From Oikopleura dioica (Eukaryota > Animalia > Chordata), in contig OU015566.1 of NCBI GenBank assembly GCA_907165135.1, positions 4,154,001 through 4,218,000 of the forward strand: a stretch of DNA of 64,000 nucleotides, given 5' to 3'. Under the pieces are notes generated by a model, which saw only the letters and a list, made by a program, of their open reading frames with translations, was not told the origin of the DNA and ran no database searches. A program made the translations under genes and the position numbers. Positions 1 to 64,000 of this stretch are shown one piece after another (within the stretch, counting starts at the first letter, position 1; the number at the start of each line of letters is the position of its first letter).

Positions 1-155
1 TGAGAGCCAATAAATGGTATCAATAACCTTGATTTCAACCAGTTTTGCCGCAAACTGAAGTGATTTCCACTTCAGAATATGGTTTCCTCTTTCAAAAATG
101 TCATAAAAGCCACAAAAACAATGACTTCAGCTTATTTTGCTGCAAAAAATATACT

Positions 156-2300
156 TTAAAAAAATTTGGCAGGGACATATTTTTTGCTTTGATGACCCAA
201 TTTAAGGGACTTTTTTCGAAAATTTTGGAGCAAAAAAAGTCCCTTATTTTGGACTCCGACTGTATGTCCAGTTTGATTGACAGTTCCTTCAGTCCAAATC
301 AGAAAAATCGCAATCAAGGGGCCTATCGCATTACTGACATCATTTCCACCATGAGCAAAGGCGCCAAAACAAGCGGTCAAAATTTGAAGAAATGAGAAGA
401 CAATCTTGTTCGTTCTTGAGTTTTCTAGTTCATCTTCGGTCTAGAAAGCGGTCAGAAGGGAATATAAAAGGAAGATTGCCTTGAGTTGCTCATCAACAGA
501 AGAAATAGAGCTTGTGTCAAACTTGATCGCTGCGGAGTCGAGCACTTCATCGTCGATTTTTCGGTGAATATCGACGATTTCTCCGTTATGAACGACGATT
601 TCGAAGTCCGAATCTGATTCTTCGCGTATTTACAACAAATAGATTCGTACCTTGATGCTTGAGCTTCACATGAGTATCTCTCATTACTTCCCTCTGCAGC
701 TGCATGACCTCGGGAATCCTCACTTTTCGGTCGCCCTAGAATTTTTCGAAATCAAGGAAGAGAAAGCCGACTAACAAGTAGTTTCATTATATTCTCCGTC
801 GTCAGCGCCGGTCGATTCTCATCATCTCGGTACATATCCGCTTCCGAACCTACTCGCCGTTTGGTTTTCATTAATTCTAGAGAAAGATAAGAAGAAGATC
901 ATCTGATTTTCATTAAAAATCAATCCACGCGTGTTTCAAAACTTATGATTGGCAATTTGTAAATTGACAAAATGGAGGTTGAAAAAATTGATACCATTTC
1001 GCGAGTTCTCGAGTGTCTTCTGCTCAGATGGTGTGAATTGCACTTAACCATTTGATATCCTGACCTCTGGTGTTTTTCGATGGTTTTTTAGAAGCAAAAA
1101 CCATCATCTCTAGAACCCTTTTTTCTACCTGTTGCTCGGCGCCGATCAAATTCAGAAGGAAGAGAAGTTTTGGGAGACTCGATGATTTCTGGAGTTTTTG
1201 CTTTTGGGATCGGAATTGTGATTCCATTTTCCTTGATTTCAGAAATTGAAAATCGACGAAGATGGAGCTCGTCGTTGGTAAAATCGGAAGCGAGAATTTC
1301 AGGCATAGATTTGACGTTTTCTGATACCGTTGAGGTCCCTGACTCCTTTTGCTTTGTTTTTCATTTGATAATCAACCCCCTATTTTTAAACTGAAAACAT
1401 GACCGTAAAGAGCTCTGCCGAGAAAGCCGATTCGCCGCGTGAATGTTCGAGTCTTCAATTTTCTTCTCATTTTTGATCCTCTCTTTGATCAGCGGAACTA
1501 CGACGCATTGAACTAAGAGCCCCGTAACTGCCCCAAAAGCAGCTGCGCCGATGGGTGGGAAAAGAGTTGGCATGGTATACCAGCCGACGTTTGGAGAGTG
1601 ATGAAGGGAGGCAAAGACGTTGATGCCTGTCGTGAGGCCGTAAAGAATGGGCAGGGCGATGAGGGATCGCTGGTAGCTGTGCTCGTTGAGGAGGATAAAA
1701 TGGCGGGTAAACAAGTAGAAAACGCCTCCAACAACAGCCGAAATAAGCGGCGAGACGGTCCAAATGAGGAGAATTTTTGCGAGAATGATCCAGTTAATAG
1801 TTGAATAAGCATCAGATAATAGGGCGAATCCGACCATTGAGCCGACTTTTCCAGGCTTTTTCGATGACTTTTATCGGTTTAATTAAGAATGAAAATGGAC
1901 CATCGTAAACCTTTCCTATGGCATGAGTTCCAGAAACAGGCAATCTCAAAAACGTCGCAAACATCTGCCACATTACCGAACCCACCATTACCGACAACAT
2001 CCCCACCAAAAGCTCATTCCTCTTTCCTTCAAAAACTGAGACATCAAAAATGTCTTTTCTAATCGTTTCGCCGACATTTGCGCCCAAAAAGACAGCGCCG
2101 CAGGATTCAAAGATAATGGCCAAAATACAAGCGGTTTTCATCGAAATAGTTTTTGAACCAACTGTAGTTCCGAAAGAATTTGCAACATCATTCGCTCCCA
2201 CTGCGAATGCCAGAATAAATGCGATGATAAAAGCCGCTACGACGATATTTGCCGCCCTAGAAATGAGGAAGAGGAAGAAAATATGAACTTACTGTAATGA
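156..2300 (-). CDS. SLC20A: Sodium-dependent phosphate transporter (PiT/SLC20 family), multi-exon, ends not fully resolved
   Basis: Both PHO4 signature motifs are present: [11 protein letters not shown] (ORF 1812-2201) and [15 protein letters not shown] (ORF 156-380), with hydrophobic exons between. Confidence 0.9.
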
Positions 2301-2622
2301 AAAGCATTGGTCAAAAAAGCACAATTGCTGATCTGGGCGGGTGAAATAATCGCCGCAAATTGGGATTTTGTCGAACATCTTTTTGAATAGATTTCTCTCA
2401 TAGAAATCGAGAATCAAGAATTAGGCTCAGAGTATTTTTGGCACTACGCACTGAGTAAGTGAGTGTGACGTTTCCTTTATCATTGTCACATTGTTCGTTG
2501 AAAAGAAATCAACTACAGTAGTAACTGGAAGAAAGCTTTCTAGTGTTGTTTATCGAGTTTTATTAACCTTGAATAAATACTTGAAGGAATAATCAGATAA
2601 AATGTACAGAAAAAAGTAATAT

Positions 2623-4734
2623 TTAGTTGCCAGACAAAATAGCACGCTCGAAAATGTCGGTATTTTTCGCATCGCCGTGGATTTTTCCATGAAGATGCCG
2701 CTCCATCAAAATATTTGTCGACCAGCTCGACCCAACTGCCCAAAGAAAAGTCTGAAAATGAATGAGCAAATGCTCTAGGATCGAAAGCCGTACTCTGGAA
2801 TGAAGACACAATTGCTGATCAATCATTGAGTGAACGTCGTGAATTTCGTCTTTGAACTCGTCGCAATTTTCCAGATATTTATTTATCCAGTTGAAAGAAT
2901 CGGACCCGGAAAAAATTGTCAAGCCGGGAGACTGTTCCTTCATGATCTTTTTAATTCCATCGACGAAATTTCTCTGATCCGGTGGATGAGCAATGTAAAT
3001 CACTGTTGGCCGCTCTGACTCGTCAGTTTCTCCGAGCATGAATTTTCCGTCGAGAAATCGATTATGCTAAAAATGCTTTTTATCTTGAAAATGGTCAAAA
3101 AAATTACCTTCATTTGACCAAGTGCTTCATAATTGTAGGTTTGGACATATTCAGCGGTATTTTCGGCGACGAATTGGACATCTGTGATGATTCGCTGGAC
3201 AATATCGCACTAGAAAGTGAGTTTTAGCATTTTTTTTTTCAAAGTTTTTCTTCAAAAAATTCGATGAAAAAAGTCGGTGAACCTGGATCGAAGGCTTCTT
3301 CCTACAGTGTCTTGTCCAATCGCCGACGTTATATCTCCAATGAATCGAAACATAATTCATTCCTCCCAAAACTTCTTCAATGAATTTCTCAGAAATATCC
3401 CGAACATATTTTGGCCGTTGTGTATGGAGGACAATCTCGCCCATGAGCTTTTGCTCCTCTGGTGTGAGCACTTCTGGATACAAATTATCCTCGTCGTCTT
3501 GAATGCTTCCTCGAATGTCTTGGCGAAGATCGAGTTTGTCCTCGTCGATCATGACGTCTTTGAAGTCAAATGCTCGGTATGGCATCAGGAAGAGAGCGCA
3601 TTTGCCTTCGTTTTTGTACAATTTCTCAAGTGCTTCTTTTGAGTTCGGGAGGAGAATTCCCATCTTTTCAGGGAGCTGGGTCCATTCGGGGTAAATGGGG
3701 GAAGTGTTCGAGATGCAATGGTATTCTTCCATGTCGTGGTGGTCTCCGACTTCTTCGATGTCGATATTTGTGTAACCTTAAAAATGTAAGAATTTTTTTT
3801 CTGAAAAATTTTTGTCAGAAAATTTGTCGAAAAATTTTTGTCAGAAAAGTTTGTCGAAAAGATTTTGTCAAAAAAATCTTTTCAAAAAAATTTGGAAAAA
3901 ATTTGAAAAAATTTTTTTCAAAAAATTTTCGTCAGAGATTTTCTTACCTAAAATATCTTGATGATACTTGATCCTGTTCATCTTGTCCCCATGGCAAAAA
4001 TCTCTCCTCGCCGCCCAAAACTCATCGAATTCATGATCACAATTTTCCGCCATTTCTTCCGGCTCAACAATCGGAATAAACTCCCTCAAAAGATTCAAGT
4101 CGATCTTCGCTCCGGCAGCGACGGGAGCAGATCTGTCAGTCTTGGCGGACTCGTCGGAGGCCCAGTGTTTGAAAAATGGAGGCATTGACAAAGTTCGATT
4201 CATTTTGATCGCCATGAAAATGAGCTCTCTCATCCCGCGGAGCTGATTGTTTGGGCCCCAGATGTAAGTTCCGGAAAGAAATTTATCGCTCCGGAGATTT
4301 GTCGCTGGTTCAATTGATTGGTCAAGTTCTAGAGCGAATTTCGGGCATGTCTCGAGTGGCTGAAGATCTTCAAATTTCGCTTCTTCTGCTGAAAGAGATT
4401 CCTCGAGATTCGAAGCGCCGGTGATTGTCTTTTTCGCCCAAATTCCATTTTCGCCAATTTCAACTTCTCCGCTTGTGTCCAAAAACGCCCCGTTGTATTT
4501 ACCCGCTTCCCCGAGTATATTCCTCAGCTGTTTTCGCTCGAAAGAATGATCGCCAGGACGATGTTTTGAATGACGAGATGTTCCATAAGCGTCGAAATCG
4601 AGGTCTGTCGCTCTTGACTCGCCAGCTAGCATTCCTACATCTTCAGCGCCGTAGAAGAGGTAGTCGACTTCATCGGCTGCGATTCGATCTCCTGGTGGTT
4701 TCACATGGATCCCTTCTTTTCGCTCTAAATTCAA
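2623..4734 (-). CDS. GDP-fucose O-fucosyltransferase-like glycosyltransferase (POFUT/O-FucT family), multi-exon
   Basis: GPNNQLRGMRELIFMAIKMNRTLSMPPF, VSIHWRY..DW..C, VIYIA and IDQQLC..TFLWAVGSSWSTNILMER match the O-FucT motif order. Confidence 0.75.
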
Positions 4735-6044
4735 TATTTTGATAAGAACTATTGAACTTCAAATGCTTAAAAATGCGGAAGAAACATTCGAGTAGTCATC
4801 ACAGCAGGGCGCCGCTCATCGATAAGATTCGATAAGAAAAATATCATCCAATGGCTTTGAATTTTATACGGGGTAATTTTCTGTTTACTATTTTAACAAA
4901 TTTTTGGATTTACGCCATTAAAAGATTATAATAAAAGAAAATGTATGAAAAACCATAAAAGCTCTTATAATTTAATAAATTCGTATTTTTTTTCAAGGGT
5001 CAAATTTGAGAATAAATTGATAGGAATTAGACCCAGGTAATTGTCAACGTTAGGAAAATATACTCTTTTTCTATTAAATTTTCGTATATACTCTTTATAT
5101 GATATGAATCATATCTACCTGGGAGCCGAAAAGTAGATGTTCGATAAGGATTCCCATAGCTCTTCTCCATCAATTTCTCAACCCCTTTTAGCAGCAGGTC
5201 CAAGTGCTCATCTTCCATCAAGTTCGGCGTATAAACCTTCTCAACCATCCCCAATTTGTAAAAAATTCTCGAGCTCGCATGAAGATACAACTCTCTATTG
5301 CAAAGATATAGAAGCGTGTTGAGAAGAATAAGGGTGTAACACGCTGTTTTGAAGATTTCGCTTCGATCCCAATATGTTTCTTGGGCTTTTCTCTTTTTCA
5401 TTATTTTTTCACGAAAAGGGTTGAATTACTTTGCGACATGTTTCTTTTACCCTTTTCAGGCATTGATACTTGGCCCGCGGCGCTTTTTCAAAATGTTACA
5501 AGCTGGGAAAGGGACTTATGCGGACTACCGATTCAGATTCAAGCGCTTTTACCATCCAACTAAAGTGTTTATGACTGGATTTAACACACAGCGCACCTGT
5601 ATTACTAAGCGAGGAATCTCGGGTTTCAGAATGGAAGAGCATATTTCATTTAGAAGTTATCTCTTCTAAAATTTCCGTAAAATCAAGGATCAAAAGATGC
5701 TTTCACGGTTTATCAAAGAAGGTATAAATACCATTTCTTCTCGCAATTAAACTAAACAAGGCAAAAATAAAAAAAATGAAAATTTTCAACTTTCTTTTTT
5801 CCACTCCATTTTCAAAGACAATTTCTTCAAATGAAACTTGCGTCGGCTTTCTCCAGCTTCCTGATCATGTAAGGCTTAATTTTTTCAGAGCAAAACGAGC
5901 ATGCAAGACATTGGTTGGAGGAACCCTGGCATACTATGATTCTAAAGAGGAATTCGAGATCTTTTCGGAAAGACGAGAAGGAACTGGTTTTCGCAATCTG
6001 TGAAGAAAACTTGTGTCAATTCTGTTCAGAGTCGCAAATTTGTG

Positions 6045-6290
6045 AGCTAGCTGAGCTATCTAAGCGAGCTGAGCTGAGCTCTCTGAGCTAGCTGAGATGC
6101 GCTATCTGAGCTAGCTCAGCTCAGCTCAGCAATTTTGAAGTGAAGGTCAGCTCAGCTCAATGGTTCTTCGAAAAGAGCCAGCTCAGCTCAACTAGCTCAA
6201 TTTTGATCTCAGCTTAGCTCAAAAATTTTTAGGGAAGCCCCAACTCAGCTCAGCTCAGCTCAATTTTGACCCCAGCTCAACTAGCTCCGC
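6045..6290. repeat. AGCTG/CAGCT pentamer-based repeat in inverted arrangement (MITE- or satellite-like)
   Basis: GCTGA-type runs in the first part (gagctgagctgagct) and GCTCA-type runs afterwards (gctcagctcagctcagc). Confidence 0.6.
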
Positions 6291-6618
6291 TCAAAAGAAA
6301 TTTTCAAAAATTTGCAACTTTGATTCTGCTCAACGATTCGAGTCCAAATTTTTTTCGGACTCTCACTCAGGTTTTCTTCACATATTGCCAAGCCCGGAAA
6401 AGGACTCAATAGAACTGACTGGCTTGGAATAAGAAAAAATAAATTCAGGAAAAAATTTTTGAAAGTCGAGAAAAACGCAACCCGGACCGTGAGTTTGACA
6501 AATTGGGACACGAATCAGCGAAATATGAATTTGGAAAGATGTGTTGCGATCAAAGAAAATAACAAATGGGCCGCGGAAGATTGCAGGGGAAAGAAGTTTC
6601 ACGTGACGTGCAGATTCA

Positions 6619-8384
6619 ATGATCGTTATTACTGCTAATTCTTTCTACCAAAAAATAAACTCTTCGTTTTTGACCATAATCTGCTGGAAATTTCTTGAGG
6701 GGCCGATTTTCCATCAGAACTCGCAATTTTCCAACTGTTACTTTCTCATCAATTCTGATCAAAATTCAGGGCGTGATCAAAAGTTAAAAAATAAAAATGA
6801 AAATTTTCCCATCGCTTCTTCCTTTTTGCTTTTCAAAGCGAATCGAGCCAACTGGTTCTTTCACCGATTCCCTCGGAACAAAAGAGATACGTTCAGTATC
6901 AAGGAGTCTGTGAACGGCGAGAGCTTCAATTTTTATGTTTTGGGCGACTGGGGAGGTCGGCCAGAGCCACGATTTACGAGTACTTTGCAGTTGAGCTCTG
7001 CAAGATGTATGATGAAATACGCCAGAAGCTTCCAGGTAATCATTAATAAAATTGAAAAAACCCGCGAAAATTATTGCTATCGTAAATTATATTTTTAAGC
7101 CCGAGTATGTTCTCTCCATCGGCGATCATTTCTACTTCAACGGAGTCGTCGACGAGCACGATTTGCGCTGGAAAAAGACGTTCGAAGAAGTCTACGACTC
7201 GGAAGAACTGATGGTTCCGTGGTACCCAGCTATGGGAAATCATGACTGGAATGTCCTCCCGCCACAGGTTGGGGATGATGATTTGCCAAGAAGAGGAAAT
7301 GGCTGGGCCCAGATCAAATATGGCCAGGATGAGCTTGGAACAAAACGATGGACTCACCCTGGTTCGGAGAGAATAATTCATGATGTTTGCTAAGCGATTT
7401 CTAGACCCGTTTTTCACGACTGAATACACGACTGAAGATGGCGTTGTCGTCAAAACGATCATGATCGACACACCGATGTTCAGTGGTGTCTACACTGGTG
7501 GTCGACCGAAACCAAATACGGATTCGGACGGAAATAAATGCAATGTGTACGACTTGGATCCAAAATGCGTCAATAACATCGCCCCTGTCGGAAAGTCTCA
7601 ATAATCAGCTTTTTTTTCTTCATTTTTTTGTCTATATTTTTTGACTTTTGAAAGATCCGAAAATCGCCGCTTGGGCTTGGGAATGGATCGAAAAGGAGCT
7701 CGAAAACTCTAATAATGCTGATTATCTCTTTGTCGCCGGACACTATCAAGTCGTTGATACAGAGGGAATCTACGATTATGAAATCTTCAGAAAACTCGAG
7801 CCGCTGATGGAGCAGTTCAACGTCACTGCTTATTTCCAGGGCCATCGGTTTAACCTCATATTATTAATGTTCAATTTTGAAGACTTTTCAGACATACGAT
7901 GGAACATGCACAGAGATCGCCAAAATTGCAGCCTGAGAACGAAACAATTACGAATAATGTCCATTATTTCACATGTATCTCGTTTTTTCATTCATTTTTC
8001 GAAGTATTTTTCTAGTTGGAGCAGGAGCCTTGTTAGATACAGGAGCCGAGATGGCGTATGTTCTTACTGGAGGTAAAACTAAACAAATTTTTTTTTCAGA
8101 CTCATGATAATTTTCAGAGATTCGCCCAGAAGTAGCGTGCCATCCGCGGAATGAGCCGAACGATTTCGACAACGGCAGCGCTATTTGCCATAAATACTGG
8201 TTCACGAAAAAAGTAAAATTCTCAGATGGCTAATCCGACAATTTGTTTTTAGTACGCTGGAGGATTTGGTGCTGTTAATATCACAAAAGATCGCGCCCTA
8301 GTCTCCATGATCAGCTCCGAAGTCGATAATTTGACAGATGCTTACAAAGTCGAATATTCTTTTGACATAAAGCCACGAAAATAA
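6619..8384 (+). CDS. ACP5: Purple acid phosphatase / tartrate-resistant acid phosphatase type 5-like, multi-exon, 5' end uncertain
   Basis: Five metal-ligand motifs in order: LGDWG, GDHFY, GNHD, VAGHY and GHRH (the last formed across a GT-AG intron). Confidence 0.85.
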
Positions 8385-8617
8385 AAACCAATAAATCCAA
8401 AGCAATTACGTCTCGTTAGATCTTGCGGACAATATCAGCAGTAAATCTAAAAAACGTCATAATTATAGCGCGCCTTGAAAAGTGAAGAGTGAATTAACGG
8501 CTGGCGACTTTTTATTGCGATGCTACATATATATATCCGCACGCGTTGTCGAGCTTGAACTCAGAGTTTGATACTTTACTCAAGGGTCAAGAGAAGAACT
8601 TTTGATCGAGAGAGAGA

Positions 8618-11600
8618 ATGAAGCTCTTACAGTCGGTTTTGGCTGGATCGGCGCTTGCCGTTCAGGAAAGCGGTCGAAAAAAATCTATTGTCGATTTTTC
8701 TTTTTTAAAAAAATTTTAATAACTTTATTCGTTAATTTTAAAAACTTTGAAAAATGAAAATTATAGTTTTTTTTTCAAAATTTTTTTATTCAATTTTTGT
8801 CTTTCCAGATCAAACCGCTGAAAAGCCACATGGTCATGGAACGCCAAGAGAACCAGCCAAATCTGGAGTTACAAACCAAAAAAATCTTAACGACTATTGG
8901 GTCAGCCCAAAAGATGTAAGTCGCGTATTTTTGATAATTCTGTAAAATAATCTGTGAATGAAAATTTCGAAATAAGATAACTCAGAATTACGTTTTTTCT
9001 TCTCATAAAAGTCACATCTTTGATTGCGTTGTGGTTCGGGCAATTAACCAGAACTTTAATTATTTTCATTACGAGGCTACTTCATTTTTTAGCCATCGGA
9101 AGCAGAAAATGAACGGTTCATATGACCATGATTTAGAGTTTTAATTATAGGCTGATCGACTGAGGGAAGCCGGTTTTGACATGACGTATGTGAATGTCAT
9201 CGATGAGACGTCTGGTGGGCGAAAACGACGAGGAATTACTGATGGCTACAGTAAGTGGCAGCCGCTGGAGACTGGAGGGCCAGTTATGGTTCCATACGGG
9301 ATTTTTAGCGATCTAGCGGATCAGGAAGACATGATCAAGGTGGAAACATGAGCATTTTCTGATTAAAACGGGTTGTTTTCAGGGAGCAATGGCAGAAATC
9401 GAATCCGATCTTGCCTGCTTTTCCATGCCATATCTTGACGCTACCGAGCTTCTTTCAACCACCTATCCTCATGGAGTCATCTACGTCCTCTCCAGCCAAG
9501 GTTGCTACTCCTCTCTTGGAGTCTGGGAAGGCTTCGTCGGGAACACTGGGGCGGTTTCTGTCACAGACTTTGGAGTTCCTGAAACTTGGCAGATCATCGC
9601 CCTCGAGCCTAGTTGCAATGGGCACGCAACGGTCCAGCACGAGCTGATGCATGCGCTTGGCGTGAATCATGAACACAATCGGCCGGATCGAGATGAGTTC
9701 CTTTCATACAACCCTTCCGCGACCTTCATGCCTCAATCGTACGACGTCATTCCGATCGACGATTGGTTCGATCTCGACAGTCCTCTGGAAGTCGAATCAG
9801 TCATGACATACTGTTCCTTCTGCAGTGCAATCGGAAACAATCCTGTTATGACCATCAAATCATCCGGAGCGACTTTCAGCGACGGATACAGAGTAACAAC
9901 GACAGATGCCAAGCAACTGCAGTGGATGTACTGTGAAAGTGACACGACGAACTTCCCGAATTTTCAGTACAAAGAGACGGCAAATTGTACCTCAGGGGAT
10001 CTTCTCGGTTTCACGCGGGAAATTTTCACCGACAGAATCTGCGACGGACTTGTTGACTGCGGAGCTGGAGAGGATGAAGATGGAAGCCTTGCTGAGTGTG
10101 AACCGAAATTTCCAGAAACCGCCTTGGTAAGAATGGCCGATTAAATTATTATATGAATTTTTCAAGGGCTGTTGCGGTGGTTTCAACATGGGATTTGCAG
10201 GAAAATGCGTCTCCAGCGGCGAAACTTTCAATGACAAGGACGTCTTTGATTGTGATGATGGAAGTGCTGTTGTTTACGAGCCCTGGTTCGGAAGCTGGCT
10301 TCTGATGCAGGCTGACAAGTGGCCAATTGTTAACGGAGAATATGGCTGGTGGTCGGAAATCGAAACTGAGGCAACTTGCCCACCACTAGGTGTTGCATGG
10401 GATGTGACGGTGATCACCCCGAGCTGCATTTGGGACGGCGTGAAGAGTGATGGTTCAGGAACAACCACCACAACAGAAGCGCCAGCGACAACCACGACAG
10501 ATGCGCCCGCAACGACGACGACAGATGCTTCGGCAACGACAACAACAACAACAACGACAACACCTGAGGAAACAACGACCACGACTGACGCTCCATCAAC
10601 TGGATCACCAGGGGAATGTACTCAGACCTTCGATGACTCAGTCGTTTCTTGCGACGGTGGATTTTTACAGATTGAAATCCCTCTCTGCTCTCTTGAAGAG
10701 AAAGGATTTATGCCAGCTGGAATTTTCATGGGTATCCGAACTTGTTTTATATAAAGCACAAAATTGTATATCAGCACGAATATTTCATAAGCTGAACATG
10801 TTTCTAGAAGCAGCTGGTGAGTGCAGAGGCCGAGTTGAAGGGGGCAATTCGGTATTTGATACTCTTTCGCCAAATTGTACTGTCGACCCGACAATGATCG
10901 GAGACTCGCTTGTTTACAATTCGACAATTTTCACGAAAGACAATGGAGTCTCCAATGGAATCATTTCCCGGCAATTCGGAATTGTAAGGAAAAACCATCC
11001 ATTTACTCTTCTCATTTGACTCTCCTAGGAGCTTGAATTCTCCTGTGTTCTGGAAACCAAGCAGACTCTTTCCCTCGATCAGGGAATCAAAGTCAATGTG
11101 AACCATTTCATCGTCGATTTGGGCGAGAAACTTGGGTCGTTCAATGTTCGAATGGCCGTTTACGACTCACCTGATTTTGCTGAGCCCGCAAGGTGATTTT
11201 ATTATTGGGAATTCACGAAAGGACTTATTTTAGTGCCGATCATATCTTCTCGGTTCCAGATAAGGTCTTTATCGAGGTGAAGAATGATGACTCTCAATTG
11301 GCTGTTGCGCTTGAAAATTGCATTGCTTTTCCGGAAGATTCTAACGGAACAGGTTGAAAAATCCCTGTTTCTTTTCTCTTATAAAGAATTTTTCCAAGAA
11401 TATGCTCTGATTGAAAACGCCTGCCCTTCCGATGACTCAACATCGATCATTTCCAGTGGATTGACTCCCGAAGCTCGGTTCGAGTTCGCAAGCTTCCAGT
11501 TCGTCGACTCTTCCGCCCCGATTTCTATCGAGTGCGACATTTCAATCTGCGATCCTTCTGAAGGAAACTGCAATGTCTGCATGATCTCTCGAAAACGACG

Positions 11601-11664
11601 AGCTTTGAGCCTTTTGGAGAGCAAAAAATCTCGCGTCAAAGTCATGATCAAAACAGATTACTGA
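8618..11664 (+). CDS. Secreted astacin-family metalloprotease with LDLa module, Thr-rich linker and ZP domain
   Basis: Signal peptide MKLLQSVLAGSALA; HELMHALGVNHEHNRPDRD zinc motif; SVMTY Met-turn; CDGLVDCGAGEDED; poly-Thr; ZP-like C-terminus ending in a basic furin-like site (ISRKRR). Confidence 0.85.
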
Positions 11665-11856
11665 TTTTTGCTCACTTTTTGCATGCGTATTTGTCCCGTT
11701 TCTCATTTATCCCCGCTTTTTATTTATTCACGAAAGTTCAAAAAGACTTATTTTCTTTATTATTGTGCAATAAAAATAGAAATCGAAGAAAGCTTATGTG
11801 CAAATTGGAGGTAAATGGCAGAATAGGTTTGAAAGGAAAGAAAAAAAAGAAAGGAT

Positions 11857-13580
11857 TTAAACATCTTCGGGCTCTTCTTTCAGTTCTATCGATTCTTCTT
11901 TTGGCTCCTCTTTGACCTCTTGTTTTGACCTGCTTCGCGTCATTGGTCGATTCGGGTTGGGAGCAGTTTGCTTTTTCTTTGTCTTTTTTGGTCGGCCAAC
12001 TTTTCGTTTCGTAGGTTCTTTTTTCGGTGGTTTGGTGGGTCGTTTCTTTGGCTCCGGAGCCTCTTTTTGTGGCAAGAAGCAGTCTTGCTGATCTTTGGTC
12101 ATCATTTGCCAGTAGTTATCAAAGTGCTCATCAACTGAAATCATTGAAAATCGGGAACAATAGGGGGAAACTTACAGAACTCTTCCAAAAGATATTTGAC
12201 GGCATTTTTATCCTCGACAATTTTCGCAAAAACTTCTAGCGTCTTATTCGTCTTTCCAACCGTTAATTTTTCTCCAATGCCCATCTGAATATTAGTTTTT
12301 TTTACAAAAAGGATTTTAAGGACTTACAATGGTGAGTTCCTTGTTTCGTTTGCGTAAAGCATTAGCACTGACTTTTGTTTGCCCCGAAGCAGCGAGCTTT
12401 TATTCGAGTTAGAGAAGCTTTCTAGCAAAAATTCCATATGAATTTAGTTGGAAATTTTAGCTGTAACTCTGGTGCCTTCGCGAAAGTAAGTTGTATGTCG
12501 CTTTGGCATTGCATTCGAGCGAGATCTGGTAGGACTTGATCGCGTCGCCGCATGATCGTCTTATACCTCGCCGAGTCTTTCTCCTCAAGTTTGCTTTGCA
12601 AGGCCAAGTTGGTGACGTATGTGTGCACTTAGGTTAAAATATGATGACGTAAGACGTTCTGGACTTACTCTCATGTACTGCTTCGTTTGTTCTTTCGAGA
12701 CAATCAAAAGTCTTTGGCTCTGTTTTCACTTCTGGTGGTTTAATTTTCTCATCTTCTTCGGGCGAATCAAGCAAGGATTTGGTGTCTTCGGAGTCGGAGC
12801 CTCCAACGGAGTTGCTGTTCGTTGCTTTTTCTTTAGGCCCGCTTTCTCTTGAAGCCGATCTGAGAACCATCGTGAAGCTGGGTTTTCGACTCGGCTCGTT
12901 TTCGGCTGGTGCAAGGATTGTTATTTCATCTGGTGATTTCTCTTCATCTGTGGTGTGCTTTTTTTCTTCTACGGGTTCAGGCTTTTTGGCGATCTTTTTT
13001 CGTGCTCTTGAGTTTTTCTGCTTTGAGGACTTTGCTCGTTGATTTCTTTTTTTGCCTTTTTGCGATGCTTGCTTGGTGCTTTGCCGATTCTGTTGGGGTG
13101 AATTTAAACATTAGCTTATTTGGTCAAAATTATTTTTAAAAATAAAGGAAATAACTGGGTCATAAGGGCTCATAAATGAATAAAATGTCAATGGCCGTAA
13201 ATGAGCTGCGGAGCTTTTCTACCTGTCGCTTATTTATGTTTTTCTCTGCCTGAATGCTCTGCGTTTCTTGAGATTCGTCAAGATCGATAATTTCTAGAGC
13301 TTGATTTTTCGATGCGCTTTTGACCGATCCCTTGACTTCAACAGGTTCTGTTGGCTTTAGTTGAGTTCAGAATTTTTTCAAATAAAACCGTTTCTTTCAT
13401 GGATTTTTTCTCAAAATATTGGAACTCGACCTGCTGTCCGAAAGTATAAGTGTCCTCGGGTTCGCTTTTTACCGTTGAGGAGGAAGAAGAAGAAGCATTA
13501 TTTGGAGATTGATCTTCATCTTGTGGCTCCTCCTTGATTTCTTTGTCTTTTTCAGAAATCTTCTGACAGTCAGCAGGCAT
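11857..13580 (-). CDS. Low-complexity Lys/Glu/Ser-rich putative nuclear protein with an AT-hook-like motif, multi-exon
   Basis: ORFs 13338-13580, 12634-12870 and 11857-12144 share composition; RKVGRPKK motif. Confidence 0.5.
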
Positions 13581-13978
13581 CGCTCCGCTTACAGTGAAAT
13601 ATTCTTAAAATCTCTTTTTTTTATTTTGGCTTTATTCTAGCGACTAAGAGAACAAGTGCTGAGAAAAACAAGGAAAGCGATTGTCTAGAGACTTTTTCCT
13701 TCTTTGATGTTTTCAGATGGTCAGAGAACTGTTGTTAGTCTGCCAGTCTAGTAACAGAAGAAATTTCGGGTTAAATTTTTTTTTATAGTAATATTTCTTA
13801 TTCTGTACCTTGAACTGTAAATAAACCAAGGACAAATTTTCCCGCAAAAGACCTCATTTATTTCCCCGATCGTAGCCTTGAATGCGCAAATATTTAACAA
13901 AATCGATCTTGGTAGTTCCACTTTGAGGAGAAACGGCAGATACTCAGACCTCTTGATATAAAGAGAGAACAAACCGTA

Positions 13979-15158
13979 ATGGAAATAATCTGCGCGGGTT
14001 TTCCGAAAACCGGCTCAAAAAGTTGCTCCAACGCGCTCAGGTGATACCAATTTCAAGATAGAAATCACTTCTTTTAAAGAATTCTTGGCTACAATGTGGC
14101 CGATCTCAGCGAAACCATCCATTTCATGTCCGAAGTCTGGTACGATTACATGAAGGGCAAGTGCTCGATTCATCGCGTAATCGAAGAATACCAAAAACAT
14201 GGATTTCAAGTGAACCAAGACGTTCCCTCCAATGTCTTCTGGGAACAGCTCTACCACGCTTCTCCAACTGCAAAAGTCATCCTAACGGTTCGTGACAGCT
14301 CAGAAGTCTGGCAAAACTCATGGAACAAATTTGCGGCGAGCTTTAATACCCAGTTCGGCAACCCAGGATTTTGGATTTATCATCGATTAATTTCGATGGG
14401 CTGGTCAAGTCCCAACATGAATCGATTCAATTGGATGATGCCGGAGTGCATGAAAATCGGGTTTTTGCGAAACTGCGATCAGGAGTTCTTCCCGGCGCCT
14501 TGGCACATTTTTACGGGGGAACAGCTTATTCGGACGATGCAGCCATACTGGTTCGTAATTTTTTTGATAACTCTTAGGGGTTATTTTAGGGATGGGATGG
14601 TCGACCAATACGAAAATCACAATCGTCGAGTCCAAGAAATCGTGCCAGCCGACCGCCTCCTCGTTTGGAACCCAAAAGACGGGTGGGAACCACTTTGTCA
14701 ATTTCTCAACAAGCCTATTCCTGACTCGCCTATTCCGGTAAAAAAAGAGGGATGGTGTCTGGAACCGACAAAAAATTTCGACAAATTTTGCGTGGGCGGC
14801 TACTCGGCTGCTGATTGGCCGGTTTGCCGAATCCAGGCTTCTGATTGGTTGAAAATTACCACGCAAAATTTGTCGAAATTTTTTTGTCGATTCCAGACGC
14901 CTCTTTAAAAAAGAGGGCGTTCTAACTAAGCAATTCTAGCACGACAACAAAACGGTTGACAAAGATTTCATGAAGCGATACTTGCTCGAAGGCGATCCTG
15001 GCATCGACGCTACCAATTGGGCGCAGTGGTACATGAAAAAAGCCATTGTCAAGGTCGCTCTTCTCGCTGGACTGGCAATTTACGAAAAGAAAAATGACTT
15101 TCGTCTGACAAAAAAGCTACTTGAATTTTTGAAAACGAAGGTGACCAAATTTTTCTGA
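13979..15158 (+). CDS. Sulfotransferase family protein, tandem copy 1
   Basis: MEIICAGFPKTGSKS P-loop-like PAPS-binding motif, AKVILTVRDS, LLVWNPKDGWEPLCQFL; GT-AG introns at the same positions as in copy 2. Confidence 0.85.
14754..14901. mobile_element. MITE (~148 bp, ~41-bp TIRs) in the last intron of sulfotransferase copy 1
   Basis: GGTGTCTGGAACCGACAAAAAATTTCGACAAATTTTGCGTG ... CACGCAAAATTTGTCGAAATTTTTTTGTCGATTCCAGACGCC; absent from the equivalent intron of copy 2. Confidence 0.85.
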
Positions 15159-15393
15159 CAATTTTTTCCCAAAAAATTCTATAAATAAAACAAAAAAAAA
15201 CAAAGTCTTCTGCACTGATAATATCCCAGGAGAACAAACACAGAATTTGAACCCAGGAAAACTTGAATGACCTGTTACGTTACGACCTTGCAATTGATTC
15301 TTCAAATATGATTTTTGAAATGACAAATATTCTTATTCCGAACTATCTACGAAAGAAACTTTGCCTTCTGCATTTCGAGAGAGATAATACTGA

Positions 15394-16747
15394 ATGGAGA
15401 TAATTTGCGCGGGTTTTCCAAAAACCTGTTCGAAAAGTTGCTCAAATGCTCTTCGGTATTTTCTCTTCATTTATTAATAAATTATAATTTTGTAGAATTT
15501 TGGGCTACAAGGTCGCGGATCTGAGCGAAAACATCCACTTTTTGTCCGAAGTTTGGTACGACTACCTGAAAGGCCATTGCTCCATCCATCGAGTGATAGA
15601 AGAATACAAGAAGCACGGATTCGAGGCAAATCAAGATGTCCCCGGGAACGTCTACTGGGAAGAACTTTACCACGCTTCTCCAAACGCCAAGGTCATCTTG
15701 ACCGTCCGGGACAGCACGGAAGTCTGGAAAAACTCATTCATCCCTTTTCTCGAAAATGTCAACAAGCAGTTCGGAAACCCGGGATTTTGGCTTTACCACC
15801 GGACAATTGCCATGGGCTGGACTAGTCCGAACATGAATCGAGCTAATTGGACCACTCATGTTTGAAAAGAACGATTTTTTGTCCATGAAAATTTTTTTCA
15901 GGAAGTGATGAAAAAAGGGTTCTTCAGAAACTGCGATCAGGACTTTTTTCCAGCCCCTTGGACTGTTTTTACAGGCGAACAAATGATCAAAATAATGAAA
16001 CCATACTGGTAGGATAATCGACTTTCCCGATGTCAAAAGTCCAATTTTAATTATATATTATGTTTAGGGAAACTCGACGAAAAGTGAGCTTTTTTTTGGG
16101 CTTAGTAGGGAGGGAGTATAATACATATTTAGAAAGCCCAGGAGCTGGGGATCATTTTGACTATTGACAGTAAGGGGTTTGACTCATGCCCCGGGGCACT
16201 TTTGGCCTTCCAAAGAGGCAAAAATCTGGTACTCTCGGGATAAGGGACCGTAAGTTCTAGTATCCCGGGTCTGTGGATATGAAACCTTTTCGTCGAGTTT
16301 CCCTAATTATGTTATATTAAATTGCATTTTATTATCCAGGGAAGCGGCGGTCGACCAATACGAAAGCCACAACCGTCGAGTACAAGAAATCGTCCCAGCC
16401 GAACGCCTCCTTGTTTGGAACCCAAAAGACGGTTGGGAACCTCTTTGCAAGTTTCTTGGCAAACCTGTTCCTGACAAGCCGATCCCGGTAGGAGATTTTT
16501 TTTTATCAAATTATTATGACGATTCTAGCACGACAACAAAACCGCGGACAAAGATTTCATCAAACGATACTTGCTTGAAGGCGAGCCGGGAGTTGATGCG
16601 ATGAACTGGACCCAGTATTACATCAAGAAAGCGATGATCAAGGTCGCGCTTGTCGCCGGTTTGGCGATCTACGAGAAGAAAAATGATTTCCGCCTGACGA
16701 GAGGGCTTGTTTCTCTTCTGAAAAGAAACTTGTCGAGATTTTTTTGA
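15394..16747 (+). CDS. Sulfotransferase family protein, tandem copy 2
   Basis: Paralogue of 13979-15158 (MEIICAGFPKTCSKS, AKVILTVRDS, LLVWNPKDGWEPLCKFL). Confidence 0.85.
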
Positions 16748-16974
16748 ACAAAAACTTATTTAATAAAAATAAATAAATAATTTACAAAGTATTGTGCGAA
16801 AAAATTGAAGTATTCAAATTTATTCATCATCAGAAAAAGCTTCTTTCGTAATTTTTGCAAATGTTGTGCATTCAATCGATTCTTGTGATAATCGCGGATG
16901 ATCGAGCTCGTCGATTGTTTCTTGAAGTGTTTCATCCTTCAAATTCTTATTCGCCAAAAACCCTATATTTTCAA

Positions 16975-17420
16975 CTAAACCTTGTTATCATCCGGAAGCT
17001 GTCCGTACAAAATCTCATCGGAAATCTTCACCGCTTTGTAGAAAATGAAGCTGAAAAAGAGAAAAAGAATAATCGACAAAACCGTCAGCCAGGGCCTCAA
17101 TCGTTCCTCCGCAAGCTTCAAATTTTCCGGATGCTCTTCTCTGTACTTTCTTATCATTTCTGGAATGTCGACCAGAAGATAGAGCGTTTCTGGCTCGGTT
17201 TCTACTTCGATGCTGATATTTTTCATCTTTCAAATGGGAATATATTTTTTGGGAAGGGCCAATTTAGATTTAATTAGAATTAAGCCAAGTCTTTGCCTGT
17301 CTGATTTTTGATGCCCTTCGACAAAGTTGTCAAATCAATATCTTCCGAAAACGAAATGAAGCCAAATTGGACGTTTGAGTCGAAATTTTCAATCAGAACC
17401 AAGAAAAATGGGAAAGGTGT
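16975..17420 (-). CDS. 3' exons of a host gene with a C-terminal transmembrane helix; probably continuous with exons at 53.0-54.5 kb across the insertion
   Basis: ORF 16975-17226 ends in WLTVLSIILFLFFSFIFY; open frame 17420-17315. Confidence 0.45.
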
Positions 17421-17500
17421 CTTGAACCGACAAAAAAACTTCGACAAATTTTGCGTGAGAATTTTCAACCAATCAGAAGCATGGATTCGGCAAACCGGCC
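17416..17500. mobile_element. Left half of a MITE split by the Polinton
   Basis: 17416-17500 joined to 52920-52983 reproduces the reverse complement of the intact MITE at 14754-14901. Confidence 0.9.
17495..17500. repeat. Left 6-bp target-site duplication CCGGCC
   Basis: Identical CCGGCC immediately outside both termini; 6-bp TSDs are typical of Polintons. Confidence 0.95.
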
Positions 17501-17843
17501 AGTAGTATAATGTCTGGCTAGGGCTTAGCTGCAGGCCGCCCTTTCGCCGCGCCGAGTCCAAAATGAAAAAAAGTGAAAAAAGGGTGGATTTTGCGCGCTC
17601 GACATATGGGGACCCCGGGGCAAATACTTGGAAAATATCCAGACTTTGACTAGGGTGGGCAGGCCGTACGGCAGGCCGTTTGGACTCGGTGCAGTTTTGG
17701 GCGATTTGCAGCCAGGCTCTAGCCAGACATTTTACTCAAGTGGTCGATCAAAATTAAGTGGTCAATAAAATAAAGTGGTCAATAAAAACGAGTGGTCAAT
17801 AAAAACGAGTGGTCAATAAAAGTGGCCGAAAGGCTCTAGAATC
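17501..17843 (+). repeat. Left terminal inverted repeat (~343 bp) with subterminal AGTGGTCAATAAAA repeats
   Basis: Reverse complement of 52575-52913; only a few substitutions or homopolymer differences in the outer ~235 bp. Confidence 0.95.
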
Positions 17844-17962
17844 GGGGGGATAAAAATTTTAGCGACGAATTGGAAGCTGCCACCGGAAGTGCTTGGAATT
17901 GCTGCCACTGGAAGTCGACGGAGAAGCTGTCATCGAAAGTGGAACCTACTCCGCTGCTGAAA

Positions 17963-18225
17963 CTACAAACGCCGCCCGTAAGCTGGAAAACTCTGCTCTA
18001 CTCGACGACCGTTGTTCTCTGCAAAAGGTAAAATGAACACAGTTTCAGAAATCAAGAACCTTTATTAGCACAATGGGAGCATGGATAGCGATTGGAGCAG
18101 AAATGAAGGCGAGCCGTTGATTGGAGGAGGTCTTGTTGGTCGCTCGCAAATTCACACGCTCGCTGTCGCCGGGTAAAAGTATTTTTCCACGTGACTGGCT
18201 TGATGGTACTCAGCTGCTGACCCAT
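17963..18225 (-). CDS. 73-aa viral orphan with N-myristoylation-type start (MGQQLS) and a Cys/His cluster; 2 exons
   Basis: Exons 18225-18060 and 18018-17963; 41-nt GT-AG intron keeps the frame. Confidence 0.5.
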
Positions 18226-18308
18226 TCTAAATGCTCTCATCTGATCACTGCACGCTAAAAGAATTTAATAAAGAATCAGTCGCAAATAAATGAAAATCAG
18301 GCTAACTT

Positions 18309-18786
18309 TTACTCGGACTCTTTGTCTTCCTTGTTGTCTTCGAGTTTCATTTCTTTGGCAAGTGCGTCGGCAGCAACTTTGCAAACTTCCTTGACGTCCT
18401 CATCGGTAAGGCTGGGCAGGCGAGGCTCATAATCATGCATAAAGTACTTCAAATCGTCGGGCATTATGCGAAAGTTGTTTTCGTACATGCAGATGTTGCT
18501 CTCGAGTTCTTGCAGGTACTCGCATTTCAGTTGACAAATTGGGTTGGTGCAAGCCGCCGCCAAAAGACACTGGTAAATGTCAAAGGAGAGCTGATCTTCA
18601 AAGACGTGGAATCGTGGAAAGGTGCCGTCCTTGACGAGCTTGGCGGCAATTTCCTTGAGTTTTGAAATGGTCCATTGGCGGTAAACGGTACCCTGGAAAT
18701 CTCTTAGCAACAAGTACCCTAGAAGAATTATTAAAAAAGATTTTACCTCTGGCATATTTGCAGCGTCTAATAGCTTTCATTGACAT
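18309..18786 (-). CDS. ~150-aa viral orphan; 2 exons with a 28-nt intron
   Basis: MSMKAIRRCKYAR joined through GTAAAA...TTCTAG (18746-18719) in frame to ORF 18309-18755. Confidence 0.6.
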
Positions 18787-19024
18787 GCTAATATAATCAT
18801 GGGGATTAATAATTCAGCCTTCCCACACGCCCAACAGTTGTTCTAGAACACCCAAATTGTTGTTGTGGATAATGGTTGGGGTGTTGATGAAATTCCGTAT
18901 TTTTGCGAAAAAGGGCTCACAATCTCTAGAATTGTTGTCAACCTGAGGCCGAAATTTCAAATTTCAATCAGTCGCCACTCGTTGCTCGACACAAAAGCTG
19001 CATTTTGCGCTTTCTACGTTTATC

Positions 19025-19183
19025 ATGAAAACTAGGTCCAAGACCGCTTCCGAACGCCTGCGTGCGAATTCTACCGTGGAAGAAGCAACTGCTGAAGGTA
19101 AGTGCGCTACTACTTTATTTGCAGGGAGAGGGGGGGAAATTTACAGGGCCAAAAAAATCTTCACTTCTTTCGCTTCTGACTGA
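19025..19183 (+). CDS. Possible ~43-aa peptide upstream of the motif array; 27-nt intron
   Basis: ATG at 19025, strong donor GAAG|GTAAGT at 19098, acceptor TTTGCAG at 19124. Confidence 0.35.
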   Translation: MKTRSKTASERLRANSTVEEATAEGKCATTLFAGRGGEIYRAKKIFTSFASD

Positions 19184-19327
19184 CTGACTTCAAATATCTT
19201 CTTGTCCTCTTGGTTCTTGAATTTGAATGGTTGGCAGGTCCGATTTTCATTGTCGATCTGAAAAGGGTTAGAGTTTAGAGAGAGTTTTCAAAGAAGTCTA
19301 TTCTTGTGACAGTTGCGAGATCGTTTA

Positions 19328-21230
19328 GATTCATTTCAAAAGTTTTCTTTGCAAAACTAAAACGTGTCAGGTTTTCATTTTAGAATGGGAGTCGCAAAGA
19401 CAGTATACATAGCGTTTCATTTTAATGTCGGTGCGCATGGAATGAACGAGGAGATTATAGTTTCATTTTAACATACGTTGCCATGTGAATGAGGAAAATG
19501 GTTGCGATTCATTTTATCACTAAACTTGGGCTAGAATCATTTACGCAACGGGCTCATTTTATTCAAATTCGCTCGGGAATATAGTTGCCAAAGCGGAAAT
19601 GGTTTCATTTTCTAATCATCTTGGTAACATTCGTGTTTATTGTTGGGATTCATTTCAAAACAAGTGCGGGAATATTGGCGGCCACGGTCTAGTTTCATTT
19701 TAAATTCGAAATGTGCATCAACACCAAAGAGAGTATAGTGTTTCATTTTAAGCGCAGGGGAGAAGCTTTGGTACTTTCTCAAAATTTTAAAGTTTCATTT
19801 TGTTACGACTCGGACACCACTAAGTTCTATAAGTCTTGATTCATTTCAGAGTTGACAAAAGAGTACCTTGACTATCTACAAGATTCATTTTGGAACCGCA
19901 GTTTAATTAAATGGTGAAAGAATACTTGAATCATTTTATATCGTCTACTAAAGGACTCATTTTGGGCGTATCACACGTGATATGTCCAGTTAGTAGGAAA
20001 TTATATGTTTTCAAATTTGCCATCATTTATTTTGTGGCGGTGGCGGCGGACTAAATATAAGCGTTGAAAATCTTGGAGCATTTTATAGTCGTTGTTGTCT
20101 TCAGGGCTCGATTCGCTTTTCAGAGAGCTTGACAAGATATCTCTCGATTCATTTTACAATACGATTTCGACTGCCTAAAATTAGAAAAAGTTAGAGTTAG
20201 AGCTAAAATAATTTTAATCAGTCATTTCGGTACAGTAGAGTATGTTTATACTGATTGCATTTTATAAAGGGAACATTGCAGGAAAATTTTTGCTAACATT
20301 TTATTATAGGTTATATTGGTCGCTTTGCGGAGGATTTTTTTGTCAGCATTTTATTGCCACGAGAAGTAGAGTAAAGATATTTGACACATTTAATGGATCG
20401 GGTTGAAAACGGATAGTACGTTCTTCAAAGGGTTTCATTTTAAACAAATGCCTATCGTAAGGATATCAAGACTCTGGGGTCATTTTATGTGTCTAATGCG
20501 TAGAGATTGTACCAAAATTGGCTTCATTTTAAGAGGGCGACTGGAAAAGAGCCTTATGAACAAAACGCTTCATTTTATGAAATGGGGGCTTCGAAGAGGC
20601 TTATTGAGGGAAGCGTTTCATTTTACGAATATGGGCGCGTGGAAAAGGCCTCATGAATAAAAAGCTTCATTTTAATATTAGAAAAATTTCCTTAAAAATG
20701 AACTTAACGCTGAACGAAACGTTTCATTTTATATTATGGGGCGTCGCGTTTATTTATCTTTTGTCTTTTATCAAGAATCATTTTATTCGTTGTCGGGGAT
20801 TTGCACTCAAGTTTCCTTGCGTTTCATTTTATAGTCTACAGAACTTAAAGTATACTGGTCTGTTAGATTTAGCTTCATTTTAAACCCTTTTTCTTTAATA
20901 AATGACATACTATTGGAATCATTTTAAATGCGCCAGTAGATTTCAGTGCAATAATTTTTGCAGGTTCATTTTAAAAACGTCGATTGAATCTCATTTTCGT
21001 GTAGAACATTTAGAATCATTTTAAAAACGGGCAGTATGGAACGATTAACAAACAATGTTTAGTATCATTTTACTGTTTTGATTTTTGATCAAATTAAAGT
21101 CCATTTTGAAACATTTTGACGCGTATTGTTGAGAATCATTTCAGTTCAACTAATGAAATTACTAAAAATTTGGAATCATTTAAGCAAAGTTGCAAAACCT
21201 AAGTCCCATAGCTGATACAGAATTTCATTT
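19328..21230 (+). repeat. Periodic array of a short (T/A)TCATTT(T) motif with mostly unique ~35-40 bp spacers
   Basis: About 45 CATTT on the + strand versus about 9 on the - strand; in-phase spacings mostly 42-52 bp; no long ORF. Confidence 0.85.
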
Positions 21231-21439
21231 TATAAACATAGATCTTTCACTCTTTCTCACTTTCTAAAATCTCTCGGCGTCTCTCTTTTTTGCAGATCTC
21301 TCATTCTAGTCTCTTTCTTTTGCTTTCGGATCTCTTTTCCTTCAAGTCATTTTGATGAAAAGTTGTCAAAGTGGCCCACATTTATGCTCCCCAATATTGC
21401 GCCCTCAGCGAAGAACCCTCCATTGATTTTTCTTTTTAG

Positions 21440-23963
21440 CCGTTGCCGACTCCCCACTACGACCAGCTGCTGGATCCGAGCAATCGCAAGGTAATCCCTA
21501 TTCATTGTCGATTTTCCGGAAACAAGTCTTTAGACCTTGAAATCGCGGCCCAGCATGTTGCTTCCGCGGCTGCCGATACAAGCGACGCGCTCTCATCGGT
21601 TATCGAGGCTGGGCAATCAATTCTGCTCGACGAATCGATGGACAGCTTCCACAATCCACCACCTCGACGAAGCTCCTCTCTTCGCGATCCTGCTCCCTTC
21701 AACGCCTCTTCTGGCAACACCACTGGACCCAACAGCTCGTCCTCCTCCGCCGAAAAGACCGTCACCCTCCCACATGTGCGAAACCAATGGGTTAACGAAG
21801 GCTCCACTCTCGTCGAAGAACCCGTTGCTCGCCCAAACGACAACACTACCAGCGCCGTCCCCACCAGCGACTGCTCCTGCGAAGAAAAGTCGCCCAAGCT
21901 TCCCCAGAAGCGCAACTGGGAAATGGATGGATCGACTGATCCTGAGAATCGCCCCCGAAAGCGATTCCAAGACGGCCGCGCTCCTCCCACCAGCTCCAGC
22001 GACGACAGTGTCAACGACACCGATTATCTGCTCGTAATGGGCGCTCCAGGTGCTGCTGAAAAAGCCCAAGAAAAGGCCAAGAGACGTGCTACTGCTGCTG
22101 CTCACGCTCGAGCTTTGGAGATTGTCGAATCTTCCTACCGAGCGTTGGCTCCTTCCGACGGCGACTCCTCTCAACCCGACAGCGACGATTTCGATGGCGT
22201 GCTCAACAAGAGCGAGCCCCGTCGAGTTGTTGTCAACACGAGCGAGGAGAACGACACACCCAACAACTCTCCTGACAGCGACGGCAGCGAGGAGCCCATG
22301 CGCACCACCAACTTTGACCCCTTTGCAAACAGGGGCGAAAGAGGGCTGGACTTGCGATGGCTCAACAAGCACGATCGCGTTGTCGTCCGCCAGCCTCACC
22401 GAAGACCTTCCGAAGACGCTTCCGGCTCGGACAACGTGTCAATGGAGGTCCACACGTCCGAGTGGAGCGACTCTTCTGCTGCTGGAGCCTTCCTTGGACA
22501 TCCCACCTCCTCCTCCTCCTCCTCCTCCTCGCCCCCGTCTGACAGCAACAGCACCCCCAACGCCAGCACCGTTGCCAACGTTGGCACCGTTCTCGCCGAT
22601 GTCATCGAGGAAATGGCCGAATCGATCATGGACATTTCGGATCTGTCAACCTTGACAGATCCCGAGACTCCCACCAACGCTCAGCCCCCACTCGGAAATG
22701 GGCTCTCACCCGCGATGATGGCTGGCGCTCTTACCGGCCTTTGCGACAACGGATTTATCCGTAATATGTCGCCAAAAAAATCGGCTCCGCTCGCTTCTCG
22801 ATCAAAGGGCCCGCTTAGCCCTGTTGAAGTGGTCTTGGTTCGCCAGATGGATTCCTCGTCGTCTGGCTACAGCTCTGGCTCAAAGAGCGGCGAAGAAGAG
22901 CGAGAGCTGATGGACGTGGACCCGATTCTCGCGATCAAGGAGCGAGCTCTTCTTGGCGGCGAAAGCTCAAGCTCCTCCGACGAGCCCACCACCAGCAGTT
23001 ACAACACCAGCTCCTCCTTCCCAACTGGCTCTTCTTTTGAGCCCAGCTCAATCAGCGGCAACTCCAACTGCAACTCTTCCTCCAACGGCAACTCCTCTTC
23101 TAGCGGCAACTCCTCCTCCAACGGCAACTCCTCCTCTTCCAACGGCAACACCTCCACCAGCGGCAACTCCTCCTCAAACGGCAACTCCTCCTCAAACGGC
23201 AACTACTCTCCCAACGGCACCGGCAACGCCTTCAAAGGTTCCATCGTCACCGTCTTTGACGAAGTCGATGTTGGCGCCGACCTTGGCGAAACAACCATCG
23301 TCGCGCCAGCCACGCCTGCTAACCGATCTGTCGTCACCGTACCTGGCGGCAGCGTCGCTGCTCCCGACGAGAGCGTTTTTGTTGGCGGCGCCGACGTAAG
23401 CGGCATTTCTGGCGTCGAGCCCCTCAACGCCACCGGCACCGGCCCTTCTCCCAACGCCACCGTCCTCAACGGCAGCGGCAACGGCGCCAACGGCAACTCC
23501 ACCAACGGCAACTCCACCAACGGCAACGGCACCTACACCGAGCTCCGATCCGGCGAGAACGGTCAGATTGGCGAGCAGGGCAACATTGTCCTTCGGGCGT
23601 ACCGACGGGATGGAACTTTGGGCCGGCCAACCGACTTCAACACCCCGCGAATCTTTCGCATTGAAAGCTTTGTCGAGCCGCCACACAAAGGTACTTTCCA
23701 TCAAGATAATTTAAATCAAGAACTTTTAATCAAATCATTTTAATCAAAACTTTCTTAATCAAAATTTAGCTCCGGCCGACGCGACCCCCTTCAAAAAGCA
23801 GCTGGTCTCCCTCAAGAACAACCTCGCCGAGATCTACCTCAACCACGACAACTTCCGCGAGGAATTGGCGAATGGAGAAGTTGGGGCGCTGATCCTCGTC
23901 AAAGACGAAAATGGGCGTGTGACCGCGTTCAAGAATAACATTGTCTTGCAGCGACGAAATTAA
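21440..23963 (+). CDS. Large Ser/Asn/Gly-rich disordered viral orphan (>750 aa) with a short globular last exon
   Basis: ORF 21443-23743 with C-ending codon bias and NGNSS repeats; donor at 23691, acceptor at 23769, last exon SGRRDPFKKQLVSLKNNLAEIYLN... The exact phase at this junction is unresolved. Confidence 0.7.
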
Positions 23964-24082
23964 CGGTTTAAACTCCACGGGAGTCTGTTTTCAAAAATAA
24001 ATTCAATTTATCTTTCATATAAAATGCAACTGATTCTTGATATTGATTGCATTTACGAGTGTCTGAGTCGAGCAGAGCAGGG

Positions 24083-24510
24083 CTAGAAAGCGGAGCGAAA
24101 AATTAGAGTAGAAATCGGAGCGAAAATTAAGAGTAGAAATCGGAGCGAAAATTAAGAGTAGAAATCGGAGCGAAAAATTAGAGTAGAAATCGGAGCGAAA
24201 ATTAAGAGTAGAAATCGGAGCAAAAATTAAGAGAAGAAAGCGGAGCGAAAAATAGAGCTAGAAAAGTAGAGCTTGAAAAATAGAGCTAGAAACTTGCGAG
24301 TAGAAAATGGAGCGAAACTTAGGAATTAAAAACTCACGAGTAGAAAATGGAGCGAAAAAAATTAGAGCCAGAAAAGCCGAGAGCCAATTTTAAAAAATCT
24401 CGAAATTCCAGAGAGCCGCCTCGAAATTCCATAGAGTCGCATCGAAAATCCAGAGAGCCGCCTCGGAAATCCAGAGAGCCGCCTCGAAATTCCATAGAGT
24501 CGCGTCGAAA
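24083..24510 (+). repeat. Intergenic tandem repeats: ~7 x 25 bp (GAGTAGAAATCGGAGCGAAAATTAA) then ~5 x 21 bp (CGAAATTCCAGAGAGCCGCCT)
   Basis: Directly visible units. Confidence 0.85.
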
Positions 24511-24867
24511 ATTCATATTTTTGGAAAAAGAGCCAGTTTCAAAAGTGCAAGCTTGCAAAAAGCACAATTCCAAGAGTCACCATGCATTTTTTGAAATTCA
24601 AATCTAGGTTGAGTTTTCCCTTTTCGCAAGATTTCGTCAGATTTGTACTTTCGAGAATTGCTCTGGGTTCGTTTCTTGATGGCGCCCGAATACAAAATTA
24701 CGAAAAAGGCCACATTCCGATGCTTATCAAAGTCCGGATGTTCCCAAGGTCAAATTCTGCTGAGAGAAAACTGCTGATCGAGAGAAAGACTGTGCCGACT
24801 GTTATCAATTTTGTGGCGCCTTTGACTCTTTGCCCCCTCTTTCTTTGATAATTGCCGCGTCACTAAC

Positions 24868-25937
24868 ATGTTCACTTTCAGCGTGAACATTTCGAATTTG
24901 GAAAATTGGTGGTTGCGGCTCCGTCGCAACATCAAGAGAGCCTTCGTCTACCCGTATCCGTCCATGTCACTTGGATCGTAAGTACCAGAAAATTTTGAGA
25001 CTAGAAATTGTGACTAGTAATTAGCAAAATTAAAATTAACTATTAACTAAATAAAACTAAAATTGCAAATTTAGCCACACATCCACTTCATCCCTGTCCA
25101 TGCCAGACGAAGAGCGCGACTTGGACATGTCGAATTCGTCGATGGCTAACCAGCTCGCGGATACGCTTCAGGCGAATGCGGAGCAATTCCAGCGACAGCT
25201 TCCTGCCCGACACCCTGACCCACGCCGACTCTTCATCTCCCTACTCGATCATCAAGAGATCACGGTCGAGAAGTTTATCATCGTGGCCCACCTCAGCGGA
25301 TTTCGAGTAAGTTTATTTTGAAACAAAAGAAAATTGGCATTTTATTTTAGCGAGTCAACAACCTCATGTTGTTTTCCTGGTTTTTCGTCGGCTGCATCTT
25401 CACGGTGGCGGTGATGATATTGGTTCTTATGCTGTTTCCGGCTCGACGCCGCTGCTTAAGCGGACGCTTCGCGCGCAGCTTGATTGGTTAGTTTATTTGG
25501 CGCAATTGCGCTTAAAAATCATTTAGCGCCACCCGCTGGCAACTTGTCAATTTCTGTCCCCCCGATGGATTTTGGCCTCGACGACTTTGGCTTTGTCAAC
25601 GACCTCGTCAACGGCCTCGTCAACGGCACCGCCACCAACCTCACCGCCATGAACCTCACCGCAAACTCCAGCGTCGCCAACTTTGCCACCTCCAACGACA
25701 CCCTTTTCATCTACGACGATGAAGATTTCGGCTCCGGCGACTTTGGCTCCGGCGACTTCGGCTCCGGAATGGACGTCGTCTTCGAGTCCTTTGGCTTCGA
25801 CGAATCCGACGGCGACTACAAGGGCGAGCTCTTTTTCGACATGGTTGTCGGTAAGTTTAAACTTGATTGAAACTAAAATTGAAACTAAAATTGAAATTTT
25901 AGGATCGCTCGAAGCCGCTTTTCGAGCCTTTTGGTAA
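24868..25937 (+). CDS. Viral type II membrane glycoprotein / proteoglycan-like protein; 5 exons
   Basis: Four in-frame GT-AG introns (24978-25074, 25307-25350, 25487-25526 and one from 25851); TM LMLFSWFFVGCIFTVAVMILVLMLFP; several N-x-S/T sequons; DEDFGSGDFGSGDFGSG. Confidence 0.7.
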
Positions 25938-26230
25938 AACGATCGCCTGAAACCCCTCCAAATTGTTCTTCCACGAATTGGCTTCTCCCTGTACATTGTC
26001 CCTGGTTAAAAACACCTCGTCTTCATCTATCATTCCATCACTCAAGCTTTTCCTGACCTCGACTTCTTGATCCCTTTCTTATCATTTAGCCTTTCTTCTC
26101 GTTTAGCTTTATCATCTTTAGCGTTTCTTCTCGTTTAGCTTTAGCCTGTATCATCATCTCTCTGTTTTAACCCTGTTCCAAATTTCTATCCCTTTAATTA
26201 GAACTCTTGTGAAAAATTAAAAATTTCAGG

Positions 26231-27434
26231 ATGTCGAAATCGGCCCAGAAAATGAATGCCAAGCCAGATCTCTCGACAGTGACCGAAGAGTCGACAATTG
26301 TCGGCTCTGATGATCCAGAGAAATTCTACGCCCGCATCGATCCGCCATCCAAGCCGCCACCGCCGCGCCCGCTCAAGACTCCAGCGGAATTCGCGCCGCC
26401 GCCGCCGCCGCCGCCGCCGTCGTTCAAGAAGCCTCCGCCACCGCTCCAAAAGCCGCCCGATGCGCAGAAAAAGCCCGACGCCGAGACACGAGAGCCCGTA
26501 CGGGAGCCCAAGCACAAAGTGTTCATTCGGGATCCTGTGCACATTTGTCGGAGCTCGGAATCTAAGCCTCTCATCGAAGCTCCGTCTCTGAGCGTCATCG
26601 GCCACTGCGGCGATCGACAGGTAGTGCCCCCTTTTAAGTGAGCAAAATCAAAGCTCAACTTCTAACGGAGCATTAAGGATCCGCGAGAGCTCAACGACTC
26701 TAGCGATGATGATGAGCAGCCAAATCGGTACCAGCATCAGTTCCGGAACTCGAGCCGCGCAAGACGACGAGGGCGATTTGGATCTTGCGGACGACCAGCT
26801 GCTGCTCTCAAACAGGTAAATTTTTTCAATTTTGCAAAAACTTTCTTTTGACAAGGACAACGACGACTTGGACGCCCTTGCCGACCAATTTGTTCGATTT
26901 GGCGTGGCACGATCATCTCCTAAACGTCCACAACCTCCACCTCGCCCGTCTGTTGACCGGCAACGACTGCTCGCCGAAAACGCCAAGGTTCTCACCGAAG
27001 CGGAAAGCGCTCGAGAAGCAATGGCGAGCGCTCAAATCAAACCTCCACCCCCGCCGCCGAGTGCCTACTTTGGCACCCCGGTAAGTTTAGACACGGGTGC
27101 TTTTGCTGACTTTTACTTTTAGGATGACGAGATCGATGCTTTCTTTGTCCGCGACAATCCCGAGCGCGCGTTTGTCAGCGGACTTGCCAAGACAAACCAT
27201 CACCGGCTCCTGAATTTCAAGCCGTCGCTGAAGATTGCATGCGCCGACGATCCCACCGCGATCAGCAAGAACAAGTTCCAACTCCAGGTGGTCACCACGC
27301 ATCGAATCAAGATCCTCGGAGGGCAAGGGCTGCTCGACATGACGCAGAAGTCGACAACAACTACGCCAATCAACTGGGACGGAAGTTTGCAGCACACCAG
27401 CAGCGTCCAGCGAATCAACAACTACTACAACTAG
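26231..27434 (+). CDS. Proline-rich viral orphan with a globular C-terminal exon; ~4 exons
   Basis: ORFs 26231-26641 and 26832-27122; last exon DDEIDAFFVRDNPERAFVSG...RINNYYN after GTAAGT...TTTTAG. Confidence 0.6.
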
Positions 27435-27586
27435 TTCCCCTGCACCTGCTCTTCCACTGCTTTTGCTAGTTTAGTCGACTGTGCGCAAAAAAGCTCGCCA
27501 ACTTGGCTCGCCAACTTGGCTCGCCAACTTGGCTCGCCAACCTGGCTTGAGCTAAAATTTTAGCTAAAATTACAATTTTAGAAAAA

Positions 27587-28379
27587 ATGGGTCGCAAAAA
27601 AGCGACCGAATACGTTTGCGAGGCCGTTGCTCGAATCGACCGCGATGCCCGGAAGATCAAGACCGTCGTAAAGACAACTACGAGCCGCGTCTTGCGTCGT
27701 AAGTTCAAGTTTCGAGGGGCCCCCTTATTTACTTTAAGCCTTTCGATCCGAGGGAATCGTTTCCTCAGCAGCCCGGCTATCGCTCCGAGATCGTCCGTCG
27801 ACTAGCGCACCATCGGGCTCAAGTGAAGGCTCGACAAGCTCATCTCCGCCTCGAACGCGACGCGCTTCAACTGGCGCAATTTCTCGCAAGAAAAGTGCCC
27901 TTGACGTCGTTTCGGATGTCGTTGACACTGCGTCCAGTAAGTCTAAATTTGTAAAAACCTGTTAACATGAATTTTTAGAATTTCTGTCAAATCAGAATTT
28001 GGTAACAGTTGGCGCCCGGATCAAAGATGTCGAACTTCACGCCAGCTATGCGACTCGTCCGACTTTTCCTGCACCTCTTCCGCCTTATTTCAGCCCCTAC
28101 CAGTACCCGTACCCGTCTTCGCGTCCCACTTCGGCACCTCCTTCTCCGCCTGACTCTCGTGCTCGTTCTCTGCAGAGTTCTCCCATTTACCCACCCGCTT
28201 ACCACACCCTTTCTCATACGAGTTCTTTTTCGAGTTCCCGTACGGGTTCCCTTACGGGTTCCCATACGGGTTCCCATATGGGTTCTCCTTCGATTTCTCA
28301 TGCGGGTTCCCGTACGGGTTTTCCCGACTACTGTCCAATCTATCCCCCACTCCCGCCGTTTGATCAATTTCATCGATAG
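27587..28379 (+). CDS. Viral orphan with basic N-terminus and Pro/Ser/Tyr-rich C-terminus; 3 exons
   Basis: MGRKKATEYVC... joined by two GTAAGT-AG introns to ORF 27999-28379. Confidence 0.6.
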
Positions 28380-28422
28380 TCAATCCCCCGCCCCACCTTA
28401 CCGTAAAATTTATTCTAGAGCG

Positions 28423-30300
28423 ATGGAGAGTCCGCTAGATGTCTCGCCTGTTAGAGTTCGGCGCTCTAAAAGAAACTGCCGTAAAAAGGAGCAGCCCCGC
28501 ACCAAATCCGGAAAACTGTCTGCAGCGATGTCGGAGCCAATCCGAAAAACCGGCAAATACAACCGAAGAGGCAAATTTAACCAAATCTGGCATCAATAAC
28601 GATTTTTTAGTGCTCTACTCGGCCGATCAGCCCATCTACGGATCTCGTGGCCGCCAAAACGGTAATTTATCGCCAAAAAGCTTTATCTCATCAAAAATTT
28701 AGTAGACCCGCCAATCGAAAGGCCAACTCGACGACGAAGTCAGGGCCACCCCCGAATTCCTCTCTACCAGCAGCGGCTGCGACGAAACGACTCGCCAGCA
28801 CGCCGTGAGCAGCCTCGGCGCCAGCAGCCCCAGCGCCAGCAGCCTCTGCGCCAACAACCTCTGCGCCAACAACCCCAGCGTCAGCAACGCGAGCAGCCAC
28901 AGCGACAGCAGCCCCAGCGCCAGCAGCCACAGCGCCAACAGCCCGAACGCCAGCAACGCCAACAGCCCCAACGCCAGCAGCCACAGCGCCAGCAACGCGA
29001 GCAACGCCAGCCTTCTCCAGCTCGACAAGCGTCTCCAGAGCCAGCTCGACAACCGTCTCGACAACCGTCTCGACAACCGTCTCGACAACCGTCTCCGCAG
29101 CCCGCTTCCCCGCTCCCTCGACAACCGTCTCCGAATACAGCGCCGACTACAGCTCCAGCGCCGACTCGAGCGCTCACTGGTGCCGAGCGGTATCCAAACG
29201 TGGCTCGCTGGCTCGACTCGCAAGAGGATCCCGAGCCCGACTTGGTCCCAATCAATTCCGTCAAGCGATGGAGCATCGCTTCTAACCTCAACTCGATTGT
29301 CGATGACAATCTGAGCGCAGAGGGCCTCACCGGATGTCTCAAGGGCACAAAGCTGGCCAAGTTGCTCAAGGGGCTCCCAATCACCGACAAGCCGGTCCAC
29401 GTCTTCAACTGGCTTCAGCTCGGCGCCTTCTTCCCCAAATTCAAAGTCGTCGACGGATACTTGACGATTTCGTCGCTGCGAATCTGGGCAAGTCTTTTTC
29501 GCTCTTGCAAAATTTTAAAGTGGCAATTTAGATTGATTTGCCGAGCGAAGGCTGGTCATTGCTCAACGTTGAAGACGCCATCAACTCGCAAACCGCCCCC
29601 AAAATCTACAAGCACGTGACGACTGCTCCGTTGGTGGCTCATCCCTGGCCCGACTGGCAAATCGACGATCTCGCCAACGTCAAGGCGGCCTATTTGCTCG
29701 TCGCCGGCTTCATTCCCTGCGCCACCATTCCCGAATACGACCCGGGAGCCATTCGATGGAATCAAATGGTAAGATTTTCAATTTGCGACAAGAAATTAAC
29801 AAATTTCAGGAGTGCCGAATGTCTGGCACTATCAAGCCGATCCAAAAGAAGCTCCTCCGCTACAATTTGGAGCTCAAGCTCTATCAGAGCGCCATCAGCG
29901 AAAACGAAGAGCAAATCCGCTCTTCGAAAGAAAACAACGACCCTTCCGGTGAGCGAGAGCGCTTCAAAACGCTCTTTAAAGTTCTCCGCGGCCGCGACGC
30001 TCGCTCCGTCAACGAAGTACGCCGAATCGACGAGCCCATCTTGTGGGCCATTGGCAGCACCGCCCGCTCTTTTGAACACCTCGTCGGCTGGCTCCCAAAG
30101 CGCGCAATGGCGCAAAATCTTCTCGCCGCAAATGCTGCTTCTCGACCCACCGAGTCCGACGCCTTTTGCACTTTGGTAAGTCGATCAAAAGAGCCAAATT
30201 CTAATCAAAGTTGTAGTTCAACTAGCTGCCGCCGTCGCCACTTTCGTCGCCGCCGCTGCTGCACTCGCCGCCGATAAAAGTGCCATCCCCACTACTAACC
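28423..30300 (+). CDS. Viral orphan: basic NLS-like start, Gln/Arg/Pro repeats, ~300-aa globular C-terminal part; ~6 exons, 3' end approximate
   Basis: Continuous frame through introns including GC-AG 29488-29531 (GCAAGT) and GT-AG introns at ~29768 and ~30176. Confidence 0.65.
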
Positions 30301-30607
30301 CAACCCGACGTACTAACATGCACCCATCACTCAAAACATTTTCCTGCCCGTTTTTCAATTGATACTTTTGTGCTTTTAAATTTTCGCTTTATTTGACTGT
30401 TTAAGATTTAGTTTCTGCTTCAAACTTTCCTTCAAATTTAGTTTTGCTTCGATTCCGTTTCCTTCAAATTTAGTTTTGCTCCTAGATTCCGCTTGTTTCA
30501 AATTCGTAAAACTAGCTTTAAATTGTTCAAACTTGTGCCACTCTTTCTCAAACACTCAATCTAGACCACTCAATTGTACTTGCGCTCTAATCAAAAATTT
30601 TAGAATT

Positions 30608-32736
30608 ATGCTCGTTTGGTTGATCTTGGCGGCGAGCTTGAGCTCACAAGAGATGACAAGCGAAGAGCACCGACGATACTGCAGCCGCTTCGTTAATCAC
30701 CAAGACCTGATTTGCCGGAAACACGCCCCAAAGCCCTCGTCAACTATTCCGCCAACGCTCGAGCCGCCGACGACCGAGCCTTCAACGCCCGAGCCGTCTC
30801 CACCACCACCACCAACGCTGGAGCCGTCTCCACCGCCAACTCCAGAGCCAAAGTCGTCCAAGGCCTCTTCTCCGTCCAAGCCGACTCCTCCAACTCCCGA
30901 GCCAACGTCAACGGTCAAGACAACATCCATGTCAACTTTGCCGGTCGAGACAACTTTTGCCGAGATCCCAACGAGCAGCAATCAAACGGACTCGCCAAGC
31001 CCTACGTCGCCGAGCTCTACGTCGACGAGCCCTGCGCCACCGAGCCCTACGTCGGGACGTACGTCATCTGTCGAAAAAGGAAAAATTAATTTTCTCACGT
31101 GAGTACGCTAGGTGCTTTTTCTCACCAGGTACCCTGAGCGCGCGGGGTACCCTGGCGCGCATATGGTGCATTTAATTTTATTTTTTCATTTATTTTATTT
31201 TCCTTTTTTGCACCCCGTGTGCGCCAGGGTACCCCATGCGCTCAAGGTACCTGGCGTCGCTAACCACCCCGTAGGCTCTTGTTAATTATCGGCCTCGCTT
31301 TCTCCTTTTTGGTGGTATTGATCGTTCTTGGAATGCATTGCCGGCTGGTGCGCTCACGGTACGAAACAATTCCCATGGAAGAAGTCGATGCCGAAGGTGA
31401 GGACCCCTATGAGCTCAGAAGAGACTTTGAATATTTTGCAGCTCTTGATGCAGAGAGGACAAACAGAGCCACCAACCGTCGAGCGGAAGAAGAGGAAATT
31501 GCTGCAACACGTGCTGCTGCAGAAAATGCCGCTGCTGCTGCCGCTGCTTCAAACCAGCCAGGAACCTCCGCGGCGACCTCGTCAGAAAGTCAGCCAACCA
31601 CGTCAACGACCTCGCCAGGAATCTCCTCGGCGACCTCGTCAACGACCTTGTCAGGAAATCCGCCGACAAATTCTCCACAGCTGTCCGAAGAGTCCTTTTC
31701 AATCGAGACCGAAATTTCAAATTTCGAGAGCTCGCGAACGCCGCCCGAAAATCGAAGCTCTGCGCTCCAAGCGGTAAGTTTTTACGAAAATTACAATTAT
31801 TGATTTTTAACTCTTATTTCAGAAAACGCCGCAACAAACAATGGAGCAATATCTCGCCAGCCTTCCGCCCGATGTTGTCGAGCACATTGACAAGTACGAG
31901 TCCCTCAAAGCCCGATTTGATGTCCAGTCGCCGATTACAAAGAAGCTGGCAAAGATTACGGTGCCGCTGAAAAAGCTGATGGATGCGCCGGCAAAATTTG
32001 GGATTTTGCGACGACAGCTCTTTGTGGAAACGCCGTTTTCAACGCCAGTCGCTTCGCCTGCTCCCTCGGCGACTCCGTCGGCGACTTCATCGCCAGAATT
32101 TGTCTCGGCACTTCAGTCGCCGATCGCATCGCCCGCTCGTCCAAATTTGTCGCTGCTCTCCGAGGAAGGAAACGACTACTGGAAGAACGAGTATTGGAGC
32201 AACTCGCCAGTCGCCAAGGTTTCACCGTTTAGCGTTGTCGAGCCAAAGCAGGAGCCGACGACGGAGCCAAAGCTGGAGACAAAGCTGGAGCCAAAGCTGG
32301 AGCCGCAGCCAAAGCCAAAGACGGAGCCAAAGACGGAGCCAGAGACGGAGCCAAAGCTGGAGCCAAAGACGGAGCCAGAGACGGAGCCAGAGACGGAGCC
32401 AACGACGGTGCCAAAGACGGAGCCAACGACGGAGCCAAAGCACACTTACGCCGCCACCGAATACGAATACGACTGGCGATTCGGCTGGCAATATGATGAT
32501 GGGCAATTTGTGCCGAAAAAAGAAGAACCCAAAGTCGAAGGCGGCGTCTTTTACCGCGAAATGGAAAAGCTTTTGGATGAATTCGACGGGCCCAACGATC
32601 AAGAATTCACCTTTATCGATGGGCTGGTTGCCTTTGGAAACTATATTTCGTAAGTTTTAGGCCTTTTGATTTTTACTCATTTTTGTCTAGAAAGCGAACT
32701 CAAGCTGCCACCACCGCCAACTCCTCCACCGCCTGA
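30608..32736 (+). CDS. Viral type I membrane mucin-like glycoprotein (~600 aa); 4 exons
   Basis: Signal peptide MLVWLILAASLSS, Cys pair, P/T/S stalk; intron 31099-31274 joins the TM LLLIIGLAFSFLVVLIVLGM; a further intron joins ORF 31841-32653 in frame. Confidence 0.7.
31125..31254. repeat. GC-rich fold-back (~46-bp arms, AT-rich loop) inside a viral intron
   Basis: CCAGGTACCCTGAGCGCGCGGGGTACCCTGGCGCGCATATGGTGCA pairs with TGCACCCCGTGTGCGCCAGGGTACCCCATGCGCTCAAGGTACCTGG. Confidence 0.8.
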
Positions 32737-32801
32737 TTGCTTCCAATTGTGCCTCTAAAACTTTAAATTTTTTCAAATTTTCAAGGTGCCATTTTTAGTT
32801 T

Positions 32802-35668
32802 ATGACATATGGATCGGAATATTGCCTTGACGCCGGAATCAATTCAACGTGGCCGCGAGCGACTCGTCCAGCGCCGACAACGACGACGAGAGCGACATCA
32901 ATCATGGGTTCAAGGCCACTCGGATGGTCTCAACGTCCCAATTACCCGGAGTCGGTCACGCCGTTCTTTGTTGCAAGCCGACCCAACTCCGCGTCCAGCA
33001 ACACCAGCGCCCCCACGTATGCGGGAGTCGTCACCACTGGCTCGGCCCTTCCCACCTTTGTCCCTCTTGCCACCAGTCGAGTCAGATCAAGAAGCGTCGG
33101 CCCCGCCGCCGCCGCCGCCGCAAACAACAACGACAGCGCCAACAACGGCGCTGCCAACAACGCAGCCTCCAACAACGACGACGCCAACGGCCACTCCAAC
33201 GGCCACGCCAACGCCAACTCCACCAGCCACGCCGCCGATACGGGACCTGGTCAATCAAACGTCCGCACTTCTGGATCCCCACCAAAGACCAGCTACTCCA
33301 TCAACGACGGCGGTGACAAAGCGAATGAGCGAGCTGAACCCGTTCGGTCGCAAGAAGAGCCACTTCGAACGCCCATTGTCAACTCCACCGCCAGTCCTTC
33401 GCTTACGGAGCCTAGCCCGGTCTCCTACGAGAGCGACAACGATTTCACCATTCTCGAGCGAGCCATCAACAGCGTCCTCGACTCCTCCAGCAACTCTGAA
33501 CAAACTGTCGTCGGAGCGGGCACTGACAACAGCCCGGAAACGAGCTCTCGAACGAGCTCTCGAACCAGCCCTGGAACCAGCCCTGGAACCAGCCCTGGAA
33601 CCGACAGCACCGCCAACGGCCACACCAACGGCAACGCCAACGGCAACGCCAACGGCAACGCCAACCTTTTCGACAATGCCGCCCCAATTTGCTCCCGAGT
33701 CGAATTTGTCGATCCACCCAATTCAACTGGTGGCGGTATTTGTGGCGATTTTCGCACTTTATCAGATGCTCAAGGCGGTTTTCACGCGAAACCAGCAATA
33801 AGGTAAGCCATCGCAGTCAACAGATTTTTCAAGTGTATTCTAGTGCATCAGGGCTCATTCCAAAAGAGCTCTTTTACGCGAAAACTGTCCCCCGCAACAC
33901 CTGGGTCGACTACTCGTCTTCGCTGGCGAGTCATGTGCGCGAAAACACGGGCATTTTTACTCGAATGCCGACTTCATTCAAGGGCGAATTTGGTTTCACC
34001 GTTCTCCCGCAAGTTTGGCCTCTTGTCGAAGCAGACGCACTCTTCAATCAACTGCTCGACGACATTCTCGTCTGCTGCCACCAGGAAAAGACGCTGACCT
34101 TGGACAATGTGCACCAGCGATCGTTGCTCTCCAGCCACTTGCTCGATTCGATTCCGCACTCGAGCCGCTTTGGCGCTTCCATTGCGTAAGTTTTTGCCGC
34201 TTTGCGTATACTAATCAGTGAATAGACTCGCGGAATTTTACTTGGCGGCGTGCGATTGCAAGTTCATTCCGAGGTCTTATTGGACGGGGCGAGAAGAGAA
34301 TGGTGATATGAGAGCCGTCAGCTACCTTGGGCGAAATATCTGCTCTTCAACAAACTCGCCACTCACCAACGACTCGACCGCAGCACCAGAGGACAGCGAA
34401 TACTTGGTCGGTATGTTCTAATTCTAGCAAAGCAAAAACTCACAAAACGGTTTAGGTCTCGACGTTACAACCGAGCTGACATCGATTATGCAAAGCATTT
34501 GCATGGCGAGTTACTCGGAAGTCAAGTCGCGGCAAGCGTTTTCACCGACTGTGCATGAAATCGACTGGACGACTCTTCATCGCAGCGACGCATTCGCCCA
34601 TCTGGTGACCGTTGCCAACATTGTCGACTACACGTACAAGGACCTGGCGCTTCCAATCCAAAATCGACTCGGCCGAAGATACCACGATTTGGAAACTCCG
34701 CGAGTCTTTGGAACATTTCTCCAGGTCGAACTGCCGAAGCTCGCCAAGGATCTTGCTCTGCTCAAGGGCTACTCCTTTCACCACAACTCGGAAAACGTCG
34801 CACTCTCGATGCTCGGAATTATTCGCCAATTTTTGGTGAAATTTGTCGAAAGCGAAGAGCAGCGACTCACCAAAGTGCTCTCCTTTACAGCGCTAGAAAA
34901 GGAGCTCGTCTTTCAGCCGTTGGAGAATCTGTCGCCCGAGCAGCAGCAATCCCGACGCGTTCTCCTCCGCACCCACAAGACCCTGCGCGGCACGTGCATC
35001 GCAAATCACAGGTGAGTGAAGTTAGAATTATGAGTGACTCATAAAGCTATCTTCATTCATTAGGCACACAATGTTGGTACTGCTGGATCGACTCGCCAAC
35101 TTTTACGTCGTCTTTGCGCTGCAAGAAGATCCGATGCTCCGCCTTAAATCTGTCCTCAAGTACGACCACGTCATCAACCAAACGCTCATCACAAAGAGGC
35201 GATCGCAATTTCGATCCCTTTTGCAAACGCTGGGCATGGATGCAGCCGACTTTCCACTCTACTGCGAGACAAAAAAGCTCGACGGCACAGGTAAGCTTTT
35301 TGCGCCCTTTGCGCTTTTTTGCACTTTTTGCACACTTTTTACCAAAAATTCTAGCGTTTGACATCAAGCCGCCAAGCCCGCTCAAGCGACGTTTTGATCC
35401 AAGCCGCCTCGTCGCTCCCAGCCGAAAACGAACCATCAGTTCCGTCTTTAGAAGCGTCGTCGGAGTTCCAACTCGTCGAGCCTCTGCACGTGCTTCATCC
35501 GTAGACACCGCCGGGGCGTACGCCGCCACCGCCGCCGTCAGTACTGGCGCCACAGCTGCAAGCAGCGCCACCGGGGCGTACGCCACCGCCGCCTCAAATA
35601 AAAACGACCCCTTTTCAGGTAAATCACCAAAAAGCACAATAGACAAATAATCAGATTTGTTTTTCTAA
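32802..35668 (+). CDS. Large viral orphan (~850 aa): disordered Asn/Ser-rich N-terminus, long helical globular region, basic tail; ~7 exons
   Basis: ORFs 32802, 33689, 34218, 34488, 35071 and 35114 join in frame through canonical GT-AG introns. Confidence 0.7.
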
Positions 35669-35899
35669 CGCCCTTCTCACGATGAAGTGTCTTCAACCAA
35701 GCCATAGCACCCAAGCAAGCCTGTCCTGCAGTTCAAGAATGCACGAACATTATATTAGAAAAGGATACACGTGTGAAACAAGTTCAATACGGCTAGGAAT
35801 GTAAGGAATGTGAGAGATATATGCGCGGCCCCTTTTTGGTCTTTTTTCTGTGGCACCATTTTTTACACCTTTAAACTGCTTTTACTGGAACATTTGTAC

Positions 35900-36035
35900 A
35901 TTTTCACCCTTTTTCGCCTTTTTATGCTTTTCTCGTTATTTATGCTTTTCTCGTCATTTATGCTTTTTCGCCATTTATGCCCTTTTTCGCCATTTATGCC
36001 CTTTTTCGCCATTTATGCTTTTCTTCGTTATTTAT
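35900..36035 (+). repeat. ~7 x 17-19 bp TTTATGC(T/C)TTTTCGCCA-type repeats at the convergent end of the two transcription blocks
   Basis: Directly visible. Confidence 0.7.
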
Positions 36036-36267
36036 GCCCTGAATTCATTTAAAAGCAAAAATCCAAAAAAATCTCAAAACCTCTTTTTAAACATGATTGA
36101 AACTGCCAATAAACATTGTAAATATTCATCTTAAACAATCGTTTTTTATTTACAAAAGTTGAGCAGGTTTTGCGCACATTTAAAGCTAGTTTGGAAAAGC
36201 AGAGTTGCAGAAAAATGAAGGTTGAAGCAGGGTTAAAGAAGCAGAGTTGAAGCCAGGCAGGGTCGAG

Positions 36268-37236
36268 CTAGGAATGTATCCACGAGGGCGGAAACGTGTA
36301 AACGACAACTTGGTAAGCGAGCAGGCGATGAAGGCGCACATTCGAGTCTTGAAACACGTTGCGCCGCTGAAATGTGTTGATCAAGAGTTTGTTTTTGAAG
36401 GCGTCGGGTTCAAGTTCGTGCACAAGTTGATCAATGTCGGCGGGAGTTACAAGAAGTTCGGTGTCGTTTACTGAGCCCCAGGTGTTGGGGTATACAATCC
36501 TCACCTTGGGGCTCATTTCGTGCAAGTTTCCCTGTCGATCGCGCAATCTTCTAGAGCTTATGGTTGTGTAAAAGGCGTCGACTTGAACGCGCAGCAGCCC
36601 ATTGAGATTGTGCGCAATTTTTCTCACCGTTTCTTGAATATCCCACGTGTTGAGCAAAGTGATGCTGTACCGATTGCACAGTTCGTAATGGCGTTTCCAG
36701 CGATCCCCAGCAAAGGACATTTTGTGATGGTCCCAATGATCTCCTAAAATTCTCTGTGAGCCATAATGTTGAAAATTTATACTAGCGTTTCAATTTTGCA
36801 AAGTTTAAAATTTGAATTTCTAGTTTTGGTGAAACCCATGTAAAACAGCTCGTCCGAACTTACGTATAAAGTAAATTGGCGCATATTGTAGCGGAGAATC
36901 TAGCGCATACAGGCACTCCTCTTCAATCGGCTCAAAATATTCTTCGGGGTCGGGATAAGCGCTTTCCATGTTGTTGTTGGGAATGAGCTCGTTGAGAAAC
37001 TTGATGTCCGCCTTGGTTCCCTCGCCAAGATTGTCGCTTTCGCTTTGCCAGTTGATAATGTTTCTCGAGGCGGGATAATACCAATCGAGCTCTTCTGGCG
37101 ACAACTCGTAATCATTTTTCTCGTCTGCATCTACTGGATTGCGTGGAGGCCTCAACGGAACAGAGCGCCGATACCGACTTCTTTGGCGCCGAATGTACTC
37201 GACCGTTTCACTTAGACGCTCGCGAAAACCTCTCAT
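36268..37236 (-). CDS. 282-aa protein, candidate stand-alone terminal protein (TP); 2 exons
   Basis: Exons 37236-36864 and 36743-36268 join in frame; the C-terminal half resembles, by eye, the TP region normally fused to Polinton pPolB. Confidence 0.55.
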
Positions 37237-37328
37237 TCTGCAAATAGATTTTTATGGCTACTTGTATTTTAGTTTTTATTTACGGCTACACAGTTGAAAA
37301 ACGAATTGAAAAGAGCTTGAAAAGACAG

Positions 37329-40300
37329 CTAAATTAGAGATCCATTTGCACGCCTGAGGGGTCGAGTAGTGACCTTGTCCGGCATAATCAGTCGTTTTGT
37401 CAGTATTGGGTTAATGACCTTGCGCGTTGTTGTCACCGTCTCCATTCTGTCGCGCTTTCGATTCCACAAAAACTGGGCCACATCTCGCGTCACTCGCTGG
37501 TAATAATCGATTCCAAATACAGCACACAGAAACTCGTAAAACCTATAAATTAGTCGGTCTGTTGTGTGCGCGGCTACTTACGAAAGCTGAATCTTTGTCT
37601 TGCATCCCTTGGTCGACTTTTTCGTAATTTTGGGCTCCCGTACGGGCTGCGCAAAAGTGTGCAAAATCTCCAGCGTTCGATGCTCATTTCTTGGGTCGAC
37701 AATTTGCTTCTCCAACTCGCAGGGCTCTTTTGGGCACAATGCATAACACTTGGGCGAAAGTGTTAGAAACCAGCCCGATTGGATCGATGCCTCTTCTTTC
37801 AGCAGCCCCGGCTCCTTTTGACTTTCCACCGATTCTCCAGCAAACCATTGTGGCTCGACAGCTTCCTCCCACATTTTCACCAAGTGTGGCTTGACACATT
37901 CTTTTAGCGTCGCTCTTGTTCGAGCATAGGCCAGCGAGTCTGTGTCGCAATAGCAAAATTTTACAGTTCCAGGAATCATGAAATCCTTGATAATGTCCTT
38001 GAACTGCAATAAATGCAGCTTCGAGTTTTGATAAATGGCGACTTGGATATGAAGTGCCAAATTCTCAATAACGGTCGACTTGCGCATGACAACTTCATGA
38101 AGCGGGTCCATTGCCACATCCTCGACGCGAATCGGTTTATAAGCTTTGAACATTGAGCTTTCAAAGCACTCGCGGAGACGATCAGCACCGACAATTTTTG
38201 TATTTACAAAGCGATGATTTGCTTGCGCAAATTTTCCAACAAACGAGTTCAAAAAGAGCTTGTACATGTTTGAGCCGGCATCGTCGCCCTTTTTCTCGCA
38301 CTCGATTCGCTCCTTGACCATTTTGTTGACAAAGTTGGCAAAGGGCGCTCCTCGATAGTAGTTGACAAAGTACTTGATTTCATACTCGTAGCCTTGGTCA
38401 ATCAAGTATGCCAGCATATCGCTTGTGCACAAGTAGTTTTCCTTGTTGTAGCAAAAGATGTTGTCTTCCTTGGGAAACATTCGCTTCTTGACATCTGGGG
38501 GAATGATGCGGTCAATGTGTCCTTGGCAGTCTCCAGCTTCGAGTTTTACTCGCGCAAAAATGGGCGGAATTTCGGGATGGCGATCATAAACTTCTTGCGT
38601 CGCCTTCAAATCAACCATAATAAAGCCAAAGAATTGCGTCTTGTTGCCCTCGATGCGACGAGCAAAGGTTTCCCTAACGTCATTTTCGCCAACGACTTCG
38701 TCAAACAAAAACGGATAATCGGCACTGTAGAGCATCTCGGGACGTTTTCTCAAAATGATCGACTTTTCCTTGACCCATTCACAGTGGTACTTGATGCGCA
38801 ACACGTGGTGAAAATTTTGTGGGCCTTGGAGGCCTTGAACATGTTGCCCGTCTAGAGTAGGCTTTCCCCAGTCTTGCATCTTGTCTTGCTCGCGCAATGT
38901 GTCGACAATCGAATGGATGCGCTCAATTTCTAGTTGGACAATTTCGGGCGTCGAAAGAACCTTGTTGACAAATTTGCCATTGACAGAAACTCGACGTGTT
39001 CTAGCGGATTTATAGAGCACTTTTTTGCAGGAAAGAAGCGGACACGGATGAAAATGGCAGCCATTGTACTCGACAAGCAGCTTTTGAACAATGTGCTCGC
39101 CATCGCTGTTGGTGAAAATCTTTGAAAGTGTAGCAAAGCCGTCAATCGAATATCGCCCAATCTTTTTTTCGACAAAATTGTAGGCATGTTTGATGCGATC
39201 GCCCATAAAGTTTTTGTTCAAGTACTCGAGGTAGCGGATCGACTCGAGTGAGGGATTTTCCTTTTTGCGATAAAGTGGAGTCGCTCTAAAATTGTTGAAA
39301 TTGCTCGTCTGTCGCTTGTACAGCATTCCGGCGCCAATTGGAAGCGGTTGACGAGCCATGTGTCCATACAAAGCATTGAAATCGTAAATTGTAAAGTCGC
39401 AAAAGGCTTCTCCATTTGTAGATTGCCACAGCTCTTTGGGAAGATCGTCACTGGGCCCATTGAGATTAACTGCTCGGTGAACAGACTGACAGATGCCGCC
39501 TGTAAGATTTTCGCGCAAATCATTGTAAAAGCTTTCTGCCTCTTTGGGCGGCGAAATAATTGGCGGCAATTGTTCATCATAGTGCATAAATGCTGCAGTT
39601 TGGGCAAGCTGTGCAATTGAGAGTCCTCCATGTGCGCCAAGTCCAAAAACTTCGAGACACTTTTTCGAGTAGGCATCAATCGCCGCGGTCAGCAATCGCA
39701 CGTCGTTTAAATTGTAGTTGACAAGGAATTGCACCATGTGCATGTTTTTGACGCTTTTCGCAATCTCATCCCAGAGGCCAAGACTTTCATTGTAGGCTTT
39801 GGGCGAAATGTGAAACATTTTTTTCACCGCTTCATTTTCAGCATCGCACTCGTAGCAGTCGCCCTTCCATTCAAAATGCGAATAAATGTACTGGATCATT
39901 GTGGGAGGACAATCTGGTGGCAAATCTTTGAGCGCAGGAGAATCGTACAGTCGCTCGAGACCAAGGTACTCGTCGAGTTTTTCGAAAAAGTTGAGCTGCG
40001 TCCACTCGCCCGATTCAAACTTGCTCTTGATAATTGAATTCATTTCAAGCGCGTGATCTTTGCACGGAATGTAGAGCGAAGACGAAAACGCTGGATAGGG
40101 CGGCAATTGAGTTGTCTGATACATGGTTTCCATGTCTGTAAACAAGTCGTAGGGGAAAATGCCTTTGGAAAAGGCGGCAGGATCCAAGTTGAACGATCGA
40201 GCAAATTTTTCAAGAGAAATCGGCCCCACGTGGTTCATAAAATCCCGAAAACTTATTCCCGCACACTCGAGCATCATGTAGCCCCCGTCACGTTTGATTA

Positions 40301-42476
40301 TATTGAGCTGATTTGATTTCCTTCCAACAAAATCATACAGTACCGACGTGAGCAGCGGCATCAATATTCGCAAGTCGTAGCTTTCTCCATTCCAGGCGTA
40401 GCACTTGAGTTTGAAAAATTCTTTGAGGTAGTTGAGCTTTTTGCGAATGACGCCTTGCTCCTCGGGCGTAAATTGATCCTTGGCATCTTTGCTCAGCTGG
40501 TAAGAGTACATGTCGATCCCTTGCTGAAGACATGGAGGTAATTTTTCGGCCGCGCGCTGTCTCAGCTTGGACAAATACTTGACGAACTTGGCCGCCATAA
40601 TTATGCCACTTTCGTAGTTGAGATCTTTTCTCAAAAACCATTCCTTTTCTCCATCGCTAGTCATGCAAGCAATTGAGACTACATTGTGGAATTTGTGATT
40701 AGAGAGAAGCGGCTCCTTTTTTGGGGTTTTTGCCCTTTTTGACTTTTTTGGGCGTCGCAAATGCGGCGGCAGTGCTTGCATTGATCCATTGATTGAAACA
40801 CAATTGTTGTCGACTTGCATTTCCTCGCCGCCGCCATTGTCCTCGCCGTCGTCATCGTCGCCATTGCCCTCGCTCTTGCCGTAGTCGTTGGTGTTTTCGT
40901 AGCCATAGATTGACGCAATTCGGCCAAGCGAGTCGCTCGACATGACCGATTCTATGTCGTAGGTTATGTAAAAAGTTTGGACAAATTGCTCGTGTGGCAA
41001 ATAACCATCTTTGACAATTTCTTTTATAAAGTCGGTCACGTGGCGGCCGCGCACCGTTTGCGTGATAATTCGCCTCTGCTCTAGAGTGCACTTTTTGATG
41101 TGATCTTTCATTCGAGCGGGGCGATCGTTTGTATACGGACAGTTTTGGGTGGGGCAGCGCGGCATATCTTTCACTTCGGAACTTTGAAGCACTCGCACGC
41201 GGGTATTTTCGTCAAATACATTGGGCACAAGTCCACCCAAATTTCGTATCGGCTCGTCGTCGTCGTTTTCAATATCGGTGGCATCGCTGTCGTACTCGGG
41301 AAAAAGGTCAACGTCGTCGTCACCGTCAGAGTCGCACCGCTCGTCGACGTCGGTAAGGTCGCCATAGTCGGCACAGTTGTAGTCGTCTTCGTCTTGCATG
41401 GCAGCGGCACCAGCGGCGGCACCGCCAGTTCCAGCAGTGGCGATATAAGTCCCAGCAAAACCAGCCAATTCTCTCAAACTGTCAGGATACTTTTCGAGTC
41501 GACTTTTTCGCCAGTTGGGGTGAGCAGCAAGGCCAGGGTTTCTCCAGGGCTCGGCTTTAAGGCGCTTGTAGCTCACGTTGGCAAATTTTTCAAATTGGTC
41601 CAAAAAAGTGTCACTTGTGTGCCCAGCGACGAGCAGATGCAGCTGCTTGTGACTTTTGAGCGGCATGGCGCCATAATAACAACGACGATCGCGCACATTA
41701 TCGTTGACAACATTGCCAGTATAAAGCATAATGTTGACTCCAAAGCGAGATCTTATCCGGCCAAGAACACCATCGGAAATTGAAAACCGCTCATTTTCCG
41801 CCAACGTCAGCTCCTTTTTCACGTGCTCGATTTTCAAGTCCTGCTCTTCCCGGCTCAACTTTGGCCATTTACAGTTGACAATGGCTCTCCAAACAGAAAT
41901 CCAATTTTTGTCAAAATCTTCTGCCACGCGGCGAGTTGGAATAAAATGAAACGTGCCCAAGCGATGGAAAAATGGCCTACTACTCTGCAAAACAACAAGC
42001 GGCCGATCGCGGTCAAGTTTTTCTAGCTCGCCAAGCACGTTTCGAATGCAACTAGGTCCAGACGTTCTGTAGGGCCTATATGAAATTCCCAGGGGCGCAT
42101 AACGTCCCCCATACAAAATGTAGAGATCAATTCCGAGTCGCTCTTCAATACGAGGAAAATCGCTGCGTTTTGGAGTGCCAAACTCGGCAACCAAATCATC
42201 AACATTGACATCCACAATTTTATCCCACAAGGCGCGCGAAATTGTTTTTGGCTGCTTACCTCCAGACAGACGGTGCCAATTTATTCCCAGCTTGACTGCG
42301 TGGTAAAAGTTGGTCTTGCAGCCTCCATCATCATCATCGGAATCAGAGGAATCATCGGATGTTCTTGAACGAAATCTCTCGCCTTGACGATTCGAATACA
42401 AAAAGCGATTACGGCGCTTGCGAGCACCTTCAGATTCATGCTTTTCACGATTTATTAAAAATCTTGAAACTTTCAT
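37329..42476 (-). CDS. pPolB: Protein-primed family B DNA polymerase (~1702 aa), 2 exons, with a VSR-like nuclease insertion
   Basis: Exo I YDIES, Exo II NGESYD, Exo III YNLND, motif A YDFNALY, motif B KLFLNSFVGK, motif C YCDTDS, KCY, KSTKG. The 39-nt intron 37581-37543 adds the typical C-terminus (...KVINPILTKRLIMPDKVTTRPL). Confidence 0.97.
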
Positions 42477-42543
42477 TTTTCAATAATTGAATAAAAAGAC
42501 TTTTTCAATAAAACAACATTTATTAGAATATACACATGCATAA

Positions 42544-44402
42544 TTAACCCCTTCGTCTTCGTTTTGGAGCAGCCTTGGGAGGCGGTGGGATAGTTTCGGC
42601 CCTTCGCTTTGTGCCCCTTGCAGTAGTTTTCATGACCCGAGTACCGCCCACCACAGATGCCTCTGAATAATAATAATAATTAGTGAGTTCCCAAGTGAGT
42701 AAATACCTCGAGCTTTGGCGTCCAAAAACAGCTCTCGCACTGGCAGCCTCATAATCATTGCATCCCATTGTTGCACAAGCGTATCGGCAAATTTGATTTT
42801 TGCAGTAACGAGCGCAGTTTGACCTTCACCATCATTGTCGAAAATGAGCGGCACCAACCAATTTTGCCCTTTAAAGACAAAATAGTCGAGTCCGCTAGCT
42901 GTAGCTGCATTCTCCCATCGTCCATTGTGTTTCATAAAGTTGATGTAGTGCTGAGTTGCAGTTGACCAAGGAGATCGATATGCAGGCTGACCATCAATGT
43001 AAATGGTAAATTCTTGAATTTTGAAAAATGGATGTTCCATTGTAGTCTTTGAGATGCACTTTTCAAATGTCATTTGACTAGCTTGTGAATAGGGCATTCC
43101 TGTGAAAATTATCATTTTGGGAACAGGTCCTGCGCTCAACTCAATGTCGTACTCGCTCATTCCAGTTCCAAGTGTCTTTCGGGTGAATTTCGGATAGTAA
43201 AATGGAATAACACATTCACCATCCCGTCCAGTTGAAATTGGTCTTTCGGCATCAGTTTTGGATCGCAAAAGACTGATTCCATCAAAAATTTCGAGGCTTG
43301 AGTCGCTCCTTTGGATCCAGCTTGTTTTCCCTGAAAAAGTAGATCATCTTTTCGTCTTCGGCAAAGTTTTCTTGTCCTTCAATTTCTTCTGTCTTGACCA
43401 TGTCTTCGATGATGTCGTGGGGGCGCCACCATTTTAGATCCGTTCCATTGGCAGCCGTGGTTTTGATGTCGGTTGCCTTGATGTTGACTTCGTCGTCGCT
43501 GTACGGGTCCAATTCAGAGTTGAACTTTTCAATTACCCGTTTAATTTTTTTAGCCTTTAATTTTTCAGCGCAATCGCATTGGCCCGCATTGTTGTGCTGC
43601 CCAATATTTTTCAAAAGTTTGAATTTCTTCGGGAAAGGGCATTCTGACTTGATCTAGCTGGGACATTTTGGCTCGGCACTTTTGAAAGTTGGAATGGCGC
43701 ATTAAAGCATAACACTGCTCATTCATTGTAAGTTCAATTTGTACTCGGGTGCCGGCTGGGAGCACTCGACCCTGTCTGCACAGGCCGTGCATAATGGGAG
43801 CCCGAACTTCGTACTCGTGAAAGAGTCTCTCATACGGGATCCAGATCTCGTATGCCGTCTTCTTTGACAAATTTTTGCTTTATCTCAGCCGGCTCCCATA
43901 GCTCGGTGGCAAACTGTTGCCGATTCTCGACCAAATTTAGCTTTTCCCCTCGAAATTAGTGTGATGCACTTTGAAGCGCTCAAGTTCGGGCCCTCTGCAT
44001 CAAAAGTGTCAAACCTTCCCTGGGAGAAAAGCTCGACTTCTTGAGCCACTGTTGATTTGTTGAGTTTGGCCTCACAGTGGCTATAGTGGCCATACTCGGC
44101 TGGGTCAAAAGACGAAAAGAGCCGAGTATCTGCAATGATAAAGTCCATTTTTTAATGCCCTTGGACAAAATATCATTATCGGGCACATAATTTGAGGGCA
44201 TTTTAAAATTGCAGCCAAACATGCACTGCGACAATTTAAGACTGTACTTGTCATCGGGCACTTCAAAACGGGTAATTTCCGGACAGTCATTTTTGCCGAG
44301 TCGCGGCACTACTTTGTAGCCCTTGTACGGATCCAGAGTTTCTTTGAGTTCGCGCTTTCTTCCGCGAAAGAACATGAGATTTCCATAATTTTCGTTTGCC
44401 AT
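42544..44402 (-). CDS. Major capsid protein (double jelly-roll, Polinton PY-like), ~544 aa if five candidate introns are spliced
   Basis: Segments PDNDILS, FSQGRFDT, APIMHGLCRQGRVLPAGTRVQIELT, YPKFTRK, GPVPKMIIF, IYIDGQP and KIKFADTL follow the Polinton MCP motif order; basic tail PKRRRR. Confidence 0.8.
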
Positions 44403-44430
44403 TCTAAACGCACTGCATTAGACAACTGAG

Positions 44431-44532
44431 TTAGACAAGCTTTTTCAAATATTCCAATATACGAGCACAATCAATAAATCGGAAAACAACGAGGACAACA
44501 TAGGTGACGAGAATTGCCACGAGCATAATCAT
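44431..44532 (-). CDS. 33-aa hydrophobic single-TM peptide directly upstream of MCP
   Basis: MIMLVAILVTYVVLVVFRFIDCARILEYLKKLV; the frame is open upstream to a TTTTATTCAG acceptor at ~44703. Confidence 0.4.
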   Translation of the reverse strand: MIMLVAILVTYVVLVVFRFIDCARILEYLKKLV

Positions 44533-44793
44533 CTTCGTCTTCGTCGCTTGGCGCTGGCTCGTTTCTTGGGCCGAGACACTATTCCTCGTTTCGAGAGAGA
44601 CAGTACTTTGCCTCGGGTCGTCACAAGGAATGCAATCGGCGATTGCTTCTTCTTGCTCTTTCGTCGGCGCGCCATCGAGTGCGATTATTCCCCCAATCTT
44701 GACTGAATAAAATTTTAACCTTTACAAGTCACCAAGCGACCAAATTTACGACAGTTGTAACGACAGTTTTTACGACAATTGTAACGACAGTAA

Positions 44794-47038
44794 TTAAATT
44801 TCAGTCTTGTCTTTAACAAAATTAATTTCGGGTTCGTAGTAACGGCGATGCAAAGTTTGGCCCTGGGGACCTCGCAAAGAGTAAGTTGGTTCAAAAGTTC
44901 CAAAGTGAATATCAAAAATTTCGTACAATTCTTTGGTCCACTTTGCGCGCGCCCCTTTCCTAAAGCGGGATGATTTAGCTGCAGGTAAAGTGTCGAGAGG
45001 GATTCGAACAAGATCTCCAATAAAATATTTGGAACTTTTGCCAGTGCGTTCTTCGTACTTGCGCTTGAGTTCCAAATAATCAAAAAGCTCGCGCGCATTT
45101 GCACGATTAACGCTACTGGGAGCACGATTAATTGCGCTATGCACAGAATTATTGTAGGCAACATTGACATCTTGAAGAATGTGTATCCAGCGGCGAATTC
45201 CGTTGTGCGATGCGAAATAGAGCTCCAAACGATCTTCCAGCGTGCGACTTAAGTTATCCGTTTGAATTTAACAAATTAAAATTGCATGCAAAAGCTATCA
45301 ATTATTCAACGCACTTGAATCGCTCAGCAAGAGCAGCTTTTACGCCGGTTAGCTTTACGGGCGTCATGTTCCAGTCGTCGAGCAGAAGCGCAACTTCCCC
45401 CTTGAATTCGTTTCCTTGATCCGTCATAAACATGGTGTGCCCAGGCAAATCTAGCGTGGAAAATATGTCGCCCAAAAGCTGAGCGCATTCGGCAGATGAT
45501 TTGGTTTTCATGGGGCGCACAAAAGATTGCCGAGACAATCCGTCTACAACTACCAAAATGTATGGATAGCCAGAGTTGACGGTGGCATCGTTTTTGTACG
45601 CTTCGATTGTATCTGCATAAAGACACGTGTAGAGTCCAGTTGCAATGACGGGATTTCGCCTAAACTTTTTGACAAGCGGCTTGTGGCGAGAAAGCACTTC
45701 ATTGCGCCGCTTCATTTTTGCCACATCGAGCCGCGAATATGCAGTTGGCTCGTTGAAATTGTAGAATAAATGTTGACTGTTGTTGGGTTGTTGTTGTTGT
45801 TGTTGTTGTTCTTGTTGTTGATTTGGTTGTTGCTGGCGTTGTTCCCGCTGGCGTTGTTCCCGCTGCTGCTGCTCATTTCCAAAAATTGGAAAGGTCCTTG
45901 ATTGGGGCTCCTTCGGGCTCGGGGTCGCTTGATTCGCGCGATTCGACTGAGTCGGAGTCGACTTCTTCGTCGTCGTCGCCGATGGTGGCGGTGGTGTGAC
46001 CAGGTTCAACTTTGACTGCGGTGACCTTAGGTTGAGCATCTTTGCTATTCTTCTGGATCTCTCCAAATTGCTTTCGGAATTGGGCAGACCGCTTTGCAAA
46101 ACTGTCCTTGGCATCATGTCCGGCAAATCCAACGGGTTCCCGAATTGATCTACTGTCCGTTGGCTCGAGCTCGGGCTGCTGGTGGGGATTTCCATCGGCT
46201 CCGAAAAAGTAGTCTTTTGGGTACCACTGCTTGGTTGGAGCAAATCGAGGAAAGTCGTCTTGCCGCTCTTCTCGCCCCCCACGCATTGGGTCAAAAAAGA
46301 AAGGCCGCGGCTCTGGGTGAGCAAAGCCGGAGTAAGAATCGGTTTGACGACTGTAGGGCCAGTTGGATCTCCTAGCCCTGCTCTGTTGAGCTCCTCGGTC
46401 ATCGTATCTTGCCATTTTGCCGCCGCCTGGACTGGGTTCAAATCGGACCCGCTTGGATCTGGGTTCAAATTTTTGTTCAAATTTTTGATCAAATTTTTGT
46501 TCGAATCTGGGGTCAAATCTGGGGTCAAATCTGGGGTCAAATCTTGGGTCGAATCGGGGGTCAAATCGGGGGTCGAATCTTGGGTCAAATAGGGGTTCAT
46601 AATAGTCGGGTTCGTAATGGCGAGGTTCGTATTCGCGAGGCTCGTATCTTGGCTCGTATCTGGAATCGTGCCTTGGCTCGGGATGGGAACCATGCTTTGG
46701 TACATGCCGTGGCTCGTGCCTTGGTTCATGCCTTGGCTCGTGCCTTGGCTCATGCCTTGGCTCATGCCTTGGCTCATGCCTTGGCTCATATTCGCCTCTG
46801 GGCGGTCCAGCGGAAGTGGAGTTTTCCGCGGCCGGCCTCGGGGCCTCTTCGTTGTCTGCAAATCTTTTTGGTGAGTCTTCTGATTCGACTTCGTATTCTT
46901 GTTGCGTCGGCTCGATGTCAATGTTTCTAGGCCTGTAGGAGTACGATTTTCCCATTGGAATGGCTCGGTTTGAAAATCTTGCAACCATTTGGGCGGTTCG
47001 CGTCTCCTCTTCGGTGTAGTCCGGGTAGGGTTCGCCAT
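44794..47038 (-). CDS. Retroviral-type DDE integrase (~725 aa) with a long disordered N-terminal extension; 2 exons
   Basis: YADT, YILVVVDGLSR, TDQGNEF; the 67-nt intron 45314-45248 restores AERFNRTL; C-terminal YFIGDLVRI...KGARAKWTKELY...YYEPEI. Confidence 0.95.
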
Positions 47039-47153
47039 TTGCGCGAGGGCCGCGGGCCCTTACCCTACCTGTGTCGGGATTGTACTCGATGTCGTCAAAC
47101 AGATGTCCAAATTCAGTTGGAGTCAGACTAAAGTATACACTCGCTGTTTTCAT
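45873..47153 (-). CDS. 426-aa ORF overlapping the integrase N-terminus in another frame (possible overprinted gene)
   Basis: ATG-initiated; open through both repetitive and non-repetitive sequence. Confidence 0.35.
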   Translation of the reverse strand: MKTASVYFSLTPTEFGHLFDDIEYNPDTGRVRARGPRANGEPYPDYTEEETRTAQMVARFSNRAIPMGKSYSYRPRNIDIEPTQQEYEVESEDSPKRFADNEEAPRPAAENSTSAGPPRGEYEPRHEPRHEPRHEPRHEPRHEPRHEPRHVPKHGSHPEPRHDSRYEPRYEPREYEPRHYEPDYYEPLFDPRFDPRFDPRFDPRFDPRFDPRFDPRFEQKFDQKFEQKFEPRSKRVRFEPSPGGGKMARYDDRGAQQSRARRSNWPYSRQTDSYSGFAHPEPRPFFFDPMRGGREERQDDFPRFAPTKQWYPKDYFFGADGNPHQQPELEPTDSRSIREPVGFAGHDAKDSFAKRSAQFRKQFGEIQKNSKDAQPKVTAVKVEPGHTTATIGDDDEEVDSDSVESRESSDPEPEGAPIKDLSNFWK

Positions 47154-47311
47154 TCACTCCCATGCGCCGCGCTCATTATGCCTCTCTCTAGTAATCAATC
47201 TAGGATTAATATTTAATTCTCCCTTAAATCAGTTTTTTCATAATTTTGAGTGCGCCACCTACAAAAATCGGACCCAATATAAACTGCGGTTTCATCTACA
47301 AAAGTACAAAA

Positions 47312-48085
47312 ATGTCTTCAATCATGGAACAACTCCGCCGGGAGCAAGAGTCTCCCGAAAAAGAGAATTCACTTCCATCGCCCTCTGATAATCGGCCTGA
47401 GCCGTCAGATTTTCGCGTACCTGAGCCGCCTCAGAGAAAACGAAAAAGGAGCAGCTCCCCATCCCCAACTCGAATCAGCAAAAAGGCCCTCTTGGACTTT
47501 TTATTCGGCGCCGAAGATCAACCCTCAACTTCGAGAGCAATCGAGACCACTCCTGAAGACAACAACGACAAATCTCAACCCAAGTCGCCAAAGAAGCGCA
47601 AGCACATTCCTCCACGACCAGCATCTAGCTCCGACGACGAAGACGACGGTGACGACGAAGACGACTGCACCCCCGAGCCTTCCGTCAAGAAAGCCAAAGC
47701 CGCCCCCTACACGCCGACCTTTATAAAGATCCAAACCGCGTTTCCAATCTTGGAGAAGGAGGAGGAATCTCTCTCGGCGCCATTTTTGGCGCTCATCGAC
47801 GGACACAAGCTCTCCAATCCTCCCAAGGGCACCTACTGGATCAACTTGCTCATTGAGCGAAGCGTTCGCAAAGACACGAGCCCCCGATTTGATTTTGAAA
47901 AGCTGTTGAAGCGAGGATCGCGCATTCAGTGCGTTATTAATCTCCACAGTTTTAATCCCAAGAAGCGAGACGACGTCGAGTTCAAAAAGTACTTGCCCAC
48001 AGTTTTGGATCAAGGAGGAAAAGTCGTCGTCTTTCTGCGAGCACGAGTCGAGCCCAAAAAAGCCCGAATATCAACGGGCCTTTGA
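47312..48085 (+). CDS. Viral orphan (~257 aa): NLS-like and acidic disordered N-terminus, small C-terminal domain
   Basis: AAAATG start context; QRKRKRS, PKKRK, DDEDD; divergent from the integrase. Confidence 0.65.
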   Translation: MSSIMEQLRREQESPEKENSLPSPSDNRPEPSDFRVPEPPQRKRKRSSSPSPTRISKKALLDFLFGAEDQPSTSRAIETTPEDNNDKSQPKSPKKRKHIPPRPASSSDDEDDGDDEDDCTPEPSVKKAKAAPYTPTFIKIQTAFPILEKEEESLSAPFLALIDGHKLSNPPKGTYWINLLIERSVRKDTSPRFDFEKLLKRGSRIQCVINLHSFNPKKRDDVEFKKYLPTVLDQGGKVVVFLRARVEPKKARISTGL

Positions 48086-48136
48086 GCCTAAAGGCTATTT
48101 CAAATCCAAGTTTCTCTTGCCACTCAAGTCGACAGA

Positions 48137-48872
48137 ATGATCGGCTCAAGTTTTCTTGGTAAGTACTTTGGGGACACGCGGCTCAAACATCCATTTGCGG
48201 CGATTATTAGCGGAAGTACGGGCACAGGCAAGACCCACGTAGCTAAACAGCTCATTGAAAAAGAGGGCATAAGGGGAAGAATTTCGACCATTTATTACTT
48301 TATGCCCCGCCTGGAGCCTTTGAACATTAAACCCCCAGCCCATCAGCGATTATTTTTGATGGAAGGTCTCCCCACTAGAAAATGGGTTGATGACACGTTT
48401 AAAGAGACCCAGCGCGACACTCTGATTATTTTCGACGATCAGTGGGCAGAGTGCGTTGAAAACCGGGCAATCGAATATCTCTTTGTTTATGGGAGACGCC
48501 ATCTGGGGATTAGTTTAATTGGCATCACCCAAAATTTTTATCAAAAGTCGAAAAGCTCCACCCTCTATCGGTTTGAATTTTCTAGAATTGCCTCAACTAA
48601 TTGTTTATTTTAGCAATTGCATGACATGCTTTGTCTTGCTGCCGAATCATGTAGACTCGTCAATCAACGCCACCATCGCCACCAAGCTCGGCTACAGCGC
48701 CTGCTACAAAGCCGCCCGAAAGCTCTTCAAAGAACGTCGATGCCGGTACCAGTACGTTATAATTAGAAAAGACGTAGAAGATCCGACGACGCCGACCTTT
48801 TATACAAACGCCTTTTCTGACATTCCCGAGTTGGGGCCAAACCCCGTCTTCTTTGAAGAAAACGACGAGTAA
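48137..48872 (+). CDS. A32/FtsK-HerA-like packaging ATPase (230 aa); 2 exons
   Basis: Walker A GSTGTGKT, Walker B LIIFDD, GRRHLGISLIGITQ; the 43-nt intron 48571-48613 restores LYRNC. Confidence 0.93.
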
Positions 48873-49116
48873 CTATACGATTCGGCATTCATTTGTAACA
48901 CTCTTTTTCTACACTCAACCGCTTTATCTACTTTCAACCGCAAAACAACAAAAAAGAATAAATGTTTTTATACAAAATTAGAAATTGTATTTGGTTTTTT
49001 GCAGAAATACAGTAGCGAGTTTGGCAAAGTGACAATGACAGTAAACAATGCAGGCCAGCAAGCCAACAAAGTTTAAAATCGTATCAGCAGAGCAAAACTC
49101 GGCACACGGAGCGGGT

Positions 49117-49829
49117 CTAAAAATTGCGACCGCAAATATCAAGGACGCGGCCATTGGCCGATCGGATCAAAATTTTGACCCGCTCCGCGCGCAGATCGTT
49201 GACAAGGCGATGCTCTTGGGTCTCTTCGGCGTCGAGGATGTCGCACATTTCCTTGGCGAAGGCGGCGCGCTCGAGGACGGTGTTGGCCTGGGTGAGGCGG
49301 AGGAATCGAAGGTTGTCTAAATAAAAGTTAGTTGAGCATTTTTTCGAGCTACTCTTACCTTCGAAAATAGAAGCGCCGTCGATGCAGTAGCTCAGCTGGT
49401 CAGCGTCCACGTCGACAAAGTTGACGCCATTTGGCGCGCGAGTGGGATACTTGGGCGCGGGAGGAGCCAACGGAACTCGCTGAGGCTGGGCCTCTTGGTA
49501 GGTGCGCTGGTTTTCCTGCTGTCGCTGCTGCTGTCGCTGTGGCTGGGGCTGCTGCTCGCCCTTTTTCTTGCCGCCAAAGAAGGACATCTTTCCTCGGCCA
49601 ACTTCGGGAGCTTCAGCGGGCTGGGAGAGCATTCTCGAGGCAGCTGCCAACTTGGCGCTTGCTCGTGCCAAAGATTTGGCGAGGTTGGTTCGCTTGGCCG
49701 CCGTTGTCTAAACAAATTTGTTCTAGAATTGTTTTTTCAACACTGCAGCAAGCTACAGTCGAAGCAAGCTACTAGCCACAGTCGCAGCAAGCTTCACTTG
49801 CGAAAATTTCGACTCACCTGCTTGGTCAT
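49117..49829 (-). CDS. Viral orphan (~190 aa), basic/Gln-rich N-terminus; 3 exons
   Basis: MTKQ|GTGAGT...TTTAG joins ORF 49117-49671, which contains a further in-frame 42-nt GTAAGA-TTTAG intron. Confidence 0.6.
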
Positions 49830-49983
49830 TTCAAAAAAGTAAAAATTGATCCTTGCTGTAGGGTTGCAAAAACCAAACTGAGCATTTTTTTGCATTTTTC
49901 ACACTCGCCAGGGGCAGTTCTAGAGAAATTTATTCAATTTTTTTATTGAAAACAACAATAACAAACAGGGTGCAGAGTGGGTT

Positions 49984-51345
49984 CTAGAGATTTTTAATTT
50001 TCTTCTTGGACGACGACGGGGCGCAGAGTTTCTTCGACTTGGCGACCGTTGAGCAGTGGATCGGCGGCTTGTCCTTGCGGCGGCAAAATTGGAACTGGCA
50101 TTCTATTTGCGCCAAGAATGAATCTCGGTCGTCCAAAAGATTGGACCTGAAAATTTTCAAAGGGCACATCGTTTGTGCGCGTACGAACCCGGTCAATAAA
50201 GATTCGATGGGGATTAATGTCGGCGCGGATGATTCGAGGAAAGACGGGATTGTAGAAGCTGTTGCGAAAATCTTGGACGAGCGAGGCGTTTCCATTGTTG
50301 CCAGTGACAAAGAGCACACCGTTCCAGGGAATTTTTTCGCGGCAACATTTGACGCGAAAAGGTGAAACCGCGTAGTCGAATTCAACATCTCCACCGCCAC
50401 CAGTAGTTGCAACATAGAGCTCACGTCTGCGCCGGCGCTCGGCATCGAGGCGACCAATGTAATCCTCGAGGCGATCTGCGGTGAAAGCACAACAGCCGAT
50501 TTTTTGCTGGCGAAGTTTCACTGTTTTTACGCTTTCGGTGAACCTTCGCAAATCGTAATCGGTCATTTTTTCTAGCTCGTACTGCTCAATCGGAAGAAAT
50601 TGGCCAAGGATGCGGCGGACTTGATCGTTGGCGGTCTCTTGGTCAAAAGTTTTGTCCTTGTAAAAGCGGTCACGCAGCGTAGTTTCAGCAAACAACACCA
50701 GAGTCGAGTTGAAAAGCTTGTTCGAATAGCCGCTGAATCGCTTTCGCATGTCGTGAAAATAGGTTTCGTAGCGCGGGTACTGAACGCGATTGTAGGGCAT
50801 TGAAAATTTTTGATTTTTCAGCGAGTCGGCGTCGCGAGAGTATTCAATTTCGTAGGAGCGGCAAGTGTACTCGTTGTTGCTATCAGTCGTGTGCATCATT
50901 GTGGGGCGATTCGAGTTGAGCAGCGGGCCACTTTTTCGAAGTCCTCCTTGAGCAATGTCGACAACGGGAATCAGACATCTTTGGCCCTTGGTCGAGTAGG
51001 TTTCCGGATCAACTAGAATTTATTAGAAGGTGAGAGAACATTTCAACATACCGGTGACACGATGAACTACAATTTTGAGCCCAATTTTTTCGACGCCATT
51101 TTCCCTGTATCTCTGAGGAATAAATTCAAAACTTTCGTCGCTGGGAACTCCGCAAACTCGAGTCGGGCGAACTTCGATTGATCGGAATTCGTCTTCATAG
51201 TTGACGCCGATCAACGGTACTTGGTTCAGGCTAATCTTTGAGGCAATTTCCACCTTTTTCATGGGCATTTTTAAATGTGACAATTGAGTCCAAAATTCCA
51301 CCCAGTCCAGCTCCACCAGTGCTCCTCCACTCGATATCCATATGC
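49984..51345 (-). CDS. Candidate minor capsid protein (penton), more than 420 aa, at least 3 exons; 5' end unresolved
   Basis: Introns 51051-51013 and 50543-50507 join three ORFs in frame; beta-rich ends (VELDWVEF; FHLFASNV...IECQFQFCRRK) resemble Polinton pentons. Confidence 0.6.
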
Positions 51346-51478
51346 CGAGATCAATTATTCAGTCCAACGGTATTCCGCTCAATCGAAATCTACTGATAAA
51401 CGGTTCAAAGGATACAGCACGTCAGAGAGAGATCATTCATCGGCAAGAGAAGACATCATTCATCAGCCAGAGAACAAA

Positions 51479-51631
51479 ATGCCAAAACGAAACTTTAAAA
51501 AGTCTTTTCTTGGAGTCGACGGCAGCGTCTACTGCTACGAGTGCTACTTGGAAAATCGACCTCACGCTCACCTCATGTTCAAGCCCTACATCTTTTGCTC
51601 CATTTGCAAAGCCGAGTTGACTTGGAGTTAA
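51479..51631 (+). CDS. 50-aa C4 zinc-ribbon-like peptide
   Basis: AAAATG start; CYEC-x17-CSIC. Confidence 0.5.
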   Translation: MPKRNFKKSFLGVDGSVYCYECYLENRPHAHLMFKPYIFCSICKAELTWS

Positions 51632-51900
51632 AGTCTCGCAGCCAGCGTGCCAGTTTGGCGCAGGTAGGAAAACCTAAATCAAGGTCTTAGTGGTCCCTCG
51701 AGTTCGATTCTCGCCAGTGACCAAGCTCTTTCGGGGGCGAAACGAGAATCAAAGCTTATTCCGGCGGCTATTACGGCGGCCGTACAGAGCACCAGGAAAT
51801 AGCTGACACCTCAGCTCAAGCTACCCGCAAGGAGGAGGAGGAAACCGGAGTTGGAGGCGCGGTAGACAATCAAAAACCACCAAACTTTTTTTCATTTTTT

Positions 51901-52050
51901 ATTGCACTAGAATAACAATTGCACTTGAATAAGAATTGCACTAGAATAAGAATTGCACATGAATTTAGAATTGCACTAGAATGGCACGTGGGAAATTGCA
52001 CTATAGGACACGTGGGAAAAGAGTAGGCGGGAAATTAGTAGGCGGGGATT
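51901..52050 (+). repeat. ~6 x 17-bp AATTGCACTAGAATAAG-type repeats plus CACGTGGGAAA and TAGGCGGGA repeats
   Basis: Directly visible near the right TIR. Confidence 0.7.
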
Positions 52051-52074
52051 AGTCAGCAAGCACGTGGACGACAA

Positions 52075-52287
52075 TCAAAAGAGAACAGAGATGGTGCTGC
52101 CAAAGGCGTTATTGATGGCAGCTTTGCTTCCGTAGCTGACCGTGTAGTCGACGATATTTTTTTCTTGCTGCTTGCAGATGATCTTGAGCTTCCTGCGCAG
52201 TCGCTGGCTCTTGGTTCGCAAAAACGGCACATTTTTCTTTTGGAGGGTTTTTCCAATCTTTTTCGTAAAGCCCTTGAGAGAAAACAT
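52075..52287 (-). CDS. 70-aa basic viral peptide
   Basis: ATG-initiated, Lys/Arg-rich ORF just inside the right TIR. Confidence 0.45.
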   Translation of the reverse strand: MFSLKGFTKKIGKTLQKKNVPFLRTKSQRLRRKLKIICKQQEKNIVDYTVSYGSKAAINNAFGSTISVLF

Positions 52288-52574
52288 TATTCAGTTGCTG
52301 TAGATATTGATTTTAAATGACAACTAGAAAATTGGAGCGCATTTATACCTACCTCGGTTTCTAGCGCCAATTTTTCACGCCTTGTGTTATTGGAATTTGA
52401 TTTAATCAATTTAGATTGGACCGCAATCGAAGCATCATCTACATCCAGCATCTACATCTTCCGCCAGCTGTGCCACCATCGTCCTGCAATAAAGCCTTCT
52501 TCCGCGAAAATGGGTGCAACTTGTCGTTATTTATGCAGATAAGATCTTTTGAAATTTAAAATTTCACGCCCCAG

Positions 52575-52913
52575 GATTCTAGAGCCTAGCGGCCACTTTT
52601 ATTGACCACTCGTTTTTATTGACCACTTTATTTTTTATCGAACGATTTATTTTATTGACCACTTAATTGACCACTCGAGTAAAATGTCTGGCTAGAGCCT
52701 GGCTGCAAATCGCCCAAAACTGCACCGAGTCCAAACGGCCTGCCGTACGGCCTGCCCACCCTAGTCAAAGTCTGAATATTTTCCAAGTATTTGCCCCGGG
52801 GTCCCCATATGTCGAGCGCGCAAAATCCACCCTTTTTTTCACTTTTTTCATTTTGGACTCGGCGCGGCGAAAGGGCGGCCTGCAGCTAAGCCCTAGCCAG
52901 ACATTATACTACT
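52575..52913 (-). repeat. Right terminal inverted repeat (~339 bp)
   Basis: Ends in ...CATTATACTACT; reverse complement of 17501-17843. Confidence 0.95.
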
Positions 52914-52983
52914 CCGGCCAATCAGCAGCCGAGTAGCCGCCCACGCAAAATTTGTCGAATATTTTTTTTCGGTTCCAGACACC
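52914..52983. mobile_element. Right TSD (CCGGCC, 52914-52919) and right half of the split MITE
   Basis: Matches the reverse complement of the first ~70 bp of the intact MITE (from 14754). Confidence 0.9.
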
Positions 52984-52985
52984 AC

Positions 52986-54480
52986 CCCAGAAAAGGAAGT
53001 GATTCTCAGATTCCGGGTTTTCATTGGCCGGTAGGTCAAATCCAGCAATCTTATTGGTCTTTCAAAAGTACACTTCTTTTCCTTCGTTTGTGCCCAAAAA
53101 ATGCATTCCCTGATTAACTGAAGTAGGAATTTGAAACGAATGATTGAACTTTATTTGTGTTTAGTTACAGGCACTTGAAAAAATATAAATACAGAAAAAA
53201 TGAATAACCAAGCAAAAATCTTCATCGGCCATATTTGTATCCTTCTTGCCACGGCATTCTTTCCCTGAAAAATAATTGTCAAAACTAAAGTTAGATCTCG
53301 TCAGCTTAAATTCCATTTCCTTGTGATTTTAACCCCCATTGAGGTAGGTGAGGTATAAACGGAATTGGCGCCGTTGTCTTACGTGAAAATTCTGTTGGTT
53401 CCGCCACCTGGCCGGTGATTCACATTGTCCAAAGTTCCACACTTGGATCGAGTTTGTTTCGGCCGGAATCGCCAGTTCGGAAGCTGCTCGAATTCTTCAT
53501 TGTCTACTTTTATGGTCTCGAAATCATTTCCCTTTTCATGTGGCTTGTCAAACAGATTCTCTTCCATGATTTCAAGACCACTTTCTTCGTCTTTTGACAT
53601 TCTATCTCGTCGCGGGCCGTAAATTACTTTTGTCTGAATCAATAAAAAGTAGCGAGTTTATAATTGCGGAAAGATTAATTACCCTACTGGAGATGGAATT
53701 TGGCGCATTAAATCGATATTTGATCTCGTTAATGTCTTTGTCTCCTCCGCCCGGAACGTGATCGAAATTATCTATGAAGATGTTTATATGAATTAAGGAC
53801 CCCTCCGTCAAATGGAAAGAACTTTTTCAAACTTTGATTTCGGAGTGATACCCTTAAGATTTTCGATAATTTAAAAGATCGGACTTTTAAAATATTGATG
53901 GTTGGCTAACCCTAACCCTAACCCTAACCCTAACCCTAACCCTAACCCTAACCCTAACCCTAACCCTAACCCTAACCCTAACCCTAACCCTAACCCTAAC
54001 CCTAACCCTAACCCTAACCCTAGCCCTAACCCTAACCCCAAATATATCACAATAAAAGAGTACCTAAAGAGCCAATTTTCGACTGAATTGGTTGATCCGT
54101 CCATTTTGTCGGCCCCATTTGGAAAATTTCTTCGTGACTTCGGATCGAAAGAGGATGAACAGCGGAAAAGCGAGAGTTCGACATTCGGGAGCCACGAGAC
54201 CATCGGTCTGGCGACGACCTGCCGGAAAATTGATTTGTTCTTTTCACGGGTTCGAAATGGAAAAAAAGATTCTCTTCCATGATTTTCTTTATCTTTTTGA
54301 ATTTTGAAAACCGTGTCCCATAGCCGGAACTGTCGATCGAGTTCGACAGTCGCGAATAGTTCATTGCTCTTGATCTGCGGAAGCGTTTTGGCAGATACGC
54401 GTCCTCTGCATAACTGGAGCCGTAATCCATTCGCTGGCGCACTGCATAAGCTCGTAATGCTGATGCTCTGTTTACCTGAA
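52986..54480 (-). CDS. Probable 5' exons of the host gene interrupted by the MITE/Polinton; product unknown
   Basis: Several short GT-AG-bounded open exons (53117-52986, ~53265-53210, 53379-53642, 53602-53811, 54060-54230). Confidence 0.4.
53906..54038. repeat. Interstitial telomeric repeat (CCCTAA)x~22
   Basis: Near-perfect hexamer run with one CCCTAG variant. Confidence 0.95.
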
Positions 54481-54530
54481 AATCGATTCAAGATGTTTCC
54501 GTGATTCTCGTTTCTGATTGGCTTAATTGG

Positions 54531-54694
54531 ATGAAATGATGAAAGTTTTAATCGAGTCGAAAATTGAGAAGCCGCTTGCGGCTTCGAGTAAAAAAGAGGA
54601 AAAAGCCGCGCTTCGCGCGGCTTCAGTTCTTTCTTACTCGAAGCCGCAAGCGGCTTCTCAATTTTCGGTTCGATTAACACTTTCTTCATTTCAT
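54531..54694. repeat. ~165-bp fold-back element with nested hairpins (MITE-like)
   Basis: ~67-bp arms, each containing GAAGCCGCTTGCGGCTTC, around a central AAGCCGCGCTTCGCGCGGCTT hairpin. Confidence 0.8.
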
Positions 54695-57600
54695 CAAAAA
54701 AGCCACGAAGAAATGAAAATCGCGGTATATTATTTTGATTCTTACCGGAGGACCTTGCATAGATCGCTGACGTTTGGTTATTTCGGGCCCTGGCGAAATC
54801 GCTTAAGAGAGTTTTTAAAGATCGTTTTTCACATGATTACAGTATCAAATTTGAAATACCGTCGGAGCTAGAGTTAATCGGAGGTAGTCGGAACGCCGAC
54901 GGTTCAGTCTCGAGCGGGTCCACTGTAAGTTCGCCGGCTTAATTGGAATCCACATTTTTGCCGGCGCTCAATTATCAGTATTCGGTTACAGGGTGGTTAC
55001 TGTCACGCGGAGGGAGTGTTAAGAAAGCTGACTTTTCATGTTGAAAGAGGAGCTACAGTAATCGAAAGTCAGAGTCGAATTGATGTCTCGGACTGTTGTT
55101 TATACGCCATTGTACTTGTTAAAAAGCTGCTTGAAGCTAGAACTTAATAGAATGGGCTAAGCGCCTGTCTCACAAAAGCTTGTTTGCAAAAGCATAAGTG
55201 CCTAGCGAAAATAATTAGCTACTGCTATGACGTCCAAGAAAACAGGAAAATTGGCTCAAAAACCTGAGAAGAAACCTGACTCAGGGTTCTAAAAAGCTTC
55301 AATTAGACCCTGACTCAGGTTTTTTCCTGAGTCAGAAATCATGAAAGTTGAGATGTCACGTGATTTTTCGATCACTTTTTTCAGCTACAAGTTTAATCCG
55401 CCCGAGCAGATGAAATCTGGCGTCTGCGGTTGGATTTAATTGAGTTCGGCGCGCTACTGTTAGTCTATTTTCTATTTTCTCAGGTGGCAGTGGTGAGCTA
55501 CCTCGAAGCTTAACGATAAAGATCCCGGCTTTTTTACGCGGAAGAGCGGCTTGGTCGGTGGAATGGATCGTCGCTTCCGAATCACTAAAATTGAAATTGA
55601 CATTAAAATTGCCCAGATGTTTTCTGAAAGAAATGTCATTTTCTGTCAGAACAGAAGCAAAAAAATGTCTTTCGAAAAACGCCTGTGTAATCAAAAAGCG
55701 AATAAATTGGCTACTGCCAGTAGTTGCCATGAGGATGGGAGAGTAAATGTTTATGAAGCGACTTCTGATAGAGCTCCTAATCGACGCAATTAAACAATTT
55801 TCGACTCCCGTATTGGCCCAATTCGGACAGTATCAGACAATTCCAAACTATGTTTTTCTTGATCGCTATCAGGAGCTGTCAGTCATTTTGAGAAGTACTT
55901 GACAGTACATACATAGTTCCGAAGGCAAATTTTTGCTTTCAGATGAAACATTTTGACACTTTCCCTCTCAAATTTTGAGTCAGAATTATACTTTTTCTTC
56001 TCGTAAATAAGGCTAAACATAATTTTTTTGATTTCATCGATAAAATATTGAGCGATTATGGCTCGAATCGACCAATTATTTTCGAGTCGAAATTTTCGAC
56101 AAAAATTCGATTTTTTGAGACGAATTCTTCTCGAGTCGCATTTGTCGAAAATTTGCCCAAAATTAAAGTCAAAATTGTCAGGTTTTTTTTTTGCCCAAAT
56201 TTGTCCATTTTTATAAAGAGGCCAATTTTTTTCCTTTATCAACTAAAGTTTTATAATTCTAAAATTTTAAAACCTGTTCAGCAAGACTGAAGATTTTCTG
56301 CTGAGAACCACTCTTCTCGAAGAATCATGAACTGGTTCCTCCATTTTCTTTTTCTTTCTCTCTCTTTTCTTCTTGAGGGTTTCTGAAAAAGGCGTCGATT
56401 CTTTTTGGTTGTTTGCGCTTGAATGTTGGCGACTTTGGAGTGCACAGTGGCGCAGCAATAATGCAGAAGAGCGCGCTCGCTTCCCACACTTCATCCGCTA
56501 GATGCTTTGTACCCAACGACGACAATAGAACAACGACCACAAATCCAAGCCAACGACATCAATTCACTCATGTTCTCAAAAATCTTAATTTTCAGGAAGA
56601 AAAAAAGGATTTTTTTTCAAACGCACTTTGCCATGAAATTTCCAAAATAAAAAAAAAAATTGAAAAAACCATAAGTTTATTCAAAATTTGATCTACAAAT
56701 ATTTTTTATGACACGAACAATTCGAAGACAAATTACTAAGTAAGCAACGATATCGTTTTTCGACGTCATGAGTAGAAAGTTTAACTGACTAAAACACTTT
56801 CTTTCACCAGTTTCTTTCACCAAACATTGATCTGGCATCAATTTTGGCGAAAAAAGCAGACGACTGATTTGATTCAATAATCCCGAGTTCAATATCCGAT
56901 TTTTCTTACGAAAGCAGCGCGCGAACTCGTGGTAGTTATGACGCAGGCTGAATGATAAAAGCTAAGAAGTCGGTGCTCCGATTTCAATTATTAAATTTAT
57001 TCTATTTTTGCTCTTCTCAATCTCATAAGGTCGTTTTTTCATCAGAGAATCGAGAATGGTTTCAATTAGAGAGAAACTCTTCTTGAAGTTGTTAGCCAAA
57101 TATGGGTAAGGGAAGAATGGCAGTCAAGATAGAAGACATCATTTCACATAACACTAATCATTCTCTTAACATTGAAGACTTGGTTTCACTCTTTTTCTAT
57201 TCAAAAAATATCTATTTTTGATCTTTAAAATAGTCTTATGGGTTTTAGAAAAATAACAATAGAAGCGAGGTATTCTGATAAAAAATTCTAGTTTCGATCA
57301 AAAAAGCGTGATAAGAGTCGTTTTTATCGTTACTTCGGTTGGGTTTCATGTTATTAGTACCAAATTATTGCCCAAAAGCCCCTACTTTTTGACATAAATC
57401 CGTCACTGAGTAGATAATTCTGACAATATCAGTCGCGTAACACAGTTTTCTGGACATTTTTTCATAATGTCTTTCCCTCGAAAGAGAATCGACAGTTGCC
57501 ATTTTAGTTCGTATCTATTGATTCTAACAGTAATTTGAGGCGACAGAAGGGACTGCAAACGTCTGAGATCAGAACACTTCTGCACGGGCTGGGCAGTCAC

Positions 57601-58089
57601 CATGGCAATTATGTGGCCGGACGCGGTCGACATCCGCCCTATCTTTTTCGGCGCTCTGCTTCTCCAACTGTAAGGCCTCTTTTTCCATTTTAAAGCTCAT
57701 TTTTTCAATAGCAAAAGTCGTGTTTGATGAAAATGCCCCTGGAACGAGTCCTTCGACGAGGACGCCGATTACAACTGGATTTCCGGAACCTGCTTTGAAG
57801 GCTACTGCTTTGATTTTCAATCAGAAAACTTCGAATTGAGCTCGTACTGCCAGAATTAAATAAGAAAAATAAAATTCGAGCGCTTTGCTGAGAAATTTAA
57901 TCGGACGAGTTCTTAGTTTATTTATGATTCAGTTTTCAAGTTGATCAACCTGCTTTGTCAAATATTGAATATAAATAATTGCCAGGTTGAGGATTTCTTT
58001 TTCGGATGAAGAGTCGGTGAGAAGTCGGGAATTTATGATCTTTTTAGGTTTCAAAACAGTAAAAATTATTTATTATTCTTTTGCTAGAT

Positions 58090-58410
58090 TCGTGAGTCAC
58101 GAATCGTGACAGACAAGAAGTCTTTCTAAGAAAGTCACGATAATTGTAACACAATTATGAAAAAAGTTGGATATAAAGACGATAGAATCACGATCGTTAT
58201 CGTCAAAAAGGTCACGAATTCTGTCACGATTTTTTGTCACGACAATTTTCTTTGAGTCAAATAGCCTTTTTGAAATAGGTTTTTAAATTCGTGGGAGTTT
58301 TCGCTACAGATTTTCATTTTTTACCTAATTTGTCACGATTCGTATTTTTATCGTATTTTCTTTCTTTTTCGTATTCTTCTTGCACATTTTTTTATTTCCT
58401 TAAAATCGTG
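58090..58410. repeat. Dispersed GTCACGA/TCGTGAC repeats in both orientations (degenerate MITE-like)
   Basis: About 9 copies in ~320 bp. Confidence 0.5.
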
Positions 58411-58774
58411 ACAAGTTCAAGGCAGATTTTTATGTCTACAAATCAGCATTTTGATTTCAAATTTTGAAACTTCCCGAACGCAACACCTGAAATTTTCTGG
58501 AAATCTCTCTATTATCACTAGACTCGATAAAAGAAGCCATCTTTTCTGCGTTTTTTTTCAATTACTTTTCTGAGCTCTTAAATGAGCAGATGCGTGTCGC
58601 CCGAAACGAAGAAATGCAGCTGGCGATCGATTTTGGAGCACATTCTTTTTGGCCCTGCCCTTGCCAAAAGAGCTGAGTATCGTCTAATTACAGCGCCCCT
58701 TAATTTTTCATAAGGGGATCAGCGAGCGTCAGAGTTTTGGAAAAATAGAATTTATTGAAGAAAAAAATTTCTGG

Positions 58775-59955
58775 TCAGTTCAGTGTTCGGGAGCCTTCGG
58801 GGACGTACTTGTCTTCTCGCTCAAATGGTGGGGACGCGCGTTTTCCGACACAATGCTGGAGAAGTGAGATCGCAGCTGAAAAAAAGTTAAGAATGGTGAA
58901 ATCATAGAAGAGAATAATCGCTTTCTTGAGCAAAAGAAGGAGTTGTAAGACCGTTTAACTCATACCTTCACAAGTTCTAGTCGTTCCATCTGCATCAGAG
59001 AGCAGCGGATTGACCTCGACCATGTCCACCGCCAAGAGCCTTCCAGTTCTCGCAAGTTCAGAGCAGATGAACTCTCCTTCCTCCTTGAAAAGCCCTCCTC
59101 GGACAGGAGTTCCAGTTGCAGGAGTCAGGGAAGGATCAAGGGCATCGACGTCAAAGGACAGATGGATGTCTCGAGTTCCGTTTGGGTCGGTGGAATCGAG
59201 GCATTCGGACAGAACGCGGGAAATTCCCAGTCGGTCGATGTCGTTCATGTCGAAAGCTGAAAAAGTTTATTTCGAGGATGATTTTTGTTGTACCTTTGAT
59301 TCCATGATTTTTGATAATATCGAGCTCAGTCGGATCGACATCTCGCAATCCAATAAAAGCAATGTCTTTCGCTGCAATCTGACTATCGCACCATTCGAAG
59401 CCGGGTAAGGCGATTCTGCTAGAATCTAGCTCTTTGAGAAGAAAACTAAGGGGTGTTCCATGAAGATTGCCAGATGGTGACAATTCTGGAGGATTGATGT
59501 CGGCGTGAGCATCGACCCAAATGACCACGGGCGCTTTTCCGAGGAAGGTAGCAGATCCACTGATGGTTCCAATGGCCATGGAATGATCTCCTCCAAGAGA
59601 AATCACGGGTCTGTACTTCTTCAAGCTCTCTTTTACCGCATCTCTGATTCGTTCATTATTCGCTCCGACGGTTCTTGGGTTTTTGACGTTTCCCTCGAAG
59701 TCATCAGCGATATCTTCGACGACGCGAATGTTTCCAGAATCAACGACGTTGTTGAATTTTCTGAGTTTCTTGACGATCCCATGTTTTCGGAGAATTTCCG
59801 GACCATGTTCGACACCCGAACGGCGCTGACCTTTGCTTGAGGGGACTCCGATTAAGCAAGCTTAAATTAATTTTTAAAACCTGCCTTTTGAAAAATGATA
59901 AAAACCCCTTTTGCTCTCTTTTTTCTTTAAAAACATGTTTTTGATTGAAATTCAT
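58775..59955 (-). CDS. ARG: Arginase, multi-exon
   Basis: GGDHSMAIGT, WVDAHADINPP, SGNLHGTP, IGLRDVD, HLSFDVDALDP, ATGTPVRGG, DMVEVNP. Confidence 0.95.
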
Positions 59956-60299
59956 TTCCTGTCTATTGCCCGAATTTTCGAGCTTTTACTGGATTAAATG
60001 GGTCAAAAAATCGAAAAATACCTGAATAAAGGCGTGTAAATGTCAAGCGCTGAAGTCCCCTCATATTTTCAAATAAAAACCACTCTGATTGTATTTGTAC
60101 AAAAAGGGTTCAAAGTTGTTCTAGAGACTAAGATTGAAGTTTCAGTTTTTATATGGGTGTGGCTTTGGGACGAGGTGACAATCTTCCGCGAATTGCGCAG
60201 CTGACTGTGTTATTATTTTTTGAAGAAAGATTCATATCGATGATCGGGAGAAATTGATTGAACTGTTTGGAAGCAGTTGACCTTGGTCACTTTTCTCGT

Positions 60300-62060
60300 T
60301 GAATTTTATTTTCGCATATGTAAATGGTCTCAAGCATGGGCAAATATCAAGGAGGACGGTAATCTTCTGACTAGCGGAAAATTTTTCACAAGAGATTTCT
60401 CAAATGTGGGTGTTTCTTATATTTTTAAGTTCCTGTGCGGAAGCGCAGAGAGCAAAGATTATTCGTTCGTGCCCGTAAGTGAATTTTTATAAGCTCTCAA
60501 AGAAAATATTTGAGTGATTCTGACCTCGGTGAAAAATGTGAGGAATTCTGCTGGGATGAGTACTTGGCTTGTGTTGAGGCTCGCTCGACTTCTGCGTGTG
60601 AACGATTGTGCATGATACCTTATGCCGGTAATGCTTCAAAAAAAGATCTTATCACGGTGTCTTATCACTTTCCGAAATATGATTCAGATTGCTCAAGAAC
60701 TTGTCCATGCTATGAAGACTGCCCCGACGGTTGTGAAAATTGTCCAAATACAATTTGTTCATGCCGAAGCCCAGAGACTGATAACGTATATTTTCAACAA
60801 TGCATGAAGGAAGGTTCTGGGCGTTTTAATGACTGCATCACTTCATGCACGGCAAATACGACTTGCCTCCATGAGTGTTCGGAAGTGTTCCAAAATGAGT
60901 CTGAATACTGTCCTTGTATGCCAAAGTGTCCGATGGGTTGTTCTTGCAAAGATGGTTACAAGTGCCAACCGTACGTAACAGCCCTCTGCCAGAATCGTCC
61001 TTCAAATGATATCACGAGTTTTAACTACATTATTTCCGCTGATGGAAGCTTCAAGGTTCACACTTGGCGCAAATTTTGTTGTTTTTTAGTAACTTTAGGA
61101 AACGCGTCATTACCAGTCTCCGTTTAATGGAACATATCCATATCTTGAGTGGTCTGGCCATGCAATGCTTCACGGGGAGCATTTCTTTTTCGGCTCACGG
61201 AGCGATGTTTCAAAGAAGGTAAAAGAACCGATTCTTTTCACGAAATTAATGATAAGATCGCTAAACTTATTGGCTGCACAATTCAAGATTCTGAAAAGCA
61301 ATTACTTCAATCTTTCAATGGTGTTGATGGATCTCTCGTGACCATTACTTCGGGAACAGACTCCGTTATCTTATGCAGAGGTTCCTCCGCACATTGCGAG
61401 AGCTTTGATGGTGAAAGCTCCCGAGCCATATCGAGCACGCAAATTAATCATAGATATGCTTGTATGGCTGAATATGAAAATGTTCCAATAATTATAGGTG
61501 GGCTCTCACCCTCATTGACAAATAAGGTCGAAATTCTTTCATCCAGGTAGCAAACAAGGTTTATGTAACAATACTTTAAATTTCAGTGGGTGGGAATATT
61601 CGACATCTCATCCTAATAATATTCAACGTCAGACATGTTTGTCAATCGAAAATGGAGTCTTGACAATTGGCGGCTATTTAATTGATATAGGCGGCTTGAC
61701 AAAAAATGTGTTTTTATTGCGTGATGATGAGTGGAATTTTGCTGGAGCTTTGCAATCAGTAGGATAAATTTTCATAAGATGATTAGAAATCTTTAGTTTA
61801 ATGATGTCGGATCTTCGATTCATTTCGGAGACTTCTTCCTTGCATTTGGCGGAAACAACGATTACAAGTAAATCTTTAATTGCTCAATAGATAAAAAAAT
61901 TCGCAGTTACGTGGAAAAAGCAATCTGGGATGGTCAAAACGTGACCTCTTCGACGATCATTAATGAGCACGAAGGAAAGTGCTATCGACCGATTCTCTTC
62001 GAATCATCACCTGATGCCTGTAATGACGGTTGTCATGATTTTTGCTATTTTTATCCATGA
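60300..62060 (+). CDS. Cys-rich domain plus Kelch-like repeat protein, multi-exon, start uncertain
   Basis: Dense Cys pattern (CPCMPKCPMGCSC) followed by GG-containing beta repeats (IIIGGLS, LTIGGY, AFGGN). Confidence 0.6.
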
Positions 62061-62169
62061 ATGAAGAAATTTAAAATACGATCTATGACAAAATAAAGCA
62101 AAACAAAACCGTTGATAATCAGAAATAATCTTGTTTCAGAAATTTTATTTTTCAAAATTTGGATTTTCC

Positions 62170-63310
62170 AGAATTTCAAGCAAAGATTATACCCAGTCTT
62201 CCCAATCGTCTTCTGGCCAAGTCACTATCGACATCACGGAATTAACGATGAAAATTGAACATAGTTCTTAAAAATTTTTAATCCTTCTCTTAGTAAAATA
62301 AAATTTTTACTGATAAGAAATGCCCATCTTGTCGCTTTTTCTTCATCTTCACAATGTCTGAAGCTTCTGATGAAAGCAATTATCGAAAAAACGGAGAAGA
62401 AGAAAGAGATGATGCAAAAACTCGTCCAAGATTTACTCAGTCGCATAATTGTTAACCAAGGGCTTCCTAGGTTTTTTTCAATATCGACATTTTCGGCAGA
62501 ATTAACCTGGATCTCCGTAAAGCATGAGCATTCCTAAAACACCAGCAACTCCATTCATGATTTCTGTTACAATCACAATCAAGTTCAGGTCAATGTTCGC
62601 GAGATCAAGAACGAGCGAAAAGTTGAATAAATATTGCAATGGGAAGAACATTGTCAAATGAGCAAAACCAAATCCAATGCTATGTTTTTCTTTAGATTGT
62701 TAATTCAAGAGTGCTTATTTACCCATAAATTCCCGGCGCTTCTCCGCCAATTTTTTCAAGCGGAAAGTCTGGGAGAATCGGATCTCTTCTGTCGATTGTG
62801 CAAACTGGCCAGGTCCCGTTAGTTTGACCAAGTCGAGGAAAATCTTCTTTATAAGGCCTTGCATTCGGCCAAATGGCAATTGCGGCCAAAAGGGATGAAA
62901 TAAAGCCCAAAAATGACTCTGAAAACTCAATTTCCTTTTTGAAGATTTTTTTCTTACGAGTGAAAATGAGATTTTTCCAGACCACCTCCTTCATTGCATC
63001 TTTACCAATAACTGCTTTTCTCGAACAAAATAAGCAACAAATACAAACAGCAGAAAAAAGAGCTGAGAGGACATTCATCGCTTCCCTCGCCTTCCAAATC
63101 TGACAGTAACTCTCCCATGTGTCAAAGAACAGATCAAGACTGTCTCTAATACTAAGACTATCGTCTTCAAGCCAAGGTCGACGGTACCAAGCAATGTAGT
63201 TTTGAGATAAGCCGAGAGAACCAGCAATTATCGAACAAATACAGGAGATACAAAAAATGATCGTTGTTACTCTTGGGATATCCTTCAAAACAAAACATGA
63301 GCTGATCATT
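62170..63310 (-). CDS. Multi-pass membrane protein of unknown family
   Basis: Several hydrophobic segments in ORFs 62719-63309 and 62234-62446. Confidence 0.45.
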
Positions 63311-63607
63311 CATCAATTATAACCAAGCAATAACCTTGAAATATGGAAAGATTGTAATCAAGCTTTGGAGAGCACACCAGATAGCTGGGTAGCTCAAACT
63401 GTAGGTCAAGATGTACAAAGGGTCATTGAGAAAGTAATGATCATTTTCATCTTCCTCTAGAATTCCGATTTTCTCTCTCATATCAAATCAATTCTGACGG
63501 AAAAATTGGAACAGAGAGAAGATTCCTCTTTGTATAATCTTTGATTTATAGACGGCGGCTATTTACAAATCGAACACGCCTCCAAACTCGTTTTTTTTAC
63601 AGAAAAT

Positions 63608-64000
63608 TTATTCAACAAAATTTGGATTTTCAAGAATTTCTTCTCGATCTTCTTCTGTTCTGAAGCAAAACTGCGCTTTTTCGAATTTCCACTGGTCTTT
63701 CAAAAGCATCGCTCCCGAATCCCAAGGCTGCAGATTCCCAGAAGCAGTGAGCATGTAGCAAATAGCGCCAAAAAGATTGATCGCCATCGAAATATACCAA
63801 ACAGGGGACCAAGCATCGACAGAAGTAGAATTATCACCGGTTATCATCAAGACCACTTGCGGCGCTAGAAAGCCTTTTCTGAGTTTAAATCTGCTTTCTG
63901 GTTGAAAAAAAGTGAGAAACCCATTTTAACCCATGCCTGGAATGGTTCCCAAAGTATTGGTTATCCCAAAAGTCGCACCGGAAAACCTTGGCGACAGATC
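63608..64000 (-). CDS. SLC17/MFS anion transporter, C-terminal exons (5' part outside the window)
   Basis: SGATFGITNTLGTIPG and WSPVWYISMAINLFGAICYMLTASGNLQPWD are typical of SLC17 TM10-12. Confidence 0.8.

Follow-up and report, generated by a model that had tools for sequence, protein, structure and literature searches.

A 35.4-kb Polinton with predicted introns and an 18-kb gene-rich arm in Oikopleura dioica

Results

Element ends and target site

The window, that is, the whole 64,000-nucleotide stretch of Oikopleura dioica contig OU015566.1 that was analysed, contains a Polinton/Maverick at positions 17501-52913 (35,413 bp), bounded by terminal inverted repeats (TIRs) and a 6-bp target site duplication (TSD). 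The left TIR (17501-17861, + strand) starts with AGTAGT and has an internal 38-nt inverted pair and a 17-nt tandem; the right TIR (52557-52913, - strand) gives the element end ACTACT. The TIRs are about 360 bp long, and are 97% identical over the first 251 nt and 92.9% identical over their whole length (364 columns). The TSD, CCGGCC, is found at 17495-17500, within a palindromic host repeat, and at 52914-52919 (both + strand). When joined, the flanks align with an unoccupied copy of this host repeat (14749-14902), showing 10 differences in 155 columns. TIRs with a short repeated end motif and a 6-bp TSD are features by which Polintons are recognized. An earlier preliminary description had claimed a perfect TSD and near-identical TIRs; both are borne out, and an empty paralogue of the target lies nearby. 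The element was likely inserted recently into the host repeat.

About 22 genes in two blocks had been proposed from the sequence. About 10 arm genes and 13 core and right-end genes are readable, giving a total of about 23.

The pPolB gene and its relatives

The pPolB gene (37329-42476, - strand) has two predicted exons, and its conserved motifs could be located. Its main ORF (37578-42479, - strand) is stop-free over 1633 codons and encodes a protein of 1,632+ aa. The match to Pfam DNA_pol_B_2 (PF03175; E 5.5e-17, 62 bits against a cut-off of 25.8) provides the polymerase characteristic of Polintons. The 4.9-kb ORF is thus unbroken, as previously described, but it likely falls short of the whole gene, since the conserved C-terminal tail is probably encoded by a short second exon (approximately 37332-37541). 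Terminal-protein and vOTU domains are reported at the N-terminus of Polinton pPolBs (bioRxiv 2024.03.18.585575); when the N-terminus was compared for these with P0006 regions, using shallow profiles, scores fell inside the shuffle range.

The pPolB is 97-99% identical to annotated O. dioica proteins, and a near-identical pPolB is present on a Y scaffold. A copy annotated on chr1 (P0007, P0038) may be the same locus and was left out as an independent one. In a 13-row tree the window sequence groups with three further pPolBs of O. dioica and with four relatives from marine metagenomes (36-39% core identity, support 96/98), on a long branch apart from the remaining 5 rows, to which identity is 22-29%. 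The other O. dioica Polintons in this clade, PAR.g12375, chr1.g1460 and chr1.g1345, are 38-39% identical to the window pPolB. A pPolB scan of IMG/VR returned only 3 distant loci. Mavericks are already a class of transposable elements ("MAV") in O. dioica, according to a figure legend (PMC5240408). The present architecture was not described in the literature searched, and larger or intron-bearing Polintons may be on record elsewhere.

Other core and right-end genes

Downstream of pPolB is a conserved core gene (36268-36789, - strand) with 39-50% identity to relatives. It was considered as a stand-alone terminal protein, which is unsupported, its score of 14.95 comparing with shuffles of up to 15.54. 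Between it and pPolB is a 138-aa ORF (36820-37236, - strand). A small ORF with a hydrophobic stretch at its end (44431-44721, - strand) is followed by the retroviral-like (rve) integrase gene (44794-45800, - strand), which has one predicted intron. Its first exon, the only one scored, matches PF00665 with E 3.3e-6 and 27.7 bits, below the cut-off of 32.6. The product is 42-52% identical to that of metagenome contig L002 and D-D-E-like residues are readable, as expected of a Polinton integrase. A 426-aa repeat-rich ORF (EPRH, DPRF; 45873-47153, - strand) shares its N-terminus with L002. The next is a 257-aa ORF (47312-48085, + strand), of which the Y scaffold carries a 90%-cluster mate, YSR.g17170; of 10 window ORFs looked up by exact match, 1 was found.

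The packaging ATPase typical of Polintons (A32/FtsK-like) is represented by an intact A32/IVa2-like gene of two exons encoding 230 aa (48137-48872, + strand). Its best Pfam matches, Pox_A32 (E 2.1e-4) and Adeno_IVa2 (E 1.2e-3), both lie just below cut-off when the first exon alone is scored. It is 48-55% identical to its L002 counterpart and 31-32% identical to ATPase ORFs adjoining pPolB in L004 and L005. The remaining right-end genes are a Gln/Pro-rich ORF (49117-49632, - strand), a 411-aa two-exon gene (49994-51268, - strand), and a 50-aa ORF with two CxxC pairs (51479-51631, + strand). The 411-aa gene has no match in the PDB and is a minor-capsid candidate by elimination alone; none of the ORFs scanned had a minor-capsid match in Pfam or PHROG. 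An Ulp1/adenain-like protease was not found among the 55 ORFs scanned with Pfam, of which about 35 belong to the element; short exons may hide one.

The order ATPase, ORF, integrase, capsid candidate, pPolB and 36.3-kb gene is common to the window and L002, with 31-59% identity per exon.

Candidate major capsid gene

A conserved gene of about 600 aa (42544-44402, - strand), with a basic tail in its predicted last exon, is inferred to encode the major capsid protein. It lies between integrase and pPolB, and its motif pattern is one that we take to resemble Polinton capsids. It drew a blank in Pfam, PHROG and PDB searches, and a single-sequence model reached a pLDDT of about 31 (31.5). In the window the gene is split over several frames by breaks within 43.2-44.2 kb. 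The element had been called intact; taken literally, this does not hold for this gene as it stands in the window. Three deep short-read data sets show small indels relative to the window at six places in the same interval, and agree with one another, against the window, at the breaks. The L002 relative is a single 590-aa ORF, 30-41% identical. The frame breaks are likely assembly indels. Non-canonical introns were ruled out as an explanation, since L002 is continuous there and the short-read contigs show indels.

Genes of the left arm

The arm genes, lettered A to J, are all on the + strand except A. Exon chains of B to I were read by eye and are predictions. Gene A (18052-18755, - strand) is a predicted spliced gene for a small globular orphan of no family. 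Gene B (19025-23963) is predicted to have a short first exon, an intron of about 2.3 kb, and a long Ser/Asn/Gly-rich low-complexity exon, which holds a 767-codon ORF (21440-23743). Between B and C are 25-nt and 21-nt tandem repeats (24059-24510), in place of which a diverged sibling has a different sequence. Gene C (24679-25483), predicted to be spliced, has a hydrophobic, membrane-like stretch near its end. Gene D (25565-25940) is short and acidic, and its N-x-S/T and FGSGD repeats suggest a glycoprotein- or proteoglycan-like product. Gene E (26231-27434) is a poly-proline gene with three predicted introns. Gene F (27587-28379) encodes a basic N-terminus and a Pro/Tyr/Ser-rich region with PPxY-type motifs, and partially matches P0022. 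Gene G (28423-30380) combines Arg/Gln repeats with a globular part of about 270 aa. Gene H (30608-31860) encodes a predicted type I membrane glycoprotein with signal, Pro/Thr/Ser stalk, hydrophobic helix and tail; a 46-bp hairpin (31125-31254) lies inside a predicted intron of this gene. Gene I (31841-32653) has (P/T)K(T/L)EP repeats. Gene J (32802-35700), with at least 5 exons, encodes a low-complexity N-terminus and a conserved helical domain.

The arm genes had been described as having no recognizable family, and this is confirmed by the scans: none of the arm ORFs scanned reached a Pfam cut-off, and none had a PHROG match with E <0.05. The composition of the arm proteins suggests that they are likely accessory proteins for interaction with the host.

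Gene J has metagenomic relatives with 29-40% identity, and none among the viral contigs searched. A model of one relative, P0029, has a pLDDT of 65 and no Foldseek match. In VIA, structures of the Bcl-2 family, the viral members of which have a compact 8-helix fold, made up 14 of the 50 rows listed (Z 6.2-7.9, rmsd 3.4-4.7), a level below the tool's trust for helical proteins, and the 124-151 aligned residues are spread over 300 model residues. As far as the modelling goes, gene J represents a conserved family of helical proteins with no known fold.

The TCATTTT motif array

Inside the predicted gene B intron is an array of about 40 nG(W)TTCATTTTA motifs (19331-21353, + strand; about 2 kb). 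The array was absent from the preliminary description. Spacing is mostly 40-57 nt, and the spacers, of about 33 nt (29-44 nt), are mostly unrelated, with a similarity of 0.28 compared with 0.27 in shuffles. TCATTT occurs 38 times on the + strand and 2 times on the - strand (shuffle mean 3.9, maximum 9), and all 39 units scored contain CATTT, in part owing to the way in which hits were selected. A triple-motif search of IMG/VR gave 44 loci, nearly all AT-rich. The like arrays there have ≤15 TCATTTT per strand in about 3 kb, compared with 30 in 2.3 kb here, and none has a comparable G-2 signature. A chain of minus-strand micro-ORFs was rejected as an explanation (peptides of 2-44 aa, no consistent frame), as were RNA hairpins (structure z 0.78 and 0.44).

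The array is most likely a row of putative binding sites for one protein, acting on DNA or intron RNA. Three neighbouring units are 45-68% alike, which points to growth by local duplication, and such growth would have retained only motif and spacing. Arrays of protein-binding sites are known from DNA viruses, for example the baculovirus hr, the adenovirus packaging repeats and the EBV family of repeats. The present array resembles these as a directional, non-coding row of motifs near a genome end, but differs in its non-palindromic motif, unrelated spacers, about 40 copies and position inside a predicted intron.

That the array is instead a neutral, decayed tandem repeat is unlikely, though less so than the other alternative. 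A local 49-bp tandem with 69% identity and a 34-bp deletion in one individual fit decay, but CATTT and the 40-57-nt spacing persist while the spacers are at shuffle level, and a 2.3-kb intron is rare in O. dioica, in which 2.4% of introns are >1 kb (PMC5240408). An acquired-spacer memory or small-RNA cassette, with one guide RNA per unit of about 46 nt, would account for the combination of a short, fixed motif and unique spacers of 29-44 nt and for the strict strand bias, and the spacers are close in length to animal piRNAs. This reading is nonetheless improbable, given the similarity of neighbouring units, the lack of RNA structure and of an Rfam match, a single chance match of the spacers to 50,697 phage records, and no CRISPR-like acquisition or processing gene or nuclease recognized in the Pfam scan of window ORFs.

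TCTAGA, a male promoter motif (PMC6389100), shows no enrichment within the element, at 0.40 compared with 0.35 per kb.

Predicted introns

Core and arm genes are predicted to be spliced in the host nucleus. Four core genes have intron-like interruptions at positions common to relatives of about 40% identity. The pPolB intron has the same position in the window, L002 and L003, and is absent in L001; the integrase and ATPase introns are at positions common to the window and L002, and that of the capsid candidate at a position common to the window, L001 and L002. Of 11 metagenomic relatives of gene J, 8 stop at the column of a window intron and 3 read through. The intron mode in O. dioica is 47 bp (PMC5240408). 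Dinoflagellate elements also carry introns, but those are introners, which are recent insertions (PMC11957031), whereas the positions here are common to 40%-identical relatives.

Discussion

Linkage of the arm to the element

We favour, at a probability of roughly 75%, a single 35.4-kb Polinton, probably inserted recently by its own integrase, of which the 18-kb arm is an integral part that would encode accessory proteins from host-spliced transcripts. One contig of data set X2 (17792-19824) starts within the TIR and extends into the arm, and one of data set X3 (35989-36370) extends from arm into core. X2 and X3 come from two studies, and in each of them all 30 of 30 bins between 16.9 and 36.8 kb are covered. 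Parts of the arm are found in diverged siblings (about 85-90%) as well. Relatives of genes G and J, YSR.g17143 and YSR.g17141, lie two gene numbers apart on a Y scaffold (85-88% identity; 88% for each gene). Long contigs in X2 and X3 are similarly deep in the arm (about 70-91) and the core (about 67-88), a weak point in favour, since depth is no measure of copy number. The proposal of a distinct, gene-rich, recently integrated lineage is thus supported by the pPolB clade, by arm linkage in independent contigs and by syntenic arm relatives.

The preliminary description had itself raised the possibility that the arm is host sequence or a separate element nested in the Polinton. In this case host DNA would have been captured by, or a second element inserted into, an ordinary Polinton of about 17 kb. 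Host-sized introns and co-oriented, closely spaced arm genes resemble O. dioica operons (PMC5240408), and the 4-mer profile (r 0.85 to the left flank, 0.86 to the core) does not separate the arm from the host. Depth in X1, one of three deep data sets and possibly not an independent one, is 46-61 for the arm, 99 for the right core and 146 for the right end, so that arm depth is about half that of the right core and one third that of the right end. This suggests that there are also shorter derivatives that lack the arm. The near-identical core on the Y scaffold has no annotated near-identical G adjoining it, and with the X1 depth this means that some copies may lack the arm. Against capture or nesting, the arm directly adjoins the TIR, has no nested TIR or LTR pair, and has an element-like GC content (49.5%; core 46.6%, flanks 39-41%). 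The searches returned no host paralogue or other-animal relative of G and J, only the 88% Y-scaffold copies and metagenomic proteins. Capture or nesting is accordingly improbable. A chimera made from two partial elements during assembly, to which the indel differences between the window and all short-read sets and the lack of a listed contig spanning the whole structure might point, is very improbable in view of the matching TSD, the empty paralogue and the contigs of two studies that bridge the TIR-arm and arm-core junctions.

Comparison with other elements

The single, arm-bearing Polinton shares with vertebrate Mavericks the pPolB, rve integrase, packaging ATPase, TIRs, 6-bp TSD, AGTAGT ends and accessory regions flanking the core (PMC8097293). 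Intact vertebrate Mavericks are 12,723-24,620 bp long with eight intronless ORFs (PMC8097293). In contrast, the present element is 35,413 bp long and has about 23 genes, introns predicted for both core and arm genes, and a pPolB of 1,632+ aa; no protease or minor capsid was detected among the ORFs scanned. With predicted introns in four core genes, it falls outside the vertebrate type (13-25 kb, intronless core). Endogenous polinton-like viruses and polintoviruses of protists (about 14-40 kb) and corals (mean 23.6 kb, with a 10-50 kb cut-off) are likewise integrated, TIR-flanked and gene-rich (PMC10120064, PMC11131425), but here the host is a chordate and the pPolB clade is 22-29% identical to the other rows tested. 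Among animal Polintons, 35 kb is a large size, but it falls in the range reported for the protist and coral elements, so that size alone is not without precedent. Adintoviruses, too, are linear dsDNA elements that are associated with animals and carry accessory genes (PMC8502044); adenain, PLA2X, gasdermin and other adintovirus accessory genes were not detected among the element's scanned ORFs.

The predicted introns suggest an unusually large, host-spliced Polinton variant. Animal Polintons have been described as size-constrained (about 17 kb) and intronless, which has been used as an argument for capsid packaging. A family twice as large, with introns conserved over deep divergence, tests the limits of element growth and the relation of capsid to genome size. 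Adenoviruses have genomes of this size, spliced transcripts, and accessory regions that encode membrane glycoproteins and other proteins acting on the host cell. They differ in lacking an integrase, and the arm genes have no sequence similarity to adenovirus proteins. The family bears on the origin of accessory regions and of splicing in adenovirus-like genomes, and gene J and the motif array are its concrete unknowns.

Mobility and viral status

From what is known of the family, the element would be excised or copied, replicated by pPolB in a protein-primed manner from the AGTAGT ends, and re-integrated by the rve integrase; the ATPase would package the DNA into a capsid of the product of the 600-aa candidate gene. 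Arm genes would be transcribed and spliced in the host nucleus, and the membrane, mucin-like, proline-rich, PPxY and basic-repeat proteins that they appear to encode may act on the host cell, as in adenoviruses.

It is possible, but not what we expect, that the element moves solely as a self-synthesising transposon, or that this copy is defective, the 600-aa gene being broken or not a capsid gene and particles not being formed. The broken frame in the window, the lack of capsid, penton or protease matches, and the many introns and low-complexity genes, which fit long residence in a genome, are in line with this. The agreement of the three short-read sets at the breaks, the continuous 590-aa ORF of L002 and the intact, conserved ATPase argue against it. 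A wider reading can be offered tentatively, with the odds against it. This would be a larvacean lineage of 35-kb, adenovirus-sized, integrating, spliced, still-moving DNA viruses, with a conserved arm (family J and surface glycoproteins), a 40-unit array functioning as a new viral cis-element or small-RNA cassette, and an organization midway between Polintons and adenoviruses.

Polinton particles are described as unseen in animals (PMC8097293). O. dioica is a laboratory chordate that can be cultured, with a tiny genome and a six-day life cycle, and a recently mobile family in such a host makes the question of particles observable. Short-read contigs of X1, X2 and X4 (3 of the 4 runs listed) contain a second insertion junction, in which the TIR end is joined to a different flank; together with the near-identical copies this is compatible with recent movement, and the element may still be active, as the preliminary description had suggested. 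X2 also contains a patch of pPolB with 22 differences from the window, 19 of which are at third codon positions.

The element and its insertion

The element at 17501-52913 is a Polinton by its polymerase, integrase, ATPase and ends, and its capsid module is a candidate. It is about twice the size of a typical animal Polinton, its core-gene introns are conserved, its integral accessory arm encodes a new protein family, and it holds an unexplained array of motifs. Roughly ten genes can be read in the arm and thirteen in the core or at the right end, in line with the approximately 22 genes of the preliminary description.

AGTAGT opens the element at 17501 and ACTACT closes it at 52913, and CCGGCC lies on both sides as the target duplication claimed earlier. 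The inverted terminal repeats (TIRs), which had been called near-identical, are 97% complementary over their outer 251 nt and 92.9% identical over the full length of ~360 nt. When the two flanks are joined across a single CCGGCC, they align to a host repeat that stands unbroken at 14749-14902, with 10 differences over 155 columns; the element therefore arose by insertion into this repeat. The target (17415-17500/52914-52990) is a short palindromic, MITE-like repeat with the element at CCGGCC inside it, and contig depth in its bin is very high, about 10,000-19,000. Contigs from three sequencing runs (X1, X2 and X4) attach the TIR end to a different flank, which is a second insertion site.

The left arm

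The left arm is integral to the element. That it is host or nested DNA is made unlikely by its joins: an X2 contig begins within the TIR and extends as far as 19824, an X3 contig bridges the arm-core border from 35989 to 36370, and no internal terminal repeats were found in the arm. Both X2 and X3 contigs reach every one of the 30 bins of 16.9-36.8 kb, and their long contigs are similarly deep in arm and core, depth not being copy number. In X1, depth, again not a copy number, is 46-61 in the arm, 99 in the right core and 146 at the right end; the arm thus has about one half of the right-core and one third of the right-end depth, which points to shorter derivatives. The arm is present in 5 of the 24 runs listed (at least 90% of its words in three; two studies), and diverged contigs also match pieces of it. 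Its GC content resembles that of the element and its 4-mer profile is undecided. The sole match of gene G is YSR.g17143 (88%; one of 204 candidates, longer proteins only) and the best match of gene J is YSR.g17141 (88%), both annotated on the Y scaffold. Their gene numbers differ by two, and they are probably part of another, diverged element copy, because they are 23-25 numbers from a near-identical Y core (g17166, g17170) and in opposite order.

Core genes and lineage

The description of the element as intact and unbroken holds for the pPolB ORF, which has 1633 codons without a stop, but the last conserved pPolB motif block sits beyond a ~40-nt GT-AG stretch and the frames of the capsid candidate are broken. 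Comparison identifies this stretch as a putative intron, because pPolB is broken at the same place in L002 and L003 and continuous in L001, three marine metagenome contigs. Integrase and ATPase are interrupted at positions shared by the window and L002, and the capsid candidate at a position shared by the window, L001 and L002.

These contigs, 37-41% relatives with the core order of the window, are among eight loci from a metagenome scan. L002 has the gene order of the window: ATPase, repeat-rich ORF, integrase, capsid candidate, pPolB and the 36.3-kb gene (36268..36789, minus strand). Of 3,494 candidates in a protein search with pPolB, six were returned. One, on the O. dioica Y scaffold, is 97% identical; four, of which three are from O. 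dioica and one is metagenomic, are at 38-39%; the last is at 22%. The first cluster also contains a chr1-annotated protein, identical where truly aligned, which may be the window locus itself. The distinct lineage proposed earlier is borne out by a single clade of eight sequences (window, O. dioica and metagenomic relatives; 96/98) on a long branch, in a tree of 13 rows without labelled references, three of them less than half filled. Within pPolB, at 40224-40419, a 558-bp X2 contig differs from the window in a patch of 22 positions, 19 of them third codon positions, likely through recombination with a sibling that has diverged under purifying selection.

The ~600-aa gene at 42544..44402 (minus strand) is an unconfirmed candidate capsid by position, conservation and a motif pattern like that of Polinton capsids; Pfam, PHROG and PDB searches gave no match. 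At 43.2-44.2 kb it is spread over several frames in the window and is a single 590-aa ORF in L002. Contigs of X1, X2 and X3 all show small indels relative to the window at six places there. The frame breaks are likely an assembly error; they may instead be true mutations of this copy. X1 and X2 contigs jump 225 bp of the gene (43940-44166), so some element copies have an internal deletion. Neither a minor capsid gene nor a protease gene of the element emerged from a Pfam scan of ORFs and a PDB search with the 411-aa gene. A small indel relative to the window also occurs in all three deep runs at 48056, near the end of a 257-aa ORF whose Y-scaffold relative is 275 aa long.

Arm proteins

The arm genes had been called orphans, and none reaches a family cut-off in Pfam or PHROG. 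Read by eye from the composition of predicted exon chains, gene H appears to encode a signal-mucin-membrane protein, C a second membrane protein, D an acidic, sequon-rich peptide, E a poly-proline, F a PPxY-type, G an Arg/Gln-repeat, I a KxEP-repeat and B a Ser/Asn/Gly-rich protein. A GC-rich hairpin with 46-bp arms lies at 31125-31254, within a predicted intron of gene H.

Gene J has eight matches among 1.84 billion representatives (seven unnamed, 29-40%), and three further relatives enlarge the family. One of its predicted introns is likely old, because 8 of 11 metagenomic rows end at the intron column while three read through. The relatives P0029, P0035 and P0036 are intron-less, 419-519 aa long, on metagenomic contigs of up to 17 kb, and could be from free viruses or another host. 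The structure model of P0029 is mostly helical (pLDDT 65) and had no Foldseek match. In VIA, 14 of 50 rows were of the Bcl-2 family, spread over 300 residues with Z of 6.2-7.9, too low for helical proteins; a possible Bcl-2-family likeness of gene J is a lead only.

The motif array

A feature that the preliminary description does not mention is an array at 19331-21353, inside a predicted 2.3-kb intron between a short first ORF (19025) and a long ORF (21440). Some 40 motifs with a TCATTTT core lie there on one strand, separated by spacers of ~33 nt that are mostly unrelated to each other. TCATTT occurs 38 times on the plus and twice on the minus strand (200 shuffles: mean 3.9, maximum 9). A profile scan finds 39 units with consensus nG(W)TTCATTTTA, at 15 per kb versus 0.07-0.6 elsewhere. 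Most spacers are 29-44 nt long, with a likeness of 0.28 versus 0.27 in shuffles, one related triplet excepted. Contigs of X2 and X3 carry the array almost unchanged, save for the loss of 34 bp in X2. No RNA structure, Rfam match, match in phage records or IMG/VR counterpart was found. The units are not plain splice acceptors, because AG follows only three. From its sequence, the array is best read as putative binding sites, with selection keeping motif and spacing.

TCTAGA, a core promoter motif of the O. dioica male germline (PMC6389100), occurs at 17835, 18842, 18925, 28414, 30560, 32686, 49722 and 52578, including the inner end of each TIR. It lies 43-111 nt upstream of six among the 22 predicted starts, and 4 nt upstream of a seventh, without a position control and at an overall density that is not raised.

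Comparison and proposed cycle

In the proposed cycle, the integrase would make the 6-bp duplication, protein-primed copying would start at the AGTAGT ends, element genes would be transcribed in the nucleus and spliced by the host, genomes would be packaged into a capsid, and the arm would modulate the host. A tentative reading, with a probability of roughly 0.3, is that the lineage is a spliced virus of adenovirus size that is still active and whose array is functional.

Intact vertebrate Mavericks are described as 12.7-24.6 kb long and intronless, with AGT-AGT ends, a 6-bp target duplication and accessory regions (PMC8097293). The window element shares the AGTAGT-type ends and 6-bp duplication, whereas it spans 17501-52913 and has conserved core-gene introns. 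Protist elements are given as up to about 40 kb (PMC10120064), and coral elements as 23.6 kb on average with a 10-50 kb cut-off (PMC11131425). Introner-derived introns are reported in dinoflagellate elements (PMC11957031), and Mavericks are among the TE classes listed for O. dioica (PMC5240408). No description of this architecture was found in the literature searched, which comprised few subscription journals and no supplements; related work includes PMC8502044, PMC10748475, PMC6389100 and bioRxiv 2024.03.18.585575.

Flanking sequence

Roughly 1 kb beyond the right end of the element, 53895-54040 holds 22 copies of a telomere-type hexamer (CTAACC), followed by a hairpin with 71-bp arms at 54527-54698. 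The flank at 14072-16747 is a tandem duplication of blocks 74-84% identical that includes a sulfotransferase exon; further flank genes are a phosphate transporter, an astacin and an arginase.

Follow-up and report, generated by a model that had tools for sequence, protein, structure and literature searches.

A phased, one-strand motif array in the annotated first intron of an Oikopleura dioica Maverick gene is a candidate row of cis-acting binding sites

Introduction

Baculovirus homologous regions and the Epstein-Barr virus plasmid-origin family of repeats are iterated cis-element arrays, built from protein-binding sites with a cis-acting role as enhancer, origin or tether. Similarity in these arrays extends over the whole repeat unit, and palindromic sites are frequent. 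Adenoviruses, which share the ancestry of their protein-primed family B DNA polymerase (pPolB), packaging ATPase and protease with Mavericks, possess short, AT-rich sites that are repeated toward the left end, as well as first-intron sites, and these function in packaging and late-gene activation; the adenovirus packaging ATPase IVa2 binds both the packaging repeats and the major-late first-intron downstream elements. The subterminal repeats of the transposons Ac/Ds and En/Spm, to which a protein encoded by the element binds, occupy the outermost few hundred bp at each terminus, in mixed orientation and with no regular spacing.

Among the virus-like elements found in animals, Mavericks/Polintons are widespread. 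To our knowledge, almost nothing has been described of their cis-acting DNA, including promoters, packaging signals and maintenance elements. Here we analyze a motif array in a Maverick from the tunicate Oikopleura dioica. Because it comprises ~41 motif repeats, occupies 5% of the length of the element and bears signs of purifying selection, the array is a concrete candidate for a Maverick cis element.

Results

The array is located in a 35.6-kb Maverick on chr1 of O. dioica OKI2018_I69, inside the window, by which we mean the whole 64,000-nucleotide stretch of DNA that was analyzed (Table 1). Positions 8309-28755 of the window align to this chromosome with 100% identity. A preliminary description had placed the array inside a Polinton/Maverick, and pPolB, an integrase and terminal inverted repeats (TIRs) confirm this placement, with the family B polymerase and the rve integrase found together with long TIRs that bound an element in the 15-40 kb range. 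The pPolB open reading frame (ORF) matches DNA_pol_B_2 (E = 5.5e-17) and has 809 relatives at E <= 0.001. The rve match of the integrase (E = 3.2e-6, 27.8 bits) is under the Pfam gathering cut-off of 32.6, and the gene is syntenic in five relatives. The matches of the candidate packaging ATPase to Pox_A32 (E = 1.5e-4) and Adeno_IVa2 (E = 1.1e-3) are both under the curated cut-offs. Pfam identified neither capsid proteins nor a protease in the element, and there is no recognizable DNA-binding domain among the element proteins tested. The right end of the Maverick has just a plain 17-bp tandem repeat, at 51900-52010, as a counterpart of the array.

Table 1. Coordinates of the motif array, its neighboring genes and the carrier Maverick within the window.
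Feature	Coordinates	Strand	Details
Whole motif array	19328..21236	+	~41 units, period ~46 bp, every motif on +
Block A, well phased	19328..19965	+	15 units, steps 42-52 bp
Middle block, looser	19966..20430	+	motif shrunk to CATTTTAW; steps 35-73 bp
Block C, well phased	20431..21236	+	~18 units, steps mostly 44-57 bp (35-40 toward the 3' end)
Three young paralogous units	20521..20663	+	recent tandem duplication; invariant columns: motif 10/11, spacer 14/38
Annotated Maverick gene, 824-aa Ser/Asn-rich product	19025..23963	+	intron 1, ~19098 to ~21439, encloses the entire array
Divergent promoter region	18842..18930		two TCTAGA: 18842-18847, 18925-18930
Small Maverick gene P0007, annotated 130 aa	18309..18755	-	divergent from the array host gene
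Left TIR	17416..17861		88% identity to the right arm, 449 columns
Right TIR	52557..52983		pairs with the left TIR 17416-17861
pPolB	37578..42476	-	uninterrupted 1632-aa ORF
rve-type integrase	45302..47038	-	Pfam rve and synteny
Candidate A32/IVa2-like packaging ATPase	48137..48613	+	weak Pfam matches, gene conserved in all relatives

The + strand of 19328-21236 contains ~41 phased copies of WNNNGNWTCATTTTA that recur with a ~46 bp period, with unrelated spacers between them. The CATTT coordinates given in the preliminary description are all correct, as are its counts of 45 copies on + and 9 on - (19300-21260). In 1000 dinucleotide-preserving shuffles, CATTT was found on the + strand 8.4 times on average (sd 2.6, max 17), against the 45 observed. 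The longer TCATTT is present in 37 copies on + and 2 on - in the array, while the rest of the window has ~1 per kb per strand, and a three-unit gapped pattern yields 12 matches in the array versus 0 in shuffles. The distances between pairs of copies have peaks at 47, 92, 144, 189, 235 and 280 bp, and the top Fourier peak, at 46.4 bp, was above all shuffles (200/200). The enrichment, strand bias and period of the array are all far beyond chance. The Fourier spectrum of the array lacks a 10-bp A/T periodicity, and its spacing of 46 +/- 4 bp is out of helical phase. The array has no coding potential, and a coding repeat is ruled out by steps that are not multiples of 3 and by a longest ORF of <=85 aa. 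No Rfam covariance model matched the array at its gathering score (best E = 0.97), and RNA folding energy relative to shuffles gave no signal (z = -0.48). A reading of the motif as a splice site was rejected on the grounds that AG is not enriched after it.

To describe the motif, positions were counted from the C of CATTT in 41 aligned units. Conserved positions include W at -8 (39/41), G at -4 (33/41), T at -1 (35/41), T at +5 (33/41) and A at +6 (34/41), and a pyrimidine-purine (YR) step is found at -17/-16 in 24 of the 41 units, ~4 sd above the other offsets (mean 9.4, sd 3.6). The short motif initially recognized is real but was drawn too short, with conserved positions that extend further out: the site spans ~24 bp and consists of the YR step, 7 nt, W, NNN, G, N, W and TCATTTTA. 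The conserved part of the unit amounts to 11-15 nt and is degenerate. Outside the motif, no column deviates from background composition by more than the random-anchor control does, except for a borderline signal at -16. Because conservation is confined to discrete positions across ~24 bp, the pattern at -17/-16, -8, -4 and -1 to +6 resembles the footprint of a protein that contacts DNA in separate patches. The sequence GTTTCA, which the preliminary description had related to the upstream motif of nematode 21U genes, is read by only ~10/41 units, positions -3 and -2 being degenerate, and the comparison loses its footing because the host is a tunicate and not a nematode. The YR-N-T start of 21U genes is likewise absent, as the YR step at -17/-16 is not accompanied by T enrichment two positions later.

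Outside one young family, the spacers have no significant mutual similarity. This family, first noticed as a paralogy between the units after 20525 and 20618, is real and comprises three units, in which the invariant columns number 10 of 11 within the motif and 14 of 38 within the spacer (Fisher p = 0.0018). Young units keep the motif and lose spacer columns. New units come from local tandem duplications of 46-49 bp; their spacers then drift until they are random, and what persists is the motif and the ~46-bp spacing. Both growth by duplication and retention of the motif and period, as originally suggested, are supported by these three units. Almost every 46-bp slot across 1.9 kb retains the motif, the spacers are saturated, and the motif appears to be held in place by selection. 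The sole report of Tandem Repeats Finder on the array is 20521-20674 (3.2 copies, 69% matches). An ordinary minisatellite, with units alike over their full length, was rejected, as only that segment repeats and the other spacers are unrelated; a uniformly decayed minisatellite, which the preliminary description had named as an outcome that would count against it, is not borne out because the motif is better conserved than the spacers. Comparison of the spacers with the rest of the window and with seven related Maverick loci gave no significant match, which leaves the suggestion of a store of captured foreign fragments unsupported. One 18-nt spacer identity of low complexity was seen, and it recurs in the near-identical copy of the element in the Y-specific region (YSR).

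The annotated gene model, of which the preliminary description made no mention, makes the array first-intronic, and 10 of the 10 splice models that yield the annotated 824 aa place the array wholly in intron 1. The host gene is the first of the Maverick + strand gene block, in which intergenic gaps are short, and its annotated first intron is 2.3 kb long; the median O. dioica intron is 49 bp (PMC8008620). The array is ~300 bp downstream of a divergent promoter region, where two TCTAGA elements precede the start codons of the flanking gene pair by 87 and 100 nt. In O. dioica, TCTAGA serves as the spermatogenic core promoter element and is located ~44-48 (40-50) bp ahead of a sharply defined start site (PMC6389100). 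There is no exact TCTAGA within the array, and the hexamers at -8 to -3 resemble it weakly, with a mean of 3.2 mismatches versus 4.3 elsewhere; array units were rejected as TCTAGA spermatogenic core promoters on this basis. Self-priming, in which each unit would provide the upstream element for the start of the next unit, was also rejected because exact TCTAGA is absent and a T run lies 45 bp upstream of each TCA. The 824-aa product has no relatives and no Pfam or PDB matches, a search for relatives of the 766-aa ORF adjoining the array found none, and PDB sequence searches with both proteins flanking the array gave no match. Structure prediction for P0007 was of low confidence (mean pLDDT 58.7).

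A second copy of the Maverick, in the YSR, is 99% identical and retains the same array. This copy carries a nested insertion. The YSR also has a pPolB copy, P0010, that is 87% identical. The chr1 and YSR arrays differ by 4 substitutions only, and for this reason the comparison, which involves two near-identical copies, has no power to detect constraint between them. Several diverged Maverick families of O. dioica emerged from a search with representative pPolB sequences. In a distant relative, L002 (pPolB 37% identical), an ORF-free stretch contains a smaller one-strand cluster of CATTTTAW, with 16 copies versus 0 on the other strand (shuffle mean 4, max 10). This cluster may be coincidental, since it is at the opposite end of the element, is irregularly spaced and shares only the CATTTTAW core. 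Loci L221-L225, from other O. dioica families, have no array within 10 kb of pPolB, the array-homologous region being >16 kb past pPolB. A scan of viral contigs with the pPolB alignment found no relatives. The three-unit gapped pattern occurs in 96 stretches in IMG/VR and at least 120 in JGI metagenomes, and the multi-unit matches listed were dismissed as satellites, with spacers 80-95% identical, or as chance matches in AT-rich genomes. Neither the other introns of the window nor those of the other O. dioica loci fetched are enriched in the motif. The statement that no such array is known in Polintons agrees with our searches, in that none comparable was found among the IMG/VR and JGI matches listed or in the related O. 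dioica loci.

Discussion

We favor a reading of the array as a selected row of candidate binding sites for one factor that acts in cis for the element, to which we assign a probability of roughly 40%. It is a broader form of the earlier proposal of iterated protein-binding sites for packaging or replication. The ~41 same-oriented copies of one asymmetric recognition site would be maintained by selection, with each site bound by a single sequence-specific factor, host- or element-encoded, that has a footprint of about one unit. The factor-loaded array would then work in cis for the element, possibly by enhancing the + strand gene block from within the intron or, alternatively, as a tethering or packaging-type nucleoprotein platform, and the divergence of its spacers would shield it against recombinational collapse. 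Binding sites are suggested by the enrichment, strand bias and period of the array, by the discrete conservation across ~24 bp, and by the preservation of the motif in paralogous units. They are also suggested by the presence of the array in both copies, the lack of RNA fold, Rfam match and ORFs, the adjacency of the promoter region, and the L002 cluster. Counting against them are the lack of a recognizable DNA-binding domain, the lack of helical phasing, and the arrayless loci of other families. The uniform orientation of the motifs follows from tandem duplication, and therefore by itself provides no argument for DNA over RNA.

Because the array would be transcribed within an annotated intron, a role at the RNA level is equally compatible with most of these facts. 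The ~40 sense copies in the intron or primary transcript could bind an RNA-binding protein and so influence how this unusually long intron is spliced or retained, keep the RNA in the nucleus, or titrate a host factor. The motif strand is the sense strand of the annotated host gene, every 824-aa model makes the array wholly intronic, the skews of the + strand (T>A, G>C) fit a transcribed non-template strand, and a 2.3-kb intron is exceptional next to the 49-bp median (PMC8008620). However, the conserved positions are gapped across ~24 nt, beyond the reach of a typical single RNA-binding domain, there is no evident need for near-constant spacing along a flexible RNA, and neither RNA structure nor enrichment of the motif among the other introns was seen. 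We consider an RNA-level function rather unlikely. It is quite improbable that the array has no function and is an old minisatellite in which a mutational process, such as microhomology-seeded duplication or repair, and not selection has kept the motif. The array does grow through tandem duplication, motif and period have partly decayed in the middle block, and one element family is known as the carrier, all of which would fit such an origin. Nevertheless, the core occupies ~41/41 slots and the unanchored flanking positions are kept in 33-35/41 even though the spacers are saturated, conservation is differential in the paralogous units, and microhomology-seeded duplication would copy whole units instead of repairing mutated motifs.

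A further alternative, which we regard as improbable, is that the units are tiny transcription units, with a short RNA starting at the A of TCA or at the YR purine at -16; from -16, the product would be a ~22-nt RNA that ends in the T run and combines a variable 5' part with a constant 3' part. The TCA(+1)TTTT core matches the TCAKTY form of the initiator, CA initiators are common in O. dioica (PMC6389100), the YR step is position-specific, and products of constant length would account for units of constant length. The ~46 bp period also resembles the ~44-48 bp between element and start in spermatogenic promoters (PMC6389100). This account has to contend with the absence of exact TCTAGA and the weakly similar hexamers, with the position 45 bp upstream of each TCA being taken up by the T run of the previous unit, and with the absence of a position-specific T that would mark a 5' U; moreover, no small-RNA system of this kind is known in tunicates. 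Its most specific version, in which each 46-bp unit is an autonomous mini-gene that starts at the YR purine 16 nt upstream of the core and stops in the T run, yielding ~40 different ~22-nt RNAs with a variable, seed-like 5' part and a constant 3' part, is highly improbable. If true, it would mean that a chordate has virus-borne small-RNA genes, clustered and directly transcribed, whose logic parallels that of nematode 21U genes and whose origin is independent. We give almost no credence to a CRISPR-like store of captured foreign fragments. The layout alone, in which unique segments of similar length are separated by a short constant element, speaks for it, and to this extent the CRISPR-like architecture noted in the preliminary description stands; the resemblance fails in repeat length and identity, in the origin of the spacers and in cas genes. 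The spacers lack significant matches in the window and seven related loci, new units come from duplicated neighbors, and there is no acquisition machinery in this eukaryotic setting.

The genome of O. dioica, at 70 Mb, is represented by several chromosome-scale assemblies from diverged lineages, and CAGE, RNA-seq and germline chromatin maps of the species have been published. Once re-mapped, these data could tell the readings as DNA site, RNA motif and mini-gene apart, and no new experiments would be needed.

As in the baculovirus and Epstein-Barr virus arrays, many motif copies are crowded here into a non-coding stretch of 1-2 kb within a virus-type genome. Unlike those arrays, this one has 11-15 scattered conserved positions and unrelated spacers, and its asymmetric sites all face one way within an intron, with a binding protein that is so far postulated. 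The likeness to adenovirus is one of reiterated sites toward the left end and within a first intron, together with a candidate A32/IVa2-like ATPase encoded by the element. Adenovirus has ~7 sites a few hundred bp from the terminus, whereas the ~41 sites of the Maverick lie 1.9-3.8 kb from the terminus, and with a beginning at 1.9 kb the array is outside an adenovirus-type packaging position. Like the nematode 21U clusters, the array has many units on one strand, a GTTTCA-containing motif in some of them and unique sequence downstream, but its units are ten times denser. CRISPR arrays have near-identical repeats of ~23-55 bp, in contrast to the 11-15 partly degenerate conserved positions seen here, and this array, in a eukaryotic host, is neighbored by Maverick genes and not by cas genes. 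With Ac/Ds and En/Spm it shares short motifs reiterated amid unique sequence near one end of the element, from which it differs in being one-oriented, regularly spaced and farther from the terminus.

A strand-biased motif array with a 46-bp period

Reading of 19000-21600 and counting of motifs reproduced all array coordinates of the preliminary description, and its approximate tally of CATTT agrees with the exact counts for 19300-21260, namely 45 plus-strand and 9 minus-strand copies. In 1000 dinucleotide-preserving shuffles of this interval the + strand is expected to carry 8.4 ± 2.6 copies, with a maximum of 17. TCATTT occurs 37 times on the + strand and twice on the − strand of the array stretch, and about once per kb per strand in the remainder of the window, while a gapped three-unit pattern has 12 matches in the array versus 0 in 100 shuffles. 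The distribution of distances between pairs of motifs has maxima at 47, 92, 144, 189, 235, and 280 bp, and the Fourier maximum at 46.4 bp lies above all 200 shuffles, bearing out the proposed periodicity against shuffled controls; a 10-bp Fourier component is absent from the array. Both motif and spacing are looser in a middle block at 19966-20430, as had been described between the phased runs.

We aligned 41 phased units with the C of CATTT as anchor and used random anchors as a background control. Unanchored positions that exceed the control are W at −8 (39/41), G at −4 (33/41), T at −1 (35/41), T at +5 (33/41), and A at +6 (34/41). A pyrimidine-purine (YR) step at −17/−16 is found in 24 of the 41 units, compared with 9.4 ± 3.6 at thirty other offsets, and keeps phase with the downstream core, not with the upstream core. 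The unit therefore reads YR, 7 nt, W, NNN, G, N, W, TCATTTTA, followed by ~22 bp that are unconstrained, and its recognizable part spans ~24 bp, because the non-background positions run from the YR step to +6. Spacers carry almost no positional information, and their comparison with one another revealed no significant similarity outside the paralogous units at 20521-20663, consistent with the earlier view that they are mostly unrelated. The array contains no ORF of note, and the steps between units are non-multiples of three.

The paralogy noticed earlier after 20525 and 20618 is real and involves three adjacent units in all (20521-20663). Across these three, the motif is invariant in 10 of its 11 columns and the spacer in 14 of its 38 (Fisher p = 0.0018). 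This comparison shows tandem duplication to be the source of new units, with the motif subsequently changing more slowly than the spacer, in line with the growth by duplication with a retained motif that had been suggested.

The array lies in a predicted intron of a Maverick gene

The presence of terminal inverted repeats (TIRs), a protein-primed family B DNA polymerase (pPolB), and an rve integrase upholds the placement of the array inside a virus-like element of the Polinton/Maverick type, here 35.6 kb long. pPolB is an uninterrupted ORF of 1632 aa, and shares 97% identity with a protein of Oikopleura dioica OKI2018_I69; the long N-terminal extension before its polymerase domain has many residues that are invariant across relatives and has no Pfam assignment. 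Window positions 8309-28755 match chr1 of the OKI2018_I69 assembly (OU015566.1, 4162309-4182755) with 100% identity. A candidate A32/IVa2-like ATPase has a weak score. Gene order is common to this Maverick and five other Maverick loci.

Coordinates of features in and around the Maverick
Feature	Position	Strand	Remarks
Two tandemly duplicated Sulfotransfer_4 genes	13979-18176		
Miniature element	14760-14925		~150 bp
Second Sulfotransfer_4 model	15394-18176		crosses the left TIR into the Maverick
TIRs	17416-17861 and 52557-52983		bound the Maverick
Tandem repeat	17737-17821		17 bp
TCTAGA	17835 and 52578		one per TIR
TCTAGA	18842-18847		87 nt upstream of annotated gene start 18755 (−)
TCTAGA	18925-18930		100 nt upstream of annotated gene start 19025 (+)
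Annotated gene	19025-23963	+	824-aa product; assembly annotation
Low-complexity coding repeats	21443-23743, 28774-29167, 32216-32455	+	
Tandem repeat	24059-24283		25 bp
Tandem repeat	24378-24536		21 bp
TCTAGA	32686-32691		125 nt upstream of annotated Maverick gene start 32811 (+)
Tandem repeat	35899-36043		18-19 bp
pPolB ORF	37578-42476		
Tandem repeat	51900-52010		17 bp
Interstitial TTAGGG-type telomeric repeat	53882-54050		~28 units, 0.9 kb beyond the right TIR
Inverted repeat	54527-54698		71 nt

The assembly annotation, made by AUGUSTUS with RNA-seq hints (PMC8008620), includes a gene that spans the array and has an 824-aa product. We enumerated its splice models with canonical GT-AG sites, at most three introns, restricted acceptor windows, and a product of exactly 824 residues. 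In 10/10 such models the first intron starts at 19036-19102 and ends at 21220-21439, which would place the whole array in the first intron of this gene. The best-looking model joins a GTAAGT donor at 19098 to a T-rich acceptor whose end is at 21439. A predicted intron of 2.3 kb would be exceptional in a genome with a median intron of 49 bp (PMC8008620).

In O. dioica, TCTAGA is the core promoter element of spermatogenic genes, where it precedes the start site by ~44 bp (PMC6389100). The genes starting at 18755 and 19025 are divergent and flank a pair of these elements, and the A of a TCA lies 45 nt downstream of 18925. The positions of TCTAGA hint that the Maverick is wired to the male-germline promoter code; window-wide the element is not enriched (24 observed versus ~19 expected).

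The + strand Maverick genes are rich in low-complexity coding repeats, with Ser/Asn-Gly runs and 12- and 15-bp periodicities, and for the 766-aa ORF adjoining the array neither relatives nor domains were detected. Plain tandem repeats within the Maverick are intergenic or in or near the TIRs, and the array motif is unrelated to them. Outside the Maverick, a miniature element in one of the two sulfotransferase paralogues consists of both Maverick ends, fused head to head and flanked by an 11-bp direct repeat; because the homologous place in the other paralogue is empty, we interpret it as a Maverick-derived MITE-like insertion. Either the Maverick inserted at the 3′ end of the second Sulfotransfer_4 gene or that gene model is mis-joined. 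The TTAGGG-type repeat at 53.9 kb, consistent with a chordate (PMC8008620), is followed by an inverted repeat.

Copies and relatives of the array

A second copy on the Y-specific region (YSR), recovered as L100 plus L001, is ~99% identical to the window Maverick and has the same array CATTT counts of 45 and 9. The comparison covers these two near-identical copies, whose arrays differ by one ~30-bp length difference and 4 substitutions, 2 of them at motif positions, far too few for measuring constraint. The YSR array also harbors a nested 3956-bp element, absent from the chr1 copy, that is probably a cut-and-paste DNA transposon given its ~180-bp TIRs and 8-9-bp target duplication. The annotation splits the YSR pPolB (on L001) into two gene models, 292 and 988 aa long, implying at least one interruption, whereas the chr1 pPolB is uninterrupted.

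Further Maverick families with 40-44% identical pPolB are present in this genome as well as in that of the Norwegian strain. Such an array was not found within ±10 kb of pPolB in these families, where the array-homologous region lies >16 kb past pPolB. In L002, a distant metagenomic Maverick relative (pPolB 37% identical), an ORF-free AT-rich stretch at ~800-1620 has 16 versus 0 CATTT by strand (shuffle mean 4.0, maximum 10), on the strand that, with respect to pPolB, also carries the motif of the window array. This cluster lies beyond the ATPase gene, at the element end opposite to that of the window array, has irregular spacing, and shares the CATTTTAW core alone; it is possibly a distant analogue, and the resemblance is weak. 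Pattern scans of IMG/VR and JGI metagenomes gave satellites and chance matches only, among the matches listed.

Possible functions of the array

The array is strand-uniform, phased at 46 bp, and present in both copies, and it heads the + strand gene block, with a divergent promoter region a short distance upstream. The conserved positions form patches over ~24 bp, the flexible YR step among them, and each 42-57 bp accommodates one site, a pattern most suggestive of the footprint of a DNA-binding factor. We give a probability of roughly 40% to the array being a row of sites for a sequence-specific factor, loaded side by side and acting in cis for the Maverick. Each unit would bind one such factor next to its neighbors, and the loaded array could enhance the + strand block from within the predicted intron or, alternatively, provide a platform of the tethering or packaging type. 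With its unrelated spacers, such an array would be stable against recombination. A nucleic-acid-binding domain was not seen in any Maverick protein tested.

It is unlikely, although the next most plausible option, that the motif instead acts at the RNA level and is read on intronic RNA; the array matches no Rfam family, contains no tRNA, and does not fold better than shuffles (z = −0.48). We are more doubtful that the units are tiny transcription units that start at either the TCA or the YR step, a reading that does account for the constant unit length. A link to nematode 21U genes through GTTTCA, raised in the preliminary description, was rejected: the host is a tunicate, GTTTCA occurs in just ~10/41 units, and the 5′ U signal is missing. 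Slightly less probable than the transcription units is a by-product without selection; across the array the spacers are saturated, yet the core is present in essentially every 46-bp slot. A store of captured foreign fragments, also raised earlier, is highly improbable, since units demonstrably arise by duplication of their neighbors and the spacers have no significant match in the rest of the window or in seven related loci. The sole exception is an 18-nt exact identity between 20087-20104 and 47552-47569 (− strand), near the integrase-ATPase region; it is of low complexity and isolated, has a naive chance expectation of ~0.003, and is also found in the near-identical YSR copy.

Comparison with known systems

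The array could be assigned to none of the families tested, and in the literature searched no array of this kind was described for Mavericks/Polintons or Oikopleura, in agreement with the earlier statement for Polintons. Large DNA viruses have arrays of iterated cis-elements, and TIR transposons have subterminal motif arrays; these are nearest in function. Within the same virus lineage, the nearest counterparts are those of adenovirus, whose repeats and first-intron elements are bound by the packaging ATPase. Unlike all of these, the array described here combines unrelated spacers and a regular 46-bp period with ~41 sites in one orientation inside a predicted intron.

Follow-up and report, generated by a model that had tools for sequence, protein, structure and literature searches.

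A Polinton/Maverick element of Oikopleura dioica with one likely host-spliced intron in each of four core genes

In the available part of their report, Barreat and Katzourakis (2021, PMC8097293) describe intact vertebrate Mavericks whose genes have no introns. In several other respects those elements resemble the one that we describe here from a 64-kb window of Oikopleura dioica DNA (the whole stretch analyzed). Both have terminal inverted repeats (TIRs) with (AGT)2//(ACT)2 ends, a 6-bp target site duplication (TSD), a protein-primed DNA polymerase B (pPolB), a retroviral-type integrase, a packaging ATPase, a double jelly-roll (DJR) capsid protein and flanking accessory regions. However, gene order differs, and here each of the four core genes has one intron, three of them common to relatives. 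The Oikopleura element, at 35 kb, also exceeds the 13-25 kb given for Polintons (PMC10748475). Nematode Mavericks with cargo, as presented in the accessible portion of Widen et al. (bioRxiv 10.1101/2022.07.12.499685), have a GC-rich region by the left TIR with intron-containing accessory genes, like the arm at 21-36 kb here; this arm differs from the nematode cargo in its 14-kb length and in having genes that match no family in the frames scanned. That text calls the nematode core genes intronless. The canonical intron-free type of vertebrates and nematodes, with core genes that are single uninterrupted ORFs, does not describe this locus.

Spliceosomal introns do occur, as here, within full-length integrated Polinton-like elements, the dinoflagellate eupolintoviruses (Gozashti and Corbett-Detig 2025, PMC12166617). 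In the part of that paper available, the introns are introner insertions that recur and are for the most part young, with about a quarter in coding regions, whereas those of our element are single, unrepeated in the window, apparently old and fixed at a single codon throughout the lineage. Host-type GT-AG introns are also found in an integrated nucleocytovirus, the giant endogenous punuivirus; the available text reports them in 61 of 506 genes, enriched in latency rather than virion genes (bioRxiv 10.64898/2026.10.09.758095), unlike here, where capsid and packaging genes carry them. A literature search, mostly of open-access main texts, turned up no earlier account of Oikopleura Mavericks with intron-split core genes. 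Adenoviruses, which are related nuclear double-stranded DNA viruses with a pPolB and a DJR capsid, likewise rely on the host spliceosome, but they use a long leader and alternative splicing of large transcription units rather than single 40-nt introns in each core ORF. To our knowledge, adenoviruses have no integrase.

The ends of the element (Table 1) are those of a Polinton/Maverick: the TIRs have the expected AGT- or AG-repeat ends, the AGT motif being that of the available account of PMC8097293, and CCGGCC stands on both sides, within the usual TSD range of 5-8 bp (usually 6 bp). This hexamer occurs once in an empty, paralogous copy of the host repeat (14770-14902). The named gene models exist as two near-identical copies on two scaffolds, and together with the 97% TIRs and perfect TSD this suggests that the element was copied recently. 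Near-identical TIRs and an intact TSD likewise point to a young insertion.

Table 1. Features of the element and its borders, in positions of the window
Feature	Position	Strand	Remarks
Polinton/Maverick element	17501-52913		35 kb; identical in its genes to named O. dioica models
Left TSD, CCGGCC, 6 bp	17495..17500	.	hexamer single in paralogous empty host repeat
Left TIR	17501..17751	+	251 nt; AGTAGT start; 97% complementary to right arm
Array of ~37 short cores (TCATTT)	19330..21230	+	spacing ~45-50 nt; spacers mostly unrelated
Left arm, accessory genes	21400..35700	+	bulk of the candidate introns (predicted, roughly 12-25)
Gene of unknown family downstream of pPolB	36268..37236	-	one intron, 36863-36744 (120 nt), predicted from signals and frame
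pPolB gene	37329..42476	-	1633-codon open stretch and 70-codon last exon; PF03175
Predicted pPolB intron, 39 nt, phase 2	37543..37581	-	GTAAGT donor, in-frame stop inside, AG end; from signals
DJR major capsid (MCP) gene	42544..44402	-	31-41% to L001 MCP pieces; fold of relative P0013
MCP tail intron, 44 nt, phase 1, GT-AG	42663..42706	-	common to relatives
Retroviral-type integrase frame, long N-terminal extension	44794..47038	-	rve E 3.3e-6; 42-55% to relatives
Integrase intron, 67 nt, phase 2, GT-AG	45248..45314	-	common to 3/3 relatives covering both ends
426-codon ORF overlapping integrase extension, +1 frame	45873..47153	-	overlap kept in 8/8 elements examined
Uninterrupted ORF upstream of ATPase	47312..48085	+	open frame here in relatives too
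A32/IVa2-type packaging ATPase gene	48137..48872	+	below cut-off (Pox_A32 E 2e-4); no difference from P0002 over its model
ATPase intron, 43 nt, phase 2, GT-AG	48571..48613	+	common to 10/10 relatives covering site
Small gene of unknown family	49117..49829	-	two introns, 49817-49708 and 49358-49317, predicted from signals
Gene earlier called penton	49994..51268	-	confident part of model helical
Candidate in-frame 42-nt intron	50147..50188	-	used by database gene model
Alleged second 'penton' intron, coding sequence	50507..50543	-	begins GT, ends AG
Intron, 39 nt, phase 1, GT-AG	51013..51051	-	position common to two relatives at protein level
Right TIR	52663..52913	-	ACTACT at end
Right TSD, CCGGCC, 6 bp	52914..52919	.

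The gene content agrees with this assignment. pPolB matches PF03175 above cut-off (E 5.5e-17, 62 bits) as well as a PHROG polymerase, and is 36-41% identical to that of the metagenomic locus L001. The integrase, which is conserved in relatives, reaches 27.7 bits with rve, below the cut-off of 32.6. Pfam scores of the ATPase also lie below cut-offs (Pox_A32 E 2e-4, Adeno_IVa2 E 1e-3), and its relatives P0003 and P0005 carry PF04665. The DJR capsid is recognized through a model of the relative P0013 (pLDDT 53), the window's own gene being homologous but frameshifted: the four Foldseek matches with E<=1e-3 and the top eight VIA matches are all DJR capsids, the best at Z 8.4 with an rmsd of 6.3 over 186 aligned residues. 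No adenovirus-type maturation protease was matched by Pfam in 93 frames scanned, a selection of the element's frames that a split or divergent gene could escape. The TCATTT-core array near the left end gave no Rfam match.

The preliminary description had reported a Polinton in Oikopleura with a short host-style GT-AG intron in the polymerase, integrase, ATPase and major capsid genes, and our analysis bears this out. All six of the intervals that it named as introns begin with GT and end with AG. Five hold up, that of pPolB by its splice signals; the sixth, 50543-50507, does not, because relatives align straight through it.

For the ATPase we took 11 metagenomic loci, of which L011 stops short of the intron site. 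In all 10 others the intron lies at the identical codon and phase, although the first exons are as little as 40% identical. Read in the matching phase, the second exon has an open frame of 82-85 codons in nine of these 10 rows (L010 is cut by its contig end), and it differs at codon positions 1/2/3 by 0.42/0.33/0.63. The integrase gives the same picture on a smaller sample: three loci span both intron ends, L005 and L006 among them being nearly one element. Their phase-matched second exon is open for 145-150 codons in every row, with differences of 0.46/0.34/0.64, and the donor is also present in L002. In the capsid gene, similarity is lost at the tail-intron column in all six MCP relatives, and L001 has an 85-nt intron at that site.

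Across loci the ATPase and integrase introns are 38-113 nt long, 60-88% A+T and bounded by GT-AG. Like host introns, those of the element have the U2-type traits of being short, A+T-rich and GT-AG bounded, and in the ATPase, integrase and MCP tail a conserved exon downstream can be reached only once they are removed; pPolB shows the signals. Unspliced, the ATPase and integrase frames stop within 1-14 codons, leaving truncated proteins, and the MCP would be without its basic tail. Eight RNA runs under the same species label matched host genes only partly (one exon at ~90% or less) and matched the element only in short chance stretches. No RNA read or contig crosses a junction of the element, and with so poor a match to the host genes this carries no weight either way.

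How old are these introns? The ATPase, integrase and MCP introns keep codon and phase between elements whose proteins are 40-63% identical, while the intron interiors, window against relatives, are identical only at the level of shuffled sequence. The relatives, with first exons 40-84% identical, are scattered across the whole tree. Of the 11 metagenomic loci, two can be linked to a host, both through one named O. dioica protein of a different assembly, to which L002 is 99% and L001 up to 79% identical. Hence at least L002 is an Oikopleura element. IMG/VR scans with the ATPase, the MCP alignment and pPolB returned no relative. The four identified core genes of this Polinton/Maverick thus have one likely host-spliced GT-AG stretch each. 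Because position and phase are common to such distant proteins and the introns themselves are no more alike than shuffled sequence, we think it probable that the ATPase, integrase and capsid introns were gained once, in the ancestor of an Oikopleura-associated lineage; the intron-free ancestral state is taken here from papers and not from an aligned outgroup. The introns would then be ancient and fixed in the lineage rather than recent colonists of this copy. Since the interruptions of the core genes bear host-type signals and three of them recur at one site in distant relatives, the lineage likely depends on the host splicing machinery.

Perhaps recent host intron gain, for example by introners, colonized the integrated copy after long residence in the genome, as first proposed? 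The shared codon and phase just described refute this for the ATPase, integrase and MCP introns: the comparison among relatives that had been suggested dates them as old. A young insertion, as judged from TIRs and TSD, also argues against it, as does the core density of four introns in 10 kb (0.4/kb), far below that of a host with a median exon of 152 bp (PMC8008620). Introners do populate integrated eupolintoviruses in dinoflagellates, mostly after integration according to the available portion of PMC12166617, and intron turnover in O. dioica is high (PMC11067885). The suggested match to introners was nevertheless not seen: neither the 27 introns of the element nor the rest of the 64-kb window revealed a family, mean identity being 0.46 against 0.44 for shuffles and junction repeats 0-3 nt. 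What speaks for colonization is the intron-richer left arm, which has no homologs to date its candidate introns, and one intron-like stretch near the pPolB start of L001 that is absent from the window, so some gain or loss continues. Aligner-placed "introns" within the open pPolB frame of L001 are insertions and were set aside. As an account of the element, colonization seems to us very improbable.

We also considered that decay or assembly errors in a dead element were mistaken for introns. This holds for about six intron-free frame changes within 0.9 kb of the MCP, and in a sense for 50543-50507, which is ordinary coding sequence. Yet in independently assembled, divergent elements a single codon is interrupted by A+T-rich GT-AG inserts of varied lengths, each followed by a conserved exon that is intact, and we give this explanation the least credence of all. 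Single introns may instead have been kept for function, gating or boosting viral core expression through regulated splicing, mRNA export or the escape of transcripts from the silencing of intron-less RNA. Each core gene has exactly one, always in its 3' half (at relative positions 0.59, 0.77, 0.91 and 0.95), and they are kept in every relative seen despite host turnover. The truncation of unspliced products fits as well. Four positions are too few for a bias, however, and an element lacking an RNA intermediate would be expected to keep even functionless introns. Punuivirus introns accompany a distinct expression program, but in the available text they mark latency genes, not virion genes (bioRxiv 10.64898/2026.10.09.758095). 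Functional retention is possible but unlikely. Somewhat more doubtful still is its extension to an active larvacean polintovirus lineage turned splicing-gated, in which a conserved 3' intron in polymerase, integrase, ATPase and capsid would be a host-controlled switch for replication and particle genes, alongside the repeat-spacer array near the left end and a 1-kb stretch upstream of the integrase that is dual-coding and conserved.

We favor a single ancestral gain followed by passive retention. Host RNA polymerase II would transcribe the element in the nucleus, and its transcripts would be spliced like those of host genes. Polintons copy DNA to DNA with their own polymerase, so daughter elements would all inherit the introns, with no reverse-transcription step to strip them. 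Once spliced, an intron would be nearly harmless, while its imprecise loss would break the gene; no regulatory role need be assumed for the core introns. With old, fixed introns in its capsid and packaging genes, an entire virus-like lineage would have to be transcribed in the nucleus and would depend on the spliceosome. Such introns, being rare markers, would also help to date intron gain and the spread of the element in a host whose intron turnover is extreme. Large Maverick surveys called genes with prokaryote-style finders on an intron-free assumption (PMC10120064). In every relative seen, finders of this kind end the ATPase, the capsid gene and one other gene prematurely at the intron; such lineages are therefore mis-annotated or counted as fossils.

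The virus had also been credited with intact genes. As assembled, the MCP of this copy changes frame 6-7 times, from ~44150 to ~43250, against each of six relatives, and the copy may therefore not be functional. None of the changes requires an intron of host size. Allowing GC, GA or GG donors and 18-nt introns left the score unchanged in five of the six relatives, and five or more shifts remained in all six. Nor is the zone rich in single-base runs (8.9 per kb, against 10.2 in pPolB).

The gene labeled as a penton gained no support for that name: P0012, used in a single jelly-roll penton search, yielded no Pfam, PHROG or Atlas match and no meaningful fold match. Its model is of low confidence (pLDDT 48, helical core), and these negative results do not exclude the label either. 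At the intron 51051-51013, both relatives of that exon end at the same column. The alleged one at 50543-50507 sits in an open 341-codon frame; all three relatives of that part align through it unspliced, five invariant residues fall inside it, and the database gene model does not use it. For the last exon of pPolB there was no Pfam or PHROG match and no relative in a GTDB scan, and P0022 had no match in a PDB sequence search.

The preliminary description put the candidate introns of the element at roughly 35-40. Between 36268 and 51345 we count about nine plausible introns. A frame-rescue scan there gave little or no excess over shuffles, and because it is noisy, ab initio scanning was not used to count core introns. 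The left-arm genes, whose scanned frames match neither Pfam nor PHROG, may be intron-richer, as in nematode Maverick cargo regions. In the left arm of our element the excess is clear: a strict rule gave 13 candidates (two overlapping) on the plus strand versus one antisense, and a score of at least 14 gave nine versus a shuffle mean of 0.3; at a score of at least 8 with frame rescue, 19 were found versus 3.9 in shuffles, but with nine antisense. The 27 candidate introns of the element have a median length of 43 nt; that of host introns is 48-51 nt (PMC8008620).

The element carrying these genes is a Polinton/Maverick. It is 35.4 kb long and bounded by inverted repeats, begins with AGTAGT and ends with ACTACT, and has CCGGCC on either side. 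It sits in a short, MITE-like palindromic host repeat; an empty paralog of that repeat, 2.5 kb away, has the hexamer only once, which confirms the target site duplication. Vertebrate Mavericks share these termini and the duplication, according to the accessible part of PMC8097293. Pfam returned a type-B polymerase match and, with scores below the curated cut-offs, matches to an rve integrase and an A32/IVa2 ATPase. The capsid gene (MCP) is homologous to an uninterrupted ORF of relatives, and a structure model of one relative's capsid best matched double jelly-roll capsids, with modest scores. Neither a penton nor a protease was identified in the element. Two genes match named gene models of Oikopleura dioica exactly: the ATPase model P0002, which appears on two scaffolds, and P0012, the model of the gene starting at 51268, whose sister model P0019 differs from it by one residue. 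Two database models are faulty: P0002 begins past the Walker A region despite an ATG at 48137, and P0022 merges the overlapping ORF, integrase and capsid in one protein.

Positions of features in the window
Feature	Position	Strand	Details
Host sulfotransferase genes (PF17784)	14078-16750	+	tandem pair, left of insertion
Host palindromic repeat	14740-14902, 17415-17500, 52914-52983		insertion site and empty copy
Empty paralog of repeat	14770-14902
Terminal inverted repeats	17501-17751 and 52663-52913		251 nt, 97% complementary
Repeat-spacer array	19330-21230	+	about 37 TCATTT cores at 45-50 nt spacing
Left arm	21400-35700	+	14 kb; genes GC-rich, low-complexity, intron-bearing
Predicted pPolB intron	37581-37543
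pPolB inserted segment	about 38900-39250	-	common to L001
MCP tail intron	42706-42663
MCP frame changes	about 44150-43250	-	about six
Integrase intron	45314-45248
Dual-coding region	45873-47153	-	300-460-codon ORF over integrase N-terminal extension, +1 frame, overlap 0.5-1.2 kb (ranges over eight elements)
ATPase intron	48571-48613
Database-model intron, 51268 gene	50188-50147		predicted, in frame
Proposed intron, 51268 gene	50543-50507
Intron, 51268 gene	51051-51013
Interstitial telomere-type tract	53906-54022		(TAACCC)n, 1 kb from element's right end

The preliminary description had named six introns, and all six intervals start with GT and end with AG. A metagenome scan with the ATPase alignment yielded 11 loci. 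Gene order is unchanged over whatever length each locus spans, and their main matches are 31-55% identical at the protein level. At the ATPase intron, all ten covering loci have an insert at the same codon and in phase 2, rich in A+T, 38-113 nt long and with GT-AG ends; the insert of locus L010 is one residue off by alignment, yet lies at equal distance to the downstream motif. Loci L005 and L006 are almost the same element. Unspliced, the ATPase frame meets a stop after 1-14 codons. Read in the matching phase, the second exon runs without a stop for 82-85 codons where complete, and its third positions are the most variable. The integrase intron behaves likewise in 3/3 loci, and its donor is also present in L002. 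At the MCP tail, L001 has an 85-nt phase-1 intron, and in six of six MCP relatives, whose genes were predicted as unspliced, the similarity ends at that column. The intron at 51051 also held: the first exons of two relatives (88% and 37% identical) stop at its donor. For pPolB, the canonical donor and an in-frame stop agree with the proposed intron, no relative sequence reaches the site, and the last exon resembles what we take to be the pPolB C-terminal motif. The interval at 50543 is coding: its frame is open, and 3/3 relatives align across it, some residues within and past it being invariant. The database model of this gene uses a different, predicted intron.

Are these introns as recent as the insertion? 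First exons of the ATPase share 40-84% identity, and every branch with DNA sequence carries the intron. Intron interiors are alike only in the close pairs L001/L002 and L005/L006; between window and relatives their likeness is at shuffle level. A named O. dioica protein of another assembly shares 99% identity with L002. One estimate, in the available portion of PMC11067885, places the split of O. dioica lineages about 25 million years ago; element divergence need not track host divergence. The insertion itself looks young, judging from its inverted repeats, target site duplication and near-identical second copy. Hence, the introns are far older than the window copy. An A+T-rich GT-AG intron-like stretch near the pPolB start of L001 (4460-4417, -) is missing in the window, so intron turnover is not zero.

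Each of the four core genes identified has a single intron, always in the 3' half, giving 0.4/kb over 10 kb; the host median exon is about 152 bp (PMC8008620). Upstream of the ATPase lies an ORF without interruption. With a splice-site profile built from 12 introns of relatives, a clear excess appeared on the left arm + strand only: 9 candidates at score 14 against 0.3 in shuffles, 13 against 1 antisense under a strict rule, and 19 against 3.9 at score 8 with frame rescue, where 9 antisense candidates mark the noise level. The left arm holds roughly 12-25 predicted introns and the interval 36268-51345 about 9; the earlier count of 35-40 introns is thus high, and most of it falls in accessory genes. 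In the scanned frames, the left-arm accessory genes matched no family. Some candidates in this arm have GC donors (e.g., near 28571 and 29488). No two of 27 element introns were alike, and nothing of them came back in the window except short A+T-rich words.

The genes had also been described as intact. As assembled, however, the window MCP shifts frame 6-7 times relative to each of six relatives. Against these uninterrupted relatives, the changes cross no stop and need no host-size intron. The adjoining pPolB is open for 1633 codons, without such changes in its exon, and six shifts would cluster in MCP alone by random chance at about 4e-5. Either a local assembly error or a lost capsid function of this copy could explain the shifts.

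In vertebrates, intact Mavericks lack introns (PMC8097293), and nematode Mavericks have an intronless core with intron-bearing cargo (bioRxiv 10.1101/2022.07.12.499685); a protist survey presumed none (PMC10120064). Introns do occur in other integrated DNA viruses, as dinoflagellate introners (PMC12166617) and in a punuivirus (bioRxiv 10.64898/2026.10.09.758095). Spliceosomal introns in Polinton core genes do not appear in the accessible portions of PMC10748475, PMC8502044, PMC11296320, PMC12220804, PMC3443670, bioRxiv 10.64898/2026.07.28.741278 or 10.1101/867069. We found no published account of intron-split Maverick core genes in Oikopleura, though subscription papers and supplements could contain one. 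With introns that are old and fixed in the lineage in its core genes, this Maverick is a real and apparently undescribed variant of a known element.

Intron positions, signals, conservation and open second exons are direct observations. They are consistent with element genes that would be transcribed in the nucleus, introns that the host major spliceosome would remove, and a probable single gain in an ancestor. Eight RNA runs under the O. dioica label differed from this genome, with host genes matching in part, and none covered the element. Polintons replicate DNA-to-DNA, so there is no cDNA step to purge introns. A regulatory role is possible, because the unspliced ATPase and integrase would be truncated and the capsid would lack its basic tail; it is superfluous for explaining retention.

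Other features accompany these genes. Spacers of the array (about 35 nt) mostly show no relation to each other (identity 0.47; shuffled, 0.46), and TCATTTT occurs 29 times on + against once on -. The array had no Rfam match and its spacers match nothing within the window; a protein-binding array, a small-RNA array and a decayed minisatellite are all possible readings. The segment inserted in pPolB resembles a Vsr-type nuclease in its pattern. The dual-coding overlap occurs in 8/8 elements (the window, L001, L002, L003, L005, L006, L008 and L010), with conserved blocks in both frames. Vsr insertions mark marine pPolB2 Polintons, according to the part of PMC10748475 available.
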